Positions 1-59,142 of a DNA stretch of 59,142 nt are shown here, piece by piece. The position numbers and the translations under genes were made by a program. The stretch lies in IMG/VR virus record IMGVR_UViG_3300028048_000084; one strand, 5' to 3'. This DNA is from an uncultured virus (IMG/VR IMGVR_UViG_3300028048_000084). Lineage: Duplodnaviria > Heunggongvirae > Uroviricota > Caudoviricetes. The notes under the pieces were generated by a model. The model made no database searches. It had not been told where the DNA came from and saw only the letters and a list, made by a program, of their open reading frames with translations. Numbering within the stretch: the stretch's first letter is position 1; every line of letters begins with the position of its first letter.

Positions 1-40
1 CCTTGCGGACGCGAAAAGCGTAGGTATTGACTTCATAGCG

Positions 41-673
41 TTGGCAAAATTGCCAATTGATACCAAGGTGTATCGTTCTTCATGCGGTGGCAGGTCGTTG
101 GCTATGACGTTCATCACGTCAAATAACGGCTACTATAATGAAGGGTGGGCAAACCGCAAATACAAAATTGTTTTTTCTGATAAATATGCGAAAAAGTTGA
201 CAGGGCAACACGGCAAAACAATTCTCATGCATGAACTTGTGCATACGTTGCCAAAATGCTTTAATCACGGCATGGAATTTAAAGCATGGGCAATAAAAAT
301 CAATCGTCTCCTGCCAGGCTACTGTGTAGATACATGTTGCCGTGGTGAAGAGTGGGAAGCGGTTTGTGAAATCATGGATGGAAAGAGAAAAGACGAACCG
401 AGAAAAGTTATCAATCGTAATCCCATTAAAACGATTGACAAGTCTACTGTAATTGTGAGCAAGGAAATCAAACTTTTTGTTAATTCCATTACGATGAAAA
501 ACAGGAACGTTAAAGTAGTAGCATTGAAAAACGCTCTCATTAAATGGATTGATGAAAAAGACTTTGAAAAAGTCTCACAGGTAAAAGCCTATATCCCAAA
601 GAGCTTTGAAAAAGCGATGGGAATGGCAGGTATGAAGAAACGTGCTAAAGCGTTTGCAAACTACAAGGGATAA
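41..673 (+). CDS. SprT-like zinc metalloprotease (true start may lie upstream of the window)
   Basis: HELVH zinc motif followed by NHGMEFKAW, the SprT pattern; intrinsic terminator at 682-708. Confidence 0.7.
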   Translation: MAKLPIDTKVYRSSCGGRSLAMTFITSNNGYYNEGWANRKYKIVFSDKYAKKLTGQHGKTILMHELVHTLPKCFNHGMEFKAWAIKINRLLPGYCVDTCCRGEEWEAVCEIMDGKRKDEPRKVINRNPIKTIDKSTVIVSKEIKLFVNSITMKNRNVKVVALKNALIKWIDEKDFEKVSQVKAYIPKSFEKAMGMAGMKKRAKAFANYKG

Positions 674-1033
674 CAAGATATGCAGGAAGTAAAATTCCTG
701 CCTTTTTTATTTCCCTAATCACATAAAACATTTTACAAATAACCGCCCACATGTTATCTGAAATTGTAAAATGTTTTATGCGTTCTGCTTGTACGCTTAT
801 GGTGTACAATATAGGAAAAAGTTTTTTCTTGTATACATAAAAAACCTATTGACAAAGTAAGCAAGATAGTCTATACTAATAAGTGTCAAGGGCAAGGGAA
901 ACAAAAAATCTCAAGCAAAAAAATCCAGAGATTAATAAAAAAAGTCTTGACAAACGGTTCAATCGGTGGTACAATGTAATTGAAGATAAGGAAAGGGCAA
1001 AAGCCCAAAGGTTCAAAACAGGAGGAATTAATC

Positions 1034-1456
1034 ATGGAAAACGTCGCAATCAACAACAACACGGTCAATGTCAACGCAGTCGCAGACGAGCTTGCAATTG
1101 AGCTTGACAAGGTTCGTAGTGCAAAGAAGGAACTTGCCCGCCGTGAAAAGGAAATCACGGCAAAACTTTACAAGGCAGGTATTCTGCATGAGAACTACGA
1201 GCAGGAAGAAGTCACGACGGATAACGTCGTTATCCGCAAAATCCCTGCTTTGTCGGGCAAACGCTATGACGTAGACAAGGCGCGTGCTCTTGCAGATAGC
1301 CTGTCTATCAGTCGCAAGGAACTTGTAAATCGTGAGTGGAAATTCACGGTGAACGAGGATAAGTTAAAGGAACTTGTCGAAAGTGGCAAGGTTTCACAGG
1401 AGATTGTCGATAGCATGTCAATCAAAACAAACCGCATTAAGGTGGACGTGAAATAA
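1034..1456 (+). CDS. hypothetical phage early protein
   Basis: GGAGG RBS at 1021, ATG 1034, tandem promoters upstream, terminator ~1467-1500. Confidence 0.8.
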   Translation: MENVAINNNTVNVNAVADELAIELDKVRSAKKELARREKEITAKLYKAGILHENYEQEEVTTDNVVIRKIPALSGKRYDVDKARALADSLSISRKELVNREWKFTVNEDKLKELVESGKVSQEIVDSMSIKTNRIKVDVK

Positions 1457-1742
1457 ACCTAATGCACGGGTGGTAGAAAAAATCTACCGCCTTTTTTTTT
1501 GTTGTCTAATTTTCTTAATTATTTTTTAATCTAGGTTGATTGACTTTAATTTTTTTCTAATCAACGCATATGGAACATTGTAAAATGTTTTATGCACTAA
1601 CATGTTTTCAAACAATAAAACATTTTACATTCCACCGTGCGGACAAAACTTTTATAAAAAAGTTCTTGACAAAGCGATATATGTATGCTATACTATAATC
1701 AAGAAATGAGAAGTGGTTCAACCGTTACAGGAGGTACTTATC

Positions 1743-1982
1743 ATGGATAACGCAATCAAGGTTCTTAATGGTTTGTTCAAAGAGTATATGACAGACACAT
1801 ATTTTTTCCGTGTCTGCCTTGTGAACGGCAAGTATCAACTTGTTACGTTTGAAGCAGGTAAAGACGAAGAAACCTGCTTTATTAGCGAAGCAAACAAAGA
1901 TGAATTTGAAAAACGTCTGTGGACGTTTATTGCAGGTGTACAGGTAGCACGCGATGCTAATAAAGAAGGGTTTTTGGAATAA
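1743..1982 (+). CDS. hypothetical protein, paralog of 4025..4264
   Basis: GGAGG RBS; shares KYQLVTFE...EETCFISE..KDEFEKRLWTF.AGVQV with 4025..4264. Confidence 0.85.
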   Translation: MDNAIKVLNGLFKEYMTDTYFFRVCLVNGKYQLVTFEAGKDEETCFISEANKDEFEKRLWTFIAGVQVARDANKEGFLE

Positions 1983-2089
1983 CAAAAAGGGCAGGAATAA
2001 AGAGAAAAATTCCTGCCTGTTTTGTTTTGTGCATAACTGTAAAATGTTTTAAGCAAAATATCCTTCACGTAGCACGGCTCAAAAAACAG

Positions 2090-2185
2090 ACTTCCTAGAA
2101 TGACTTCTAAGCGCGTTATTTTTTGCCACGTATATAGTTATACCTGTTTTGTGATAGGGATAGCTTACAGGCGATTATAGAGCGA
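2090..2185. repeat. arm-core-arm palindromic site, copy 1
   Basis: core TATATAGTTATACCTG (2131-2146) flanked symmetrically by imperfect inverted arms ctagaatgacttctaagc / gcttacaggcgattatag. Confidence 0.75.
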
Positions 2186-2573
2186 ATAAAACCATACTCT
2201 ATGTATGTATCGTTCGTATATCTATATAAAAACACTTATCAAAAAATCTTTTTCAAATTTATAAAAAAGTGCTTGACAAAATATCGTTCTTTTGGTACAA
2301 TAAAGACAGTTAAGAGATAAGGTTCAAAACAGGAGGTAATCAAAATGATGTACGTAATTGGTTATGTGTTTATTGCATATGTTATTTGCACGGCATGGAA
2401 TGTGCTTGTAGATATGCTTGTAGATAACATCTGAAATAAAAAAGTGCTTGACATTCTTCTCAAAGCGAGTATAATATAAAGTGTAAGGAACAAGAGAAAA
2501 TAGATGATGCAATTATAATTCTCAATAACTATATATGAACAAAAATTAGAAGAAAACTAAGGAAGGAAAAATT

Positions 2574-2978
2574 ATGTTTGAACAAAGAAAAAATATTCGA
2601 GATTTTGTAAATCGACTTATAGAAGGTTTCCCAGAAAGCAAAAATCCTAAATGGAGATATATTTTATTCTTTAAGGATTCTATTAATGGTTTTGCATTTT
2701 CAGCACCTTATCTTGACAAAAGAGAATGTCATGGACGAGTTATTCTTAACATCCCTAGAATATCGAATCTTTGTAAAGGAGACGGGGAAAGATTCGCTAG
2801 TTTTTTATTAATGAACTTGTACCATGAAACACAACACACATATCAATTTGATTATATGAAAGAAAACAAATTAGATATAAGAAATTGTTTGCTAAAACAT
2901 CAAGAAAAATTAGAAAAACAAGCTATTGAAGCTATGAATAATCTAAAATATGATTTTGATTTTTCATATCTTCAGTAA
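2574..2978 (+). CDS. hypothetical protein with HExxH motif (putative metallopeptidase)
   Basis: LYHETQHTYQ ... E..A motif; AAGGA RBS. Confidence 0.65.
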   Translation: MFEQRKNIRDFVNRLIEGFPESKNPKWRYILFFKDSINGFAFSAPYLDKRECHGRVILNIPRISNLCKGDGERFASFLLMNLYHETQHTYQFDYMKENKLDIRNCLLKHQEKLEKQAIEAMNNLKYDFDFSYLQ

Positions 2979-3256
2979 CAAAGATTGTTGCAAATGTAAT
3001 AAGTACGGTTCTGTCAGAACAGATACATTAGGGGATGAGAAATCATCCCCTAATTTTATTGTCTAATTTTTATATAAGGTAATTTTAATCTAGGTTGATT
3101 GACTTTAATTTATTTTTAATTATTGAAATGTTGTAAAATGTTTTATAAATCAAAAAAAATCATTTTTATATAAAAAAGTGCTTGACAAAGTGGCACAGAC
3201 GTGCTATAATAAAGTCAAGAAATGAGAGATAAGGTTCATACAAGAAAGGATAACAG

Positions 3257-3559
3257 GTGATTCAAATGAAATTTGCAGACGTTAAGGTTGAGAACATGAC
3301 TTCTCACAACACAGAGCGTGAAATTCCGAATCAGTTCAAAATTCATGCAAATGGAGGCGTATACTTTCAGTCGTATAATACCGTTATTGCTCACGTTAAA
3401 GATGGACATGTTTCCATCGTGAAAGGTGGGTTGGATTACTCAACCACCACAAACAAATGGCTTTATCAGTTCCTTTCTGAAGAGTCGTATTATTCAAATT
3501 TGAATAAGCGCAAAATGGAAAAGTTAATTGCAAGTGGTGAAATCGAAGAAGTAGAGTAA
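3257..3559 (+). CDS. conserved phage hypothetical protein, paralog of 4599..4892
   Basis: near-identical to 4599..4892 (GVYFQSYNTVIA, DYSTTTNKWLYQFL); own promoter and terminator. Confidence 0.85.
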   Translation: MIQMKFADVKVENMTSHNTEREIPNQFKIHANGGVYFQSYNTVIAHVKDGHVSIVKGGLDYSTTTNKWLYQFLSEESYYSNLNKRKMEKLIASGEIEEVE

Positions 3560-4024
3560 AGTCAATTAAAATCAGGGGAGGTTGAAAAACCTCCCTTTTA
3601 ATTTGCAATAAAAATTCTCTAATATATTTTTAAGGTTGATTGACTTTTTGAACAACTGTGTTTTTCGCAAACACGTGTGATGTGTAAAATGTTTTATCTT
3701 TGATTGCATACGCATATAGTATACATTTTTAGAAAAAGTTTTTTCTTGTATACATATAAAAACTATTGACATTGATACTAAAAAGAGTATAATAGTAAGT
3801 GTCAAAGGGAAATGGTTCAAACAAATGGAGGTATTAGAAATGGAGTATGCAATCTGTTATATGGTATTTGCTATCGTTGCTTGTAGAACATGGTCACAAA
3901 AAAATTCACCAAGCGATAAAAAAATACTTGACATTCTTCTCAAAACGAGTATAATATAAAGTGTAAGGAACAAGAGATACACCTTACAGATGAGAAGTTT
4001 ACAGAACAAATGGAGGTAATCAAA

Positions 4025-4264
4025 ATGGACGATGCAATCAGAATTCTTAATTCTATGTTTGGTAAAAACATGATGGATGCGTATAACTTTCGTATCGCCA
4101 AAAGAGGTGACAAATATCAACTTGTCACTTTTGAAGGTGCAGAAGCAGAAGAAGAAACCTGCTTCATTAGCGAAACATCAAAAGACGAATTTGAGAAACG
4201 TCTTTGGACGTTTGTTGCAGGTGTACAGGTAAGCAAGAACGCAAGAGAAGATGGTCTGTTCTGA
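4025..4264 (+). CDS. hypothetical protein, paralog of 1743..1982
   Basis: GGAGG RBS, paralogy, terminator 4266-4305. Confidence 0.85.
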   Translation: MDDAIRILNSMFGKNMMDAYNFRIAKRGDKYQLVTFEGAEAEEETCFISETSKDEFEKRLWTFVAGVQVSKNAREDGLF

Positions 4265-4598
4265 CAAAAAAGGCAGGGAGGTAAAATATCTTCCCTGCCT
4301 TTTTTGTTATATACACCATAAAACATTTTACAAACAAACGACTGAACGAAAATTGTAAAATGTTTTATTGATTTGACTAGGTGATTTTGTATGCAATATA
4401 CATAAAAAAAGTCTTGACAATGATAACAGAATATGTTATTATAAAGACAGTTAAGAGATAAAACCATTAAACGGATGGAGGTTCAGTTCAGAAATAAATT
4501 CAAAAATAAATAAAAAATCTCTTGACAAAGTAACAAATATATGATATACTAAAGTCAAGAAATGAGAGATATGGTTCACAAGAAAGGAAGTAATTACA

Positions 4599-4892
4599 AT
4601 GAAATTCGCAGACGTTAAAGTTTACAACATGACCTCCCACAACACGGAACGTGAAATTCCGAATCAGTTCAAAGTATATGCCAATGGTGGCGTGTATTTC
4701 CAAAGCTATAACACAGTTATAGCTTTCGTGAAGGATGGTCATGTATTCATCGTTCGCGGTGGTCTTGACTATTCTACAACAACAAACAAATGGTTATATC
4801 AGTTTTTGGGAGAGGAAGCAGGATTGTTCAATTTGAACAAGCGCAACGTTTCCAAAATGATGGAAAGCGGTGAGATTGAAACTGTGGATTAA
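4599..4892 (+). CDS. conserved phage hypothetical protein, paralog of 3257..3559
   Basis: paralogy; same promoter leader (AAAGTCAAGAAATGAGAGAT) as 3257. Confidence 0.85.
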   Translation: MKFADVKVYNMTSHNTEREIPNQFKVYANGGVYFQSYNTVIAFVKDGHVFIVRGGLDYSTTTNKWLYQFLGEEAGLFNLNKRNVSKMMESGEIETVD

Positions 4893-5071
4893 AATTCACA
4901 TAGGAGGGCGGAAGCCCTCTTTTTATTTGCCTTAAATTTTTTCTAATTAAATTTTAAGGTTGATTGACTATTGTAAAATGTTTTATCAAATATCAAAATG
5001 TGAGCATAAAACATTTTACAGAAACACAAAAGTAAAAAAATACGTATGAATGATTCATACGTATTTGATAT

Positions 5072-5500
5072 TTACATAGCGTTTTCTGCCATAGCCCAAT
5101 ATAACTGATATTCAATATCATATTTACCTGCATTGTGAGTAATTTTCTTTCCTTTTAGATAATACGTTGCATATACATTGTCATCAAATTTATAATGTAC
5201 CATTTCCATTTTAACAGGGATACGATGGGAATAGTTATCCATAATGACCATAGTTCCAATATGCTTACATGGGATAATATATCCTTTGTAAATCTCATGC
5301 TTACGTCCTGCCTTGTCTTTATACACCCTTACTTTAACCACATCATTCTCTAGTGCTAAGTACTGATTATTTACTGTATCAGATACAAGCAGGTAATTTG
5401 TGTTACCATTGACGTATTGTGTTTGGTATGGTTTTATGTTTGCAAAGGCAATAGAAGAATAAAACAACAACATAAGCGTAAGCATAACAATCTTTTTCAT
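5072..5500 (-). CDS. secreted hypothetical protein
   Basis: N-terminal signal peptide MKKIVMLTLMLLFYSSIAFA; GGAGG RBS. Confidence 0.75.
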   Translation of the reverse strand: MKKIVMLTLMLLFYSSIAFANIKPYQTQYVNGNTNYLLVSDTVNNQYLALENDVVKVRVYKDKAGRKHEIYKGYIIPCKHIGTMVIMDNYSHRIPVKMEMVHYKFDDNVYATYYLKGKKITHNAGKYDIEYQLYWAMAENAM

Positions 5501-5517
5501 TTTATAAAACCTCCATA

Positions 5518-5943
5518 TTAAACCGTTTTGATAAATGTATATTCTGTTACATTTACTTCTCCTTTAGGAATATCGTTCAATTTCTCTAGCATAGCATTGT
5601 GCTTAATGCGTCTCTTGCTAGGATTTGTCAACGCTTCAATCTCTTTCATATTGCGCTTATCCCTGCTTGTAGGGAAAGACACAATAAGTTCCCCCATTAC
5701 ATTAAATGTGATAGTTTCTTGACTTTTATCAAAGTCATAGCTTGTCACATTCGGACAATCAATCATACCATACCTAATTTCACCCTGCATGAGATATTTT
5801 GCCATATACTGATAATAGGTATCAGTAGGGTTATCTTCACGATGAGACAAAATGTAATTATGTATATTTTTTGTTACCGTCCCTTTTACATGAAAAAGGA
5901 AGTTTGTATTGTCTACATTTTTGAAAATATCGTCATTGTACAT
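5518..5943 (-). CDS. hypothetical protein
   Basis: ORF with promoter at ~5975-6005 and AAGGA RBS. Confidence 0.65.
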   Translation of the reverse strand: MYNDDIFKNVDNTNFLFHVKGTVTKNIHNYILSHREDNPTDTYYQYMAKYLMQGEIRYGMIDCPNVTSYDFDKSQETITFNVMGELIVSFPTSRDKRNMKEIEALTNPSKRRIKHNAMLEKLNDIPKGEVNVTEYTFIKTV

Positions 5944-6110
5944 TTTAATCTTTCCTTTCTGCTCTTTATATATAAAGTATACCATAAAAATGGATATTTG
6001 TCAATATAAATTATATAATAAAAGGCACGATGTTTTTACGCACCGTGCTTTTTTTTGTTAATTCATTTCTTCCGCAGACCCCATCAATGCTCCAATAATA
6101 CTAGCACTTA

Positions 6111-6341
6111 TCAAGTTATATTATCTTCTTTCGCTATAATTTTATTGAATAAAATATGCATATCATTTTCAATAACTTTTCGATGTGTATTCAACGAATG
6201 AACTTCTTCCTCTAATTTCACAATTTTCAATTGTTGCTTTTCAATAATCTGACGCATAATATCCAAAATATCAAATAAATTATCTTTATCCCAATAATGA
6301 GCTTTTAGATATTGAATTGTTTTTTGCGCTTCTTGCGTCAT
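6111..6341 (-). CDS. coiled-coil hypothetical protein, paralog of 58492..58752
   Basis: MRQIIEKQQLKIVKLE vs MKDLISKQQLHIIKLE. Confidence 0.7.
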   Translation of the reverse strand: MTQEAQKTIQYLKAHYWDKDNLFDILDIMRQIIEKQQLKIVKLEEEVHSLNTHRKVIENDMHILFNKIIAKEDNIT

Positions 6342-6368
6342 GATTAGCCGCCTTTCTATTTTAAAAAG

Positions 6369-6980
6369 TTATTTAACAATATTTCCGTTTTCATCAAAAT
6401 CATAATTTTTTGCATCATCTTCTGCTTCTTTATATATCTCATCACGCATTTCATTCTCGCGTTGTTCTACATCTGCTGTTTCGTCATCTTCAACCTTCTG
6501 TAGAACGTCTCCTATAGCTTCTATAAGCGCATCTATGAACGCTGAACCACGTTCTCCGTATACATCCATAGAACTAGAATCCATCTTAACGTCCGTGAAA
6601 TTTACATCAACTGCGGCATCAAACGTAACATCCTTCAATGTAGCAAAAGCCTTATCAGGCGTAATATTTGTTTCATCTTCATCATTAATATATACCTGAT
6701 AGTCTTCTTCTGAAATATCCCCTGTCCCCATACAAGCATCAAACAACTTACGAGAAATAGGAGATTCATGAATTGTTAAATCAAAATCATAAACATCTTT
6801 CTGTGATTTATTTTCAAAAGCATCTTTGATTCCTGTAATACCAAGTTTTTCAAAAGACAGTCTTAAACTATCATATGTATCCATAATAACATCGGAAATA
6901 TTATCATCTAAACCTTCTTTAATAATAACATTCTGGAGAGCTTCATTCTTTGCATTTTCTGAAAGTTCATCAAATTTCAT
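6369..6980 (-). CDS. acidic protein of the FDELS...YxFDENG phage/plasmid family
   Basis: N-terminal KFDELSENAK, C-terminal YDFDENGN; strongly D/E-rich. Confidence 0.7.
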   Translation of the reverse strand: MKFDELSENAKNEALQNVIIKEGLDDNISDVIMDTYDSLRLSFEKLGITGIKDAFENKSQKDVYDFDLTIHESPISRKLFDACMGTGDISEEDYQVYINDEDETNITPDKAFATLKDVTFDAAVDVNFTDVKMDSSSMDVYGERGSAFIDALIEAIGDVLQKVEDDETADVEQRENEMRDEIYKEAEDDAKNYDFDENGNIVK

Positions 6981-7534
6981 ATTTACATCAGCACCTTTTT
7001 CATTATACTAAAAAAATCTATATATTTCTTATTAAAATTATTATATCCTAAAAGAAATATATAAATTTTTTGTTTATTTATCGTTATAATTTGGATGTTC
7101 TTCACTAATTCTTCGATATTTTTTATATGCCATTTTTTTAATTTCGCGAGAATCAAAATTTACAACTAATTTATATCCCTCTAATTTCGGAAAACGCTCA
7201 ATCGTTTTATTGCAAGGGATTCTGCTTCTTCAGCACTTTCCGCTTCTATTTCCACAACTGCAAAGGCAGGAAGTTCAACGACTACACTATACTTTTTCAT
7301 CCTAATCATGTCCTTTCTTTTGATGGGTTGTTTTTCAATTTCTGTATTTATTATAGCGCACAATGCACAATTTGTCAATAGGTTTTTTATATTTTTGATA
7401 AATTTGACCGAATAAAATGTGATAAATATTCGTATAAAAAATTTTACAAAAATTGTTTGTATACGAATTGTAAAATGTTTTATTTTATTGTGCAAATAAA
7501 AAGGACGGATATTGAATATCCGTCCCAAAGAGGA

Positions 7535-7804
7535 TTATTCGTCCTCGTCATCACCCCCAAACAGAGTGTCCCAACACTCCGCGCCCGTCCCGCTAATAAG
7601 CACCTCGCGCTCGTCAGCGTTAAGGAACGGACAGAGGTCTTGGATATGCCCCTCTCCATCTGCCCAACGCTCCACGGCATCGACCTGCTCGGCAGACTTA
7701 AGCAGGACGTAGTGGAACTTGCCACACACAGGGCAAGGCTTGGTGGACGCGCCCCACGTAACATCGCCAGAGACGAGACCCTTGTTTTTGATGATTGACA
7801 ACAT
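7535..7804 (-). CDS. small Zn-ribbon-like hypothetical protein
   Basis: CPVCGK and C-terminal ECWDTLFG; GGAGG RBS; terminator ~7500-7527. Confidence 0.7.
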   Translation of the reverse strand: MLSIIKNKGLVSGDVTWGASTKPCPVCGKFHYVLLKSAEQVDAVERWADGEGHIQDLCPFLNADEREVLISGTGAECWDTLFGGDDEDE

Positions 7805-8069
7805 AGTACATACCTCCTGTGAACTATCTCTTGTTCCCTTCGACACTTATATAATAGCATACTACGGAAAGTTTGTCAACACTTTTTTTATAAATCCTGC
7901 AAAAAAAATTTGCATCAACGTATGAAATTTGTCAAACATTTTATATCTAAAACCTTCAAAAAACATTCCTTTCTACTAAATTGAATGTTTTATCTACCAA
8001 TATATTATCAAATAATGTATACTCTGTCAATATTTTTGTATCAAAAATGTCTGAAAATTGTTTATGCTA

Positions 8070-8585
8070 TAAAAAAGCCTTGCGACTATCATATCGCAAG
8101 GCTTCTCTTTATTCTAAATAAGTATATATATAATATGAATTACTTAGCCCATTGGAACCATGTCCCTTCTATATAGATTGAAACCTAACTTTTCTCGAAC
8201 CATCGTGGTTAACATTTTTAAATAATAATAAAATATATATATATGTTCTCACTCGCTAAAGTTTATCTAGCTTTTTCTTCATCGTGTTCACTTCCTTTTC
8301 CCTTGGATTGATTATATTGTATCATAACTGAACTACTTTGTCAACAGTTTTTTAAATAATAATAAAATATATATGTTCTCACTCACTAGAGTTTATTCAG
8401 CTTTTTCTTCATTCTGTTCACTTCCTTTTCCCTTGGATTGATTATATTGTATCATAACTGAACTACTTTGTCAACAGTTTTTTAAATTTTTTTCTTTAAG
8501 GTATTAACATCATAAACAGTTCCGTTCAATTGTTTCATTTCCTTATCTCTGATTACATGATACCACACACAAAACAATTTGTCAA
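8070..8585 (-). ncRNA. putative non-coding/minigene transcription unit 1, with an ~135-bp tandem duplication
   Basis: three promoters, only tiny ORFs (MKKKLNKL*, MKKKLDKL*, MG*), terminator 8071-8105; modules shared with the 10515 and 17482 loci. Confidence 0.5.
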
Positions 8586-8709
8586 CACTTTTTTATAAAA
8601 AATGCAATTTTTTTGACCATAAAACATTTTACAATTTATAGAAACAGAAGTTTTGTAAAATGTTTTATGATAATATGGCAAATAAAAAAGAGGGTTTCCC
8701 CTCTTTTTG

Positions 8710-9045
8710 TTAAATACAACCGCCACATGAACCATGAATCCAATCACAATCGCTAATTGCGTCATACAGTTCTTCATACTGTGAAGAATCAATAGGAAGT
8801 GATTTGACCCATTGGTTTTTAGCCAACCATGCGTCAAACGGCAATCCCTGATGAACGGTTTCCCATACGTCTGCCCAATCTTCAAAATGCCATTGACGAT
8901 AGTCATTCTCCGTATTCATAGGAGAACCCTGCAAGTCAACAGGGATACAGTCAGAAACATCATTACCATCAATTGTAATTACCCAACGACCTGAACACAA
9001 GCAAGGATATGAGCCAGTCCATTCAACTTTGATTTCCTTTTTCAT
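8710..9045 (-). CDS. hypothetical protein with conserved Cys/Trp
   Basis: YPCLCSGRW ... GSCGGCI; own promoter, RBS and terminator. Confidence 0.75.
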   Translation of the reverse strand: MKKEIKVEWTGSYPCLCSGRWVITIDGNDVSDCIPVDLQGSPMNTENDYRQWHFEDWADVWETVHQGLPFDAWLAKNQWVKSLPIDSSQYEELYDAISDCDWIHGSCGGCI

Positions 9046-9199
9046 TTTACATCAATCCTTTCGCTCTCTCGTTCAACCTTATGTGTTTAGTATAACACAA
9101 AACATACATTTTGTCAACAGTTTTTTTATATTTGAAACAAAAAATTATGTTTTGATACATCATATAGAACAGACTACACGCATAAACAGAAACATGGAT

Positions 9200-9296
9200 T
9201 AAATCGCTTTATTTTCGCCTGTAAGGTGGTTTTACGATAAAAACAGGTATAGTTATATACAACAGTAAATAAAATCGCTTATACGCGAAATACGGA
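9200..9296. repeat. arm-core-arm palindromic site, copy 2
   Basis: core CAGGTATAGTTATATAC at 9244-9260; arms ttttcgcctgtaag / cttatacgcgaaat. Confidence 0.7.
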
Positions 9297-9703
9297 GTAA
9301 TTTAAATAATTACATAAATTTGCAACTGGATTTTTGTAAAATGTTTTATATACAAAAATGTAAAAAAGAGGATAGGCATATTACCCATCCTCTTTACTTT
9401 ACGAAAGAGTATACTCATAACCTTCCGTATACAGTACGATATAATATTCATGTTCACAATTCAAATTTACATAATCATCATATTCATCATCGTAAAACAT
9501 TTTACAAAAACGGTAAAGAATGTAAACGGTTTATTTTCGCGTTTCAAACACTAGCCTATATAACTATATGGATTAGCTCATAGAAAAGCTCACCGGGCAC
9601 GTGAGACAGTCTAAACGGATATTTTGCACGGTCAAAACGTGATAGAATATCAAAAAAGCAGGGACGTTTAATCCCTGCTATGTTTTAATCACTCTATTGT
9701 TAT

Positions 9704-10120
9704 TCACCTTTCATTCATAATTTCCATAAGTTCATGGAAATTGTCGTCAATCTCATCAAATCTTGAGATAACTTCCTGCATACCACAGGAATGACCTATG
9801 TCGTATGCAATAGAGAAAAGGCGGTCAAAAATCTTACGTCCATTAGGAAAATCCTTTGCGTAAGATTGCTGATATACCTTTTCACGGAATTCCTTTTCAA
9901 CGGCATTATATTCAGCACGTTGCTTTTCCTGTAGTTCTTTATACTCTGCTTTAAGCTGTTCCGAATATTTTTCTTTTCTTTCGGTAAGCTCTTTGATTGT
10001 TCCCGTTTGGGTTTCATCAAATTCTTTTAGCTTTTTATCAGAAAAATCTCGAAAAGAACTGGGATATTTCTGATAGATTTGATTATAAGACTCTTCGTAT
10101 TTTTTTACTTCTTCAATCAT
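9704..10120 (-). CDS. hypothetical protein
   Basis: GGAGG RBS, 138-aa ORF, terminator 9655-9680. Confidence 0.75.
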   Translation of the reverse strand: MIEEVKKYEESYNQIYQKYPSSFRDFSDKKLKEFDETQTGTIKELTERKEKYSEQLKAEYKELQEKQRAEYNAVEKEFREKVYQQSYAKDFPNGRKIFDRLFSIAYDIGHSCGMQEVISRFDEIDDNFHELMEIMNER

Positions 10121-10514
10121 GATATTTTATTCCTCCCCATTCAAATAATCAATAACTAACTTTAAAGACTGCTTTTGTTTGGAAATAATCTTCTTCCTTA
10201 ATTACAAATCCTTCTCCAACCAAAATCCTCTCCTTTGTAGAACCTGTTGTTTTCTCTATGGTTATATATTACCATATAATATCTATTTTGTCAACATCTT
10301 TTTTATAAATCTCAATAAAAATTTTTGCACTAATAACAAGACCAACAATAAATCCAATCATAATTTCCATTTTGTATACACCTTCCTTTCATCACCTATA
10401 TCATACCATATAATTACATGTTTGTCAAAATATTTTTTATCAAATAAAACATTTTACAATTTTGCCCCATCCATTTTTATTTGTAAAATGTTTTATTCGA
10501 TAAAGGTATTATAA

Positions 10515-10907
10515 AAACCGTGCGGATAGGGAATATCCTGCACGGTTCTCTTTTTATAATTTTATAATAAATCTAAACTTAATATATGTAATTTCTATTT
10601 ACTACATCTTACTCATTCCTTTCAAAATTGTTATTCACGCTAACACACTAGAAGTTTATCGGCATTTTATATCAAACAAATTTATTATAATTTATAACTA
10701 GCCCAATGGTATCAAATCCCTTCATTGTTATATATGTTAACAATCCTATTGATTGTACCCCATAAAGGTTATGGCATTTTAATATCAATAAAAATTTAAT
10801 AAAGTATTTTTTGTCGCTACAGACCTTCAAATAATTTTTTCATTTCTATCTGTCCTTTTGTTTGTATTGTTTGATTTTAATATATCATATTATAAAAGTT
10901 TTGTCAA
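10515..10907 (-). ncRNA. putative non-coding/minigene transcription unit 2
   Basis: promoter at ~10880-10907 with more stacked upstream; only minigenes; terminator AACCGTGC..GCACGGTT shared with the 17482 locus. Confidence 0.5.
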
Positions 10908-11340
10908 GATGTTTTTTATTGCTACGGTTCATTCAGACGTTTCATTGTTCTTACCTCCATTTCCTTGTTTCATCTTGTCTTTATTGTAGCACATCTTTTT
11001 TTTGTTTGTCAACACTTTTTTTGAACTTTTTTACCAACCCATGATTGCATCGTCCTTTCATCTTTTACATGAACCTTATCTCTTAACTATCTTTATTATA
11101 TCAGATAGAGAACATTTTGTCAAGATTTTTTTTTATGTTTTTATTTTTGACTTGATGTTGTTTGTTCCCTGTCTATGATTATAGTATAGCAAAGTATATA
11201 CTATTTGTCAATAGGTTTTGTATAATTAATTTTAAAAATTTTATCTAATAAAACATTTTACATAGTAATGGATAGGTCAATATTGTAAAATGTTTTATTA
11301 ACTCGCATATAAAAAAGAGGATATTACTATCCTCTAAACA

Positions 11341-11739
11341 TTAGTCTGTAATAGGGTTTTCTTTGTGAAACTCTTTGTAATTCAGATTGAATACACCTGC
11401 TACGCTATCTGTAAGCGTTTTACGGATATTTACGAAAAGCGTTTCAATTCGTAAATGCTTTGCAAGACGCTTGTACACATAGCCATTTTTCGTCTGCCAA
11501 CGCATAACAAGTCGAACTGCATCCTTGCCATTATCACGCATTTTATTCGTGCGTTTATCTACCGCCGAATAAATGAGAACATCAACCTTCGGATTTTTTG
11601 TTGCCATACGATATACATATTCGTATGTATCAACTTCAGGAACAAAATTACCAATATAGGCAAGATGATAAACATCTGCCATTTTACGCATGGTCTGTAC
11701 AAACTGTGCTTTTGTGTATCGCGTGTATTTCGTAGCCAT
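11341..11739 (-). CDS. hypothetical protein
   Basis: AGGAGG RBS before MATKYTR; own promoter and terminator. Confidence 0.75.
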   Translation of the reverse strand: MATKYTRYTKAQFVQTMRKMADVYHLAYIGNFVPEVDTYEYVYRMATKNPKVDVLIYSAVDKRTNKMRDNGKDAVRLVMRWQTKNGYVYKRLAKHLRIETLFVNIRKTLTDSVAGVFNLNYKEFHKENPITD

Positions 11740-11900
11740 GATGTATTTCCTCCTGTATTTCAAACCGTGTTTCTCTCTATGGTTATATATTACCATAGAA
11801 CGGATATTTTGTCAAGAGGTTTTTTATAAAAAAAGATATTTTTATAAAACATTTTACAAATCCATACAAAAAAAGCAGATACACAAGCATCTGCCACAAA

Positions 11901-12062
11901 TCAGACCCAACGTTTAAGCTCACGCTTTACATCCCTCTCGCGCTTCTGATTGCGCTTATCGGGGATAACCTTGCAAGCATACTGATTACTTGCAAGACTA
12001 GCAAGCGTAGGACTTGCATGGTGAACTTTATGGCGGGCATTTGCTTTTTCAATATTTGTCAT
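11901..12062 (-). CDS. small basic protein (53 aa), weakly ArfA-like; absent from the ORF track
   Basis: GGAGG RBS; MTNIEKANARHKVHHASPTLASLASNQYACKVIPDKRNQKRERDVKRELKRWV. Confidence 0.65.
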   Translation of the reverse strand: MTNIEKANARHKVHHASPTLASLASNQYACKVIPDKRNQKRERDVKRELKRWV

Positions 12063-12180
12063 CTTAAATCTACCTCCAAAGTGTTTAACATTTTATTTCT
12101 CTCTATGGTTATATATTACCATATATAAATAACTTTGTCAACACTTTTTTTATAATTCTTCATATCGTATAGCTCATATG

Positions 12181-12360
12181 TTATTCCTCCATAATAGACA
12201 GCTGTGCAATTTCATAGGAATCTGTATGACGGTCAAAATCCATATTATCCTCCCTGAATTCATCTAAGGCTTTTTCTGCTTGTGAGTGCGTTCTGTAAGC
12301 GCAATTATTTAACACCATATCACCATCAGGAAACATATGTGCAATAATAATATAGACCAT
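12181..12360 (-). CDS. small hypothetical protein (59 aa); absent from the ORF track
   Basis: GGAGG RBS and promoter; MVYIIIAHMFPDG..AYRTHSQAEKAL, resembles 15409 and 21178. Confidence 0.65.
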   Translation of the reverse strand: MVYIIIAHMFPDGDMVLNNCAYRTHSQAEKALDEFREDNMDFDRHTDSYEIAQLSIMEE

Positions 12361-12444
12361 TTTGATTACCTCCCTTTCGATGGTTTAATATTACCACGCT
12401 CTAGTCTATTTGTCAACACTTTTTTTATAGATTTTGTAGGCAAT

Positions 12445-12861
12445 TTAATAATTATGAAGTGCCATAGCAACCATAGTCATTTGATTCGTCAATGCTTTAC
12501 GTTCTTCTTTATTCATCCGTTTGTATTTTGTAAAGAACTTTTCTTCACGTTCTTTTTCATGTTCAAAACCATCATGATATTTAGGTAATGAATTTAACTG
12601 GTTGAATTTGAAGTAAGAAAATTTATCAAGCATATTTTTTTCATTTACAGTTAAATTCTGCTTGCGACTATAGTAATAAATTTTTTCCTTGAACGTACTA
12701 AGAACTAATGATAGTTTATTCACATACAAAGTTGTTTCATTCCTGAATGTTGCCTGTCTATCTTTATCAGATTTGATATAATCCAAAACACCACAATAAT
12801 ATGCCATATCGTTGATATACTGATAAAATTCATCTACCATTTTATTATCTGTTACATTCAT
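12445..12861 (-). CDS. hypothetical protein
   Basis: ORF directly downstream of 12877. Confidence 0.6.
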   Translation of the reverse strand: MNVTDNKMVDEFYQYINDMAYYCGVLDYIKSDKDRQATFRNETTLYVNKLSLVLSTFKEKIYYYSRKQNLTVNEKNMLDKFSYFKFNQLNSLPKYHDGFEHEKEREEKFFTKYKRMNKEERKALTNQMTMVAMALHNY

Positions 12862-12876
12862 GATAAAACCGTTTCC

Positions 12877-13308
12877 TTATACTTCTTCTGTTTCTTTCAT
12901 CATTTGACCAACTGATTTTTTCATAAAATCATAGCCTTTTTTCATTTTTGTTTCTGAATTGAAAGTTTCATCATGAATTAACTCATCAATCGTTTTTTGC
13001 TTTAATAGTTCTATTTCTTTGTTCATTTTATCAGAAAACATAAAATGGCTATATTTTTGATTGATTATCATACTAATCTGACGCTTGACCACTTTAGTAT
13101 AATTACTACGTAAGTGCCTTGTGGCACTAAATTTTTTTCTTTTTGTGTTAATACCATTGGCTAACTTATTTAGGTATTTGCATTTACCTAAATTGAACCT
13201 AATTTCCTCCATCTGTTTATATAGTTTTTTAGATGTTTGAACGTCCTTGTATGTTGCAATATCATTGTTGTCGTATTTCATATAAATTACTCCCCTTCGT
13301 ACATACAT
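12877..13308 (-). CDS. hypothetical basic protein
   Basis: ORF with promoter ~13325-13352. Confidence 0.6.
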   Translation of the reverse strand: MYVRRGVIYMKYDNNDIATYKDVQTSKKLYKQMEEIRFNLGKCKYLNKLANGINTKRKKFSATRHLRSNYTKVVKRQISMIINQKYSHFMFSDKMNKEIELLKQKTIDELIHDETFNSETKMKKGYDFMKKSVGQMMKETEEV

Positions 13309-13434
13309 TTCCTTTTGTACTTACAGTATACACGATTCATCGACAAAAGTCAAGCATTATTTTATTTATTTTCGTGTATAAAACATTTTACATAATATGC
13401 TAGGCATAGTTTTTGTAAAATGTTTTATTTTTAT

Positions 13435-13530
13435 ACGCGCTAGAAACGCGCTACAAACGGTAAAACAAGTTAGTGCATATAATTATACCTATTCTATCCT
13501 GTAATACGTTCTACGCCCATTCTAGCGTGT
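13435..13530. repeat. arm-core-arm palindromic site, copy 4
   Basis: core GCATATAATTATACCT at ~13476-13490; arms gctagaaacgcgctac / ctacgcccattctagc. Confidence 0.7.
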
Positions 13531-13578
13531 TTTAGACATATAAAAACAGGAGGGATTTTATTCCCTCCTGCCTATTTT

Positions 13579-14271
13579 TTATAGTTCCATCAAGAACCCT
13601 GCTTTTTTTGCTTTATTCTTTCCTACACCGTGAACTGGGAAACAAACAACAGATTTTCTGTCTTTTTTCCAACACTTACAACAGTTTACACATTGAATAT
13701 TTTTGTAAATTGTGGCAGGACATTGTGTAAACGTAATACCATCAACTTTACGTATTGCCTTGCTCATAGTATCAACCGCAAGAACGGCATTTACACCTGC
13801 TTTATGGCATTTCTTGACCTGCTCAATGTTTTCGCAAGAAAAATTGATAATAAAGCCTGCTTTTCTTGCTTCTTTCACGATTGCAATGTTGCGTTCACTA
13901 GGTACACAATGTGTGTAAGTGTAAACGATATGACCTTTATACGCTTGCATAAGCGTATGTACAAGTTTTTCGTCGATATTGCTTGTTCCTTCTTTAGCAA
14001 TATCGCCAGCTACATTATGACGAATAACAGGTGTGCAGGGATTATTTTCAACTACCTGTTTCAAATTTTCTGGAGTAGTAACATTGTTGCCCTCTCCCCT
14101 GTCAACTTTGCGCCAATGAATAGCGCAAGGTCCAGACTTTGCATAGCAACCGTTGCACTTAAATTTGCAACTGGTTGGGCAGGTGTTACTTGAAGTATAT
14201 GTTTGTGACATAGCACCTGTCTTGATGTTTTTAGAATTAGAAACGAATTTGATAAAAGTCTGCGTTGCCAT
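13579..14271 (-). CDS. Cys-rich phage protein of GP88/radical-SAM-like type
   Basis: N.KTG, TCPTSC...GCYA, RHNVAGD, YTYTH, CPA...C..C..C motifs. Confidence 0.6.
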   Translation of the reverse strand: MATQTFIKFVSNSKNIKTGAMSQTYTSSNTCPTSCKFKCNGCYAKSGPCAIHWRKVDRGEGNNVTTPENLKQVVENNPCTPVIRHNVAGDIAKEGTSNIDEKLVHTLMQAYKGHIVYTYTHCVPSERNIAIVKEARKAGFIINFSCENIEQVKKCHKAGVNAVLAVDTMSKAIRKVDGITFTQCPATIYKNIQCVNCCKCWKKDRKSVVCFPVHGVGKNKAKKAGFLMEL

Positions 14272-14574
14272 TTTGAATTACCTCCATTGTTGAACCGTTC
14301 GATTAGGTTTCTCTATTTCCCTAACCTTTGATTACATTATAACTCTTGTTCGTTCTTTTGTCAAGAGGTTTTTTATATTTTTGATTTTTTCTTTTTCCCT
14401 CTGACAGTTATTATATTACACCTATAATAACTTATTGTCAAGCATTTTTGTATAAACTTTTTTTGCGAATAGACGATATAAAACATTTTACAATCAGTTT
14501 GTGTATAGTGCATTATGTAAAATGTTTTATGTTTTTGGCAAAATAAAAAAGCAGGCTTTCGCCCGCCTTTTATA

Positions 14575-14772
14575 TTAGAAACCGCTATTCTGATAATCGA
14601 TAATCATTTGTTCTGTCTCCTTCATCAAATCTTCATACTCTGAAAGTGAGCAAGCGTGCATAGCACCAAACAGTAAACAATTAATGTCTCCTGCCAAACC
14701 GTCATTGTGTTTGGCAATTTCGGAAATTGCAATTTCCATATCTGCTACCGTCATCATTGTACTTACCTCCAC
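14575..14772 (-). CDS. small hypothetical protein
   Basis: GGAGG RBS, promoter, terminator. Confidence 0.65.
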   Translation of the reverse strand: MEVSTMMTVADMEIAISEIAKHNDGLAGDINCLLFGAMHACSLSEYEDLMKETEQMIIDYQNSGF

Positions 14773-14934
14773 TTGAACTCTTTGTTTTCCTATCTATGGT
14801 TATAGTATAGCAAATATAGATATATTTGTCAAGAACTTTTTTATAAAAAAATAAAAAATTTTTATACATAAAACATTTTACATAATCGCCTATATAAAAA
14901 TACCCTGCTAGTAGAGTTAGCAAGGTATCAATAA

Positions 14935-15276
14935 TTAGTCTACATATGTTACATAGCGCGTATATGCAAATTCTTTATTAGCAGGGTCATTTTGAAGTTT
15001 TTTGAATTTACCGACAAGACAGAAAACTTTGGCATCCTCTGTATTGTTATATAAAAAATTGTCAATTTTATTAAGTTTCATCTTCTCTGTAAATACCTTT
15101 TCAATGGCTTTTTTCTTGCGTTCGGAACACTTAATCCACTTTGCATTATCCTCATTTTCAACAATGTTAAAAACACCATTGATAGCAGGAAAGTGCATTT
15201 TGTTTGTCATATCAATCATTGGATAATACCTCCTGTAGAACAACAACCTGTATTTGATTTCTCTCTTAGTATACAT
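14935..15276 (-). CDS. hypothetical protein (likely start at MIDMTNK)
   Basis: AGGAGG RBS at ~15230. Confidence 0.65.
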   Translation of the reverse strand: MYTKREIKYRLLFYRRYYPMIDMTNKMHFPAINGVFNIVENEDNAKWIKCSERKKKAIEKVFTEKMKLNKIDNFLYNNTEDAKVFCLVGKFKKLQNDPANKEFAYTRYVTYVD

Positions 15277-15408
15277 CTACTGTCAATTCAATTCAACAGA
15301 TATACGATTATAGATTGAATAAAATTATATTAGAAAAATTGGCATAGTTAATTATGTATAAAACATTTTACAAAAAGCACCCTATGATTTTTCATAAGGT
15401 GCTTTCGT

Positions 15409-15639
15409 TTAATCCTGTGTTTTTACTTCTTCAAAATGCAACCACTTATCCCACGTTGCATCCATATAATCATTCTGCTCTAAGCAAGCGTGTAAATCTT
15501 TCCCCTCAAAATCTTCACCGTATTTTTCAATAGCACTTGACACAAACGCTTCAAACGCTTTCTGCGCGGTGTATTTATCACGATAATAAATATACTTTGC
15601 ATCACCCTGCACACATTTTGTAATTACATATAAATTCAT
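15409..15639 (-). CDS. small hypothetical protein similar to 21178..21411
   Basis: YVIT...D.YTAQKAF...CLE vs WVVT...DKEKAKNMF...CME. Confidence 0.65.
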   Translation of the reverse strand: MNLYVITKCVQGDAKYIYYRDKYTAQKAFEAFVSSAIEKYGEDFEGKDLHACLEQNDYMDATWDKWLHFEEVKTQD

Positions 15640-15839
15640 AATTTACACTCCGTTATATTCATTTTCTGTTTATGGAATAATTTTTCAATTTTATTATACA
15701 CGATTTTTGGTATTTTGTTCTTTGCTTCGTTTAATGTTGAACTACTACCACGCTCCAGCAAAAGAAAAAGGTCGTTTTCAACCAAATCCCTTATTCCGGG
15801 AATCGATTGAGCCCGACCTTTTTCAACCTCAAATTTCAT

Positions 15840-16133
15840 TTACCCGATATAATACCATTCATTATAACAATTCCTCACGCTATCCATAGTCATCGTCAAA
15901 GGTGCGTTTGTTCCATCACCACGGATAATTTCAAACTGTGTATTACCAATAGATTTTTTCAAACGATTGTTTACCCAACTATCCATAGTCAGATTACCTG
16001 CAAATTTACGTTCATAAGAATAATCATTAAATTGTTGTTTATCGCTTTTAGCGCGAATAACAACTGTAATATTTTCAATATCTTTAATTTTGCGCTCAAT
16101 TTCTATAGCAGTAAACATAATGATAACCTCCAA
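15840..16133 (-). CDS. hypothetical protein
   Basis: GGAGG RBS and promoter. Confidence 0.65.
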   Translation of the reverse strand: MEVIIMFTAIEIERKIKDIENITVVIRAKSDKQQFNDYSYERKFAGNLTMDSWVNNRLKKSIGNTQFEIIRGDGTNAPLTMTMDSVRNCYNEWYYIG

Positions 16134-16316
16134 TTACATATCAACTGTATATTCTTTGTTCAATTTCTATATATAGTATAGCATACACAAAATTACTTGT
16201 CAATAGTGTTTTGAAAAAATCTAAAATGTTTTGTAGAACATGCGTTAAATTGAATAAAACATTTTACAAAGGCGCATAACAAAAAAAAGAGGGTTTCCCC
16301 CTCTAAGATGTTTTAT

Positions 16317-16401
16317 CAAAATGAAAAACCCCCCACTTCTAAGCTACAAGGTCAGCCGATAGGCTGAGTGAATAGCCTCTACAGGTGGGGGAGGAAGTCA
16401 A
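16317..16401 (+). mobile_element. 85-bp IS200/IS605-family miniature element (left and right ends fused)
   Basis: preceded by TTTAT; left-end-like CCCCCACTTCTAAG, right-end-like AGGTGGGGGAGGAAGTCAA, matching the ends of the 18710 and 41142 elements. Confidence 0.65.
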
Positions 16402-16889
16402 TTTAGTTCATACGAATATGTTTCGTTTGGCATCCAAAGGTGGAAAGTAAGAATATACTCTGTTTCGTATTCTTCTTCGTATTCTTCCCCTTCGTCATCT
16501 TCTTCCGTCTCTGTATACGTTTCAGTTTCCGTATACAATTCCTGTTGTTCCAATCCTTCTCCCCAACCATCGGAATACTGTCCTTCTGTGTATTCGACCA
16601 ATTTTTCTGCTTCTTCATCTGTTACATCATGGTCAAATACAAATGTCATTTTCGTATTGCCATTATCATCCATTTCAAAATCAACAGACTTCGTACCTGT
16701 CTGCTCCTTGAAAATAGCGAAAACCTCTTTTTTATCTTCTTCGACAATCCCCTGTAACTTTTCCCACGCTTCAGGATAAAATTCCATCACGTCTTTTACA
16801 GAAATTTCATTTTCTGCACTATTGTAACCATTGTCATAGTCAGTCATAACAAAATGTGCTTTGCCTTTAACAATAACCGTGTTAGCCAT
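16398..16889 (-). CDS. highly acidic hypothetical protein (GQYSDGWGEG motif)
   Basis: long E/D tract ETEEDDEGEEYEEEYE; own promoter and RBS. Confidence 0.75.
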   Translation of the reverse strand: MANTVIVKGKAHFVMTDYDNGYNSAENEISVKDVMEFYPEAWEKLQGIVEEDKKEVFAIFKEQTGTKSVDFEMDDNGNTKMTFVFDHDVTDEEAEKLVEYTEGQYSDGWGEGLEQQELYTETETYTETEEDDEGEEYEEEYETEYILTFHLWMPNETYSYELN

Positions 16890-17052
16890 GATTGCATTTT
16901 CCTTTCTTTTTTAAACCTTTGTTTTCTCTCTATGGTTATATATTACTACAAAACGATGGATTTGTCAAGAAACTTTTTATGTATACAAAAAAATAAAACA
17001 TTTTACAGAGTGAATAGTGACATTCTGTAAAATGTTTTATAAGTTAGATATT

Positions 17053-17358
17053 TTATTTTGCATATTTCGTTTGTGCATATTTCATACCTTTTGAATATTC
17101 ATCTGTAAACGGTTTATTTGTGTTGTAAATATTCAAGTAGTAGTTATATATACTCTGCATTTGATAATGGGCTAGAGCAAGCAATAGACCGTAATAAACA
17201 CCATCATACCATCTTATTTTATCCCTCAAATTATCCATATTATCTATATCGTTGTTTCGTTCATACACTTGATACTGTCCACGAATAAAGCTCAATTTGC
17301 TCCACGCACTATCTAATTGATTTGTAATTGTTTTTAATTCTGCTTTTGATGTTTCCAT
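17053..17358 (-). CDS. hypothetical protein (start METSKAE)
   Basis: GGTGA RBS; the upstream ORF-track extension crosses a terminator and repeats and is spurious. Confidence 0.6.
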   Translation of the reverse strand: METSKAELKTITNQLDSAWSKLSFIRGQYQVYERNNDIDNMDNLRDKIRWYDGVYYGLLLALAHYQMQSIYNYYLNIYNTNKPFTDEYSKGMKYAQTKYAK

Positions 17359-17481
17359 ATATATTTCACCTACCATAATTTTTATGTCAATAATATAAAT
17401 AACGCTAGTGACTGCTTTTATAATCACTAGCGTTATAACATAGTGTAGGTTGTAAAATGTTTTATGGAAAATGAACAATAT

Positions 17482-17870
17482 AAAAACCGTGCGGATATGG
17501 AAAATCCAGCACGGTTTCATTTGATTTAATAAATTTTTAATATATATAATTATAGTCGCTACATTGTTCTCAGCCTTCCCATCATGGTTATTCACGCTAA
17601 CCTAGAAGTTTATTTCGGCATTTTTAATAAATTTATTTTAATTATAGTTATTCATGCTACGGTTTATTGTTTGCTTTTTTCATAATCTAATCCCCATTGT
17701 ACTTATAAATTGTTATCATGTTGACATTTTTAACACGTCCACATACAAAAGCGTGCTTTTTGTCAACATACCAGCAAAAGCATTATCTGTGTTTTAATTG
17801 CCCATTGGTATCATCCCCTCTCTTTCATCTTATGCCTTTATTCTAACACATCTTGATTACTTTGTCAAGT
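17482..17870 (-). ncRNA. putative non-coding/minigene transcription unit 3
   Basis: promoter TTGACA-N17-TAGAAT; modules and terminator homologous to the 10515 locus. Confidence 0.5.
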
Positions 17871-17877
17871 ATTTTTT

Positions 17878-18156
17878 TTACATGCCTAATGCTTTGAGTA
17901 TATTGTCAATAACATAATCCCAATCCGTAATTGCAAACAAGGTAATAATCGTGCTGATTACAATATCCTTTAACACTTGACGATTATGATTACGGCTGAC
18001 AACTTTCTTCATATAATTATCCCAACGCAAGTCTGCCTGTGCCTGTGCATAAACATCCTCTTTGCTCATTTTGTTCATATAGTTCTGATACATGATAACC
18101 AATTCCTTTCTACTTTGCTTGTCTCTGTTTTCCTTTCGATGGTTATATAATACCAT
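17878..18156 (-). CDS. small membrane protein
   Basis: C-terminal hydrophobic segment IVISTIITLFAI. Confidence 0.6.
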   Translation of the reverse strand: MVLYNHRKENRDKQSRKELVIMYQNYMNKMSKEDVYAQAQADLRWDNYMKKVVSRNHNRQVLKDIVISTIITLFAITDWDYVIDNILKALGM

Positions 18157-18294
18157 ACTGTGATATGTTTGTCAAGAACTTTTTTATAAAAAAATAGAAA
18201 ACTTTTTATCGCATAGTGACACTATAAAACATTTTACAATTCATCGTGCAATAAAAAAATCCTGTATGGATTTTTCACCATACAGGATAGGTTT

Positions 18295-18588
18295 TTACGA
18301 TACCCAATCATTTTTATAGTTCTTATAGAGATTATGACAAATCAGATTACCGCTAATTCCAATGTTATGAAACAAGCACAATTTGCCATTCGTTTTTTCA
18401 ACGATAGCATTATGAACATCTACAAGATACTGAAAAACAGTATCATCTACGATGTCATGAAACTTATCATAGTTCGTTCCTTTCGGGATTCCAACCATCA
18501 ACTGCTTATCCGTATAATCGGACGTAGCATTGATAACATATCCATTTTCGACAGGGTGGTTATGCCAAGTAAGTTTTTCCTTCATCAT
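18295..18588 (-). CDS. hypothetical protein
   Basis: promoter, RBS, terminator. Confidence 0.65.
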   Translation of the reverse strand: MMKEKLTWHNHPVENGYVINATSDYTDKQLMVGIPKGTNYDKFHDIVDDTVFQYLVDVHNAIVEKTNGKLCLFHNIGISGNLICHNLYKNYKNDWVS

Positions 18589-18709
18589 TTTAATCTACCT
18601 TCCTTGAACTGTTCTCTGTTGTTCTCTATGATTATATATTACTACATATAAACCATTTTGTCAATAGATTTTTTATATCTATGAAAGAAAAATTTTGACA
18701 TGTATAAAT

Positions 18710-19058
18710 TTGACATCCTCTCCCACCTCTTTAGGTTGGAGATTCCTACTTCTCAGACCGTAGCGTATGTGATTTCATCACATTTCGTCTTACACAATCT
18801 CCATAGGCTTAGTTTTATACTGATTCCGCAAGCCCTGCGGTACAGTTTTTATATGGTTTAGGCTACTGAAAGTAGCCTTTTACCATCTTTTAAGATATTT
18901 GAATTTGTATACTTTTAGCATTTTGTTTTACCTCCTTTGTTTAAATTGTATCACTATTTGTGAAAATAGTCAAGAGTTAATATTAGTCATCCCCCACTTT
19001 CGTTACTCGGTAGCCTAACGGCTACCTCTTAACTTAGAAGTGGAGGTATTCTCTTACG
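18710..19058 (-). mobile_element. tnpB: internally deleted IS200/IS605 (tnpB-type) element retaining left end, promoter, tnpB N/C stubs and omegaRNA-like right end
   Basis: TTTAT, then left-end hairpin, TTGACT-N17-TACAAT, AGGAGG, MLKVYKFK (TnpB-like N-terminus) joined out of frame to a ..ILKDGKRLLSVA* C-terminal stub, a structured tail, and ...GAGGATGTCAA. Confidence 0.8.
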
Positions 19059-19068
19059 ATAAAACATT

Positions 19069-19716
19069 TTACAAACCGCGATATAAATATGTAGCACGTA
19101 ACATTTTATAGTAAAAATCTGTTTGATATACTTTATCACACATCATAGGAATAACTACATAAATAAAAAAGAACTGTTCTCTTGTATTAATGTTATTAGC
19201 ATTGAATGTATTTACAAAACATTTTGCCATATTATCATAGTTATATAGTTCAAATAGATTTTTCAAACACAAGGAAAAATGATTATTTATACATTCCTCT
19301 GTACTTTGATAAGTTATACTATTTTTATTATAGTTAGTACCAAAATAAAATCTGTTTTGAATTTTTTCCTGTTTATCATATACTAGGCGTTTTGTTTTTG
19401 TATTATACTTTTTAATACGAAATCCCTGCACCAAACAATAAGATATATCGTATTTTTGTACCACTCTCATATACACATACAAATTTATTTGTACAAAAAA
19501 AACTATATCACCATACCTTACATGAGTTATCATATATCCTTTTTGTTTGAGTATATATTGATACCGGTTCATGTAATATCCATGTAAAATATCGTCTAAT
19601 TCTGTTGATTGATGGATTCTTGTAAACACTCTATCCATCTGTAGTGAACTATAGTCAACGAATGGTAGTATCATTGTTTTTTTCATTCTGCTATACCTCC
19701 AAAACAAGTATAACAA
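19069..19716 (-). CDS. hypothetical protein
   Basis: 215-aa ORF, GGAGG before MKKTM. Confidence 0.6.
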   Translation of the reverse strand: MLYLFWRYSRMKKTMILPFVDYSSLQMDRVFTRIHQSTELDDILHGYYMNRYQYILKQKGYMITHVRYGDIVFFVQINLYVYMRVVQKYDISYCLVQGFRIKKYNTKTKRLVYDKQEKIQNRFYFGTNYNKNSITYQSTEECINNHFSLCLKNLFELYNYDNMAKCFVNTFNANNINTREQFFFIYVVIPMMCDKVYQTDFYYKMLRATYLYRGL

Positions 19717-19762
19717 AAAAAACAGATATTTGTCAAAGTCAAATATCTGTCAATGAAACATT

Positions 19763-20251
19763 TTACATACCATTGAATAATATATGAACATGTTCTTTTT
19801 CTGTCTTGAAATTATGTTCATACCAATGAGGAATATAAAAATTGAATATTTCAAACAAATCTATTGTACTGAAATTCAGTCTAGCGGATTGAAATTTAAG
19901 TAGCATCATAGTACAAAAATCTTTAATATTCATTTCTTTTTTTGCCCAATAGTTATATTTGCGATAAAAGAAATAATCTCTATTCTTTCGTTCTCTACCG
20001 ATTTTTGCGCGTCTAATTCTTACTGTATAAAACGTGTCTATTCCTCTAAAAGATGATTGTGGATATTGTCTAAATTGCTCAATAAACCAGACAAAATAAA
20101 TAATTCCTCTTATCTTTATTCGTAATTCATAACCATTATAACACACTTGTGCATGATAATAGCTTTTATCAATATTATATAATTTGTTAATGTGCTTACA
20201 AGATATAATATTTTCATCTAACGCTTTTTTATTGATTGATAAAACTTCCAT
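19763..20251 (-). CDS. hypothetical protein
   Basis: ORF overlapping the end of 20229..21107. Confidence 0.55.
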   Translation of the reverse strand: MEVLSINKKALDENIISCKHINKLYNIDKSYYHAQVCYNGYELRIKIRGIIYFVWFIEQFRQYPQSSFRGIDTFYTVRIRRAKIGRERKNRDYFFYRKYNYWAKKEMNIKDFCTMMLLKFQSARLNFSTIDLFEIFNFYIPHWYEHNFKTEKEHVHILFNGM

Positions 20252-21107
20252 TTATCTGCTCCATTTCTTGTAAATCTTCGTAGGAATACCATATTTTAGG
20301 TGAACGAAAACTATCAATGAACCATAATATTTTTTTATGTTCTTCGTCTGCATATATAGCATTTACATCTTGATTATAATTTTTTTTATGAAGTATGTTT
20401 TGTATTTTTTCTTTTATTCCAAAATCTTCTGTTTTTATATGCAATTCATAATTTATTTTATCAAATTCGGTTTGTTTGTGTTCCATCAATTTAGATAACC
20501 TAGAGCGTATCAGAATAATTAAACCATCATAACAAAGTTTATTATAGATAAACCCATAACAAAATACAATATCTTTTTTCTTAAAAGCGATATACAAATC
20601 AATCAAATTTTGTAAATGTTCTTTTGTACACATGATACCAAATTCACTACTAGACCAAGCACTTACTAATTCTGCGGATGATTGATTATTATATAACATT
20701 TGTAATGGAAACAATTCTCTAGGCATAACATTTTTATCGTTATAAAATTTATAACGATTTTCATCTATACCCATAAAATAATAGCATGTTGTACCAAATT
20801 GTTTTCTTTTTAATATGTGCATTTGTGTTGATACATAATGTATTTGTCTGCTATCAAATCCGAATATTGGTTGATATATGTTTCTATTTTCAACAGACCA
20901 AAAATTTGTTTTTTCATATCCACTCATTACGTATGGAACACCGTTTTTAATGAACTGTGATATTTGTAAAATGTTTTGTAAAGGTTGTATACCTGCTTCT
21001 TGTTCTGCACAATGTCCGCAGGATAAATTTATCCCTGCTAAATATCTTTTATTCGTAGCATACAAATCATTAGTATATAGCCAATGAGGTTTGAATGTTC
21101 TTCGCAT
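20229..21107 (-). CDS. hypothetical protein
   Basis: 292-aa ORF with AAGGTGA RBS; HCAEQEAGI and AWSSSEFGI motifs. Confidence 0.7.
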   Translation of the reverse strand: MRRTFKPHWLYTNDLYATNKRYLAGINLSCGHCAEQEAGIQPLQNILQISQFIKNGVPYVMSGYEKTNFWSVENRNIYQPIFGFDSRQIHYVSTQMHILKRKQFGTTCYYFMGIDENRYKFYNDKNVMPRELFPLQMLYNNQSSAELVSAWSSSEFGIMCTKEHLQNLIDLYIAFKKKDIVFCYGFIYNKLCYDGLIILIRSRLSKLMEHKQTEFDKINYELHIKTEDFGIKEKIQNILHKKNYNQDVNAIYADEEHKKILWFIDSFRSPKIWYSYEDLQEMEQINGSFINQ

Positions 21108-21177
21108 ACTATCACCTTTTTATATTATAAAGGATATAAAACAAAATGGCAAGGGATTTATTTTTCCTTGCCTGTTC

Positions 21178-21411
21178 TTATGAAACTTCTTCTTCTTGCA
21201 TGGTGTAAATATACCATCCGTGATTACCAAACTGTGCATAACCATTCTCCATACAAGTCTGATAATCATTCCCCATCACATCTACATCGCCATCATCCAT
21301 CCATTCAGACAAATAATTGCCAAACATATTTTTAGCTTTTTCCTTATCCTTGAAAACTGATACATCCGTATCATCATTTGAACTAAAGCACGTTACAACC
21401 CAAACCTTCAT
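21178..21411 (-). CDS. small acidic hypothetical protein
   Basis: AGGAGG RBS and promoter. Confidence 0.7.
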   Translation of the reverse strand: MKVWVVTCFSSNDDTDVSVFKDKEKAKNMFGNYLSEWMDDGDVDVMGNDYQTCMENGYAQFGNHGWYIYTMQEEEVS

Positions 21412-21492
21412 TTTGATTACCTCCTATTCTTCTTTAACTATATATAGTATAGCATACACTATCGTTTTTGTCAATAGATTTTTTATAAATAC

Positions 21493-21906
21493 ATAACGCA
21501 AAAACCGCCTACCTAAAAGGTGGCGGTTAGTGCGAGAGATAAACAAAATATAGTAAGATAACGCCCGTGGTTTATGCAAACAGTAACCGTTCTTAAAGTC
21601 TGTAACGAATTACAAACAGTTTTACTTAGTTTAATACTTGTCGCAAATGGAGGTGAGCTAAACAAGTACCATTGACACTCCCCACGGCTAAAGCCGGGGG
21701 ATTCTTGGTTCAATAACCACTGCGCCGCCTCCGAAGAATTGGCGTCTTACACGATTTCCCCAAGCGTGAATTCCCGTGTGCCCCACGGTATATGTTACCC
21801 GCCTTATATCCCCATAGTTGAAGCTAGGGGTTTTACGGCGGTTTTGATAAAACCTGCCTTGCATATTAATAGGTGGTTCAAGCCTACCCACTTGTTTTTG
21901 CGTTAT
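21493..21906 (-). other. structured element bounded by 13-bp perfect inverted repeats (ATAACGCAAAAAC), hosting an IS605 MITE
   Basis: IRs at 21493-21505 and 21894-21906; GC-rich hairpins near both ends; promoter ~21945-21975. Confidence 0.55.
21672..21846 (-). mobile_element. non-autonomous IS200/IS605 miniature element with tnpB 3'/omegaRNA-like right end
   Basis: TTTAT then CAAAACCGCCGTAAAACCCCTAGCTT left end; translates to TnpB C-terminal-like TVGHTGIHAWG and NQESPGFSRGECQ; ends GTGGGGAGTGTCAA. Confidence 0.8.
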
Positions 21907-22071
21907 ACAACTCCTAATTTATATTCTTTTTTTCTTTGTATATTTATTATACCATGTCGTTTTTGTTTTGTCAATAACCGTTTTCTTATTTTTTGAAGTT
22001 GATTGACTTTTTCCTTTCAACACATATATCGTATCATATTTCAATAACTTTGTCAATAGTTTTAACAAATT

Positions 22072-22494
22072 TTATTCAATAATAATTGTAGGTAATTTAT
22101 ATTTGTTCAAAATACAAGTTATATTATCTTTCCACATTTTATCTAATTGATGTTCTTGAATATATAATTGCAAATCTTCTTTGTCATTGATACATTGTAT
22201 CAGATACAATGTATCTTGATAGTCTATTTCCAAATCATTTGCAAATTCTTTAATATATGATATTTCCATATCATTATTGAAAATATTAGTATCGTTTTCA
22301 TACATACGTATTTTTTGCATGATATATAATGGTCTACCATTTTTAATATTTCTACCATGATATTTGTATATATCGCATAAAGACACAACAATATTTTGTA
22401 TATTTTTACCACAAAAACCAAAACTCATTAATTCATTATTGTTATATCTTTTGTGAGTGATAGACAAATATGGAGATTGATGTTTCTTTTTCAC
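22072..22494 (-). CDS. hypothetical protein
   Basis: 140-aa AT-rich ORF. Confidence 0.5.
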   Translation of the reverse strand: MKKKHQSPYLSITHKRYNNNELMSFGFCGKNIQNIVVSLCDIYKYHGRNIKNGRPLYIMQKIRMYENDTNIFNNDMEISYIKEFANDLEIDYQDTLYLIQCINDKEDLQLYIQEHQLDKMWKDNITCILNKYKLPTIIIE

Positions 22495-22666
22495 AATACA
22501 ACCATATATATAATACGTATCATTATTAATAGTTTTTTAGCTAATAATTTACCTTCCATTTTTTATTACCTCCATTAATATTTTACCAAATATATGTTTC
22601 AAAGTCAATCTGTAAAATGTTTTATTATATATATATAAAAAGCAGGATATTTCACCTGCTTTTCTT

Positions 22667-23038
22667 TTAGTATTTAATCCAATTCTCATAACCCATTGTA
22701 TCATCTTCACCATACCAACCATTGAATTTTTCTGCAATTTTCTTCATGATTGGTACGCTTTCATTATCGTTATCCAATGAAAGATATACAATCGAACGAG
22801 CCTCGAATTTATTACTAATAACAGTTTTATAGTTTTCAACAATCGACTTGCGAGAAGTACGATATATGAATAGCATACGAGGATTTTCTGCTTGAATAGT
22901 AACAAACCCTCCTTTGATACCATCTGCCATTTTATGACCTGAATAGTCATTTTTGATAACAGGATAGTTATCATAGATATAACCCAACACCTTGCTTTCC
23001 ATAGCATTAGGGATAACCACTTTGACAACTCTACTCAT
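22667..23038 (-). CDS. hypothetical protein
   Basis: AGGAGG RBS, promoter, terminator. Confidence 0.75.
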   Translation of the reverse strand: MSRVVKVVIPNAMESKVLGYIYDNYPVIKNDYSGHKMADGIKGGFVTIQAENPRMLFIYRTSRKSIVENYKTVISNKFEARSIVYLSLDNDNESVPIMKKIAEKFNGWYGEDDTMGYENWIKY

Positions 23039-23252
23039 TTTTAATTACCTCCTACTTAAACATTTTTTCTTTTCTCTATGATTATATATTACCACATCCA
23101 TCTATTTTTGTCAAGTAGTTTTTTATATTTTTTATTTATCACAATCTGTAAAATGTTTTATTCAATATCTATAAAACATTTTACGTTATACGTATAGCAA
23201 AAAAGAGGACGTTTTGTTTTACGTCCTCTTTTACTTTACGTCCTCTTTTACA

Positions 23253-23561
23253 TTACAAATCTTTGATTTCAATCCCATATTTTTCTTTGATTGCATCGCT
23301 CATAACTTTAGCAAGTTTCACAGCCTGCTCATTACGAGCGTCCGTTCCACACTCTGCAAACATTCCAATTGCCTTGACGAAAAGCATAATTTCGTCATAC
23401 TGTAAGGAACGATGGTCACGGCGTAAAGTTTCGTTAAATCCTTTCATAAAATTATTTTGTTGACTCGACATGCTACTATTCAATGTATTGCTAATTTCTT
23501 TAGCAATTACTACACCTTTATCGTAGCTTTCTTTATCAAGTTTTTCAAAATCCATTTTCAA
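23253..23561 (-). CDS. hypothetical protein
   Basis: AGGAGG RBS; HRSLQ and DARNE motifs. Confidence 0.75.
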   Translation of the reverse strand: MKMDFEKLDKESYDKGVVIAKEISNTLNSSMSSQQNNFMKGFNETLRRDHRSLQYDEIMLFVKAIGMFAECGTDARNEQAVKLAKVMSDAIKEKYGIEIKDL

Positions 23562-23720
23562 TTCCTCCTATGAACTTATTGGTTATCTATCTCTTAACTG
23601 TCTTTATTATATCAAACAGTACATTTTTTGTCAAGTACTTTTTTATATTTTTTTTCTTTATATAAAACATTTTACAAAAATGTTGATTTGCATATATACA
23701 CAAAACATGATACAATATAA

Positions 23721-24131
23721 ATGGAGGATAACATTATGAAAAATTATTCTATTCAATATTATGTATCAAAACAAACAAAACCAACAAGATTTAAAACATA
23801 TACGGAAAATGAAATAAATATATGTACGAATCGAATTGTTGAATATATGAATTTTGTATCTATGAAATTCAATTTAATACAATATCAAAAAGATAATAAT
23901 AAATATTATATCCATTACAATTTATTATTTGGAAAAAATATGTGTAGATATAATATTCTTTCTGAAAATCGGTTAGACAATATGATACATAAGTATGGTG
24001 GAGAATATGATTTTCATAATCAACAAATTGTATTTCATAATCAACAAAATATAGAACAATTTGTAAGTAAATATTTACAATTATTGCAAAACAAAATACT
24101 TATTCCTCTTGTAAAATACCAAGGAATATAA
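23721..24131 (+). CDS. hypothetical protein
   Basis: GGAGG RBS; convergent terminator 24130-24162. Confidence 0.6.
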   Translation: MEDNIMKNYSIQYYVSKQTKPTRFKTYTENEINICTNRIVEYMNFVSMKFNLIQYQKDNNKYYIHYNLLFGKNMCRYNILSENRLDNMIHKYGGEYDFHNQQIVFHNQQNIEQFVSKYLQLLQNKILIPLVKYQGI

Positions 24132-24164
24132 AAAAGGATAACTAAATTTAGTTATCCTTTTGTT

Positions 24165-24443
24165 TTATTTATGCATATTCATAAAATCTGCTACTGCTTT
24201 ATTAACCAAGTTTTCTAAAATGGTTTCATTGAATTTATAATTTGAATAAATGCTCGTAACAAATACTGTATTGATATTAACAAATTCACGTATGTTATAA
24301 AAATGTTTTGATACATCTTTCAACGGTTTTATAACATAGAAAACTTTTTTATCTTTCATATTATAAAACACATCCATATAATCTTCACGCCAAATTTCTT
24401 TAGAGGCTTCTAATACCTCCTTTATTCCATTTATCATTTTCAA
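24165..24443 (-). CDS. hypothetical protein
   Basis: AAGGGTGA RBS. Confidence 0.55.
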   Translation of the reverse strand: MKMINGIKEVLEASKEIWREDYMDVFYNMKDKKVFYVIKPLKDVSKHFYNIREFVNINTVFVTSIYSNYKFNETILENLVNKAVADFMNMHK

Positions 24444-24683
24444 ATCACCCTTGTTTGAATAGTTTTTTATATAAATGAAATAAAAGCGTATAATTCAAAA
24501 ATCCTGTTTTTCCTGCGCATATTAAAAACTACTTCTTTTTTCATAGTGTAAAATGTTTTATGTAAAAAATTAGATAAGACATTTTACATTGTGAAAAAGG
24601 CATAAAAAAAATATGCCTATCTTGCATACACTTTCCATTCATGGATAATGTGTTTTCACATTATCCGTTTACGTTTTATTTAA

Positions 24684-24932
24684 TTATAATTCGCGTAAAT
24701 ACTTTTTAATTTCATTAAATGCTGGTCGTTCATCTACTCCACTAATGTTAATTACCAATATTTGATTCGGTAAAATACATAAGTCTAAAACACTTAATAT
24801 ACTTTTTGCATTGGCAGAATTGTTATCATTATAAACCTTAATACTTGCATGATATTTCTGTGCTATCTTTGCTAAACCTCCGCACTCTCTCAAACTCAAA
24901 CGCTTGTGAGATTGCTCTATTAAATTAACCAT
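24684..24932 (-). CDS. HPr-family phosphocarrier-like protein lacking the catalytic His15
   Basis: 82 aa; ANAKSILSVLDL (Ser46 signature) and I.G.DE..A; LSLR in place of LHAR. Confidence 0.8.
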   Translation of the reverse strand: MVNLIEQSHKRLSLRECGGLAKIAQKYHASIKVYNDNNSANAKSILSVLDLCILPNQILVINISGVDERPAFNEIKKYLREL

Positions 24933-25079
24933 GATTACATCACCTCATTGTTATAATAAAACACATAGAATAAAAATATTCTACGTTGATAGTATAACAA
25001 AAAAGAGACTTTTTTGCAAGTCTCTTTTATAAATCATAACAGTTTTATTATATGTACTATTCTTTTTTATTATATCTAA

Positions 25080-25484
25080 TTATTCAATAGCGATATACTT
25101 ATCTTCCTGTTTTTCGTCCTTATTAACAGTAATGGTTAAAATACCATCTTTCAAATTAGCTTTAATATCCTGCTTGTTCATGTTAGGAAGTCTAAAGCTA
25201 CGTGACACCTTGCTATAACTTCTTTCGTGACAAAGATACTTCTTATCATCCTTTGTATCTTCCTTGTGTTCAACTGCAATTGTCAGAACGTCATCCTTAG
25301 TTGATACTTTAATATCATTCTTGTCAAAACCTGCAACCTCCGCAGTAACAATATATGACTTTTCTGTATCTTCTACGTCACATTTCATATCTTGATGTAC
25401 TTGTGGAAACTTAAATCCATCAAAAAATCCATCATTAAAAATACTATCCATTTCTTTGTTTTCAAAAGGAATTAAACCAAACAT
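25080..25484 (-). CDS. Hsp20/alpha-crystallin small heat-shock protein
   Basis: DVEDTEKSYIVTAEVAGFDK.DI, ERSYSKVSRSFRLP, A.LKDGILTI. Confidence 0.92.
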   Translation of the reverse strand: MFGLIPFENKEMDSIFNDGFFDGFKFPQVHQDMKCDVEDTEKSYIVTAEVAGFDKNDIKVSTKDDVLTIAVEHKEDTKDDKKYLCHERSYSKVSRSFRLPNMNKQDIKANLKDGILTITVNKDEKQEDKYIAIE

Positions 25485-25655
25485 TATTATTACCTCTTTA
25501 TATTAAATACTCTTTTTCCTTTTTCCATTGATTAAATAGTCAAAAAGTCAAACTTTATAACAGGTACTAAAAATTTTTTTGTAAAATGTTTTATGGTAAA
25601 AAGTCAATCAACTTAACACAAAAAAAGAGGGAACATATTTTCCCTCTCCTATTCG

Positions 25656-26084
25656 TTACAGTTTTGTCACTTGACCTGTAAAAACATTAATGACTTCTGT
25701 ACCATCACCGAAGGCAGAACGCATTTCTGCTAGTTCTTCTTCACTCGGTTTGTGATTTGCCATTTGTTCACGATAGGATTTATTGACTTCCTCATTAGCT
25801 TTTTTCAATGCCCTGCTATGTTTGACTAAATCAATATTTCCGTGCATTTTAGTGTAGTAGAAACCTGCTACATCCATTGGAACAATACGCATTTCGTTTG
25901 GAAGAATCCAATATAATACACCATCCTTGACAGTAGATTTATTTGGATTTTTCAATTCTTCTTTCAAGTGCTCTAGTTCATTCTTATACGTATCAGGATA
26001 AAGGTGATAGGATGAAACACAAACCTCGTTCGCTACACTTACATGTTCTTCAAAAAGCTCTTTCGTCATTTTCATTGTGCTCAC
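25656..26084 (-). CDS. hypothetical protein
   Basis: C-terminal EMRSAFGDGTEVINVFTG; promoter and terminator. Confidence 0.75.
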   Translation of the reverse strand: MSTMKMTKELFEEHVSVANEVCVSSYHLYPDTYKNELEHLKEELKNPNKSTVKDGVLYWILPNEMRIVPMDVAGFYYTKMHGNIDLVKHSRALKKANEEVNKSYREQMANHKPSEEELAEMRSAFGDGTEVINVFTGQVTKL

Positions 26085-26269
26085 GAACCTTTCTTCAATA
26101 GCGTCTGTTTATCTCTATGGTTATAGTATAGCAAACTATGTGCAATTTGTCAAGCACTTTTTTATATATATTTCGTAGTAAGCAAGATTGTAAAATGTTT
26201 TATCAATGAACAATCTATATGCCGTTTTACTTTATAAACGGCATAAGGATTATGCTATAACCAGCTCGT

Positions 26270-26365
26270 ATAGGCTTACACTTCACCTGTAACGTGCCTT
26301 AATAGCAAAACAGGTATAGTTATATGTATTGACTGAAAAACTGCAAAAGAAAACGCTATCTATGG
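26270..26365. repeat. arm-core-arm palindromic site, copy 5
   Basis: ttcacctgtaac ... AAAACAGGTATAGTTATATG (core at 26311). Confidence 0.6.
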
Positions 26366-26421
26366 TTACGTGTAGCAAATAAAAAAGCAGGAAGGGTATT
26401 TCACCTTCCTGCTCTATTTTG

Positions 26422-26988
26422 TTATACACGTTCCACGACTTCAAAATCCATGCTTTTCCAATTACGGATATTGGCACGAAAACCATGATGGACAGAACGT
26501 AAACCTTTCGTTCTACGTTTACCATAGGGATTCCCATCAACAATACGGAATGTATCTTCTTCAACGTCATTACCAAAGTGGAATGGTTTTTTGAATTTGA
26601 TAACTGTTCCCATAGCAAGGGATTTGACCATTTCTTTACGAGAAAGAACCTTATGAACGGTTTCCCTCCACTCTTTTGACCAATCATTGCAAGGTTCACT
26701 CTGTTCTACGATTTTCATAATTCTTGCAGGACAGTTATAGTAATATGGATTTACTGATTCGTCCATGTCTTTGTAAGAGAAGTTATAATAGTCATCTCTT
26801 TCAAAATGTACCCTGCAAACGAGTGCAAAGTACTGTTTCTTAGACGGAATGTAAACTGCCCTGTAATACTCACTCATATTGACGAGTGCGCCTTTTGAGG
26901 CGAATTTGAAATCCGTGCTTTCAAATTCTTTCTCAAAAAACTCGTCAACCGTCATTCCATAATCCTTGTGCGAAGAAGTCCAACCCAT
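26422..26988 (-). CDS. DUF6927-like protein
   Basis: MGWT start, YYRAVY, FALVC, NFSYKDMDESVNPYYYNCP. Confidence 0.7.
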   Translation of the reverse strand: MGWTSSHKDYGMTVDEFFEKEFESTDFKFASKGALVNMSEYYRAVYIPSKKQYFALVCRVHFERDDYYNFSYKDMDESVNPYYYNCPARIMKIVEQSEPCNDWSKEWRETVHKVLSRKEMVKSLAMGTVIKFKKPFHFGNDVEEDTFRIVDGNPYGKRRTKGLRSVHHGFRANIRNWKSMDFEVVERV

Positions 26989-27584
26989 GATAATTACCTC
27001 CTGTTTCTAAACCTTATCTCTTAACTGTCTTTATTATATCAGATAGAGAACGCTTTGTCAAGAACTTTTTTATTTTTTTTGTTTTTGACTTTGTGTTATT
27101 TGTTCCCTGTCTATGGTTATAGTATAGCAAACTACAAGTATTTTGTCAAGAAGTTTTTTATATTTTTGGCAGAAAAATTTTTGTCATAAAACATTTTACA
27201 ATTTCGTATATACATATACAAAATAGGGAGAAATGATTTTCATTTCTCCCTACATTTCTCCCCAACTTGATTTATTTATATCTTTTTTTATTTTTTTCTC
27301 GTATAGCTATTATTGATGTTCAGTTTATTAACAATATCAAATGCTTTCATCAAGTAGTTATTCATTTTTTGATTACCTTCATCAATTCATATAATTTGTT
27401 TCCATTTCCTTATCTCTGTAAACAGTATAGCATATAGCACTATGTTTGTCAAGAATTTTTTTATGTATACAAAATACACAAGTTTGATTTTCAAGCAATA
27501 AAACATTTTACATTTTACACATACGGTTTTATGTGTAAAATGTTTTATATAAAAAACGGAAGAATTTTGCTTCTTCCGTTTTTT

Positions 27585-27980
27585 TTACTTCTTCAGATTA
27601 CTCATATAAACTTCCATTTTGTTTCCACGTTCATCCATGCAAAGTACAATACCATTATGGAATTTTTTATCATCGTCATAATACGCTTTTTGTACAATAT
27701 CAATAACAGTAAGATTTCCGTACTTGCGTCCAATCCACTTATTTTCATAAGACTTCTTTTTACATTCCTTGCACATTTTTACAGAACCGTTCTTTAGATA
27801 CTGCAAGGGAACAATAATTTGGTTTCCACAATCACACTCACACAGATACATAGCAAGTGTTTTACCATGATTACCAATAGGCTTATTACAAACATACTTA
27901 ACAACCGTGAGTTTACCGAATTTATGACCAACAAAACTATCTACATCGAATGTACGCATAATTAATCTCCCCTTATTCAA
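27585..27980 (-). CDS. homing-endonuclease-associated repeat protein without a nuclease domain
   Basis: G.KFGKLTVV..., YLCECDCGN and a second GRKYGNLTVI repeat. Confidence 0.65.
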   Translation of the reverse strand: MNKGRLIMRTFDVDSFVGHKFGKLTVVKYVCNKPIGNHGKTLAMYLCECDCGNQIIVPLQYLKNGSVKMCKECKKKSYENKWIGRKYGNLTVIDIVQKAYYDDDKKFHNGIVLCMDERGNKMEVYMSNLKK

Positions 27981-28237
27981 ATATCCTCCAATACAACCCC
28001 ATCATCTGTCATTGATACTTTTTTTGCTATCCAATCTGACGTAATGAAAAAGTTTGTATCATATGAAGAAAGCACTTCAATCATAGCATCATCGCCCAAA
28101 TTGACAATCTGTTTAACAGATACAATCTGATTAGACAACTGTTTCTGCATTAATCCCATACAATTGTCGTTAGGTAGTTCATCTTTTGGTTTAATGATAA
28201 CCGAATCTCCGATTTTTAAGTTCATGATTATCACCAC
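27977..28237 (-). CDS. hypothetical protein
   Basis: LKIGDSV.IK start (SH3-like). Confidence 0.6.
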   Translation of the reverse strand: MVIIMNLKIGDSVIIKPKDELPNDNCMGLMQKQLSNQIVSVKQIVNLGDDAMIEVLSSYDTNFFITSDWIAKKVSMTDDGVVLEDI

Positions 28238-28492
28238 TTATTATCCATCTTTTTAATAGCCTTTACGATTTGTCTCTTAGTCATTTATTATTCCTCCTTT
28301 AATAAAAATATTGCTCATCAACTTCATATTTGCTTAAATCTTTTGCAGTTTTTTGTATAATGTAGTTATTATTTGTTTCTTCAACAAGTTGTTTCATGAT
28401 TAAATAATCTTTACTTGAAAATATCAAACTACCAATTTTAATATAATACCACATAAATAATCTCCCCTTTACAGTCCATAATTATTCCTTCA

Positions 28493-28810
28493 TCAATCCT
28501 GCACTAGTTTATCCATGACGTGATTATAATCGTGCTTATACAAGCATTCCATTTCATAATGGAAGTTACAATCTTCAAGCAAGTCCTCAATTTTATTCTG
28601 ATACTTTCCTGCTTTATGAAGGTTAGTCAATTCCACAATATCATCATGAGTAAATCCCCAATGAATGATAGGAGAAGTATCACAACCACCATTAGCCTTG
28701 TTCAATGCCCTTGCCCAATTCGACAAGGAATAAATACGACCGTTCATATCCTTGTAAAAAGGAATGTTCTCACCATTGAATTTTTCAATATACTTTGTTG
28801 TGCGTTTCAT
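28493..28810 (-). CDS. hypothetical protein
   Basis: IEDLLEDCNFH motif; RBS and promoter. Confidence 0.7.
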   Translation of the reverse strand: MKRTTKYIEKFNGENIPFYKDMNGRIYSLSNWARALNKANGGCDTSPIIHWGFTHDDIVELTNLHKAGKYQNKIEDLLEDCNFHYEMECLYKHDYNHVMDKLVQD

Positions 28811-29104
28811 TGTTCGTTTCCCCTTTCATTATTTAGTATACCACACATATATGTGTTTGTCAATATTTTTTTTATGCTTCCTCAATGTTATTTACATAGC
28901 AGTAACCATCTTTTTTCAAATCGCCCCAATCGACATGATTTTCCAAACAGTTCTCAAAATCCTGCTTAATGTAATTAATTACCTCCTAAACAATTCTCTG
29001 TTCTCTTTCTATGGTTATATATTACCATATCTTTTATTTTTTGTCAAGCATTTTTTTATATTTTATCCAATAAAATATGGCAGGTAATATACCCGCCACA
29101 TTAT

Positions 29105-29338
29105 TTAACGACCGTAAATCTTATTCTGATTCTCAACCGTATCTAAAATACTATCAAGAACCATTAATACACGTTTTTCATCTTTGGCAAAACCAACGTC
29201 CCACATTTCATCGTTTTTCGAGTCTAAGCGAATGATAATATATTCACCCGCTTTTTTCGTCACAACATAATCGTTATTGTGGTCTGCCTTATTTAGCTTT
29301 TCAAGCGTAACAAAAATCTTATCAAACATCAGTATCAT
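29105..29338 (-). CDS. hypothetical protein
   Basis: promoter, RBS, terminator. Confidence 0.65.
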   Translation of the reverse strand: MILMFDKIFVTLEKLNKADHNNDYVVTKKAGEYIIIRLDSKNDEMWDVGFAKDEKRVLMVLDSILDTVENQNKIYGR

Positions 29339-29409
29339 CCTTTCATTGCCTTGTGAACCTCTCTATGGTTATATATTACCACACGTAACAATGAAAGTCA
29401 AGCATTTTT

Positions 29410-30624
29410 TTATTTACTTAAAAAAGTTTCTATCTCATTCATAGATACATATTTTCCTGCTCTTGATTTAATCAATGAAATAGGAGCATGTTTTTTTAGA
29501 GTGAACATATAACCTTGATACTCTTTAGGTACTACTTGTTGTACGGTTTTACCAAACTTTGCCATATCGTCTATATGTTTTACTACATCGTAATAACGAT
29601 ATATCAAACTAGATTTTTTGTTCATATAGTGAAAAACTTTATCTGCTACCTCATTTAACATACTATGATATATCGTAGGTACTTTAGCCAACAAATCATC
29701 ATAGCAATCATCTGCAATAGCTTGAATGATTGTTTTCTTTGACGTTTCTTGCGCAATAATATGATTTAACTCTAAATAGTCATCACATTTTAGTTTATAC
29801 CTATGATTATCAATCGTAATAACCCATCCCTCTTTATCTGAACCACGATAAGATTTTTTTGATTGAATAACATCAGACAAAGAACGATTGTCAAATTGTG
29901 TCATAGGAATGTGATATTTATCTGCATATTCTTTTTTGATATACTTATATGGATATTCAACACCATTTGTTATATTGCGAACACCAATAAGATATATTCC
30001 TTCTTGCTCTTTCGTATAAACAACAATATGTCTATCATTCAATGAAATATATTCAAAAATAAACGTCTTGTCTGCATTATCCATAATCATCTGTTTATGA
30101 TTATCAGATAACATAGTTTCTGCTTCTTTCAGGCGAAAATTTGTATTCGCGTCAAGTGAACCTGTACCACCAAGCACAAAATGATTATCATAATATGCTA
30201 CAGACAACAACGAACCATCTAGTTTATTTGTTATTTCAACGTCTTTTGCGTTTTTCAAATATCCCTTGACAATATCAATATTTGTTTCCTCTATCTCGTT
30301 GATATTGAAAAATTTACGAAAAGGACACAATACAATAGCATCATTTTCAATATCTATTGTCAAACCTCTCATTTCACGATAAATAGAATTTGAATTACTA
30401 TAAATGTCATTGTTTCCACCTTTGATAAGCGAATACTTGAAAAGATTGTACTTGCCATATACAATGATAGATACACATTTCAAAAAATTATTATATTCAT
30501 CTGTATTTAGATATTCACACATTTCTTCAATGCTATAGGTATCAAGCATATCTATGTGTTTTTTGTTCATATATTGGTATTTGATGTTCATAACATAGTT
30601 ATATGCTATATCCCAATCGTACAT
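29410..30624 (-). CDS. T4 Rnl1-type RNA ligase
   Basis: E.RG, PFRKFFN, KLDGS (motif I), FEYIS, EGWV, YKLKC..Y. Confidence 0.88.
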   Translation of the reverse strand: MYDWDIAYNYVMNIKYQYMNKKHIDMLDTYSIEEMCEYLNTDEYNNFLKCVSIIVYGKYNLFKYSLIKGGNNDIYSNSNSIYREMRGLTIDIENDAIVLCPFRKFFNINEIEETNIDIVKGYLKNAKDVEITNKLDGSLLSVAYYDNHFVLGGTGSLDANTNFRLKEAETMLSDNHKQMIMDNADKTFIFEYISLNDRHIVVYTKEQEGIYLIGVRNITNGVEYPYKYIKKEYADKYHIPMTQFDNRSLSDVIQSKKSYRGSDKEGWVITIDNHRYKLKCDDYLELNHIIAQETSKKTIIQAIADDCYDDLLAKVPTIYHSMLNEVADKVFHYMNKKSSLIYRYYDVVKHIDDMAKFGKTVQQVVPKEYQGYMFTLKKHAPISLIKSRAGKYVSMNEIETFLSK

Positions 30625-30790
30625 GGTAATTCACCTCCATTACATAATATCAAATAACAGTATTTTTGTCAACGCATTTTTGAAAAAAATCGGATTGTAA
30701 AATGTTTTATTGAAATATAACTTACTTGATAAAACATTTTACATAATAGGAAAAATCAAAAGAGGAAGGTTTTACCCTTCCTCTCGTTTC

Positions 30791-31303
30791 TTACCAACGC
30801 TCATAGTGAACTTTGAGATTATATTTAGAAATTAGATTGTCTGCTTTTGCTTTCCATACTTCATGCAGGTTATTTTCGTGAATGTACGTTGACAATTCAC
30901 CTTCAATCTCTTCACGACTTGCGCCTTTGCAAAGTGCAATCAACTTTTCTGCTTCATCAACAGAAATCATCAAGTGATTTGCAAGTGCTTCTTTTTCATT
31001 GTGTTCGATGAAATAAGCACCGTTCGCAATCTCATGCATCGGTTTGCCATCAACATCCCTAAGATGAAAATCGAACAAATCTGCAAGTTCAGGGAATTTG
31101 CGTTCCGTCTCACGACCGCAAGCACCACACAAAACAGGATTCGCGTAACGTTTATCACGTCCACCCTTGCGCGTCGCTTTCCATGTATTGTGCGTGACAG
31201 AAAAGTATGGCTTCTGCTTACCAATCTGTTCAAGCTTCCCATAGAAGATGAACAGATAACCATTGTTGACTTTTTTTGCGACTTCATACTGTGCTTCAAA
31301 CAT
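30791..31303 (-). CDS. hypothetical protein
   Basis: PYFSVT, CGAC, FPELA..FHL...G.PMH..ANG.Y. Confidence 0.75.
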   Translation of the reverse strand: MFEAQYEVAKKVNNGYLFIFYGKLEQIGKQKPYFSVTHNTWKATRKGGRDKRYANPVLCGACGRETERKFPELADLFDFHLRDVDGKPMHEIANGAYFIEHNEKEALANHLMISVDEAEKLIALCKGASREEIEGELSTYIHENNLHEVWKAKADNLISKYNLKVHYERW

Positions 31304-31542
31304 TTCAATTACCTCCTAAAAACTGTGAACCTTATCTCTTTATGCTTATATATTAGCATATTTTGTTTTGTTTGTCAATAGCTTTTTTATTTTCTTGACT
31401 TCTTTTTCCTTTCGACACTTATAGATTACCATATCAGTATATCATTGTCAAGAACTTTTTTATGTATACAAAATACAAATTTTTTGAAAAAACTTTATAA
31501 AACATTTTACAATTTTATAATTACAGTATTTTATAGGTAGTA

Positions 31543-31959
31543 ATGATTGGAGTGAGAAATATAATGAATAATCCCTATGATGAAATACAAATGAAACCAT
31601 TTACGCTATTAAATGACAGTCAAATCAAAAGTGTTAATAAAAAAGGCATACAAGGCAAATCGCTATTTATCAAATTTAGCGAGAAAAATATGTACGATTA
31701 TATAGATGAATTTTATTATAACTTATTCATAAATCATCCTAGACTTTTATTTGATATAACGAATTATGATAATGGTAATTCTTATGTGATTGACAAAAAA
31801 ATGAATGAATTATTTAAGCAACAATTTACAAACAGTTATTCTTATCTTGTAAATAACAATATTCTAAAATTCATTCCCAAGCAGGTATTAGAACAAACCA
31901 TGAAACATGTTTTTTCAAAGCCTAGAAAGGAAAACAAACTATTCAAACAATCTATCTGA
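31543..31959 (+). CDS. hypothetical protein
   Basis: 138-aa ORF. Confidence 0.5.
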   Translation: MIGVRNIMNNPYDEIQMKPFTLLNDSQIKSVNKKGIQGKSLFIKFSEKNMYDYIDEFYYNLFINHPRLLFDITNYDNGNSYVIDKKMNELFKQQFTNSYSYLVNNNILKFIPKQVLEQTMKHVFSKPRKENKLFKQSI

Positions 31960-32055
31960 AACGCCCTAGAATTGCCTGTATTACGTTTGTAACCACAAAT
32001 AGGTATAGTTATATAGGAAAGTCAAATTAAGTCACCATAAGCGAATATAGCACTA
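31960..32055. repeat. arm-core-arm palindromic site, copy 6
   Basis: core AGGTATAGTTATATAGG at 32001; arms ctagaattgcctgta / cataagcgaatatag. Confidence 0.7.
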
Positions 32056-32137
32056 TGTAAAATGTTTTATTAATACGCATACAAGAAAGAGGAAGGATTT
32101 TTCCTTCCTCGCTTTTTTATTTCTTGATTCGGCTTTT

Positions 32138-32665
32138 TTATTTCTTGATTCGTTTGAAATTTTTCAAACTGATATTGAATGAGTAATGATTTTCCGTACA
32201 AAGTTTAACGTACTTGCGCAAGTCATCAGAATTATAAATGTTACGGATAACAATTTCCTTTTTCGTTACATTCCAATCTGCCCTATCCTTGTCATTGTAA
32301 ACGATATAAAGGATATTACCTTTTTTCACAAAATCCTCAATAGTCTGTGCGCGTTTAACGCTATTCCACAAACCATTGTAAAAGTCGATAACAGGGATAG
32401 CGTCAGATTCGTGTGAAGTATAGAGAAAAGTTTTTTCATTATCCCCAAAATACTTATCACAAATATCTGCAAGATACTTACGCCACTCATACGGTTTTTT
32501 GACAGGATTTTCCTTGTCAAAATTATACCACTCACGCTCATAAATTTCACGTCTCGTAGTATAATCGAACATGGTACAATTACTAGAGCCATTACACCAC
32601 ATAAGCATAATAGAACCATCATCCAATTTCAACCCAACACGGTCATAAACAATTGTGTACGACAT
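32138..32665 (-). CDS. hypothetical protein
   Basis: MSY.IVYDR, GSSNCT, ER.W; GGAGG RBS. Confidence 0.75.
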   Translation of the reverse strand: MSYTIVYDRVGLKLDDGSIMLMWCNGSSNCTMFDYTTRREIYEREWYNFDKENPVKKPYEWRKYLADICDKYFGDNEKTFLYTSHESDAIPVIDFYNGLWNSVKRAQTIEDFVKKGNILYIVYNDKDRADWNVTKKEIVIRNIYNSDDLRKYVKLCTENHYSFNISLKNFKRIKK

Positions 32666-33011
32666 TTTAATCTACCTCCATTTATTGCTCATTTCCTTAT
32701 CTCTGTAAACAGTATATCACAGGTTCGTAACTTTGTCAATAAATTTTTTATTAAAACTCAATTTATATCTTCCTTTCTGCTATCTCTGTTTGTTTTCCTT
32801 TCGATGGTTATATAATACCATATTTATGAATGAATGTCAACAGTTTTTTTATAAAAAAATTTTTATCGTACTTGTGTAATAAAACATTTTACAAATCGGC
32901 ATTGTGCGTTTTATTGTAAAATGTTTTATACAGTCGTATCGTTATATGTGAATATATATTCACATATAAAAAAATAAAATAGGCGATAGGTTTCACCCTA
33001 CCGCCTTTCGT

Positions 33012-33386
33012 TCATGATTGTCTTATTTTTTCGTCTACACTTTGCATGAAGTAAATGGCATTAGGTTTTATTTCATCCTCATGACCATCAAGAACATCTA
33101 ATAGCAATTGTTGATAGTGTATAATCAGTAAGTCTGATTTACCGCTATAAATTGTCGCTTTATCAAATTCCCTTGTTACGTTATTTCCAAAGTGTTTTTT
33201 CAAAACGCTAAAGAAAAAACTCTCCATGCAAAGCTCTTTGCACGTCCTATCATTAAACGCTTTTGTACGCTCCCTCCTGTACATGTCTAAGTAACTTGCA
33301 TAGCCACAAACAATCAGTTTTCGTCCATTCGTTTTAATGAAGTCTAAGACCTTTGAACGAATATCGTGCTCATTATCCATAAGCAC
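33012..33386 (-). CDS. hypothetical protein, paralog of 33654..34013
   Basis: KV..F...NG.KLI...Y.SYLD..RR ... FDK.T ... DLLI. Confidence 0.8.
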   Translation of the reverse strand: MLMDNEHDIRSKVLDFIKTNGRKLIVCGYASYLDMYRRERTKAFNDRTCKELCMESFFFSVLKKHFGNNVTREFDKATIYSGKSDLLIIHYQQLLLDVLDGHEDEIKPNAIYFMQSVDEKIRQS

Positions 33387-33653
33387 ACCTCCTATGAAAT
33401 TTTAAGAGAACTTGCGGAACATCTATTATCTCTTTGCTCCTTACACATTATATATTAGCACATCTGCTACTCTTTGTCAACAACTTTTTTATACACGTAT
33501 TGTAGATAAAACATTTTACAAAAATTGTTTGTATGGAGATTGTAAAATGTTTTATTTCAATGCTTGTTTACGATAAAACATTTTACAAAATAGACACATA
33601 ATAAAAAGCTATGATAAATTATTTTATCATAGCTTTTATTAATATATATCTTT

Positions 33654-34013
33654 TTATTTCGTTTGAACGCTTTTATCTATTTTCTCTAGCAACTCTTGTG
33701 CAAGTTTATTTATTTCCTGCTCATGGTTTTTATAGTACTTATCATATAGATTGTTATATTGCATGATTAACAAATCATACTTTTTATTTGACAAGGTTTC
33801 TTTATCAAAAGTCTTTTGTACATCTTCGCCAAAAAGTGTTTTTAGCGTTTGCCAAAAATAGTTTTCCATTGTCATAGCAATAATGCTATCTTGACTAAAA
33901 TTGCCATTATTATTGATTCCTCTGCGTTTTACATCTAGGTAGCTAGTATAAGCACCTATAATTAGCTTTTTTCCGTTCTTATCAAGAAACGTCATTACTT
34001 TTTCTCTTACCAT
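33654..34013 (-). CDS. hypothetical protein, paralog of 33012..33386
   Basis: paralogy; GAGGTGA RBS. Confidence 0.8.
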   Translation of the reverse strand: MVREKVMTFLDKNGKKLIIGAYTSYLDVKRRGINNNGNFSQDSIIAMTMENYFWQTLKTLFGEDVQKTFDKETLSNKKYDLLIMQYNNLYDKYYKNHEQEINKLAQELLEKIDKSVQTK

Positions 34014-34260
34014 ACAAATCCACCTCTACTATTTATTGTATCATACTACATACACAAAGTCAATGAAAAGTTTTTTTGTAAAATGTTTTATTGGCTTGTA
34101 CTTGTGAAATAAAACATTGTACAATTTTTGTTTGGCATCTGTAAAATGTTTTATCTGATATGAATGAAAACTATTATCATTCGCATTAGACTTTAATATA
34201 ATTTTAATATACGTTCTTTTGAAAGCAAAAAAATTGTTCCTAAAAAATTTTCCAAAATCA

Positions 34261-34399
34261 AGGGGGAGGGGGGTCTAAAAAATGAGGGGGAGGGGGTTAA
34301 TTCATTTCTAATAAAAAGTCAATCAACCTAAAAAACACGTTTTTCAAAAATCAAAAACTTTTCATATTTTCAACCTTTGAATTTTAAGGGGTAGGGGGT
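34261..34399 (+). other. G-run cluster (potential G-quadruplex) at the boundary of the motif-rich region
   Basis: GGGGGAGGGGGG-tctaaaaaatga-GGGGGAGGGGG and GGGGTAGGGGG in very AT-rich DNA. Confidence 0.6.
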
Positions 34400-34404
34400 A
34401 AAAA

Positions 34405-35214
34405 TTATACAATTCTTTTAATCAATCTATTCTTTTGATTATATAAATATATTTTATTTAATCCGTTTCTAGTTAAACATTCTTTTACTTCATTCAATGA
34501 AACATTCTGCATGGTTTCAATAAAAGCGTTATTATTTAATATATGACCGAATGAACAAGCATTGATATTTATATCGTTTAATTCTTTTTCATTTAATCTA
34601 ACTAATTTTTTATCTGAACTAAAATCCATATGATTCTTTTTACACCAACGGATTAAACAATGTGTGTGTGATTCGTGTTTATCTGTTTTTAATAAGATGT
34701 TCTGATGAATATAAATCCATCCATTATCTCTTGTATTAAAATCTAATTGACTTGATATTTTTGTTATCATACCAACAGAATCATTATATTGATATAGTTT
34801 ATTTAATGGTTTTACTTCATAATTACCAAACCCACAATGTTTTTCTGTCGCTTGTGGATTGTTGTGTATATATTCCATAAGTTGTTTTAACCAAGCAGAA
34901 CAAGAATTATTGCATAGATAATCATTTTCAATATAATGTGCTATTAAAGAAAACGATATTTTCAAACCGTATTTTTTATTAAAATCTTCTTCTACCATTT
35001 TTGAGAGGGGGGAGGTATGAATGAGAGCAAAAAAATGTTTAAGTGAACAATTATTAAATTGACAATATGCTTTCGCATTAAAATCAAAATTATTTTTTAA
35101 TTTCAATCCATTTTTCAAAATATTATCAAAATTGTTTATATCGAAAAAAGTATGAAAATATTCTGCTACTTCCATACTATCAAACAATTGATTTATTTTC
35201 TTTTGTTTTTTCAT
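34405..35214 (-). CDS. hypothetical protein sharing a C-terminal domain with 53166 and 54710
   Basis: W/FxY...H...G.I.NN.A.IET...L.+.G..KIY...RLIK. Confidence 0.7.
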   Translation of the reverse strand: MKKQKKINQLFDSMEVAEYFHTFFDINNFDNILKNGLKLKNNFDFNAKAYCQFNNCSLKHFFALIHTSPLSKMVEEDFNKKYGLKISFSLIAHYIENDYLCNNSCSAWLKQLMEYIHNNPQATEKHCGFGNYEVKPLNKLYQYNDSVGMITKISSQLDFNTRDNGWIYIHQNILLKTDKHESHTHCLIRWCKKNHMDFSSDKKLVRLNEKELNDININACSFGHILNNNAFIETMQNVSLNEVKECLTRNGLNKIYLYNQKNRLIKRIV

Positions 35215-35636
35215 TCTACAAATTCCTCTGCATATCCATTATTAATGGTATAAACGATTCGTTTAATGCCTGTCTTGCGAATAAGTGCATAACAAGCATC
35301 ACACGGTCTGCAATTCTTTAGATATTTTCCTGTAGCATCTACGCGATAAATATATAATGTACAACCTGCTAAATCTTCATTAGCATTTACAATAGCAGAA
35401 ATTTCTGCATGAATATGATGTTGGAATTTTACATCATTATAATAGCTTAAATACCTATCATAGTATTTTTGAATTGGATGCGTTTTTTTATCATTTTTAC
35501 CAACAGAAACAATCCTATTTTTTTTAACAATAACCGCTCCTATATGAATAGTACGATGTTGCAAAGAAGTAGAGAATGTAGATGTCAAAGAAACTGCTTT
35601 AGCCAATTTCATATATTTGGAGTCTTTTTTGTTCAC
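35211..35636 (-). CDS. CMP/dCMP deaminase-like zinc-dependent deaminase
   Basis: HIGAVIVK, HAEISAI, RPCDAC. Confidence 0.85.
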   Translation of the reverse strand: MNKKDSKYMKLAKAVSLTSTFSTSLQHRTIHIGAVIVKKNRIVSVGKNDKKTHPIQKYYDRYLSYYNDVKFQHHIHAEISAIVNANEDLAGCTLYIYRVDATGKYLKNCRPCDACYALIRKTGIKRIVYTINNGYAEEFVE

Positions 35637-35755
35637 AATACCTTTCCTTTCATAATTTCATATATTATATTATACTATAAAAATACTAGTTTGTCAGCAC
35701 TTTTAAAAAAGAGTAAAGATAAAATTATCTTTACTCTTAGCATTATATTCTATTA

Positions 35756-36370
35756 TTATTGATTCTGTTCACTATCATGTTGTTGTTTATACCATAATGC
35801 TTTCCCGCGAAGTACATTACCACCAGTTGTTGGGTCATCGTAATCTGTAGTGTAACTTGGACTTTCATCTGTTCCAAGATATTCTAGGTCCCATCTTTCA
35901 ACTGTATACTGTGGGCCATAGCAGTCATCTTCTGAATAAGTATAAATACCATCAATACTATCAGCAGCTTCGCCGTGCGTCATTACATGGTTTTTGTCAA
36001 TTGTTAGCCAAAGTGCATCTGCAACTTTCCAAATGACTTGCGCCATCATTTCAATCTGGTCTGCGGTTGGTGCATAAGAACCTAAATCATTTGTTGTAGC
36101 ACCATAAGCACAACAAAGAGCAATACCAATAGCACCACTATTTCTACGCCATGTATGATTTAACACTTCTGAAAAATCATCTGTAGAAACATAAATAGAG
36201 CCATCGCCTGTGATGTTAATGTGATAATCATCAAAACAAGTATCGTATCTCCCGGCTGTCCAATGGAGATAGACCTTTGGTTCTCTGCCATAACGACCTG
36301 CAATATCCCAAATTGCTTCTCTAGCATCACTAGCTAACTGATAAACTTCATCTAAAGAAACTTGTCTCAT
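35756..36370 (-). CDS. N-acetylmuramoyl-L-alanine amidase (putative endolysin)
   Basis: YLHWTAG, YHINI, HTWRRNSGAIGI, VMTHGEAA (Amidase_2 zinc ligands). Confidence 0.85.
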   Translation of the reverse strand: MRQVSLDEVYQLASDAREAIWDIAGRYGREPKVYLHWTAGRYDTCFDDYHINITGDGSIYVSTDDFSEVLNHTWRRNSGAIGIALCCAYGATTNDLGSYAPTADQIEMMAQVIWKVADALWLTIDKNHVMTHGEAADSIDGIYTYSEDDCYGPQYTVERWDLEYLGTDESPSYTTDYDDPTTGGNVLRGKALWYKQQHDSEQNQ

Positions 36371-36489
36371 ATTTAAACCTCCATTCCTCATAAAAAGGAA
36401 TAAACACTTAAATTATCTTCTAATGATTATATACAAATATAATCCATCAAAATCACGTTTTTCAATCTGTATCATATCTTCACTTAATA

Positions 36490-37746
36490 TTAAAGTGATA
36501 CAATTATTTTAAAAGATAATTGAGTATCTGCATCATTATAAATGGTAATAGAATTTTTACTATTATAAGCTAATGTAGCAATTCCTTCTGAATTAATATA
36601 TTTATTAACCGTTCTCGAACCGGATACATTATCTAATACAAGAACTTTTATTTGCATAGAATACAAATCCATTGAACTATCATAATTAATTGTTGCACTA
36701 CCGCCACTAGCAATGGTTTTATCTTGTACGTTTGCTCGTATTTTTGTTTGTATTCTTTGAATTGCATTTGCATTATTTGTTATATTTGTTTTGTTTGTAT
36801 TAGCTTGATTTTGTACTGTTGTGACGTTATTATTAATTGTAGTTATATCATTTTCTGTATCAGTTACACGATTTGTTACATCAGTAAGATTTCTTTCAAT
36901 CGTATTCGTAACATATGACTGTAGATTAACTACTTTATTATAAGCATTACTAGAAAGATTTTGAATACTAGGTATTGTGGCATTTTTCAATTTATCTACA
37001 TCTGATTTTACATTTATTATCTGTGTTTGAACGCTAACTGTTCCACCACTACCTGACGAACCATTAATTTGTGTATTTAATCCATTGAATTTATTTTCCA
37101 AGTTGTTTAAACGTGTATCTTGTGCATTATTTTTATTATTAATAGTTGTTATTTGACCTGATAAAGTAGAATTTAAATTATTAAATTGTGATGATAAATT
37201 GTTGATAGAGGTTGTATTGGCATTTACTTTAGCATTAGCAGTTGAAATGTTTCCTTCATCTGTTGTTAAACGGTTCTTTAAATCATTGATTTCTTTTGCA
37301 TATCCACTAGAAGAACCACCTGAACCGCCACCTGTATATAAACCACCTGTAGTTGCATTATCTATTTGTTTAACTATAGTAGTTAAATTCGTAATATTAC
37401 TTTGTGTATTGTTAATAACCTTTGTATTATTAGTAACTGTATTTGTTAAATTGGTTAAATTCGTTTTGTTACTATTTGCTACTTGCGTTACTTTATCAAT
37501 GTCTTGACGTAATTTATTCGCATCTGCTTTCGTCAAAACAGGTGTAGCATTTTGTATATTCTGAATTTGTCCTTTAACCAAAGTAATTTCCGAACCGTTG
37601 TTATTAATTAATCCACGTAATGTTTTTATATCTTTTGCATTTTGTTCAGACAAACTTTTGTTATTATCAATTTGTTCATCATACAAATCAACGTCATTGT
37701 TTGAATCCAAAATAATATTAACATTTTTACTTTGTAATGTAGCCAA
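36490..37746 (-). CDS. N/T-rich coiled-coil fibre-like virion protein
   Basis: long heptad repeats rich in N/T/I with Gly-Ser linkers. Confidence 0.6.
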   Translation of the reverse strand: MATLQSKNVNIILDSNNDVDLYDEQIDNNKSLSEQNAKDIKTLRGLINNNGSEITLVKGQIQNIQNATPVLTKADANKLRQDIDKVTQVANSNKTNLTNLTNTVTNNTKVINNTQSNITNLTTIVKQIDNATTGGLYTGGGSGGSSSGYAKEINDLKNRLTTDEGNISTANAKVNANTTSINNLSSQFNNLNSTLSGQITTINNKNNAQDTRLNNLENKFNGLNTQINGSSGSGGTVSVQTQIINVKSDVDKLKNATIPSIQNLSSNAYNKVVNLQSYVTNTIERNLTDVTNRVTDTENDITTINNNVTTVQNQANTNKTNITNNANAIQRIQTKIRANVQDKTIASGGSATINYDSSMDLYSMQIKVLVLDNVSGSRTVNKYINSEGIATLAYNSKNSITIYNDADTQLSFKIIVSL

Positions 37747-37749
37747 TTT

Positions 37750-38235
37750 TTATTTCACTTCCTCTATCTTACGATTTAGTTCTTTTATTTCATCATAAAT
37801 TTTATCTATATTCAAAAGAACATCAGAAACCCTAATGTTGTTATTATTTACATTTTCTTCATTCGTAGCCAATCGTTCATTGGTTATTTGAATACCATTG
37901 TTTTTCATATCTTGTACTAATTGTTCCATAGTACCTGTTTGTTGTAGTAGATTATCTAATTTATTTTTAACGTCCTTATTTTTAATGCGTTGACTGCCAA
38001 TAAAATCATCTATTGATATTTTTAAATCTTTAAATTTTAAATCTTGAATACTGTTTTTCATAAAGTATTCTTGTATATAATCTATTGAATTTTTAATGTG
38101 TTCTATATCTGTATTTGTTTGTTCAACAATAGCTTTTGTTTCACTTACTTGTTGTTGTAAATTTTCAATAATCGTTTTTTGATTATCTATCTGCTCTTGC
38201 ATTTGATTAAATTTTTCTTCCACAATATCTAACAT
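37750..38235 (-). CDS. coiled-coil protein
   Basis: heptad pattern; adjacent to 36490. Confidence 0.65.
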   Translation of the reverse strand: MLDIVEEKFNQMQEQIDNQKTIIENLQQQVSETKAIVEQTNTDIEHIKNSIDYIQEYFMKNSIQDLKFKDLKISIDDFIGSQRIKNKDVKNKLDNLLQQTGTMEQLVQDMKNNGIQITNERLATNEENVNNNNIRVSDVLLNIDKIYDEIKELNRKIEEVK

Positions 38236-38350
38236 AACAATTTCACCACCATATTTTCATTCTAAATAATAAATAATAAATCGGTTTAAAAACATATTCA
38301 CTTTCAGACATAAAAAAATCCCCTGCAATCGCAGGGGAGGGGGTTAGAAT

Positions 38351-39217
38351 TTAACCTTCAATATCACCTTTTTCGTTATCCATAACGCCTGTATATACCA
38401 TGTAGAACTCGGTATTCTTATCCGCGAAATCCACAGTCTTAAAATCGTTCTCGTCAATAGCATACTGCTTAATATCATTCATATAGTTATCCAAATCAGA
38501 TTCCTTAATATCATTAAGAACGTGCTTACCATTAGCATACAGGTTCATTTTACCGTAATTCTCATCCTCTTTAAAGAAAACCTTAGTCATAAATGGCGTT
38601 TTCTTTGGGATGGCAAGATAACTATTACGGTTAGCAGGAGTATCGGTAAGTCGATAAAGCATCTGACCATATGGAAAGTTACGAAGTTCAATCTCACCGT
38701 TTTCCTTGCGAATAGGAATATACATCTTATGAACACAGTTAATGTATTCATCGAATTTCAAGCACTCAAACTCCGTATCACCGTTCTTAACTTTCAGTTG
38801 AACAAACTCTGACATCTGAAAATTCTCATTAGCGATAGAAATCGTTTTGTGACCTGTAAGTTTCTGCAAAGTAAGTTCCTTTGCAATTTCCTTCTTAATT
38901 GCGGAATTAGAGAGCTTCTTCTCCAATTCATTGTATTTGCATACAGGCACAAACTCATTACCATCTTCATTAAGCTGATATACCATCTTGCCCTTCTTAG
39001 GAATGTTTACACAATACATATCCGTTTTACGAGCAAACAAGAAACGCTCTACATGACCCTCTTCTGGGTTATCCGTAAACATGCGACTGAATACACAGGC
39101 ACGCAGAACAGTTTTGGTTGTAATCTTCTCATTTGCACCAAAAATAATTTTATCCACATTCTGAAATGCAGGAACATCCATTCTAGCCAAACGATAAATC
39201 TGATTTTCTTTTTCCAT
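38351..39217 (-). CDS. hypothetical protein
   Basis: 288-aa ORF with promoter, AGGAG RBS and terminator. Confidence 0.75.
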   Translation of the reverse strand: MEKENQIYRLARMDVPAFQNVDKIIFGANEKITTKTVLRACVFSRMFTDNPEEGHVERFLFARKTDMYCVNIPKKGKMVYQLNEDGNEFVPVCKYNELEKKLSNSAIKKEIAKELTLQKLTGHKTISIANENFQMSEFVQLKVKNGDTEFECLKFDEYINCVHKMYIPIRKENGEIELRNFPYGQMLYRLTDTPANRNSYLAIPKKTPFMTKVFFKEDENYGKMNLYANGKHVLNDIKESDLDNYMNDIKQYAIDENDFKTVDFADKNTEFYMVYTGVMDNEKGDIEG

Positions 39218-39422
39218 TTGTTATCTCTCCTTTTGAAAACTTTGTTTTCCTTATGACTATATATTACCATATCTTTTTAAACTTGTCAACACTTTTTGAT
39301 TTTTTTATTAACTTGTTTGAATAATCATTTACTATATATATTATAACAAAATTGAGATAACTTGTCAACACATTTTTTAAAAACAAAAAAGCACCTAATT
39401 AATTTAGGTGCTCTGTTATTTT

Positions 39423-39713
39423 TTAATAATAAAGTTTTCGTGTTTCAATCTTTTCCATATTTGAATAATCATCATCATAACCTAGATTATCCATAAAAAA
39501 TTCATCTACAAGTACTTTAGAAGAAAATTCATCCACAAAGCACTCTCCGTTTGAATTATCCATAGCGAGGTAATTTCCATCATTCTTCTTTGCTACATAG
39601 CACTCTCTAGGTATAGAATCTTTATCCATGAAATATTTTTGTTCCAACTCATTAAATTCTTTTTCAGAAATCATTTCATATTCCATACCATTGGGAATTG
39701 CATAATTCATCAT
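39423..39713 (-). CDS. hypothetical protein
   Basis: YLAMDNSNGECFVDEF motif. Confidence 0.7.
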   Translation of the reverse strand: MMNYAIPNGMEYEMISEKEFNELEQKYFMDKDSIPRECYVAKKNDGNYLAMDNSNGECFVDEFSSKVLVDEFFMDNLGYDDDYSNMEKIETRKLYY

Positions 39714-39732
39714 AATTTAGTCTTTTCTCCCT

Positions 39733-40110
39733 TTAATTATTTTCTTCATCGTTATTTGATTGAAGGTTTTCAACAACATCACTTTTTAAATTAAGAATAT
39801 AGTTTTGAATATCTTCTTTCAACTCATTTTGTTCATCTGTTGAAAGATTATTATATTTATCCTTAAATTCAAAATCTTCTTTTGCTTTCACAATTAAATC
39901 ATCTACAATAGATGTATAAAAATTGTCAAACCATGCATCAACAGATGAAAATTGTAAATCATCCATTTGTTGATTATCATTAGAAGCATCATTCCAAGCA
40001 GAATACAAATCATTTAATTCATTTGAAATTTCTTCTACTGAAACATCATTTTTGAATAGAGAAAAAACATTATCAGAATTTTCTGTAGCCTTAACCAATC
40101 TTTTTTTCAT
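39733..40110 (-). CDS. acidic protein with N-terminal KRLVKA tag
   Basis: MKKRLVKA followed by a D/E/N-rich body. Confidence 0.75.
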   Translation of the reverse strand: MKKRLVKATENSDNVFSLFKNDVSVEEISNELNDLYSAWNDASNDNQQMDDLQFSSVDAWFDNFYTSIVDDLIVKAKEDFEFKDKYNNLSTDEQNELKEDIQNYILNLKSDVVENLQSNNDEENN

Positions 40111-40125
40111 ACAAATGTTCCTTTT

Positions 40126-40362
40126 TTAAAGTATAAACAATGCACCGAAAAGAAATATAAAAAACAGACCAAGCATTAAATTAGCACATGCACCAACGAT
40201 TTTAATAAGCCCATTTAATTCTTCTTTTGTTGCTTCACAGAATTTATGGTTTATATCTAATACAGCATTTGTATGGTTCAATATACTATCAATGTTGCTA
40301 AATGTGCGATTATTCAACGGCATTACATCTTCGGGAATAGCACAATTTTTATTCTCATTCAT
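40126..40362 (-). CDS. small membrane protein
   Basis: C-terminal hydrophobic helix. Confidence 0.6.
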   Translation of the reverse strand: MNENKNCAIPEDVMPLNNRTFSNIDSILNHTNAVLDINHKFCEATKEELNGLIKIVGACANLMLGLFFIFLFGALFIL

Positions 40363-40565
40363 TTTTATTCACCACACCAAAATGTTTTATATAGACCAAA
40401 ATGTTTTATATAAGTAACGCACCTTATGTCTAACAAGGATTTTGCGTTACTTTTGTATAAAAAACTTTTCTCAACTATATAATATTTTGGTATATATCAA
40501 ATATCTAAGTCTTACATACAAACCAAATCAAGATATTATGTCAAATTAAACTAAAAAAAATAAAT

Positions 40566-41093
40566 TTAGCACCACAAATCTCTAAAGTATTTTGTGAACA
40601 AATCCAATCCATTTTTTATCTTTTCGTTTTCTTCTTCAGTAATATCTATAGAATCTTTATCATGAATTAAATAAAACGCTTCAGCCATTTTATCTATTAA
40701 ATCGCACCATTCTTTAAACGCTTTGTCATCATCATCATTATTATATTTCTTTGCTATGTCATTTGGAATACCTTGTACTTTACTTCTAAATTTAATGAGC
40801 ATATTAGCAATCATTAAAGATAATGTGTTATCCAAATCCCATACAATATCACTAATAGAACGAATCTTTAAAGAATCCTGTTTATCGTTCATTAAAAATT
40901 TAATACAGGATTTGAGTTTATTCTTTTCTCGTTTGTTATCTTCTTTACAATTTTTTAAACGAGAACGTAAAATTTCATTTTTTAATTTTTCTTGCAAATA
41001 CTTGTAATGCCATTCATTATAAGTCGATGTAGCAATACTGTCTTTACAATACGAATACAATTCTTGATGATATTTATTGATATTATTTTTCAT
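40566..41093 (-). CDS. hypothetical protein
   Basis: WDLD.TL, W..LIDKM..AF, GLDLF.KYF..LW. Confidence 0.75.
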   Translation of the reverse strand: MKNNINKYHQELYSYCKDSIATSTYNEWHYKYLQEKLKNEILRSRLKNCKEDNKREKNKLKSCIKFLMNDKQDSLKIRSISDIVWDLDNTLSLMIANMLIKFRSKVQGIPNDIAKKYNNDDDDKAFKEWCDLIDKMAEAFYLIHDKDSIDITEEENEKIKNGLDLFTKYFRDLWC

Positions 41094-41141
41094 AAAAAAC
41101 CCTTTTTGTTTTTATTATACCATACAAAATATATTTTGTCA

Positions 41142-41451
41142 TTGACATCCTCTCCCAACTAAAGAGGTGGGGGATTCCTACTTCTTTGACCGTAGCGTAT
41201 GCGGTGAAACCGCATGAGGTATGGCGTAGCCATACATTTTTACGTCTTACACAATCTCCATAGGCTTAGTTTTATACTGATTCCGTAAGCCCTACGGTAC
41301 AGTTTTTATATGGTTTAGGCTACCGAAAGTAGCCTTTTACCTTCTTTGATTTAATCGTATCACTATTTGTGAAAATAGTCAAGAGTTAATATTGGTCATC
41401 CCCCACTTTCGTTACTCGGTAGCCTATTAGAAGTGGGGGTATTCTCTTACG
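41142..41451 (-). mobile_element. IS200/IS605 miniature element (same family as 18710): left end, promoter and omegaRNA-like right end, tnpB deleted
   Basis: near-identical to 18710..19058; inserted after TTTAT; removing it restores TTGACA-N17-TATAAT upstream of 40566..41093. Confidence 0.8.
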
Positions 41452-41474
41452 ATAAAATTATTCATTCGATAAAA

Positions 41475-41663
41475 TTATTCATTTGTTTCTTTACGAGCTA
41501 TCTGTTTGCCACGAATTTCAAATACATTAAAATCCAATGGATAATGTTCATCCATTAACATATGCGCAATAGCTACATTATCTAAATCTTTATATTTTTC
41601 TGTCTTTAGTTTTGCATTAACAACATCAATTGTATCTGTAGGTAAAATTTTATTTTCTTCCAT
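41475..41663 (-). CDS. small hypothetical protein
   Basis: ORF in an operon-like run. Confidence 0.55.
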   Translation of the reverse strand: MEENKILPTDTIDVVNAKLKTEKYKDLDNVAIAHMLMDEHYPLDFNVFEIRGKQIARKETNE

Positions 41664-41677
41664 TATTAATCACCACA

Positions 41678-42583
41678 TTAATAATCATATTTTAATAAAT
41701 GATTCCTGTGTTCATTTTCTTCTTCTACATGATGCATTTCATTTTCTACTTCATCTATACTTAATAATCCTTTTTTCCCAAATTCAAACAAAACTTCTCC
41801 AGTATTTGAATAACCACTATTATTCATTTTTAATATTTTTGCTAACATATTTGGATTTTCCATAGCTTCATCTAAAATTTCGTCTACTTCATCAGGGAAT
41901 ACACAAACATTCAAAAAATCTTCCAATAAATTATAAAAATCATCGGCGTTTTCATCCATATAATTAATTACATATTCTCTTAAAGAGTCAGCATCTGGGC
42001 TTAGGATTACATCTATGCATTCATGTGCATATAATATACAAGCTGTATTAACTGTATCTTCGGCAACATTACGTAATTTTGATATTTGTTCTTGTGTTAA
42101 TTTAACATAATCTCCTGTATCTGCTTTAATTAAACGTTTGTTCATTATTTTGTTTCTCCTAGCATAATATTTTTTATGAGTAAATTTTTCCATATCATCT
42201 TCATATGGTTTTTCATTTTGCTCATAATCTTCTCTTTCTTCTGCTAATTCTTTTGCATATTCTTCATCTTTCATACGCCATTCATTATTTTCGCGTCTAT
42301 ACTTAATCCATTTATCTTTGGCTTCGTCATAAGAACAATTTTCTACTTCCTGAATTTGACGAATTTCTTTATCCCCTTGTTTGTCAAATTTTCCATTTTT
42401 CTCTTTTGTTGCTCTATTAACTGCTTCATTAGGAGTCATACCTTCCCCAATATATCTATAGACAGCATCCATCATATCTTCTACATCTTCATAATCAAGA
42501 GATTCAACAGATGTTCCTTCTAATATTGGCCACATATAAGCTGCACTATGTCCACTTGTTATTTTTTTAATCAATTTATTCAT
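41678..42583 (-). CDS. acidic two-module protein with NKLIKK and internal MNKRLIKA tags
   Basis: the second half resembles 42616..43137 (L..QE....LR..AE..V..AC). Confidence 0.7.
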   Translation of the reverse strand: MNKLIKKITSGHSAAYMWPILEGTSVESLDYEDVEDMMDAVYRYIGEGMTPNEAVNRATKEKNGKFDKQGDKEIRQIQEVENCSYDEAKDKWIKYRRENNEWRMKDEEYAKELAEEREDYEQNEKPYEDDMEKFTHKKYYARRNKIMNKRLIKADTGDYVKLTQEQISKLRNVAEDTVNTACILYAHECIDVILSPDADSLREYVINYMDENADDFYNLLEDFLNVCVFPDEVDEILDEAMENPNMLAKILKMNNSGYSNTGEVLFEFGKKGLLSIDEVENEMHHVEEENEHRNHLLKYDY

Positions 42584-42615
42584 TTTAATTAACACGCCTT
42601 TTATAATATCATAGA

Positions 42616-43137
42616 TTACCAATTAGAACTTGGTCTTACACTATCATAATAATCTCTTTCTTCTTCTTTTCTTTCATCTTCCCATTCTTTTAATGTGTTT
42701 TCTCTATCTTCATTATATGCAGACGCAATATCAGATGCATCAATACTCCAACCTTCATCACCAAAATCTTCTAATAATTGTCCAATCGTTTCAAAATCAT
42801 TTGGCTTATATCCTAATGCAACAGATAATGATGAAATATTATTATATAACATATTATCTGCTACTTTTTCTACTTCACTAGAACCAACATATTTAGCAAG
42901 AACTTTTTCCAATGCTTCACCGAAATAATATGGATAATCTTCTGTTAATACATCATATACATATTCAACAACATCATCTTCTGTGATTTCTTCGCTTTCA
43001 GAATCCCATTCAGAATATTTTTCTTCTGCACTTTTACAAGCACCTGATACTTCTTTTTCTGCTGCTTCTCTTAATGTATTTACATCTTCTTGTGAAAAAA
43101 TAATTTGTTTTTCTTCTTCTGCAATTAATCTTTTCAT
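42616..43137 (-). CDS. acidic protein with N-terminal MKRLIA tag
   Basis: MKRLIAEEE; very E/D-rich. Confidence 0.75.
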   Translation of the reverse strand: MKRLIAEEEKQIIFSQEDVNTLREAAEKEVSGACKSAEEKYSEWDSESEEITEDDVVEYVYDVLTEDYPYYFGEALEKVLAKYVGSSEVEKVADNMLYNNISSLSVALGYKPNDFETIGQLLEDFGDEGWSIDASDIASAYNEDRENTLKEWEDERKEEERDYYDSVRPSSNW

Positions 43138-43152
43138 TATATAATACTCCTT

Positions 43153-43452
43153 TTAGTTGAGTTGTTTAAAATCAAAATATTTCATTATATCATTAGAATA
43201 ATTTTCTTGTAACATATATGCTATTTTACTAGCAATTTGTTCTGTTTGCATATGAGTTTCACATATTTTTAAATATTGTTTCCCTGTTTGTGATTGTATA
43301 AAAATGATTCGGTTATTATGTCTATCATGCCCAAAGCCTAAGAAAAATTCTTCTCCTAGTTTACTGATAGCATTAATAAATTTACCATCAAATAATCCTA
43401 AAATGGACGAACGAGATATATCTAGTTTGCTCCATTTTACTTGATAAACCAT
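43153..43452 (-). CDS. hypothetical protein
   Basis: AGGAG RBS. Confidence 0.6.
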   Translation of the reverse strand: MVYQVKWSKLDISRSSILGLFDGKFINAISKLGEEFFLGFGHDRHNNRIIFIQSQTGKQYLKICETHMQTEQIASKIAYMLQENYSNDIMKYFDFKQLN

Positions 43453-43649
43453 CTTTTACACTCCTAAAACATTTATTGATACCTATTTAAAAAATATATC
43501 AACTATATCAATATATAATTTAATACATTTAATTTTCTATCTATATTATAGAGTACAAGTAAATACATTAAAAAGAATAAAAATATTCAAATAAACGAAA
43601 AAGACTAGCTCATTATTAGCTAATCTTTTTATTTTTAAATTTAAATTAA

Positions 43650-43961
43650 TTAAATATGTTTAATTCTCTCCATCACTTCATGACGTTTTGAATTATTCCA
43701 CGTAGACAGGTCACCTGTAAGATAGCCGGTGATGCGTCTAATTCTTTCAATCTTTGGCTTATCTTGTACGTATTTAATATCAATATCTACATTCTTTTCA
43801 TCTGCTTTTGATACAATTACTTCATCAATTGTACCTTCTTTATCTTCCTTATGTTCTTCTGCATAATCAAGAAAGTTTTTTGCAAAAGCAGTATCAATAA
43901 CCTGTTCATCATCGAAACCGTTAAATACAATGTGTTTTTTATCAATGTCAAATTCTTTCAT
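43650..43961 (-). CDS. nrdD: stand-alone NrdD glycyl-radical domain
   Basis: IERIRRITGYL...WNNSKRHEVMERIKH, the NrdD C-terminal glycyl-radical motif. Confidence 0.85.
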   Translation of the reverse strand: MKEFDIDKKHIVFNGFDDEQVIDTAFAKNFLDYAEEHKEDKEGTIDEVIVSKADEKNVDIDIKYVQDKPKIERIRRITGYLTGDLSTWNNSKRHEVMERIKHI

Positions 43962-43974
43962 ATATTATCACCTT

Positions 43975-44328
43975 TTACGAATTTAAAGTTTTCTTTAAAG
44001 TATTGCTAATTTTATCTTTAATTTCTTGAGGGGGGTCATTCGCTTTTTTTACATTCAACAAATCATAATCTTTTTCATACATTTCTGTATATAATTTTTC
44101 TAATTTATCTGCTTCATTTTGTGTACTACAATCCACAATCGGAAGTATATCTAAATCATCAAAATTATATTTGCTAATTTGTCTATCAGGATAAGTATAA
44201 TCTCCTGAATGATGTTGAATTAAGCGTCTGTGCAAACTGTTTGTTGTTTGTCCTATATAAATTACATTATTTGTATTCTTATCTATAATTTTATAGATAC
44301 AGAATTTCTTTGAATATTCTTTTTCCAT
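43975..44328 (-). CDS. GIY-YIG endonuclease (short)
   Basis: CIYKI...IYIGQT...RRLIQH ... E; paralog of the nuclease domain of 44508. Confidence 0.8.
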   Translation of the reverse strand: MEKEYSKKFCIYKIIDKNTNNVIYIGQTTNSLHRRLIQHHSGDYTYPDRQISKYNFDDLDILPIVDCSTQNEADKLEKLYTEMYEKDYDLLNVKKANDPPQEIKDKISNTLKKTLNS

Positions 44329-44507
44329 ATATTTACCTTCTTACGTCTCATATTTCTCGTCTCTGTTTGTTTATTTATCTATGTCTTTAATTACATATAA
44401 CGAAAACATTATATTAACCAATCCAAAGATAAACATAACTAAACAATATATAAATGTAGCATCCATATTGTGTTACCCATTAATTAAATAATTAATGTAA
44501 TTTTATT

Positions 44508-45560
44508 TTACTTATCTGTGCAACCACAACCAATATCGCTCAAAGAAAATAAATTATAAACATAATCATAATGAAATCCATTAATAGGCATTTTGTTTTT
44601 ACAAAGATTAGCCAACTTGGTTCTTTCAATTTTTAATTTTCGACTAAGCTCTTTCATAGAACGAAAAATAATATGCGTTTCTATACAAATTACTTTATGA
44701 TAATTTTGCACATAAAACATTCTTTTTTTTATATCCTCATTACTCATTTTATCATAGTCAGTTTTAAATACCCAAACATTTTTTCCAAATTGACCGTTTA
44801 ATTTACATTGAGTTAAAATATAACTGCTTCTTGTGTTATATTTTTTTGAAGCATCGGATACAGAATTAAAAACTTCTTTTGTATTTAATAAAACAACAGA
44901 TATTTTTATTTTATGGTGTGAACCAATTTTTTCTTTTGTAATACAACTATGTTTTCTTCCTAATTGGGCTTTTGACATATTTGCTTTCGCTTTTTCTGTA
45001 TGTTTATATCCAATTAGTGATTTTCGTATTTTTGTTTTTGTTTTTTCATCAAATTTGTTGCCAATTTTTATATTCAACAAATTAAATTTTCTTTGATATT
45101 CTTTTATATATTTTTCTTCTAATATATCTGATTCGTTTTTATTATCTGTATCAATTATTGGTACAATAATTAAATCTTTCTTATTATATTTTTTTAATTC
45201 AACATCTGCATATGTTGAATAATTAGATAAATGTTGTATTAATCTTGTATTTAACGAACTCGTTGTTTTTCCAACATATAAAACATTATTTGTCTTTTTA
45301 TTAACAATTTTATATATACAATATTTTTTTGAATATTCTTTTTTCTTTTTGTCTTTATTAGGAGGAATGATGTTTTTATATGAATTATCATCAACAAATT
45401 CCCAACGCAATTTAACTCCATTTATCTTACCACAATAAGAATTTTTATGTTTACAACATAACAAAATATTACTTCTATTTATGTTATAAAATTTAGATGC
45501 TTCACCAGAAGAATTAAATATTTCACCTGTAGTTGTACAAACTACTCTTTTTGATTTCAT
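44508..45560 (-). CDS. GIY-YIG homing endonuclease with NUMOD-type DNA-binding repeats
   Basis: CIYKI..LYVGKT..RLIQH; KHTEKAKANMSKAQLGRKHS (NUMOD3-like); GEIFNSSGEAS and EVFNSVSDAS (NUMOD1-like). Confidence 0.85.
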   Translation of the reverse strand: MKSKRVVCTTTGEIFNSSGEASKFYNINRSNILLCCKHKNSYCGKINGVKLRWEFVDDNSYKNIIPPNKDKKKKEYSKKYCIYKIVNKKTNNVLYVGKTTSSLNTRLIQHLSNYSTYADVELKKYNKKDLIIVPIIDTDNKNESDILEEKYIKEYQRKFNLLNIKIGNKFDEKTKTKIRKSLIGYKHTEKAKANMSKAQLGRKHSCITKEKIGSHHKIKISVVLLNTKEVFNSVSDASKKYNTRSSYILTQCKLNGQFGKNVWVFKTDYDKMSNEDIKKRMFYVQNYHKVICIETHIIFRSMKELSRKLKIERTKLANLCKNKMPINGFHYDYVYNLFSLSDIGCGCTDK

Positions 45561-45612
45561 AAGCACAACTCCATTTTTCGTTTCATAACTATCGTCTCTG
45601 TTTTTAACACTT

Positions 45613-48600
45613 TTATTTATCTGTGCAACCACAACCAATATCACGAATATTTACACGAATGTCTGTATCATTACGTGTTTCTTTATATCCGCAAATTGGA
45701 CAAGTATCTCCGTCTATTACCAATGTGTTGCCGCAGGATGGACACCTATCTACCGGATGATTAATAGCGAAGTAATTCATATTGTTGTCGTGCATATAAC
45801 GCACAACAGATTCAAAAGCATCTAAGTTTTTGAGCGGGTCACCATCCATTTCGATGTAACTTATGACTCCCGCATTACACAACTCATGATATGGAGCTTC
45901 AATCTCAATTTTCTTTGCAGCTGAAATTGGATAGTAAACTGGAACCATTTATACCGTTATTTTCATAATACTTTAACTACTTCTTAAAGAAGTACGGATT
46001 AGACTATTTCTTTAACTTAATGATTTAAGTTATAATACACTTCCATACAAAATATGTATGTACTCTGCTATCGCAGATAGTCGTTACACCTTTTTATTGG
46101 CACGAACATTACCATCAGCATTATCTGTTAAGGATTTGCCGTTAGCCTGATTTACATCAGACACCATCTATTTTTAGATGTTCATATTATTTTCATAGTT
46201 ATATCACTATAACTAGGCACATTCGTTTATCTTAATGCATACTATTTGTAAAATATTCCCTATCCGTTACACCTTTGATAACTCCATATTTCTTTCTTGT
46301 ATCGCGAAGGAAAGCACCAGCTGTTGACTCTGCCTTTATACCCTCAGTTTCCTGATATTTATTGGGGGGAATAGACTATATCTTCACCCTCATAAGAGGG
46401 GCTTTACACTTCGATTTAAGGGATTCTCACCCACCTCGGAATTTCACCGTGGCCCTATTTCTATTGCGGAATTTCACCGCCATCGGAATAGTCGTTACAC
46501 TTTTTTATAAAAATTCTACTTTGATTTGATGTTTTTTACTAAAATTATGGCGTTTAGCCAAACTAGACAATGTTCCCTTATTAATACCTGTTTTGTCCAT
46601 AGCAATATTTAAACTGCCATAAATTGTTTCATTACCTTTAAAGTCAATGATTTTAACAGGTTTAGATTGAGAATCTTCAAATCCTTTATCATTTTTTGCC
46701 AATCCATTTTGATAAGCATGAAGTGTGTTTTTACTAATTGTTGTCCACTCTAAATTACTTGCAACATTATTTTTTTTATTGCCATCAATATGATTAACAA
46801 CATCATAATTATTTGGGTTTGAAACAAAATATTTTGCTACCAATCTATGCAAACGATATGTAATGTGTTTATTAATTTGCCAAACAGTAATATAATAATA
46901 TCCATTTTTATTTAAATATGGTTTTCTTTCTTCAAAAAAACCTCTTTTGTAACTATAAATCTTACCGTTATCGCAAATATAATATTCATCAGAACATTCT
47001 TCCATTCGCTTTAAGTTGTGATTTTTTACAAACAATGGTTTTTGTAATTGTTTTACAAATTGAACATTATCATCAGTAAAATGACGATGTTTATTTTTTT
47101 CTTTATCTGAATTAGAATTAAAAACATTGTCATATAACCATTTTGCTGTTTTTATAGTTAAATTTGTTTTATTAACAAATTCACCGATTCTCATATTTTC
47201 ACCTCCCTTATAATTTTATTATAAATCAATCAAAGTATTTTTGTATAATTTTATAAACTTAGCACGGTATTGCCGTCTAACCACATTCATGGTCATAAGG
47301 TTCTCTTACGAAGCGTATTCGTGCATTTATCATGCCTTATTTAACTTCTACCGTTAGCCCTTTTAAAAAGGACACCCTAGATTTCTAGGTTCACAAAGTT
47401 TTCAATATATCCTCTCAGATATAAGTCCCACAGAGTTTAGGCGTTGCAAATAAGCTAAAGTTTAAATGTGTTTCTTTCGCGTACTTATCTGTCATTTCAC
47501 GCATATGTTTAATAATTTCATATCCTAACTTACGCGCTTCTTCTGTTTCTCCATGATGTGAACCAATTAATGCCACAAGTGCTTCTGCCAATCCACAGAA
47601 ACCAATAGAGATAGATGCTTGCTTTAATACAGGAGCAATTTCATCTGTCCATTTTAATTGTTCACTTGTATACCAAAGATGTTGTCCCATCAAGAATGGG
47701 AAATTATATACATGACGATGACCAATTCGTTCAAATCTCCAAAGAAGATTTTCTTTACAAAGTTTCATGTATTTATCCAAAAGTTTATAGAACTTTTTAA
47801 TATCATGGTTTGCATCCAATGCCAACATAGGAAGATTAATGGTATCAAATGCAAAGTTACCTCTTGATGAAGTAATTGGTTCACCATTCAAATTCATTTG
47901 AGTTTTTGTACGACAACCCCTTGTCATGTTTTTTCTGTATCACTACAGGTTCAGACTATATCACATACCTATAATTATAGGCATCTTTTCTTTTCCACTA
48001 ACTCAAAAAGTGTACTCTACTTCCGTAGATAGTCGTTTAGCTTTTATTATTAATAAATGTGTTTAATTATTTTCCTATATGTAGAAAGATAAAAACATTT
48101 TTTTTGTAAATAAAATATCCACTTATAAATAAATTTAGCACTAGATTACCTTAAAAATTTAAGGTTTCCTTGTTTAGAAAAGTTCTTCGATATACATTTC
48201 TGTATAAAGCCACAGGTTTGTTTATGGTTGCAATCTCTGTTCTATAATCATTTGGATTATAATATTGCATATTGTAAGGTGCGTCTTGATTTTCAAAATT
48301 CGCTTAAATAAATTATATTTCTATAATTCGCAGACTATCTCTTTACACCATATTGATGTATATTGCGCTTCCGCATAAATTATGCGTACTAGGATTTCTC
48401 CTATAGTCGTTACACTTCATAAATCCATTTCCATTTATAACCATATGAAACTGTGTGATGATTCGCTGCATTTCTGATACATTGTATATGAAAATTCAAT
48501 ATTCTATGTACTTCATTTAAAGATTTAAAAGTTCTTAATACATGATTATTTAAATCCATCTGACAAATCTTTTTTCCATATTTTTCTTGAATATATTTTC

Positions 48601-51600
48601 CATTTTCTTTGTGAGTTTTTTTACGATTATCATTTTCATAATTTAAATGATTTTGATATGCTCGTTTAATATTTTCAGAAATTGTAACACATTCTAAATT
48701 GGAAACACAATTATTATGTTTGTTTCCATCAATATGGTCAATTGTCATATTCTTATCATAATTTTCTAAAAATGCTTCTGCAACTAAACGATGTACCAAA
48801 CACATAATTCGTTTTCCGTTTACTTTCAAACAAACACATTTATATCCACAAGTATGATTTCCTTGTTTTAAAACTCGTTCTTGAATATGTCTGTCTGCTT
48901 GATTCTTTACAGGAACAATTCTAGCATTTGATTTTACTCTGCCATAATTACTAACAGAATATGCACGATTTGTCCATACAATATATCTCCATTCTTCCAT
49001 CATCACACCTCCTTTTTTGGATTTATTTTAGCACGGTATTGCCATCTATCTTTCGATGTAGGTTCTCTTAGAAAGCTAATTATAGCTTTTACCGTTTTCA
49101 CAATATGTTTCTTACATTACTGTAAGCCCCAATGTTGTTTAGGGAAAAGACGCTTTGCACTTACACGCATAGCTAACTTAAATAAATCATAATTCGGGTC
49201 ACTAGGGTCATAGCTAATTCCCTTTTTGAGTCTGAATATAGTTATCGGGAAGATGCTCGTCTCACCATGCCCTAATCCTGCTTCTTGTGCAAGGAGAAGT
49301 TCTTTCATAGCTAAACGTCCTTCTTCGGACGTATCTAACCCGAAATTCAATGAACTAAATGGCACTTGAGAGCCAGCTCTCGAATGCATTGAGTTCAAAT
49401 TGAAAATAACACTTTCCATCGCTTGATGTGTTTCTTCTTCTACACGTTTACAAGCCAGCTTATAAGCATTTTTAAATAGCTTATTTAATTCTTTATCATC
49501 TGTTAGTTTATCAATATTTTTATCATTCTTATACGTTGGATATTCGTTCTGTTTTTGTTTTAAAATATCATTCACAGTATCTTCTGATACATCAGAAACC
49601 ATAGCAAGGTTTTTAGAACATTCTTCAAATTCTTTCTTAAAAGAACGTCTCACACCTTCTGCCATAGCTCTATCAAAGTCCTGAATTGACTGTCCACCCG
49701 TGGACAACATATGTTTATTGTAAAAACATATGTTTTACCCGACTATATCTCTATCTTTATATTTCATTATAAAGATACTTTCTTTTCAAATAACGTATCA
49801 ATAGTTATTTTACTCTACTCACTCATTCCCAATTAATTAGTTAATAACTCTAAATCCTTATACGGTTGGTATGTTTTCGATAGTCTGTTGACCTGTTTTT
49901 AAAGTTACCGATTGAATATTTCTATATGGTTTATTAGCGTAATAAGCATTATATAATGTTTTTCTATCAATATTTGATTTCTTTGCAATTTCTTTCATTG
50001 TACCGTTAAACCTAGTACCATCCAATAATATTACATTATATATGTTTTCTTTTCTATTTATTTGAAAAGTTTTATTATTAATTGAACGTTTTACATTATG
50101 TAATTGATTTGAAAACATTAAATTATCTACATTATAATTCATTGGATTATCGTCTAAATGTTCTATTACATCATAAGGTTCATTTTTTATATATGCAAGA
50201 GCAATTAAATGATGCATTAAACATTTTTTATTTTTACCATCTATTGTATCTAATGTAACATATGGATATGCTCTCTTAGTGTTTAATTTTGTCATTTGTT
50301 TAATATGCATCGTATTTATATTAATAACTTTATATCCAATTAGCCAATAAATAGGTTTAACTTTTTCACAACCATATAATGTACAAATTTGAGTTCGTTG
50401 ATTTGTTATTTCCACGCTATCACCTCCCAAATAAAATATGATAACTTTAAAAATTTGGCACAGGATTAAATATATCAATATTCTTCCCTGTTAGCTTTAT
50501 CATTCATTGTCATTTACTACAATTACTAAATACGTTGATAAAACACCTTTGATAAAAGTTAAAATAGAGTTTGTTCATGCATATTACTATGCAAGTGTTC
50601 AGTTTAACCTTTTGGTTTAAACATATTATTCTGTGACGATTGTAGCACAATACAAGCTAGACTTGCAGCAGAACGAATACTTTGCGGTTCTCTAATATAT
50701 GAGCTACCAATTTTAAAACCGTCTTTAAATGTTTTTTGTAAATCCACCTGGAGGCAGTTATGAGTTACAATACCATTTGCAACAAACAAATGGTTTTCAG
50801 TTTCAAAATCATATACCCAATCATTATATGGCTCTTGTTCAATAGAAACAATATCACCATATTCAATACTGTTCCATTTTGGTTGATTTAATACATTATA
50901 ATCTATTTTATGACAATCTTTAACTAATTGTTTAAAAGCAACATAGTTTCCGCTTGTCAAATGTAATTTCCATGTATCAAATTTACGAACAGATTCAGTA
51001 TTTCCAAAATGTGCAATTGTTCCCTTAGAATTAATTTTTTGAATATAACTGCTCACATTGTTATAAGATAACCATTTAGCCATTTGATATATCAATGTTT
51101 TGCTAGTCAATCCAACAGAACAACACTCTTGCGTTTTTGGTACATTTCCATCGCCATCAATCATAGCAGAAAAGAAACCGTTCACAAAATCTTCATTGGC
51201 TAATAGTAATTGTTCATTTAATTTCATATCATGACTATCTTTTTTATAAAGCAGTCCATGTTCAGAAAACAATTTAACAATAATATTACCAAAAATATGA
51301 GTAACACTTACACGATTCCCTGGTCTTTCATATGTTGCAACCTTTAAATGTGGAAAACAATTATTAATACAATTAATGTAATCCTTAGTTAAAATATCAT
51401 CTTTATTAGCAAATACAACACTTCTTTGTTCTTGATTAATAGAACCTTCTGAAGCAACATATCCTAAAAATTTTCCCAAATATTTATTTAATGGCAATAT
51501 TGCATTAATATAATTACCATTAGAACGTTTGCACATCAATTCAATATTATGTTCATCAATATTCATTCTATTACGAAGTAATTTATACTCTTTCAAAGAA

Positions 51601-52905
51601 AGATATTTCCAAACATGATTAGGTTTTAAATTTGACAATCTTGTTTCAATAATTTGTTTTATATCAGAAGGAATAAATTTTGATACATATTCTGTATTGT
51701 GAATAACAATACTTGTATCATTTTCATCAAGAATATCAATCAAATTTATTTCTTTTTTTCTATTAAAGGTTGGATATTTTGCGATAGGCAATTTATTTCC
51801 AACCTTTAAATCCGCAACCCTCAATTCTGTACCGTCATTTAATATTGTTTTATGGTCAGAAGTTGCTCTTAATTCATTACCGCTTTTAGTTGTTACATGA
51901 TAAATATTTGAGTTTTCTTTTCTACGAAGTAATTTATTTACTTTTGTAAATTCTCCATTATTCGATAATGTATAGATATTTTTATCTGAAACATCAACCC
52001 ATTGTTTATCCAAATCATCATCAAAATAAGAATCAAAATCTCTAAATGTAACAACTTTTATTTCATCATTTTCTTTAATCACTAACTTTGTATCATAGCT
52101 GGTACAGTTGAATGTTAGCTCTGAAAAATCCTTATCCTCTCACAGTAGACAGTTGTCTATTGCAGATTGACTATATCATCTAAGATAGGCACTTCCGCAT
52201 ATTTTTACTATATGCGTACTCCATAATTGGATAGTCGATTAACTTTATTTACAAACAAATGTAAACATTAGCACAGGATTCTACTTTAAAAAGTCATTCC
52301 CTGTTAGCACAATTTCTAAATGTCATTTTCTACATTTCCTAAACGTAAATTGTACACCTGATATTATCAGTTCACCTATTTTTTTATCCACAATAAGATT
52401 CATGGATATGAATATATCCTGCTCTATGAGCATCAATATATCTCTTTGGAATAATGTAATTATCATTGAAGAAATTACTTACTGTCGTTCCATATATTAG
52501 CATAGAACCCATTGGCTCGTCTGATTGGATATTTGCATTACTACGTTTATAATCCGATTCTTCACCAGACTGAAATGTAATATCCATCATTTTCTTCATC
52601 AATTCTTCATGAGTATCACGAATCTTTGCGTGTTCAGAACGATAGATAATATAAGATTTAGCAGTATGTTCCCAATTTGATTTCATCAAAATGTTTTCTA
52701 TTTCATCTTGAATACTTTCTACTGAAGGTGCTTTTACATCTTCAAACTTTTCTTCAACCTGACTTACCATCCCCCAAACAATAGAATTGTTCATCCTCTT
52801 GTCTTTGGAATCATTGTTTGCTTTCTTGATTGCATTAAATATCTTATGCGAATCATAGTCAACAACTTTTCCATTTCTTTTTCTTACTTTTTGCAAGTGA
52901 TTCAC
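45613..52905 (-). CDS. nrdD: anaerobic (class III) ribonucleoside-triphosphate reductase. Exons 52905-52402, 52136-50619, 49698-49141, 48300-48224, 47919-47439, 46333-46235, 45945-45613
   Basis: ATP-cone; joined exons restore HIH|DKDF, NMF|GGQS, LFP|NF, TM|GCRT, ATP|AES, NSMH|VPV and a CxxC..CxxC Zn site; 3570 nt in frame (1189-aa precursor, ~739 aa after intein removal). Confidence 0.9.
45946..46234 (-). ncRNA. group I intron 6 of nrdD (no ORF)
   Basis: exon ends in U paired with G in P1 (GCAU/GUGC); AACGACUA and AUAGUC core; terminal G. Confidence 0.85.
46334..47438 (-). ncRNA. group I intron 5 of nrdD (carries an HNH ORF)
   Basis: CCU/GGG P1; AACGACUA and AAGAUAUAGUC; terminal G. Confidence 0.85.
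46505..47194 (-). CDS. intron-encoded HNH homing endonuclease
   Basis: LHRLVAKYF..., VNHIDGNKKNNVASNLEW. Confidence 0.9.
   Translation of the reverse strand: MRIGEFVNKTNLTIKTAKWLYDNVFNSNSDKEKNKHRHFTDDNVQFVKQLQKPLFVKNHNLKRMEECSDEYYICDNGKIYSYKRGFFEERKPYLNKNGYYYITVWQINKHITYRLHRLVAKYFVSNPNNYDVVNHIDGNKKNNVASNLEWTTISKNTLHAYQNGLAKNDKGFEDSQSKPVKIIDFKGNETIYGSLNIAMDKTGINKGTLSSLAKRHNFSKKHQIKVEFL
47920..48223 (-). ncRNA. group I intron 4 of nrdD (no ORF), splitting the Met codon of MGCR
   Basis: CCAU/GUGG P1; AACGACUA and GAUAUAGUC; terminal G. Confidence 0.85.
48301..49140 (-). ncRNA. group I intron 3 of nrdD (carries a NUMOD4-HNH ORF)
   Basis: CCCU/GGGG P1; AACGACUA and GAUAGUC; terminal G. Confidence 0.85.
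48410..49006 (-). CDS. intron-encoded NUMOD4/HNH homing endonuclease
   Basis: EEWR..., YSVSNYGRVKS, VHRLVAEAF, IDHIDGNKHNNCVSNLE. Confidence 0.9.
   Translation of the reverse strand: MMMEEWRYIVWTNRAYSVSNYGRVKSNARIVPVKNQADRHIQERVLKQGNHTCGYKCVCLKVNGKRIMCLVHRLVAEAFLENYDKNMTIDHIDGNKHNNCVSNLECVTISENIKRAYQNHLNYENDNRKKTHKENGKYIQEKYGKKICQMDLNNHVLRTFKSLNEVHRILNFHIQCIRNAANHHTVSYGYKWKWIYEV
49699..50618 (-). ncRNA. group I intron 2 of nrdD (carries an HNH ORF)
   Basis: UGUUU/GAACA P1; AGAUAUAGUC; terminal G. Confidence 0.85.
49858..50478 (-). CDS. intron-encoded HNH homing endonuclease (likely GTG start near 50414)
   Basis: YPYVTL, MHHLIALAYI, IEHLDDNPMNYNVDNL. Confidence 0.85.
   Translation of the reverse strand: MIYLILCQIFKVIIFYLGGDSVEITNQRTQICTLYGCEKVKPIYWLIGYKVININTMHIKQMTKLNTKRAYPYVTLDTIDGKNKKCLMHHLIALAYIKNEPYDVIEHLDDNPMNYNVDNLMFSNQLHNVKRSINNKTFQINRKENIYNVILLDGTRFNGTMKEIAKKSNIDRKTLYNAYYANKPYRNIQSVTLKTGQQTIENIPTV
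50757..52106 (-). mobile_element. intein (450 aa) with a LAGLIDADG endonuclease in NrdD
   Basis: begins CTSYDT, has TSDH block B, LGYVASEG and FFSAMIDGDG; ends VYDFE...NGIVTHN followed by Cys. Confidence 0.92.
52137..52401 (-). ncRNA. group I intron 1 of nrdD (no ORF)
   Basis: AUCCAU/GUGGAU P1; UCGACUA and GAUAUAGUC; terminal G. Confidence 0.85.
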
Positions 52906-53165
52906 TCCTTTTGATTTGATAGAAATATTATATCATTACCACATAATTTATTGTAGTAAATTTACATTAAAAATTCAACTTTATTTTGTGAAATGTTTTA
53001 TTTCCAATAAAAAAATAGGATAAAATTTCATAAAAATTTCAATATTTATTTTCTTAGAAACATATAGACTAATTAATATACTACAATTAATACTATAAAA
53101 ATTTTTATATAATTTGTTTAATATAATTTATTTATATAATAGATAATATAGGGGGTAGCTAGATA

Positions 53166-54062
53166 ATGAAAAGACTAATCGCAACATCGGAACATTGGGA
53201 AAATGTAAAAGATTGCATTCACCAAATGGCACAATCAGACTTAGGACAAAAAGTATTATTATCATATTTATATGCTATGATAAAAGTAAATTATACTAAT
53301 TTGTATGAAAAAAAAGAAGATACATATAATAGTATAACAAAAAGCAAAACCGTAAATCTTTTGGATATTTTACCAAATGACCCAACTTTCCAAGAGTTTA
53401 TTAATAAAATAAAACAAGGATTAAAACAAAATGGATTAGACAAAACATATGATGATGTAGACATAGCATTAATGTGTGAACATTATGCGTTTAAAAATTA
53501 TCCTAAAGATATATTTGATAAAGTTTATGATGAATTTGTACCTATTAAAGAAAAATATTTAAAAGAATATGAAAAACAACAAGAAAAAAGTTTAAAAAAA
53601 ACAAGACAAGAAGAAGATAAAAAAAATGAAATAATTCAAAAATATAAAAATGCATATAATGAATTATTAAACAAAGATGATAATATAGGCGACAATGTAA
53701 AAACCATACTAAATTATGATTCTTATGATAGTAGATTTGTATATTTAGATGGTAATGTATTAGTAGAAAATAAACCTGACCATATAGAAGTTCTCAATGA
53801 TTTATATAAACAATTGGGATATAATTCTGCTATGGATTACATAGATGATGGTCATCCAAATCCAAAATTTTATGCAGGTAAAATGCAAAACAATATAGCT
53901 ATTTTAGAAACAGACAATTGGAAAGTAAGAAGTAATGCAGAGATTGCAGATGTTATTAATGCTTTAAAAAAACAAGGCGCACAAAAAGTATATGTATGTG
54001 AAAATTCATTTGAACAAACAGATTTACTTCGAGTAGCTAAAAAACGTTTAATAAAACGTTAA
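53166..54062 (+). CDS. hypothetical protein with KRLI tags at both termini; paralog of 54710
   Basis: MKRLIA ... RVAKKRLIKR*; shared C-terminal domain. Confidence 0.8.
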   Translation: MKRLIATSEHWENVKDCIHQMAQSDLGQKVLLSYLYAMIKVNYTNLYEKKEDTYNSITKSKTVNLLDILPNDPTFQEFINKIKQGLKQNGLDKTYDDVDIALMCEHYAFKNYPKDIFDKVYDEFVPIKEKYLKEYEKQQEKSLKKTRQEEDKKNEIIQKYKNAYNELLNKDDNIGDNVKTILNYDSYDSRFVYLDGNVLVENKPDHIEVLNDLYKQLGYNSAMDYIDDGHPNPKFYAGKMQNNIAILETDNWKVRSNAEIADVINALKKQGAQKVYVCENSFEQTDLLRVAKKRLIKR

Positions 54063-54090
54063 AAGAGCAGGTTCTAATACCTGCTCTTTT

Positions 54091-54606
54091 TTATTGAATT
54101 ATATCTAATTGAATTTGTTTATGTGAATGAATATACTTAATTGTTTTATTCAACGCTTCAATTCGATTATTAAACTTTTCGTCATATAAGTCAAGCTCTT
54201 TTTTAATTTTTGATTTCTGTTCTTCTGTCATATCATCTGTATAAACATCTTTACTTTTTTCAGTAAATTCATTATACTTACCTTTTGTAACTAAAGCTAA
54301 ATCAGACAATTCCTTTTCTGCTTCCTGCGAATCAATATTTCCATCATTTAAATTAGAAATCGTATAATTGTACATATCTTTATATACTTTATTCATAAAA
54401 TCGTCACAATCCTTAATAAGAATATGGGCTTTATCCAAAGATTGTGTATCTTTATCTAATTGTTTCTTTTGTTCTTGTAATTCTTGTTTTGTTTGAATAA
54501 TTTCTTCCTGTTGCTGATTTACTTGATGGTTAATTCCAAAAAATACAATACATAAAATTACGAATACACAGACTGCAATAAAATCAATAAGTTTTTTCTT
54601 TTTCAT
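54091..54606 (-). CDS. membrane-anchored coiled-coil protein
   Basis: N-terminal transmembrane segment then heptads. Confidence 0.7.
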   Translation of the reverse strand: MKKKKLIDFIAVCVFVILCIVFFGINHQVNQQQEEIIQTKQELQEQKKQLDKDTQSLDKAHILIKDCDDFMNKVYKDMYNYTISNLNDGNIDSQEAEKELSDLALVTKGKYNEFTEKSKDVYTDDMTEEQKSKIKKELDLYDEKFNNRIEALNKTIKYIHSHKQIQLDIIQ

Positions 54607-54709
54607 ATAAGTTCCCTCATTTCTTTAATTACATTATACCACATTTTACATTCTAAATCAACCACAATCATTTATTATATTAATAGATACAAAAAAGGAG
54701 TAGATATAA

Positions 54710-56365
54710 TTGAAACGATTAATTGCAAGTAATGACTTAATTATTAATATCATAAAAAAATATTTTCCTGATTTTATCGAAGATAATTATTCTAATAGCG
54801 ATATGTATAAAAACATTAATAAATTTATATCAGATAATCATATAGAAAGCATTTCATCATTTATAAATACAATGAAAAATTATTTTGAACAATGTCTACA
54901 AAATGGATATTGTGATAGGGATATATATAATTTTATAAATGAATTAGGAAAAGATAATGATATAAATTATAATTCATTTATAAAAAAAGTAAAAGAATGT
55001 GGTAATGATTACTCCACATTTACAGAAGATTGTTGCTTTAATTTTATAAATTATTTAATTGATAACAATATACTAAATGAAGATATTGGAGAAAGCGAAT
55101 CGTATGATATAGCTTATTGTATTGTATCTGAATTTTTTAAAAATCCATCCGAATATAATTCTATATTTAAAACAATATTTAACGAGTGTCAAAATCGTAT
55201 TCAACATAAAGATAACTTTTCTAATGCCTATGAAGAATTATCACAAACAAAAGATAATATTGGTGACACTATAAAAACAATACAAACATATGACAATTCA
55301 TCTTCAAGATTTGTTATTCTAAATAATAAATATTTACAAGATAATTGTGATGACCATATAGAATTATTTGAAAAATTATCAAACAAACTAGGATATGACA
55401 ATTTCCAACAATTTTGTGAACAAAATCCAAACGCACAATTTATGACAGGCAAAATAGAAAATGGGATTGCTATTATTGAAACATCTAGTGGAAAAGTTAA
55501 TGCTAATGCAAATATAAATAATGTCATAAATATATTAAAGAAAAATGGAGCAAAAAAAATATATACAAACACAAATAAAGGTAGAGATAACGAATTTATG
55601 CGCGTTGCAAAGAGATTAATTAAATTTGCTAATGAAGATGACTTATATTTAAAAATGAAAGATTTTATTGACACAACAATGAAATCAAACAAAAGAAAAG
55701 AATTTTTAACTGAATTAGTTAAACAAATGTATCATTCAAATGAAGAAATGACTTTATCTAATGCAAAGCAATATATGATAGATGCAGAACCATATATTGC
55801 AGAAGATATATGCGAAAATGAAATATCACAATATATAGAAAAAAATAATTTACAGGATGTAGAAGATGATGTATACAACACATTCAATACTCATGCTTTA
55901 GATAATATTAGCAAACAAGAATTTAAACAAGCATTTGATAATTTAAAATCTGTTGGGCAAGAGTGTTATAAAGAATTATTAAATAAAAAAGATAAAGTAG
56001 GGGACACAGTAAATACATCCAGCAGTTATGATAATGCTTTAACCAGATTTGTTTATCTAAATGGTCATTTAAAAATTAAACAAAGTAGTGGCCACAATGA
56101 ATTATTTGATGATGTAGCAAAAGAATGTGGGTATCAAAGTTCATGGGAATATTCACAAGACCCTAAAAATAAAAACGCCAACTTTTGTTCAGGAAAAATA
56201 GAAGATGATGTAGCAATTATAGAAACCGGAAATGAAATTAAAAATATTAATGAAATTATATCTGCATTAAAGAAAAACGGAGTAAAAAAAGTATACACTA
56301 ATACAAATAAAATTGGTAGTGATACTGAATTTAAAAGAATTGCTAAAAGATTGATTAAACAATAA
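54710..56365 (+). CDS. tandem two-module protein with three KRLI tags
   Basis: MKRLIA ... RVAKRLIKFA ... RIAKRLIKQ*; two copies of the RFV.L...H..L...GKIE..AIIET..LKKNG.KK.YTN domain. Confidence 0.8.
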   Translation: MKRLIASNDLIINIIKKYFPDFIEDNYSNSDMYKNINKFISDNHIESISSFINTMKNYFEQCLQNGYCDRDIYNFINELGKDNDINYNSFIKKVKECGNDYSTFTEDCCFNFINYLIDNNILNEDIGESESYDIAYCIVSEFFKNPSEYNSIFKTIFNECQNRIQHKDNFSNAYEELSQTKDNIGDTIKTIQTYDNSSSRFVILNNKYLQDNCDDHIELFEKLSNKLGYDNFQQFCEQNPNAQFMTGKIENGIAIIETSSGKVNANANINNVINILKKNGAKKIYTNTNKGRDNEFMRVAKRLIKFANEDDLYLKMKDFIDTTMKSNKRKEFLTELVKQMYHSNEEMTLSNAKQYMIDAEPYIAEDICENEISQYIEKNNLQDVEDDVYNTFNTHALDNISKQEFKQAFDNLKSVGQECYKELLNKKDKVGDTVNTSSSYDNALTRFVYLNGHLKIKQSSGHNELFDDVAKECGYQSSWEYSQDPKNKNANFCSGKIEDDVAIIETGNEIKNINEIISALKKNGVKKVYTNTNKIGSDTEFKRIAKRLIKQ

Positions 56366-56391
56366 AAAAGAGTGGATATATGTCCACTCTT

Positions 56392-56598
56392 TTATTTGTA
56401 AGAATATAATGATTTTTGCTCTCTACCAATTAATAAAATTCCTTTATCAAATGGTACTAATTCTACGTCCAAATTTCTTCCTTGCATAAATTTAATTGTT
56501 TCTCTCATTTTATCTAAATCATCTTCTGATTTAAAATATTCTATTTGCCAAATTTTCTGCATTATTTTACACCTCGAATACTTTTTATAATATAGCAA
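56392..56598 (-). CDS. small hypothetical protein
   Basis: GAGGTG RBS before MQKIW. Confidence 0.55.
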   Translation of the reverse strand: MLYYKKYSRCKIMQKIWQIEYFKSEDDLDKMRETIKFMQGRNLDVELVPFDKGILLIGREQKSLYSYK

Positions 56599-56644
56599 TA
56601 ATTATGTTATCTGTTTTTATTTTCCTCTTTTAGATGTCAACTAC

Positions 56645-56769
56645 CTTTGATTTAATTGTATCACTATTTGTGAAAATAGTCAAGAGTTAATATTGGTCAT
56701 CCCCCACTTTCGTTACTCGGTAGCCTAACGGCTACCTCGTAGCTTAGAAGTGGGGGGTATTCTCTTGCG
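56645..56769 (-). mobile_element. left-end-plus-promoter remnant of the IS605-type element
   Basis: matches the left-end and promoter part of 18710/41142 after TTTAT; no right end. Confidence 0.7.
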
Positions 56770-56888
56770 ATAAAACTCCCCCTTTCATATACTTAGTTTT
56801 ATCATATTTTGAAATTTATGTCAATAAAAACAGTAAAGATTTAATCTCTTTACTGTTCATTTTTATCTATATTTAATTATGCATTTAA

Positions 56889-57272
56889 TTATGCATTTGG
56901 CTTTGTTTCAGTTGTACCTGCATCTGATTTTGGTGTTTCTGTAGAAGATTTATCAGACTTTGGTGTTTCTATTTTGCTTTCTTCTTTAGCAAAACCAAGA
57001 ACCTTCTTTACAACTGTCTTAAAATCATCCATAGCCTTATCTACGTCTGTTTCTGCCACTTCCTTTGACTTATCAAAGCAAACATCCATAAGAGCACGAT
57101 AAGCCTTGTAAATTTCAACATTATCAACATTTTTCTTTTCTACATAATTTTGTTGTTCATAAATACGAACAGGTGCAACTGTTCCTGCGTTTGGATATTC
57201 ATACTTACCAAATGCAAAAACAGGAGTTGTTGTATTAACATAAGTATACTTCTTTGCTTCTGTATCTGCCAT
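56889..57272 (-). CDS. hypothetical protein with ETPKSD repeats
   Basis: GAGGT RBS; low-complexity tail. Confidence 0.7.
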   Translation of the reverse strand: MADTEAKKYTYVNTTTPVFAFGKYEYPNAGTVAPVRIYEQQNYVEKKNVDNVEIYKAYRALMDVCFDKSKEVAETDVDKAMDDFKTVVKKVLGFAKEESKIETPKSDKSSTETPKSDAGTTETKPNA

Positions 57273-57330
57273 AACTATCTACCTCATTTTTAATATAATA
57301 TTTATAGAAAAATTAAAAAGGTGAATAAAA

Positions 57331-57834
57331 ATGAAGAACTACCAATTTTATAAAATTGTTGATTTAAACACGAATAAACCAATTTATATCGGTTGTACCT
57401 CACAATTATTAAATAGGAGATTTTGGCAACATAATCACGATGTTAAATCAGCAGTATATAATGAATACGTTTTAAAAGAGGAGAAAAATTTATCCATTTT
57501 TCCAATTTCTTTACAGATTAACAAAAAATATAATTATTCCATTTGTTTAAAATATGAAGAAGAACTAACCTATATCTATGGCTATTCATACAAACTATGT
57601 AATCATAATGCAGGAAATTTATTTTATCAAAATTTGGATGATATTGTATTAGTTCAAAAAGTACATGATTTTCTTTTTCATTTAATAGAACAAGAAATTA
57701 GTATTATAAATAAAAATGATTATAATGAAATTGTTTCTTGCATACAAAAAATCTGTTCCACGAATGAAACAGATTTAAATCAATTAGATGATATAATTTG
57801 TGAGCGTATTTGTGAATTGGAAGATGGCTTTTAA
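57331..57834 (+). CDS. GIY-YIG-like endonuclease
   Basis: FYKI...IYIGCT...RRFWQH ... E. Confidence 0.7.
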   Translation: MKNYQFYKIVDLNTNKPIYIGCTSQLLNRRFWQHNHDVKSAVYNEYVLKEEKNLSIFPISLQINKKYNYSICLKYEEELTYIYGYSYKLCNHNAGNLFYQNLDDIVLVQKVHDFLFHLIEQEISIINKNDYNEIVSCIQKICSTNETDLNQLDDIICERICELEDGF

Positions 57835-58307
57835 TTCATGTACGCATCATCTTTTAGCCAATCTTCTGTATTAATAACACGATATTTATCTTCTGTATCA
57901 CGAACAAATACACGCTTTATTCCTGCATTTAATACCATTCGCTTACACAATGTACAACAATTAGCATCTTTTACATATTCTTGTGTATCGTATTCAATAC
58001 CACAAAGATATAAATCTGCACCAATCATTTCTTTTCTGCTTGCAGAAATAATAGCGTTAGACTCTGCGTGCGATGATTTACAACGCTCATACATAGCACC
58101 ATGCGGGATATTATTCTCTTTTCGATAACACTTACCTGTATCAATACAATTTTCTGCCCCTCTAGGTGCTCCATTATAGCCTGTAGAAACTACTTCATCA
58201 TTCTTTACAATAACTGCACCGTACTGTCTACGCAAGCATGTACTGCGTTCTGCGGTCGTTTCTGCAATATCCAAATAATAATTAACTTTATCTCTACGCT
58301 TCGACAT
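57831..58307 (-). CDS. dCMP deaminase
   Basis: RSTCLRRQYGAVIV, TGYNG, HAESNAI, CCTLCKRM. Confidence 0.9.
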   Translation of the reverse strand: MSKRRDKVNYYLDIAETTAERSTCLRRQYGAVIVKNDEVVSTGYNGAPRGAENCIDTGKCYRKENNIPHGAMYERCKSSHAESNAIISASRKEMIGADLYLCGIEYDTQEYVKDANCCTLCKRMVLNAGIKRVFVRDTEDKYRVINTEDWLKDDAYMN

Positions 58308-58491
58308 AAAAAATATCCTTTCTTAAATTATTGTCCAAATAATAAAAGATATAAATAAAGTGTATATATACCACCAAATACTCATTTATTTATCCTACGA
58401 AAAAAGCCTTTCCTCTGATTATCGCCAACCAAAAAATAAGCAAATAACGACATCCAAATTGAACCAACTAAAAATTCGCAAACAAACATAA

Positions 58492-58752
58492 TCATAATGT
58501 ATCTCCATTCAATCGTTTATATAAATGCATTATATCTACTGACAATGTATTTTTATCTGATTCTAGTTGTTGAATTTTATTTTCCAATTTAATAATATGA
58601 AGTTGTTGTTTTGAAATTAAATCTTTCATATCCATAAGTATTTTTCTTAACGCTTTTTTATTTTCCACATTAAAAGATTGATAATCTTCTATATCTTTCA
58701 AATAAGAGAATTTATCTTCCATTGTTTTCCTCTCCAATTTTTTACCTATCAA
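58492..58752 (-). CDS. coiled-coil hypothetical protein, paralog of 6111..6341
   Basis: shared KQQL.I.KLE segment. Confidence 0.65.
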   Translation of the reverse strand: MIGKKLERKTMEDKFSYLKDIEDYQSFNVENKKALRKILMDMKDLISKQQLHIIKLENKIQQLESDKNTLSVDIMHLYKRLNGDTL

Positions 58753-58823
58753 TTTTCTCTTATATTATATAGAAAAAAGCTAGACATAGATAATATGTCT
58801 AGCTTTTATTTTTTGGTTAAAAA

Positions 58824-59142
58824 TTAAATAATATTACCGTCTGCATCAAATTTATAATCTGACACTTCATTTTCTGCCTGTTCGCGACCTTCCATATCCA
58901 TATCCATCAAATCTTGGTCTGAACTTTCAACATAGTGAAGAACAATTTCATCCAATACACTAGCTAATCCTTCAGAAAGTTGTTCAACAAGTTCTCTTAG
59001 ATTAAATGTATGTATTTTTTTCATCTTGATATTCTGTAACATCAGATACTTTAATATTGGTTTTATAGTCTTGTACTAATCCACTAATCTTAAATTTAAC
59101 TCCATCTTTTTCAAAACAATCTAATGCATTACTTTCATCTAA
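58824..59142 (-). pseudogene. 3' part of a paralog of 6369..6980, apparently frameshifted
   Basis: ends YKFDADGNII like YDFDENGNIV; the upstream protein-like frame changes near the T-run at ~59015-59021. Confidence 0.5.

Follow-up and report, generated by a model that had tools for sequence, protein, structure and literature searches.

Introduction

In bacteria, most known protein roadblocks to transcription act at individual regulatory sites, and the phage examples are mainly the stoperators of lysogeny. Cluster A mycobacteriophages such as L5 carry 20–30 asymmetric stoperators genome-wide, oriented with transcription, at which bound repressor blocks elongation (PMC6550527), and the stoperators of D29 are also -35-like (PMC12266134). 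In T4-type phages, PeSL elements place strong host-type promoters and hairpin terminators between small ORFans and are shuffled through homology (PMC2839356). The phi29 protein p4 recognises an A-tract-rich inverted target with the half-site AAAATGTT on host sigma-A promoters (PMC3100819, PMC1904284), while Cluster O mycobacteriophages hold more than 30 invariant copies of a 17-bp repeat, many of them intergenic (PMC4351075). Yeast Reb1 and Rap1 roadblocks and pausing at CTCF are further cases in which a sequence-specific protein stops polymerase, in an orientation-dependent manner for Rap1 (PMC10310618).

The array of 15-mers described here resembles stoperators in that a single short, asymmetric word recurs tens of times per phage genome, mostly outside promoters. 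However, stoperators are genome-wide, share one orientation and serve lysogeny, whereas the 15-mers occupy an early block in both orientations, with inverted pairs and set distances to terminator and promoter. As in PeSLs, consensus host promoters with AT-rich upstream regions stand ahead of ORFans, and shuffling occurs by recombination between elements. The PeSL hairpin lies within or beside the promoter and the section on PeSLs describes no invariant operator (PMC2839356), whereas terminator and promoter are mostly 70–170 bp apart here, with one to three invariant sites in each gap. The p4 system comprises four sites with half-sites at a fixed 15-bp spacing, two of the sites overlapping -35 boxes (PMC3100819); the 15-mers do not follow this plan, with 51–68 sites, single copies, spacers of variable length and hardly any overlap with promoters. 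Unlike the 15-mers, the Cluster O repeat is a perfect palindrome with a variable centre that is distributed genome-wide, about a third of it in genes (PMC4351075). Reb1, Rap1 and CTCF are eukaryotic, whereas the 15-mers are coupled to bacterial intrinsic terminators, and the likeness is one of function only.

The window and its relatives

The window is the whole analysed stretch of 59,142 nucleotides from an uncultured virus (IMG/VR IMGVR_UViG_3300028048_000084). Judging by its sequence, it is part of a giant rumen megaphage similar to phage G; the capsid protein of its 281-kb relative G001 has 80% identity to phage G gp27. Megablast of 50,697 phage records gave no close relative, and searches with the amidase and the 288-aa neighbour returned G001 plus three smaller, unrelated-looking contigs and nothing else. 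A scan of G001, an incomplete record that lacks the replication module, gave no repressor or integrase match; a 179-kb metagenome contig extends about 89 kb beyond its end. A relaxed version of the pair pattern occurred at 36 phage loci; 17 of these belong to G001, and each of the 19 others has a single pair. K-mer enrichment in phage G, G002, G003, G004, G005 and G008, mostly fragments, found no equivalent upstream word, and a late-promoter search gave nothing usable. Supposed homologues of the motif in phage G and G002 were rejected as promoter -35 regions. GTDB genomes contained no motif pair.

Three poly-G blocks mark the right array edge (Table 1). A long terminal repeat was considered at this edge and rejected, as contig depth showed no step (X1, 54–69 inside versus 58–62 across or outside; X2, about 12 versus 13–14), depth of bulk-metagenome contigs being weak evidence and X1 and X2 possibly being the source. 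Contigs covering array genes were present in one RNA run, a type of data that cannot reveal transcript ends or levels.

Table 1. Positions of the motif array, its arms, example junctions and neighbouring elements in the window
Feature	Position	Strand	Details
Motif array	723–34154	.	Copies of TGTAAAATGTTTTAT separating promoter-gene-terminator cassettes; 39 clusters
Left arm of early block	41–4919	+	Genes on +; its start precedes the window, at about 166.5 kb in G001
Right arm	5072–34063	-	Genes nearly all -; small ORFans, Hsp20, HPr, RNA ligase, DUF7227, DUF6927
Convergence point of arms	4904–5020	.	Terminator 4904–4919, M2 4959, inverted pair 4972+/5006-; no called promoter within 80 bp
Typical junction	4272–4442	+	Hairpin 4272–4299, 18 bp, 4318(-), 21-bp spacer, 4354(+), 45 bp, promoter 4414–4442
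Typical junction	8557–8703	-	Terminator 8690–8703, 21 bp, 8654(+), 20-bp spacer, 8619(-), 33 bp, promoter 8557–8585
Junction	10400–10545	-	Terminator 10518–10545, 21 bp, pair 10482/10444, 15 bp, promoter 10400–10428
Single-copy junction	11787–11894	-	Terminator 11875–11894, 16 bp, copy 11844, 28 bp, promoter 11787–11815
Junction	14413–14566	-	Terminator 14551–14566, 20 bp, pair 14516/14478, 36 bp, promoter 14413–14441
Single-copy junction, both spacing rules kept	14804–14925	-	Terminator 14903–14925, 20 bp, copy 14868, 35 bp, promoter 14804–14832
Junction, other pair type	30644–30783	-	Terminator 30762–30783, 18 bp, 30729(-), 18-bp spacer, 30696(+), 23 bp, promoter 30644–30672
Copy 18 bp behind terminator, no called promoter near	32056–32110	-	
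Right-arm entry	33452–34154	-	Triple clusters 33506/33541/33573 and 34077/34109/34140, preceding two paralogous all-alpha ORFans (33012–33380, 33654–34013)
M2, second motif GTTGATTGAC	1535–34327	.	7 copies: 1535+, 3094+, 3635+, 4959+, 21998+, 25603-, 34318-
Hsp20-HPr block	24161–25622	.	Orientation reversed in other strains; right boundary 28 bp past the 25580 copy, adjoining M2 and the terminator
Three poly-G blocks, right array edge	34255–34400	+	Also in G001

An invariant motif confined to the early block

The original prediction of about 50 exact and about seven one-mismatch copies proved close to the mark, with 51 exact and 8 one-mismatch copies of the 15-mer counted in the array. The reported absence of exact copies from the last 25 kb was also upheld: outside the array there is a single one-mismatch copy, at 52987. 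Chance expectation at up to one mismatch is 0.13 per window, and none of 100 shuffles reached the observed level. Similarly, 67 of the 68 exact copies in G001 (281 kb) lie within a single early-gene block of 41 kb, with no equal density elsewhere; at up to one mismatch, 40 copies are forward and 40 reverse. The motif is invariant at 15/15 positions, whereas orthologous spacers and linkers drift in sequence while keeping a similar length, and its flanks, compared over 170 distinct contexts, are nearly uninformative except for a slight preference for T at -1/-2.

Copies had been placed between one unit's terminator and the next unit's promoter. They are indeed intergenic, only 4/206 falling inside RBS-called ORFs across the window and three related contigs, which are related strains whose combined counts are not independent despite de-duplication at 78–80%. 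The link to promoters is less regular, as 12/39 window clusters (22/80 in a wider set) have no called promoter within 80 bp. Conversely, about half of the called array promoters have a copy within that distance (27/58 and 32/57).

The 39 window clusters comprise 21 single copies, 16 pairs and 2 triples. Neighbouring copies up to 80 bp apart are inverted in 83/85 cases, which bears out the inverted pairs first described. The modal spacer of 21 bp is confirmed too; the range given then, 18–27 bp, was slightly narrow, since window spacers run from 9 to 27 bp. These spacers had also been read as about two helical turns, a reading that does not hold: there is no sharp two-turn distance, with mostly 19–25 bp in one pair type and 17–20 bp in the other.

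Such frequent inversion would suit pairs that form RNA or single-strand DNA hairpins for RNase III-type processing or in the manner of integron attC sites, although we consider this extremely improbable. An attC site is a single-strand hairpin with covarying arms. In contrast, the 15-mer sequence is fixed and shows no covariation, and 35/80 clusters in the wider set are single copies. Moreover, complementarity inside the pairs is below that of shuffled sequence (0.32 versus 0.47 ± 0.04, n = 41; 0.21 versus 0.29 ± 0.05, n = 18), and bases outside the pairs are complementary at chance level, so that stems are not extended.

Spacing behind terminators

The first copy behind an intrinsic-terminator hairpin lies at 14–24 bp in 30/42 non-redundant junctions, a range picked post hoc from the data, with terminators and promoters called by purpose-written scripts. 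The null expectation for this range is 7.9 ± 2.5 junctions, or 11.4 ± 2.8 in a stricter version, and none of 20,000 draws matched the observed value. A copy nearer than 14 bp to the hairpin was found in 1/42 junctions against 8–12 expected. In a wider junction set, 39/59 fall at 14–24 bp with a peak at 16–21 bp, and 18/59 first copies lie beyond 24 bp, many with the second motif, M2, in between; most M2 copies occupy this gap between terminator and first 15-mer.

Terminators that follow genes have a copy within 120 bp in 60/80 cases in arrays and 0/30 outside, leaving 20/80 array terminators without one. The polarity of the motif behind terminators is 28 versus 11, and the distance from terminator to the next -35 box is at least 68 bp in 55/59 junctions. 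Copies also follow terminators that lack a called promoter nearby; besides the one at 32056–32110, the copies at 2038, 9335 and 17451 are examples.

It has been demonstrated that a bound EcoRI mutant halts polymerase 14 nt ahead of its own site (PMC5499547), and the B. subtilis enzyme halts 12–13 nt before it (PMC3913778). With a roadblock stop 12–14 nt before the site and copies at 16–21 bp, the RNA end would lie 2–9 nt past the stem. The 14–24 bp spacing is thus about where, by analogy, a bound protein would stop RNA polymerase in the U-tract.

Phasing before promoters

Distances from the -35 box to the nearest upstream copy correspond to whole helical turns, at about 22, 32, 42, 52 or 62 bp (n = 63; Rayleigh R of 0.60 for a 10.5-bp period; 0/5,000 jitter runs). 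This phasing is present in each of the four contigs and in both motif orientations, with a polarity of 50 versus 13. The array promoters are near-consensus, with a TTGACA -35 and variation around it, and three A-tracts in phase with one another precede this box, their centres about 6, 16 and 28 bp away. The motif centre is roughly half a turn out of A-tract register.

Helical phasing could also be produced by shut-off operators, a reading that we regard as rather unlikely as a whole. A phage protein made after infection would bind upstream of the near-consensus promoters, contact polymerase and trap or block it in the manner of phi29 p4; the terminator spacing would then merely reflect staying clear of terminating polymerase. 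In its favour, array promoters alone are marked (in G001, 32/57 inside the array and 1/73 outside), strong promoters can be repressed by stabilising factors (PMC11806353), and the p4 target has the same AAAATGTT half-site (PMC1904284). However, only 3/206 copies in the four contigs overlap a called promoter core, while p4 sites 1 and 3 overlap -35 boxes (PMC3100819), and the 22/80 clusters without a promoter within 80 bp do not fit. The narrow 16–21 bp peak is also left unexplained, and 342 scanned G001 ORFs gave no p4-like Pfam match.

Phasing in both orientations and the three phased A-tracts are likewise compatible with activator or counter-silencer sites, at which a virion-carried or host protein would bend DNA or contact the alpha subunit, giving AT-rich phage promoters the advantage over those of the host. 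We find this improbable because the promoters are already near-consensus, the motif centre is out of register with the A-tracts, and the copies behind promoterless terminators are not accounted for. Furthermore, the exact motif is present in 1/151 Selenomonadaceae-group genomes, taken as candidate hosts, compared with 3 for a reversed control, the host assignment being uncertain.

A further reading starts from the reverse complement of the motif, ATAAAACAT-TTTACA, which differs at 2/15 positions from the extended -35 element of phage G, AAAAAACAG-TTTACA. The 15-mers would be orphan -35/UP elements read by RNA polymerase or a sigma-4-like domain, serving as parking or decoy sites derived from an ancestral phage G-like promoter. 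The phage G element is among the most frequent words of that genome (39 copies of its 12-base core, with a similar word in G002) and lies 7–23 bp behind the terminator in 10/11 cases with a called terminator; most copies of the window motif behind terminators share its reading direction. Nevertheless, there is little to recommend this origin: a perfect -10 hexamer 16–18 bp downstream, as expected of a sigma-A -35 element, occurs in 0/170 contexts (one mismatch in 13/170) versus 36/39 in phage G and 24/26 in G002. The promoters of this clade use TTGACA with variation, whereas the motif is invariant, and, given the A/T-richness of both words, their likeness may be due to chance.

A proposed operator and insulator array

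With moderate confidence, the distances and the invariance of the word point to the 15-mers being operators of one highly specific, probably phage-encoded protein whose role between cassettes would be that of a roadblock or insulator. The candidate protein would mark the borders between first-expressed cassettes read by host polymerase. Once bound, it would stop incoming polymerase when the RNA end has reached the U-tract or its vicinity, which would let termination run to completion, and would keep polymerase from reading through or sliding into the following unit. Next to the promoter, the protein would always occupy the same helical face, either in contact with polymerase and the phased A-tracts or free of them. 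As the TTTTAT end faces polymerase on both sides in most cases, inverted pairs would arise from that alone.

A more specific version, which we offer tentatively as possible, is a phage-encoded insulator in which one polar protein occupies a site after every early terminator and, in helical phase, ahead of every early promoter. It would turn 40–50 very strong, freely shuffled cassettes into independent units, with terminated polymerase recycled within its own unit.

No match to a DNA-binding family was found among the scanned array genes. The boundary paralogue at the right-arm entry was predicted to have an all-alpha fold with no significant match (best Z 4.9) and has one database homologue. 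A two-domain protein adjacent to NusG gave only weak HTH matches when folded (best E 1.9), and a basic protein at 11341–11739 had Atlas scores under 0.8. RNA-guided recognition was considered and rejected, as no copy at up to one mismatch lies near the two IS200/IS605-type loci of G001. By inspection, the array terminators look strong enough unaided, which speaks against a roadblock. So does the timing, since a protein needed within the first minutes would have to enter by injection or be synthesised very early. It also counts against this reading that few DNA-binding proteins are good roadblocks (PMC10310618).

A literature search of titles and abstract openings, with most subscription journals outside its coverage, returned no such array or terminator-coupled phage operator array. 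If the proposal is true, sites systematically coupled to terminators and phased to promoters would constitute a bacterial-type insulator and would account for the ability of megaphages to operate dozens of interchangeable early cassettes of maximal strength next to one another. It would also provide a 15-bp insulator part for synthetic biology. Both distance rules could be tested computationally on the unexplained words of other phages.

Cassette shuffling and the recombination question

The original prediction had proposed a dedicated cis-acting system, either of protein-binding sites or of crossover sites for cassette shuffling. The former half is supported by the confinement to the early block, the invariance amid drifting flanks and the two spacing rules that match polymerase geometry, while the latter is not supported. 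Sites of serine and tyrosine recombinases have rearrangement joints at the site centre and a linked recombinase gene. Several features of the 15-mers would suit crossover sites for site-specific recombination or inverted repeats at the ends of mobile cassettes, namely the invariant asymmetric TG centre, the TG...CA ends and a cassette order that varies among strains. In addition, the five block ends that touch the motif fall exactly at its edge, one contig changes parent at a copy, and 24/98 block ends lie 5–36 bp from a copy, a raw count that partly reflects the same events.

However, the breakpoints expected at the motif were not enriched there: 5/98 strain-block ends fall within it against a motif share of 3.5–4.9% of sequence, even though the test was run on unmasked sequence, a bias favouring motif ends. 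Joints at the site centre were not seen, and 37/42 shared genes keep their orientation despite about 60–80 sites in both directions. The single inversion ends 20–30 bp off the motif. PF00589 was found in 0/5 records and PF00239 in 2/5, G001 not among them; the PF00239 match in G006 is an HTH-resolvase adjoining a TnpB-like gene. The 281 kb of the incomplete G001 record yielded no recombinase of the tyrosine or serine type. Taken together, a role in site-specific recombination is very doubtful.

Comparison of the strain sequences indicates that the cassettes are shuffled by homologous recombination, the motif being only sometimes the micro-homology used. The crossovers inspected fall within homologous leader, RBS or terminator sequence, and two deletions have their joints in leader/RBS homology. 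Block ends in promoters or leaders number 21/98 against 13–17% of sequence, a weak excess.

The motif array and its source phage

The motif array is real and clade-specific. The invariant 15-mer TGTAAAATGTTTTAT occurs as 51 exact and 8 one-mismatch copies at window positions 723-34154, and the last 25 kb of the window hold no exact copy and a single one-mismatch copy; shuffled sequence yields 0.13 matches. Of the 206 copies in the window plus three related contigs, 4 lie in called ORFs and 3 overlap called promoter cores; 83 of 85 close neighbour copies are inverted. The original prediction of about 50 exact copies, placed in gaps outside genes and promoters, often in inverted pairs and without an exact copy in the last 25 kb, was thus borne out. 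Sequence conservation ends abruptly at both motif edges. Hairpins formed by the inverted pairs have next to no probability, as complementarity between the bases enclosed by a pair falls below chance level.

A scan for exact matches picked up G001, a 281-kb viral record, along with several metagenome contigs from related strains. The major capsid protein of G001 shares 80% identity with gp27 of Bacillus phage G, so the window virus is a phage G-like megaphage. The G001 record is incomplete, because no DNA polymerase was found among the 342 scanned of its 365 called ORFs and replication genes are present in relatives that extend it. Bovine gut is the usual label of the sequencing runs that contain the region (20 rows from 13 studies, of which two may be the source itself), and the two genome matches of the amidase are one Selenomonadaceae bin and one Oscillospiraceae bin.

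Counted beyond the window and in candidate hosts, the motif kept to one early-gene block: 67 of the 68 exact copies in G001 fall within 166.5-207.1 kb, the other lying at 161 kb, and the exact 15-mer occurs in 1 of 151 Selenomonadaceae-group genomes (3 matches for the reversed control). The motif pair was not found in the GTDB genome set. The block is built of two convergent arms of small genes and is the region of G001 densest in host-type promoters. A copy lies ≤80 bp upstream of 32 of the 57 promoters called in the block and of 1 of the 73 outside it. Copies so placed could be shut-off operators, which we regard as unlikely, or activation sites, which seem less likely again.

Spacing from terminators and promoters

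The 15-mers are putative operators of a protein that would insulate early cassettes (promoter-gene-terminator units) from each other, a reading to which we give roughly an even chance; we infer its every functional step from site spacing. Gene-following terminators have a copy within 120 bp in 60 of 80 cases in the arrays and in 0 of 30 outside. With hairpins from a custom caller, the first copy lies 14-24 bp beyond the stem's 3' end in 39 of 59 non-redundant cases, with a peak at 16-21 bp; it is nearer in 2 and farther in 18, in many of which a second word, M2 (GTTGATTGAC), intervenes. Among the 42 junctions that have a promoter downstream, 30 show a distance in this interval, which was picked post hoc from the data themselves, against 7.9 ± 2.5 under random placement and 11.4 ± 2.8 under a stricter null that keeps the U-tract and UP region free (0 of 20,000 draws reach 30/42). 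Distances below 14 bp were seen at 1 of the 42 junctions, with 8-12 expected.

Release at intrinsic terminators occurs at about U7-U8. A bound EcoRI mutant halts polymerase 12-14 nt ahead of its site, according to the available parts of PMC5499547 and PMC3913778, so that an equivalent stop at copies 16-21 bp away would leave the end of the RNA 2-9 nt beyond the stem, inside the U-tract or where it finishes. In vitro, a roadblock downstream of a terminator hinders diffusion of the terminated polymerase (PMC7957599, in the portion available).

On the promoter side, the centre of the proximal copy lies upstream of the -35 box by about 22, 32, 42, 52 or 62 bp. For the 63 cases left of 92 after redundancy was removed, Rayleigh R at a period of 10.5 bp is 0.60, a value reached in 0 of 5,000 jitter runs. 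The phasing is seen in each of four contigs, is nearly the same for both motif orientations, and is absent from the distal copy in three of the four; linker length is retained between linkers of unrelated sequence. In array promoters, A-tracts have their centres some 6, 16 and 28 bp upstream; A-tract units growing in 10-bp steps could be the source of part of the phasing. The motif centre lies about half a turn off the A-tract register and is still phased beyond the A-tracts.

Copies mostly read ATAAAAC first behind terminators (28 vs 11) and mostly end in TTTTAT before promoters (50 vs 13), so the same motif end faces polymerase on both sides, which explains the commoner pair type and the loose spacer. 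An inverted pair would then be two sites anchored independently, subject to a minimum distance. Such insulation is likened in action to the stoperators of Cluster A mycobacteriophages, as far as the accessible text of PMC6550527 describes them, and to a Reb1-type roadblock (excerpt of PMC10310618), here set into PeSL-like cassettes; yet the array belongs neither to the stoperators nor, going by the available part of PMC2839356, to the PeSL of T4-type phages.

Phage G words and candidate readers

Motif-like words rank near the top by frequency among the 12-mers of phage G and of G002, a 504-kb relative. They were rejected as motif homologues because they are extended -35 elements: 36 of 39 in phage G and 24 of 26 in G002 come with a perfect -10. 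A perfect -10 accompanies 0 of 170 contexts of the 15-mer, which makes it highly improbable that the copies are orphan -35 sites. The 15-mer may have descended from, or may mimic, a phage G-type extended -35 element. The available part of the phage G paper (PMC12484599) mentions no such array.

The relatives have genes for two HU-like and two sigma-like proteins, for a WYL protein and for a NusG-adjacent protein that probably contains an HTH; none of these was attributable to the motif as its reader. The C-terminal HTH of the NusG-adjacent protein presumably resembles sigma region 4.2, and its Foldseek matches are weak. Its recognition helix has Glu in the G001 form vs Ala in G002 and phage G, and -35 boxes differ between phages (TTGACA vs TTTACA); it is a possible -35 box reader (n=3).

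Strain rearrangements

Strains differ in cassette content and order. The suggestion that the motif is a site-specific crossover site now carries very little probability: 5 of 98 strain-block ends touch it, about what the fraction of sequence it occupies would predict, and orientation is unchanged in 37 of 42 shared genes (of the others, 4 lie in a single inversion and 1 elsewhere). Furthermore, two deletions have their crossovers where leaders or RBSs are homologous, the Hsp20-HPr inversion terminates 22-28 bp outside a motif copy, and the search for a co-occurring recombinase gave no integrase or resolvase family match in the incomplete G001 record. The five block ends stop at the motif edge, where one contig also switches parent; this is consistent with the motif acting as micro-homology. 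Of the 98 ends, 24 (raw count) lie 5-36 bp from a copy and are read as free drift of flanks. Nearly identical yet inverted in other strains, the Hsp20-HPr block is read as a recent mobile module derived from a host.

Coordinates of features in the window and related phages
Feature	Location	Remarks
Exact and one-mismatch motif copies	G001 161057 and 161123	Direct orientation; 5 kb left of block, beside promoter
Three ~70-bp direct repeats	G001 165860-166190 (L148 5860-6190)	In 1.3-kb gene-free stretch at left edge of array, near GC-skew switch; candidate origin or genome end
Three poly-G blocks	window 34255-34400	Right edge of array; retained in G001; no sequencing-depth step across them
M2 with AT-rich leader	window 1535, 3094, 3635, 4959, 21998, 25603, 34318	Often 35-43 bp behind terminator, displacing first 15-mer; 8 copies in G001, 2 just right of block
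Hsp20-HPr block	window 24161-25622	99.7% identical yet inverted in G001 and contigs of three runs
NusG-adjacent two-domain protein	G001 256179-256538 (L152:16182-16538); G002 312673-313062; phage G 428425-428835	Conserved
Anaerobic ribonucleotide reductase gene	window 43650-52905	Split by several HNH/GIY-YIG insertions and an intein; insertions differ from those of G001
KRL(I/V) peptide	window 39733-56365; many G001 ORFs	Starts or ends several acidic ORFans; possible capsid-loading tag
Tandem iteron-like array, 46-bp unit	G002 37930-38100	Candidate origin of the 504-kb relative
Non-coding repeat, ~150 bp or more	G005 (another compared phage record) 111500-114500	Seven copies

Follow-up and report, generated by a model that had tools for sequence, protein, structure and literature searches.

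The window, which is the whole stretch of 59,142 nucleotides that was analyzed, is the putatively early part, made up of shuffled cassettes, of the genome of a jumbo phage from bovine gut samples. Within 1-34.5 kb of the window 58 consensus promoters were found, and one inverted-repeat arm occurred in 52 copies. The setting resembled that of PeSL cassettes, as promoter and terminator cassettes were repeated and shuffled between strains. The relative G001 spans 281 kb, and 243 of its long ORFs were taken for stop-codon counts. The sole hint of a host came from an IS200 transposase sharing 85% identity with a cluster that includes Solobacterium and Sharpea, and the host is probably Gram-positive.

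Three units on the minus strand, each running from promoter to terminator, enclosed neither a protein gene nor a gene remnant, in agreement with the absence of long ORFs reported by the initial annotation. Their sigma-70/sigma-A-type promoters, terminators, and recurrent modules (a, b, and c) were confirmed where they had been claimed, apart from the start of unit 2. The promoters matched the consensus, but the strong promotion attributed to these loci is nothing special to them given the number of such promoters in the region. The content of the units varied among strains, and every homologue belonged to a single phage lineage.

Unit 1 (8070-8585), with homologues in G001 (L011) and L065, included three promoters, two c-minigenes, module a, and an intrinsic terminator, and no ORF. 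The first promoter (8557-8585) was TTGACA-17-TATCAT with an extended -10, and those at 8474 and 8344 belonged to a 130-bp tandem duplication (8215-8487) of a promoter, a Shine-Dalgarno (SD) site, and a c-minigene. The unit has two c-minigenes because of this duplication, and the segment was single-copy in both relatives. The first, MKKKLNKL-stop (8386-8412), had an SD pairing of -11.1 kcal/mol and a last codon CTC followed by TAG and then TGA, while the second, MKKKLDKL-stop (8256-8282), ended in CTT and TAG-C. Module a (8144-8167) consisted of an SD and MG-stop (8144-8152, TAA), and the terminator (8070-8104) was listed by the terminator scanner on the plus strand only.

Unit 2 (10510-11211; homologue L058:748-1590) was larger than first described: its start moved from 10907 to about 11211, adding two overlooked minigenes and giving four promoters with -35 elements at 11211, 11123, 11012, and 10907. 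Its upstream part (11031-11227) duplicated, at 85% identity to 27010-27165, the tandem-promoter leader belonging to the gene at 26988; three codons into that gene, the sequence ran into the end of a different one, which left an MGW-stop recombination scar (11031-11042). Two c-minigenes followed, MKRLNEP-stop (10922-10945), where Glu-Pro precedes the stop in CCG TAG-C with a TAA one codon on, and MKKLFEGL-stop (10817-10843; CTG TAG-C); their counterparts in L058 were MKRMNEP-stop and MKKIFEGL-stop. Further downstream were MP-stop without an SD (TAA, but TAG in L058) and two small hairpins (10730-10777), module a (10698-10721) with an SD and TTG-Gly-stop (10698-10706; TAG, but TAA in L058), module b (10629-10668) with three conserved blocks, no SD, and a terminal 5-bp/7-nt hairpin (10629-10645), an SD with the start-stop ATG TAG (10602-10607) and then TAA (10602-10622), and the terminator (10510-10547).

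Unit 3 (17480-17868) had one promoter (17840-17868) and lay at the genomic position where L058 has its locus and G001 an allele with an inserted protein gene. Its module a (17794-17825) carried an SD and MGN-stop (17794-17805, TAA), with MF-stop at this site in L058 and G001, and was followed by a long hairpin (17717-17770; -17.5 kcal/mol) absent from the relatives compared. The c-minigene MKKANNKP-stop (17657-17683; CCG TAG-C) corresponded to MKKVYNKP-stop in L058. Module b (17586-17624; hairpin 17586-17602) had a 2-base insertion relative to unit 2, and an SD with the start-stop ATG TAG-C (17559-17564, within 17559-17580) preceded the terminator (17480-17516).

A comparison of the units revealed an uneven degree of relatedness. 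Each unit held one copy of the module a core CCAWTGGGC, a motif picked after the fact, which made a total of three in the window where 0.30 were expected; 0/100 shuffles reached three. The pattern originally written for the module fits units 1 and 2 only, as the core in unit 3 has a shorter spacing, and the frame in unit 2 begins with TTG. An SD-led c-minigene of 7-8 codons was indeed present in all three units, with five in total. Module b was found in units 2 and 3 as proposed, but its 5' part has an ATG and no ribosome site. Units 2 and 3 had 14 GC-containing 9-mers in common (0.4 in shuffles; 0/500), compared with three for units 1 and 3 (reached by 16/500 shuffles) and one for units 1 and 2 (169/500). 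Unit 1 was thus tied only weakly to the others, and no GC-containing 7-mer common to all three units was found. The likeness between the terminators of units 2 and 3 also held, and the same terminator was present in G001, L058, and L073. The terminators folded at -21.2, -19.0, and -23.8 kcal/mol in units 1, 2, and 3, with U-rich tails, although the scanner missed those of units 2 and 3. Module b was the sole part retained at all five loci of the unit 2/3 type, in spite of lacking an SD and being frameshifted in unit 3. Together with the start-stop and the terminator it was retained in units 2 and 3, L058, L073, and G001, and in the latter two this block sat behind a protein gene.

Contigs from three RNA libraries spanned the units, consistent with transcription, though strand, ends, and level are invisible in such contigs and DNA carry-over is possible. 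For unit 1, an RNA contig of a near-identical variant covered 7962-8416; for unit 2, RNA contigs with 0 mismatches were found in 3/3 RNA runs; and for unit 3, an RNA contig (17557-17808, run X17) and a DNA contig (16772-18155) each had 0 mismatches. Decay of protein genes, the refutation foreseen by the initial annotation, was rejected: none of the 904 ORF products taken from the window and relatives had left a remnant there (best non-self match E=0.015), and the homologous loci in G001, L058, L065, and L073 were likewise ORF-less, with the MGW scar as the one exception. Amber recoding (code 15) was rejected as well, since reading TAG as sense barely altered ORF cover in core regions. No suppressor tRNA (CTA) was found among the 15 tRNAs of G001, and no Pfam match to a release factor or Pth among 288 of its 301 ORFs of 90 or more aa. 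A CsrB-like sponge, which would carry many GGA motifs in hairpin loops, was also rejected: each unit had 5-9 GGA motifs, and Rfam gave no match at gathering score, nor any within the units at E<=5.

The three units contained 11 SD-led minigenes, each with a start, one to eight codons, and a stop, as in a bar-like frame. Their SD pairing ranged from -5.8 to -11.7 kcal/mol, compared with a median of -1.1 for 426 antisense ATGs, and five of the eight unit promoters were followed by such a minigene within about 35 transcribed bases (six when the MGW scar is counted). TAG ended 8/11 minigenes, while it ended 155/835 intergenic SD-less mini-ORFs and proved as uncommon in long genes as had been stated (9/243 in G001; 2/65 minus-strand ORFs >=95 aa in the window). 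Counted by module type, TAG accounted for 2/4 (p=0.16), and the c-minigenes are probably paralogues, a dependence shared by the TAG and codon tests. Among nine amber stops, one of them in the unit 2 b frame that has no SD, C followed in five (background 19/134; p=0.007) and a backup stop lay at most two codons on in six (background 21/134; p=0.0015). In the minigenes of 7-8 codons, the stop was preceded by CCG, CTG, or CTC/CTT. CTG, CTC, and CCG are the fourth, fifth, and sixth rarest of the 61 codons in G001 genes, and 10% of 793 background mini-ORFs had a last codon among the 16 rarest. The G001 tRNAs included Leu TAA (two) and CAA, and none for CAG, GAG, any Pro, or Phe.

Start, last, and stop codons differed between homologous copies at 3/60 sites, compared with 59/343 other transcribed sites (Fisher p=0.012; substitutions only, with three pairs of copies compared and the diverged L058 in two of the pairs), where 10.4 differences were expected at base-matched rates. 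All three were synonymous, comprising two TAA/TAG swaps and one CTC/CTT. The length of the c-minigenes remained constant at 7-8 codons while their middle codons varied (8/69 sites).

From these sequence features, we tentatively favor, at somewhat less than even odds, a reading of the units as RNAs whose translation would park ribosomes at amber stops and deplete host tRNAs and RF1 for which the phage has little need, in the manner of lambda bar minigenes but purpose-built. The host polymerase would produce transcripts of 0.25-0.65 kb, on which ribosomes would load at good SD sites, translate one to eight codons, and linger where a Pro, Gly, or rare-Leu codon stands before an amber stop whose context is weak. 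The outcome might be drop-off of short peptidyl-tRNAs, which lambda bar minigenes also cause, or RF1 might stay occupied. Phage genes hardly use CCG, CTG, CTC/CTT, and TAG; the burden would therefore be borne by host mRNAs, and translation would be tilted in favor of the phage. The literature is in line with such effects: release is described as inefficient after Pro or Gly, with a stall at EP-stop in E. coli (PMC7246954), and minigenes of up to eight codons as sequestering the tRNA of late codons (PMC2490762). An extended form, in which the arrays take over the host by RNA alone, starving it codon-selectively, with no phage protein, through the Leu-CAG, Leu-GAG, and Pro-CGG tRNAs and RF1, on which host genes would depend and which phage genes avoid, is unlikely on present evidence.

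Several observations weigh against the slow-termination reading, among them the probable paralogy of the c-minigenes on which the TAG and codon tests draw. The last codons of module a (GGC, AAT, or TTT) use tRNAs that the phage needs, and CTT makes up 15% of phage Leu codons. The most widely retained part, module b, has no SD, and its copy in unit 3 is frameshifted. Three of the four c-minigene types are absent from G001, and all homologues come from one lineage. A low-GC host would seldom use CTG, CCG, or CTC, and a general ribosome sink would slow the phage too. In the cited work, the most toxic minigenes have two codons and UAA, with 7-8 codons and UAG being weaker (PMC8708949); only MG-stop of unit 1 has the former shape, and 5/11 minigenes have 7-8 codons. 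The minigene effect is also stated to have required a Pth-defective system (PMC2490762), and in Mycoplasma expression was no lower with EP-stop (PMC7246954). The minigene-array sponge proposed by the initial annotation fits the RNA contigs, the absence of decay, and the conserved codons, while its likeness to lambda bar is imperfect.

A less probable alternative is that the units are ribosome-protected small RNAs, in which the SD and minigene at the head act as a stabilizer, a bound or paused ribosome blocking decay, and module b with swappable hairpins does the work as protein decoys or antisense RNAs. SD-dependent stabilization is known (PMC7509114), and the placement of minigenes soon after 5/8 promoters agrees with it. 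So does the retention at five loci, two of them behind a protein gene, of module b, whose blocks are conserved despite the frameshift. Two inserts in L058 are folded (z -2.4 and -3.3), and the module b hairpin shows one both-sides change between units 3 and 2, although 121/500 shuffles reach one covarying pair and the consensus structure is almost nil (-2.6 kcal/mol). An amber stop, a rare last codon, and a backup stop would be superfluous in a stabilizer, unit 1 has no module b, and Rfam gave no match. Unit 3 in its entirety showed no more folding than shuffles (z -0.16), compared with z -2.2 for unit 2 with its terminator included.

It is improbable that the units are neutral debris of cassette shuffling, comparable to PeSL, in which promoters, SDs, gene starts, and terminators were rejoined once recombination had deleted genes. 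The shuffled array with its many promoters and inverted-repeat arms provides the setting, MGW-stop is such a scar, and unit content depends on the strain, as with the protein gene inserted in G001 at the unit 3 position. Additionally, MKK is a frequent gene start. However, the 904 ORF products left no remnant, the start, last, and stop codons are more conserved than neighboring sites, and scars would not be expected to converge on a rare codon with TAG-C. The part of unit 3 from c-minigene to terminator is 69% identical to L058, compared with 60% for the adjacent gene and 56% for a cassette spacer, yet three other neighbors reach 74-77%.

Slightly more doubtful still is an anti-defense decoy, where abundant ribosomes halted at Lys codons and UAG would soak up RelE-superfamily RNases or comparable defenses aimed at translation. 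The units sit among small genes without assigned function, and G001 encodes an RNA ligase, RlaP, and a CCA-like polymerase for RNA repair. PMC7180214 reports that E. coli RelE cuts A-site UAG, UAA, and CAG codons, but also that the specificity of the family is not strict, and a catalytic RNase is difficult to titrate. We consider it quite unlikely that the cationic 7-8-residue peptides are themselves the products, as exit-tunnel arrest peptides or inhibitors of a host protein: their length is fixed and 4/5 amino-acid changes between copies are conservative (L/M, L/I, A/V, and N/D, with N/Y the other), but the four types have little in common past MK, their middle codons vary, and the start-stop and two-codon modules yield no peptide. 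Mimicry of a type III antitoxin RNA (pseudo-ToxI), also raised by the initial annotation, would suit a phage non-coding RNA with recurring short modules and has a precedent in phiTE (PMC3475682). It is very improbable, as tandem repeats of about 36 nt are absent (apart from the 130-bp duplication, no repeat exceeded 15 bases), Rfam gave no match, and 0/6 module segments (five from the window, one from L058) held an H-type pseudoknot in a scan that required at least 4 bp per stem, 3 or more GC pairs, and a span up to 60, and so misses weaker stems.

Host shut-off by phages is customarily credited to proteins, and annotation overlooks frames as short as 1-8 codons. If the RNAs act by translation, minigene toxicity, so far known chiefly from lambda bar and laboratory constructs, would be a purpose-built and possibly codon-selective phage tool, joining the TAG avoidance, skewed codon use, and own tRNAs of large phages in one model. 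Even if the minigenes only stabilize, the units mark an uncatalogued small-RNA family. The elements are shorter than 30 bases, so the rival models are separable by point changes.

Each lambda bar locus is a single frame of two codons ending in UAA, with an effect that is visible in Pth-defective hosts, and peptidyl-tRNA drop-off at these minigenes was reportedly treated by Hernandez-Sanchez in 1998. Lambda bar and synthetic toxic minigenes share with the units SD-led phage ORFs of 1-8 codons with expected slow termination and last-codon tRNA sequestration (PMC2490762, PMC8708949). In contrast to lambda bar, the units stack several minigenes, mostly UAG-C, duplicated, and conserved, in their own promoter-terminator units, their RNA also bears a non-translated module, and drop-off would be by analogy. 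The non-coding phiTE pseudo-ToxI locus similarly repeats a short sequence, but has the 36-nt tandem repeats, pseudoknot, and known cognate toxin that the units lack (PMC3475682). In the PeSL cassettes of hyperplastic regions in T4-type phages, strong promoter and terminator repeats surround small dispensable genes and are shuffled by recombination (PMC2839356); such shuffling accounts for the setting and the MGW scar, whereas PeSLs are spacers between genes and the transcribed content here is non-coding and conserved, with spacers carrying the inverted repeat. The Bacillus 5' stabilizers (SP82 polypurine, STAB-SD, and the ermC leader) likewise place a strong SD near the RNA 5' end, but their role is to shield the mRNA that follows, for which productive translation is not required (PMC7509114), while the units have no gene downstream and constrained last and stop codons. 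Finally, Pro-stop motifs, described as termination stalls at C-termini of full proteins and in selected reporters (PMC7246954, PMC13410324), recur here in phage minigenes, with EP-stop in the 7-residue MKRLNEP-stop and Lys-Pro-stop in another c-minigene, and module a of units 1 and 2 resembles slow-release contexts in ending with Gly.

The three - strand units described in the initial annotation were recovered (8070-8585, 10510-11211, and 17480-17868), with unit 2 extending upstream to 11211 instead of 10907. Each runs from promoter to terminator without a protein gene. Their modules comprise a Shine-Dalgarno (SD) sequence with a minigene of 2-3 codons (module a) or 7-8 codons (module c), and three conserved blocks without an SD (module b), followed by an SD and ATG TAG (start-stop). 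Sharing of modules was strong between units 2 and 3, whose 3' parts are clearly homologous (14 common 9-mers vs. 0.4 in shuffles), while the links of unit 1 to them were limited to module a plus a c-type minigene. The module-a core motif occurred three times in the window vs. 0.30 expected. A reading as decayed protein genes was rejected, as the units resembled none of the 904 ORF products compared, which came from the window and its relatives (best non-self match E=0.015). An open frame of 52 codons in unit 2 is not conserved in the homologous metagenome locus L058, where the longest frame has 26 codons. A hairpin at 17717-17770, found in unit 3 alone, carries a TTGACA -35 hexamer in each arm, one per strand.

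The window is a piece of an AT-rich large phage genome, with a split nrdD and homing endonucleases, an RNA ligase, Hsp20, and numerous small genes without an assigned role; no tRNA genes were found in it. Its sole IMG/VR relative is G001 (281 kb, 98% complete). Parts of 7800-11400 were present in 20 of the 21 runs listed, most of them labelled bovine gut. The units lie in a cassette array (0.7-34 kb) ordered as gene, terminator, inverted repeat, and one or two near-consensus promoters. For 19 of its 58 promoters, the distance to the next SD-led ORF of at least 40 aa exceeded 200 bases, and eight of these promoters belong to the units. The 14-base repeat arm (ATAAAACATTTTAC) has 52 copies, mostly in inverted pairs 10-35 bases apart, placed in almost all cassettes between terminator and promoter. 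It is confined to the cassette region in both genomes (window 723-34154; G001 about 160-213 kb), was absent from all other IMG/VR contigs searched, and is likely an operator or recombination signal. The host-type promoters suggest early expression of the region. A hint of a Bacillota host comes from promoters with an extended -10 and from an IS200 transposase that shares 85% identity with a cluster including members from Solobacterium and Sharpea.

Several features were observed elsewhere in the two genomes. Coding strand and GC skew both change at about 5000, where the arms of the cassette region converge. The nrdD gene (43650-52905) is broken into five or more pieces, separated by genes for HNH and other homing endonucleases; the interruptions are probably introns and an intein, Rfam gave no intron there at gathering score, and the insert set of G001 differs. 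GC-richer palindromic stretches at 21520-21880, 18700-19040, and 16330-16400 resemble IS200/IS605-type element ends without their genes. At 24684-24932 and 25080-25484 lie a small ORF, which resembles PTS HPr by eye and had no PHROG match, and the adjoining Hsp20 gene. Further SD-led start-stop frames at 9047-9052, 6983-6988, and 27250-27255, two of them immediately before the next ATG, are possibly translational couplers or chance. Six more promoter-proximal SD mini-frames, one with a TAG stop, were found in G001 outside the cassette region, and none in the window at 34.5-59 kb. In G001, genes for glycosyltransferases, radical SAM proteins, and carbamoyltransferases form a large block (L005-L007, L014-L016), and this genome also encodes a TET-associated glycosyltransferase, PARG, NADAR, and NusG.

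By sequence comparison, the units match no Rfam family, GenBank phage, or IMG/VR contig beyond G001. The Rfam search proposed in the initial annotation yielded no family: the window had no matches at gathering score, and sub-threshold matches at E<=5 fell solely outside the units' modules. GenBank phages gave no near match to 8-18 kb, and distant searches returned short pieces alone, mostly promoter or terminator. G001 was the sole match in IMG/VR scans with the modules, the inverted repeat, and the neighbour genes. Two distant RNA-ligase relatives were also found in IMG/VR; a search of one of them, G002, gave no match. A generic promoter plus MK...TAG-C pattern found 76 IMG/VR loci; an in-frame minigene, a -10 box, and an SD occurred together at just one of them, G001 unit 1. 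Three GTDB matches, in unrelated bacterial genomes (44-58% GC), were judged by their flanks to be chance. No description of phage minigene arrays was found in the open-access papers searched, among them PMC8244752, PMC7824862, and PMC10192219.

A metagenome scan identified 31 loci, where L065 (unit 1), L073 (module b), and L058 were new; L059 and L067, with 98-100% identity to the window, may be the source strain and were left out as support. L058 is a diverged allele that holds nearly all unit-2 and unit-3 modules inside one 0.8-kb locus. Three alleles are known 3' of one and the same gene. Unit 3 of the window reads module a, hairpin, c, b, start-stop, and terminator. L058 reads c, c, the minigene MP-stop, a, folded insert, promoter, the minigene MF-stop, folded insert, c, b, start-stop, and terminator. 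G001 reads MF-stop, a protein gene with a DUF1281_C domain, b, start-stop, and terminator. Since the alleles differ in content, modules have been exchanged between strains, and the comparison leaves b, start-stop, and terminator as the constant part. The c-to-terminator part of unit 3 is 69% identical to L058, compared with 60% for the adjacent gene, 56% for a spacer, and 74-77% for three other genes; given the latter, overall identity is by itself no proof of selection. The two folded inserts (L058:1060-1190 and L058:1240-1375, z -2.4 and -3.3), the second with a possible pseudoknot-like fold, matched no Rfam family and were found in neither the window nor G001. The L058 folded insert scanned against IMG/VR gave no matches there.

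Transcription of the units, as initially proposed, was supported by RNA-library contigs over all three, which carry no strand, ends, or level and may include DNA carry-over. The data were contigs of three RNA runs (X13, X16, and X17), whose study codes differ but which may stem from a single campaign, and one DNA run. Unit 2 was covered without mismatch in all three RNA runs, and unit 3 in X17, though it lies outside the stretch (7800-11400) used to find the runs; a variant X17 contig over unit 2 has gaps resembling those of L058. Unit 1 was covered in X13 with four differences, by a contig that continues beyond the terminator to 7962 and so gives no support for clean termination. Depths were 18.5-118 for zero-mismatch RNA contigs on units 2 and 3 vs. 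2.9-12.9 for gene contigs (0-1 mismatch), and 0.4-1.1 in the RNA runs vs. 99 in the DNA run for the promoter-less bin 9235-9601; these figures were set aside, as depth on contigs does not permit a ranking of parts, 7800-11400 had itself served to find the runs, and the values are among the contigs listed.

Against an anti-SD tail, the 11 SD-led minigenes paired at -5.8 to -11.7 kcal/mol, 15 of 18 gene starts at -4.4 to -15.2 and three at about zero (two of the 18 positions are not ATG), and the antisense background at a median of -1.1. No SD was found for MP-stop and the module-b ATGs. In three comparisons (unit 2 vs. L058, unit 3 vs. L058, and two copies inside unit 1), with few and partly dependent copies, start, last, and stop codons differed at 3/60 sites vs. 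59/343 other transcribed sites (p=0.012; counting gaps, 3/60 vs. 76/360, p=0.002). The SD-less MP-stop was counted in and the non-conserved frame of module b left out. All three differences preserve meaning, and middle codons varied at 8/69 sites. In the terminator, 98% of pairs were preserved among four distinct sequences, one pair having changed on both sides and one on a single side, a covariation by itself non-significant (matched in 139/500 shuffles). Overall, the units form a real and transcribed RNA set that carries minigenes and is modestly conserved within one phage lineage, the statistics drawing on few, partly dependent copies.

TAG, noted initially as uncommon in long genes, indeed ended 9/243 G001 genes vs. 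8/11 SD-led minigenes and 155/835 background mini-ORFs, although collapsing to four module types left 2/4 (p=0.16). UAG-C is a weak terminator. Among nine window amber stops, the next base was C in five (background 19/134), and a backup stop followed within two codons in six (background 21/134). Amber recoding was rejected, with no TAG-as-sense signal or suppressor tRNA found. The c-minigenes end in CCG, CTG, CCG, and CTC or CTT. In G001 genes, CTG, CTC, and CCG rank 4th to 6th in rarity among the 61 codons, and they occur as last codon in 2, 0, and 0 of the 243; CTT ranks 31st. The 15 G001 tRNAs include Leu TAA (twice), Leu CAA, Gly TCC, Lys TTT, and anticodons ATT and TAT, and none has a CAG or GAG anticodon or serves Pro or Phe. 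No RF or Pth was found among the 288 ORFs scanned of the 301 in G001 with at least 90 aa, the remaining 13 being mostly suspected shadows. A final Pro or Gly makes release of the peptide inefficient, and EP-stop causes stalling in E. coli yet does not lower expression in Mycoplasma (PMC7246954 and PMC13410324).

The simplest reading of these sequence constraints is that ribosomes would start on the minigenes, make 1-8 residues, and then terminate slowly. Peptidyl-tRNA shed from them would starve codons matching the last codon; the host would bear the cost, since the phage itself avoids these last codons and this stop. T-even phages, which destroy host tRNA-Leu(CAG), offer a precedent. We tentatively prefer such slow-terminating minigenes at the host's expense, a mechanism that is specific and cheaply testable. 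Minigenes with no more than eight codons can release peptidyl-tRNA, so that the cognate codon is starved (PMC2490762 and PMC8012679). Against this preference, module a draws on tRNAs the phage needs, most c-minigenes are missing in G001, and shorter, UAA-ending minigenes are the more toxic ones (PMC8708949).

A somewhat unlikely but live explanation is that minigene ribosomes merely protect a small RNA (ribosome protection is described in PMC7509114) and that the RNA is the payload. It stays alive because module b is conserved as RNA, being without an SD and frameshifted in unit 3; its 5-bp/7-nt hairpin has one both-sides change, but it is otherwise little structured. This explanation and slow termination are mutually compatible. 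The anticodon loop has Y-U at positions 32-33, and this hairpin has G-C there, so an anticodon-loop mimic was rejected.

Shuffling itself is able to produce minigenes in this region. MGW-stop (11031-11042) is a recombination scar to which the gene at 26988 contributes its tandem-promoter leader and its first three codons, and another gene, the one located before the locus in L001 and L058, contributes its last bases; a 9-base word in both is the junction. An X16 RNA contig (10600-11123) spans the scar with 0 mismatches, ruling out assembly error. That the units as a whole are debris of cassette shuffling is improbable. A decoy for RelE-type RNases (PMC7180214) is doubtful, activity of the short peptides themselves has little probability, ToxI (type III antitoxin) mimicry is very improbable, and nothing supported CRISPR-repeat, 6S, or replication-origin readings.

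Gene order in the cassette region is shuffled between the window and G001, as in the PeSL regions of T4-type phages, for which the same kind of shuffling is described (PMC2839356). The working mode proposed for the units, slow-terminating minigenes, would resemble that of the two-codon toxic bar minigenes of lambda and of Pro-stop stalls. The likeness to bar suggested initially holds in the short SD-led minigenes with expected slow ends and fails in the two-codon/UAA feature, which the units lack; for that reason, and with drop-off only putative, they are best placed beside the bar and Pro-stop systems rather than within them.
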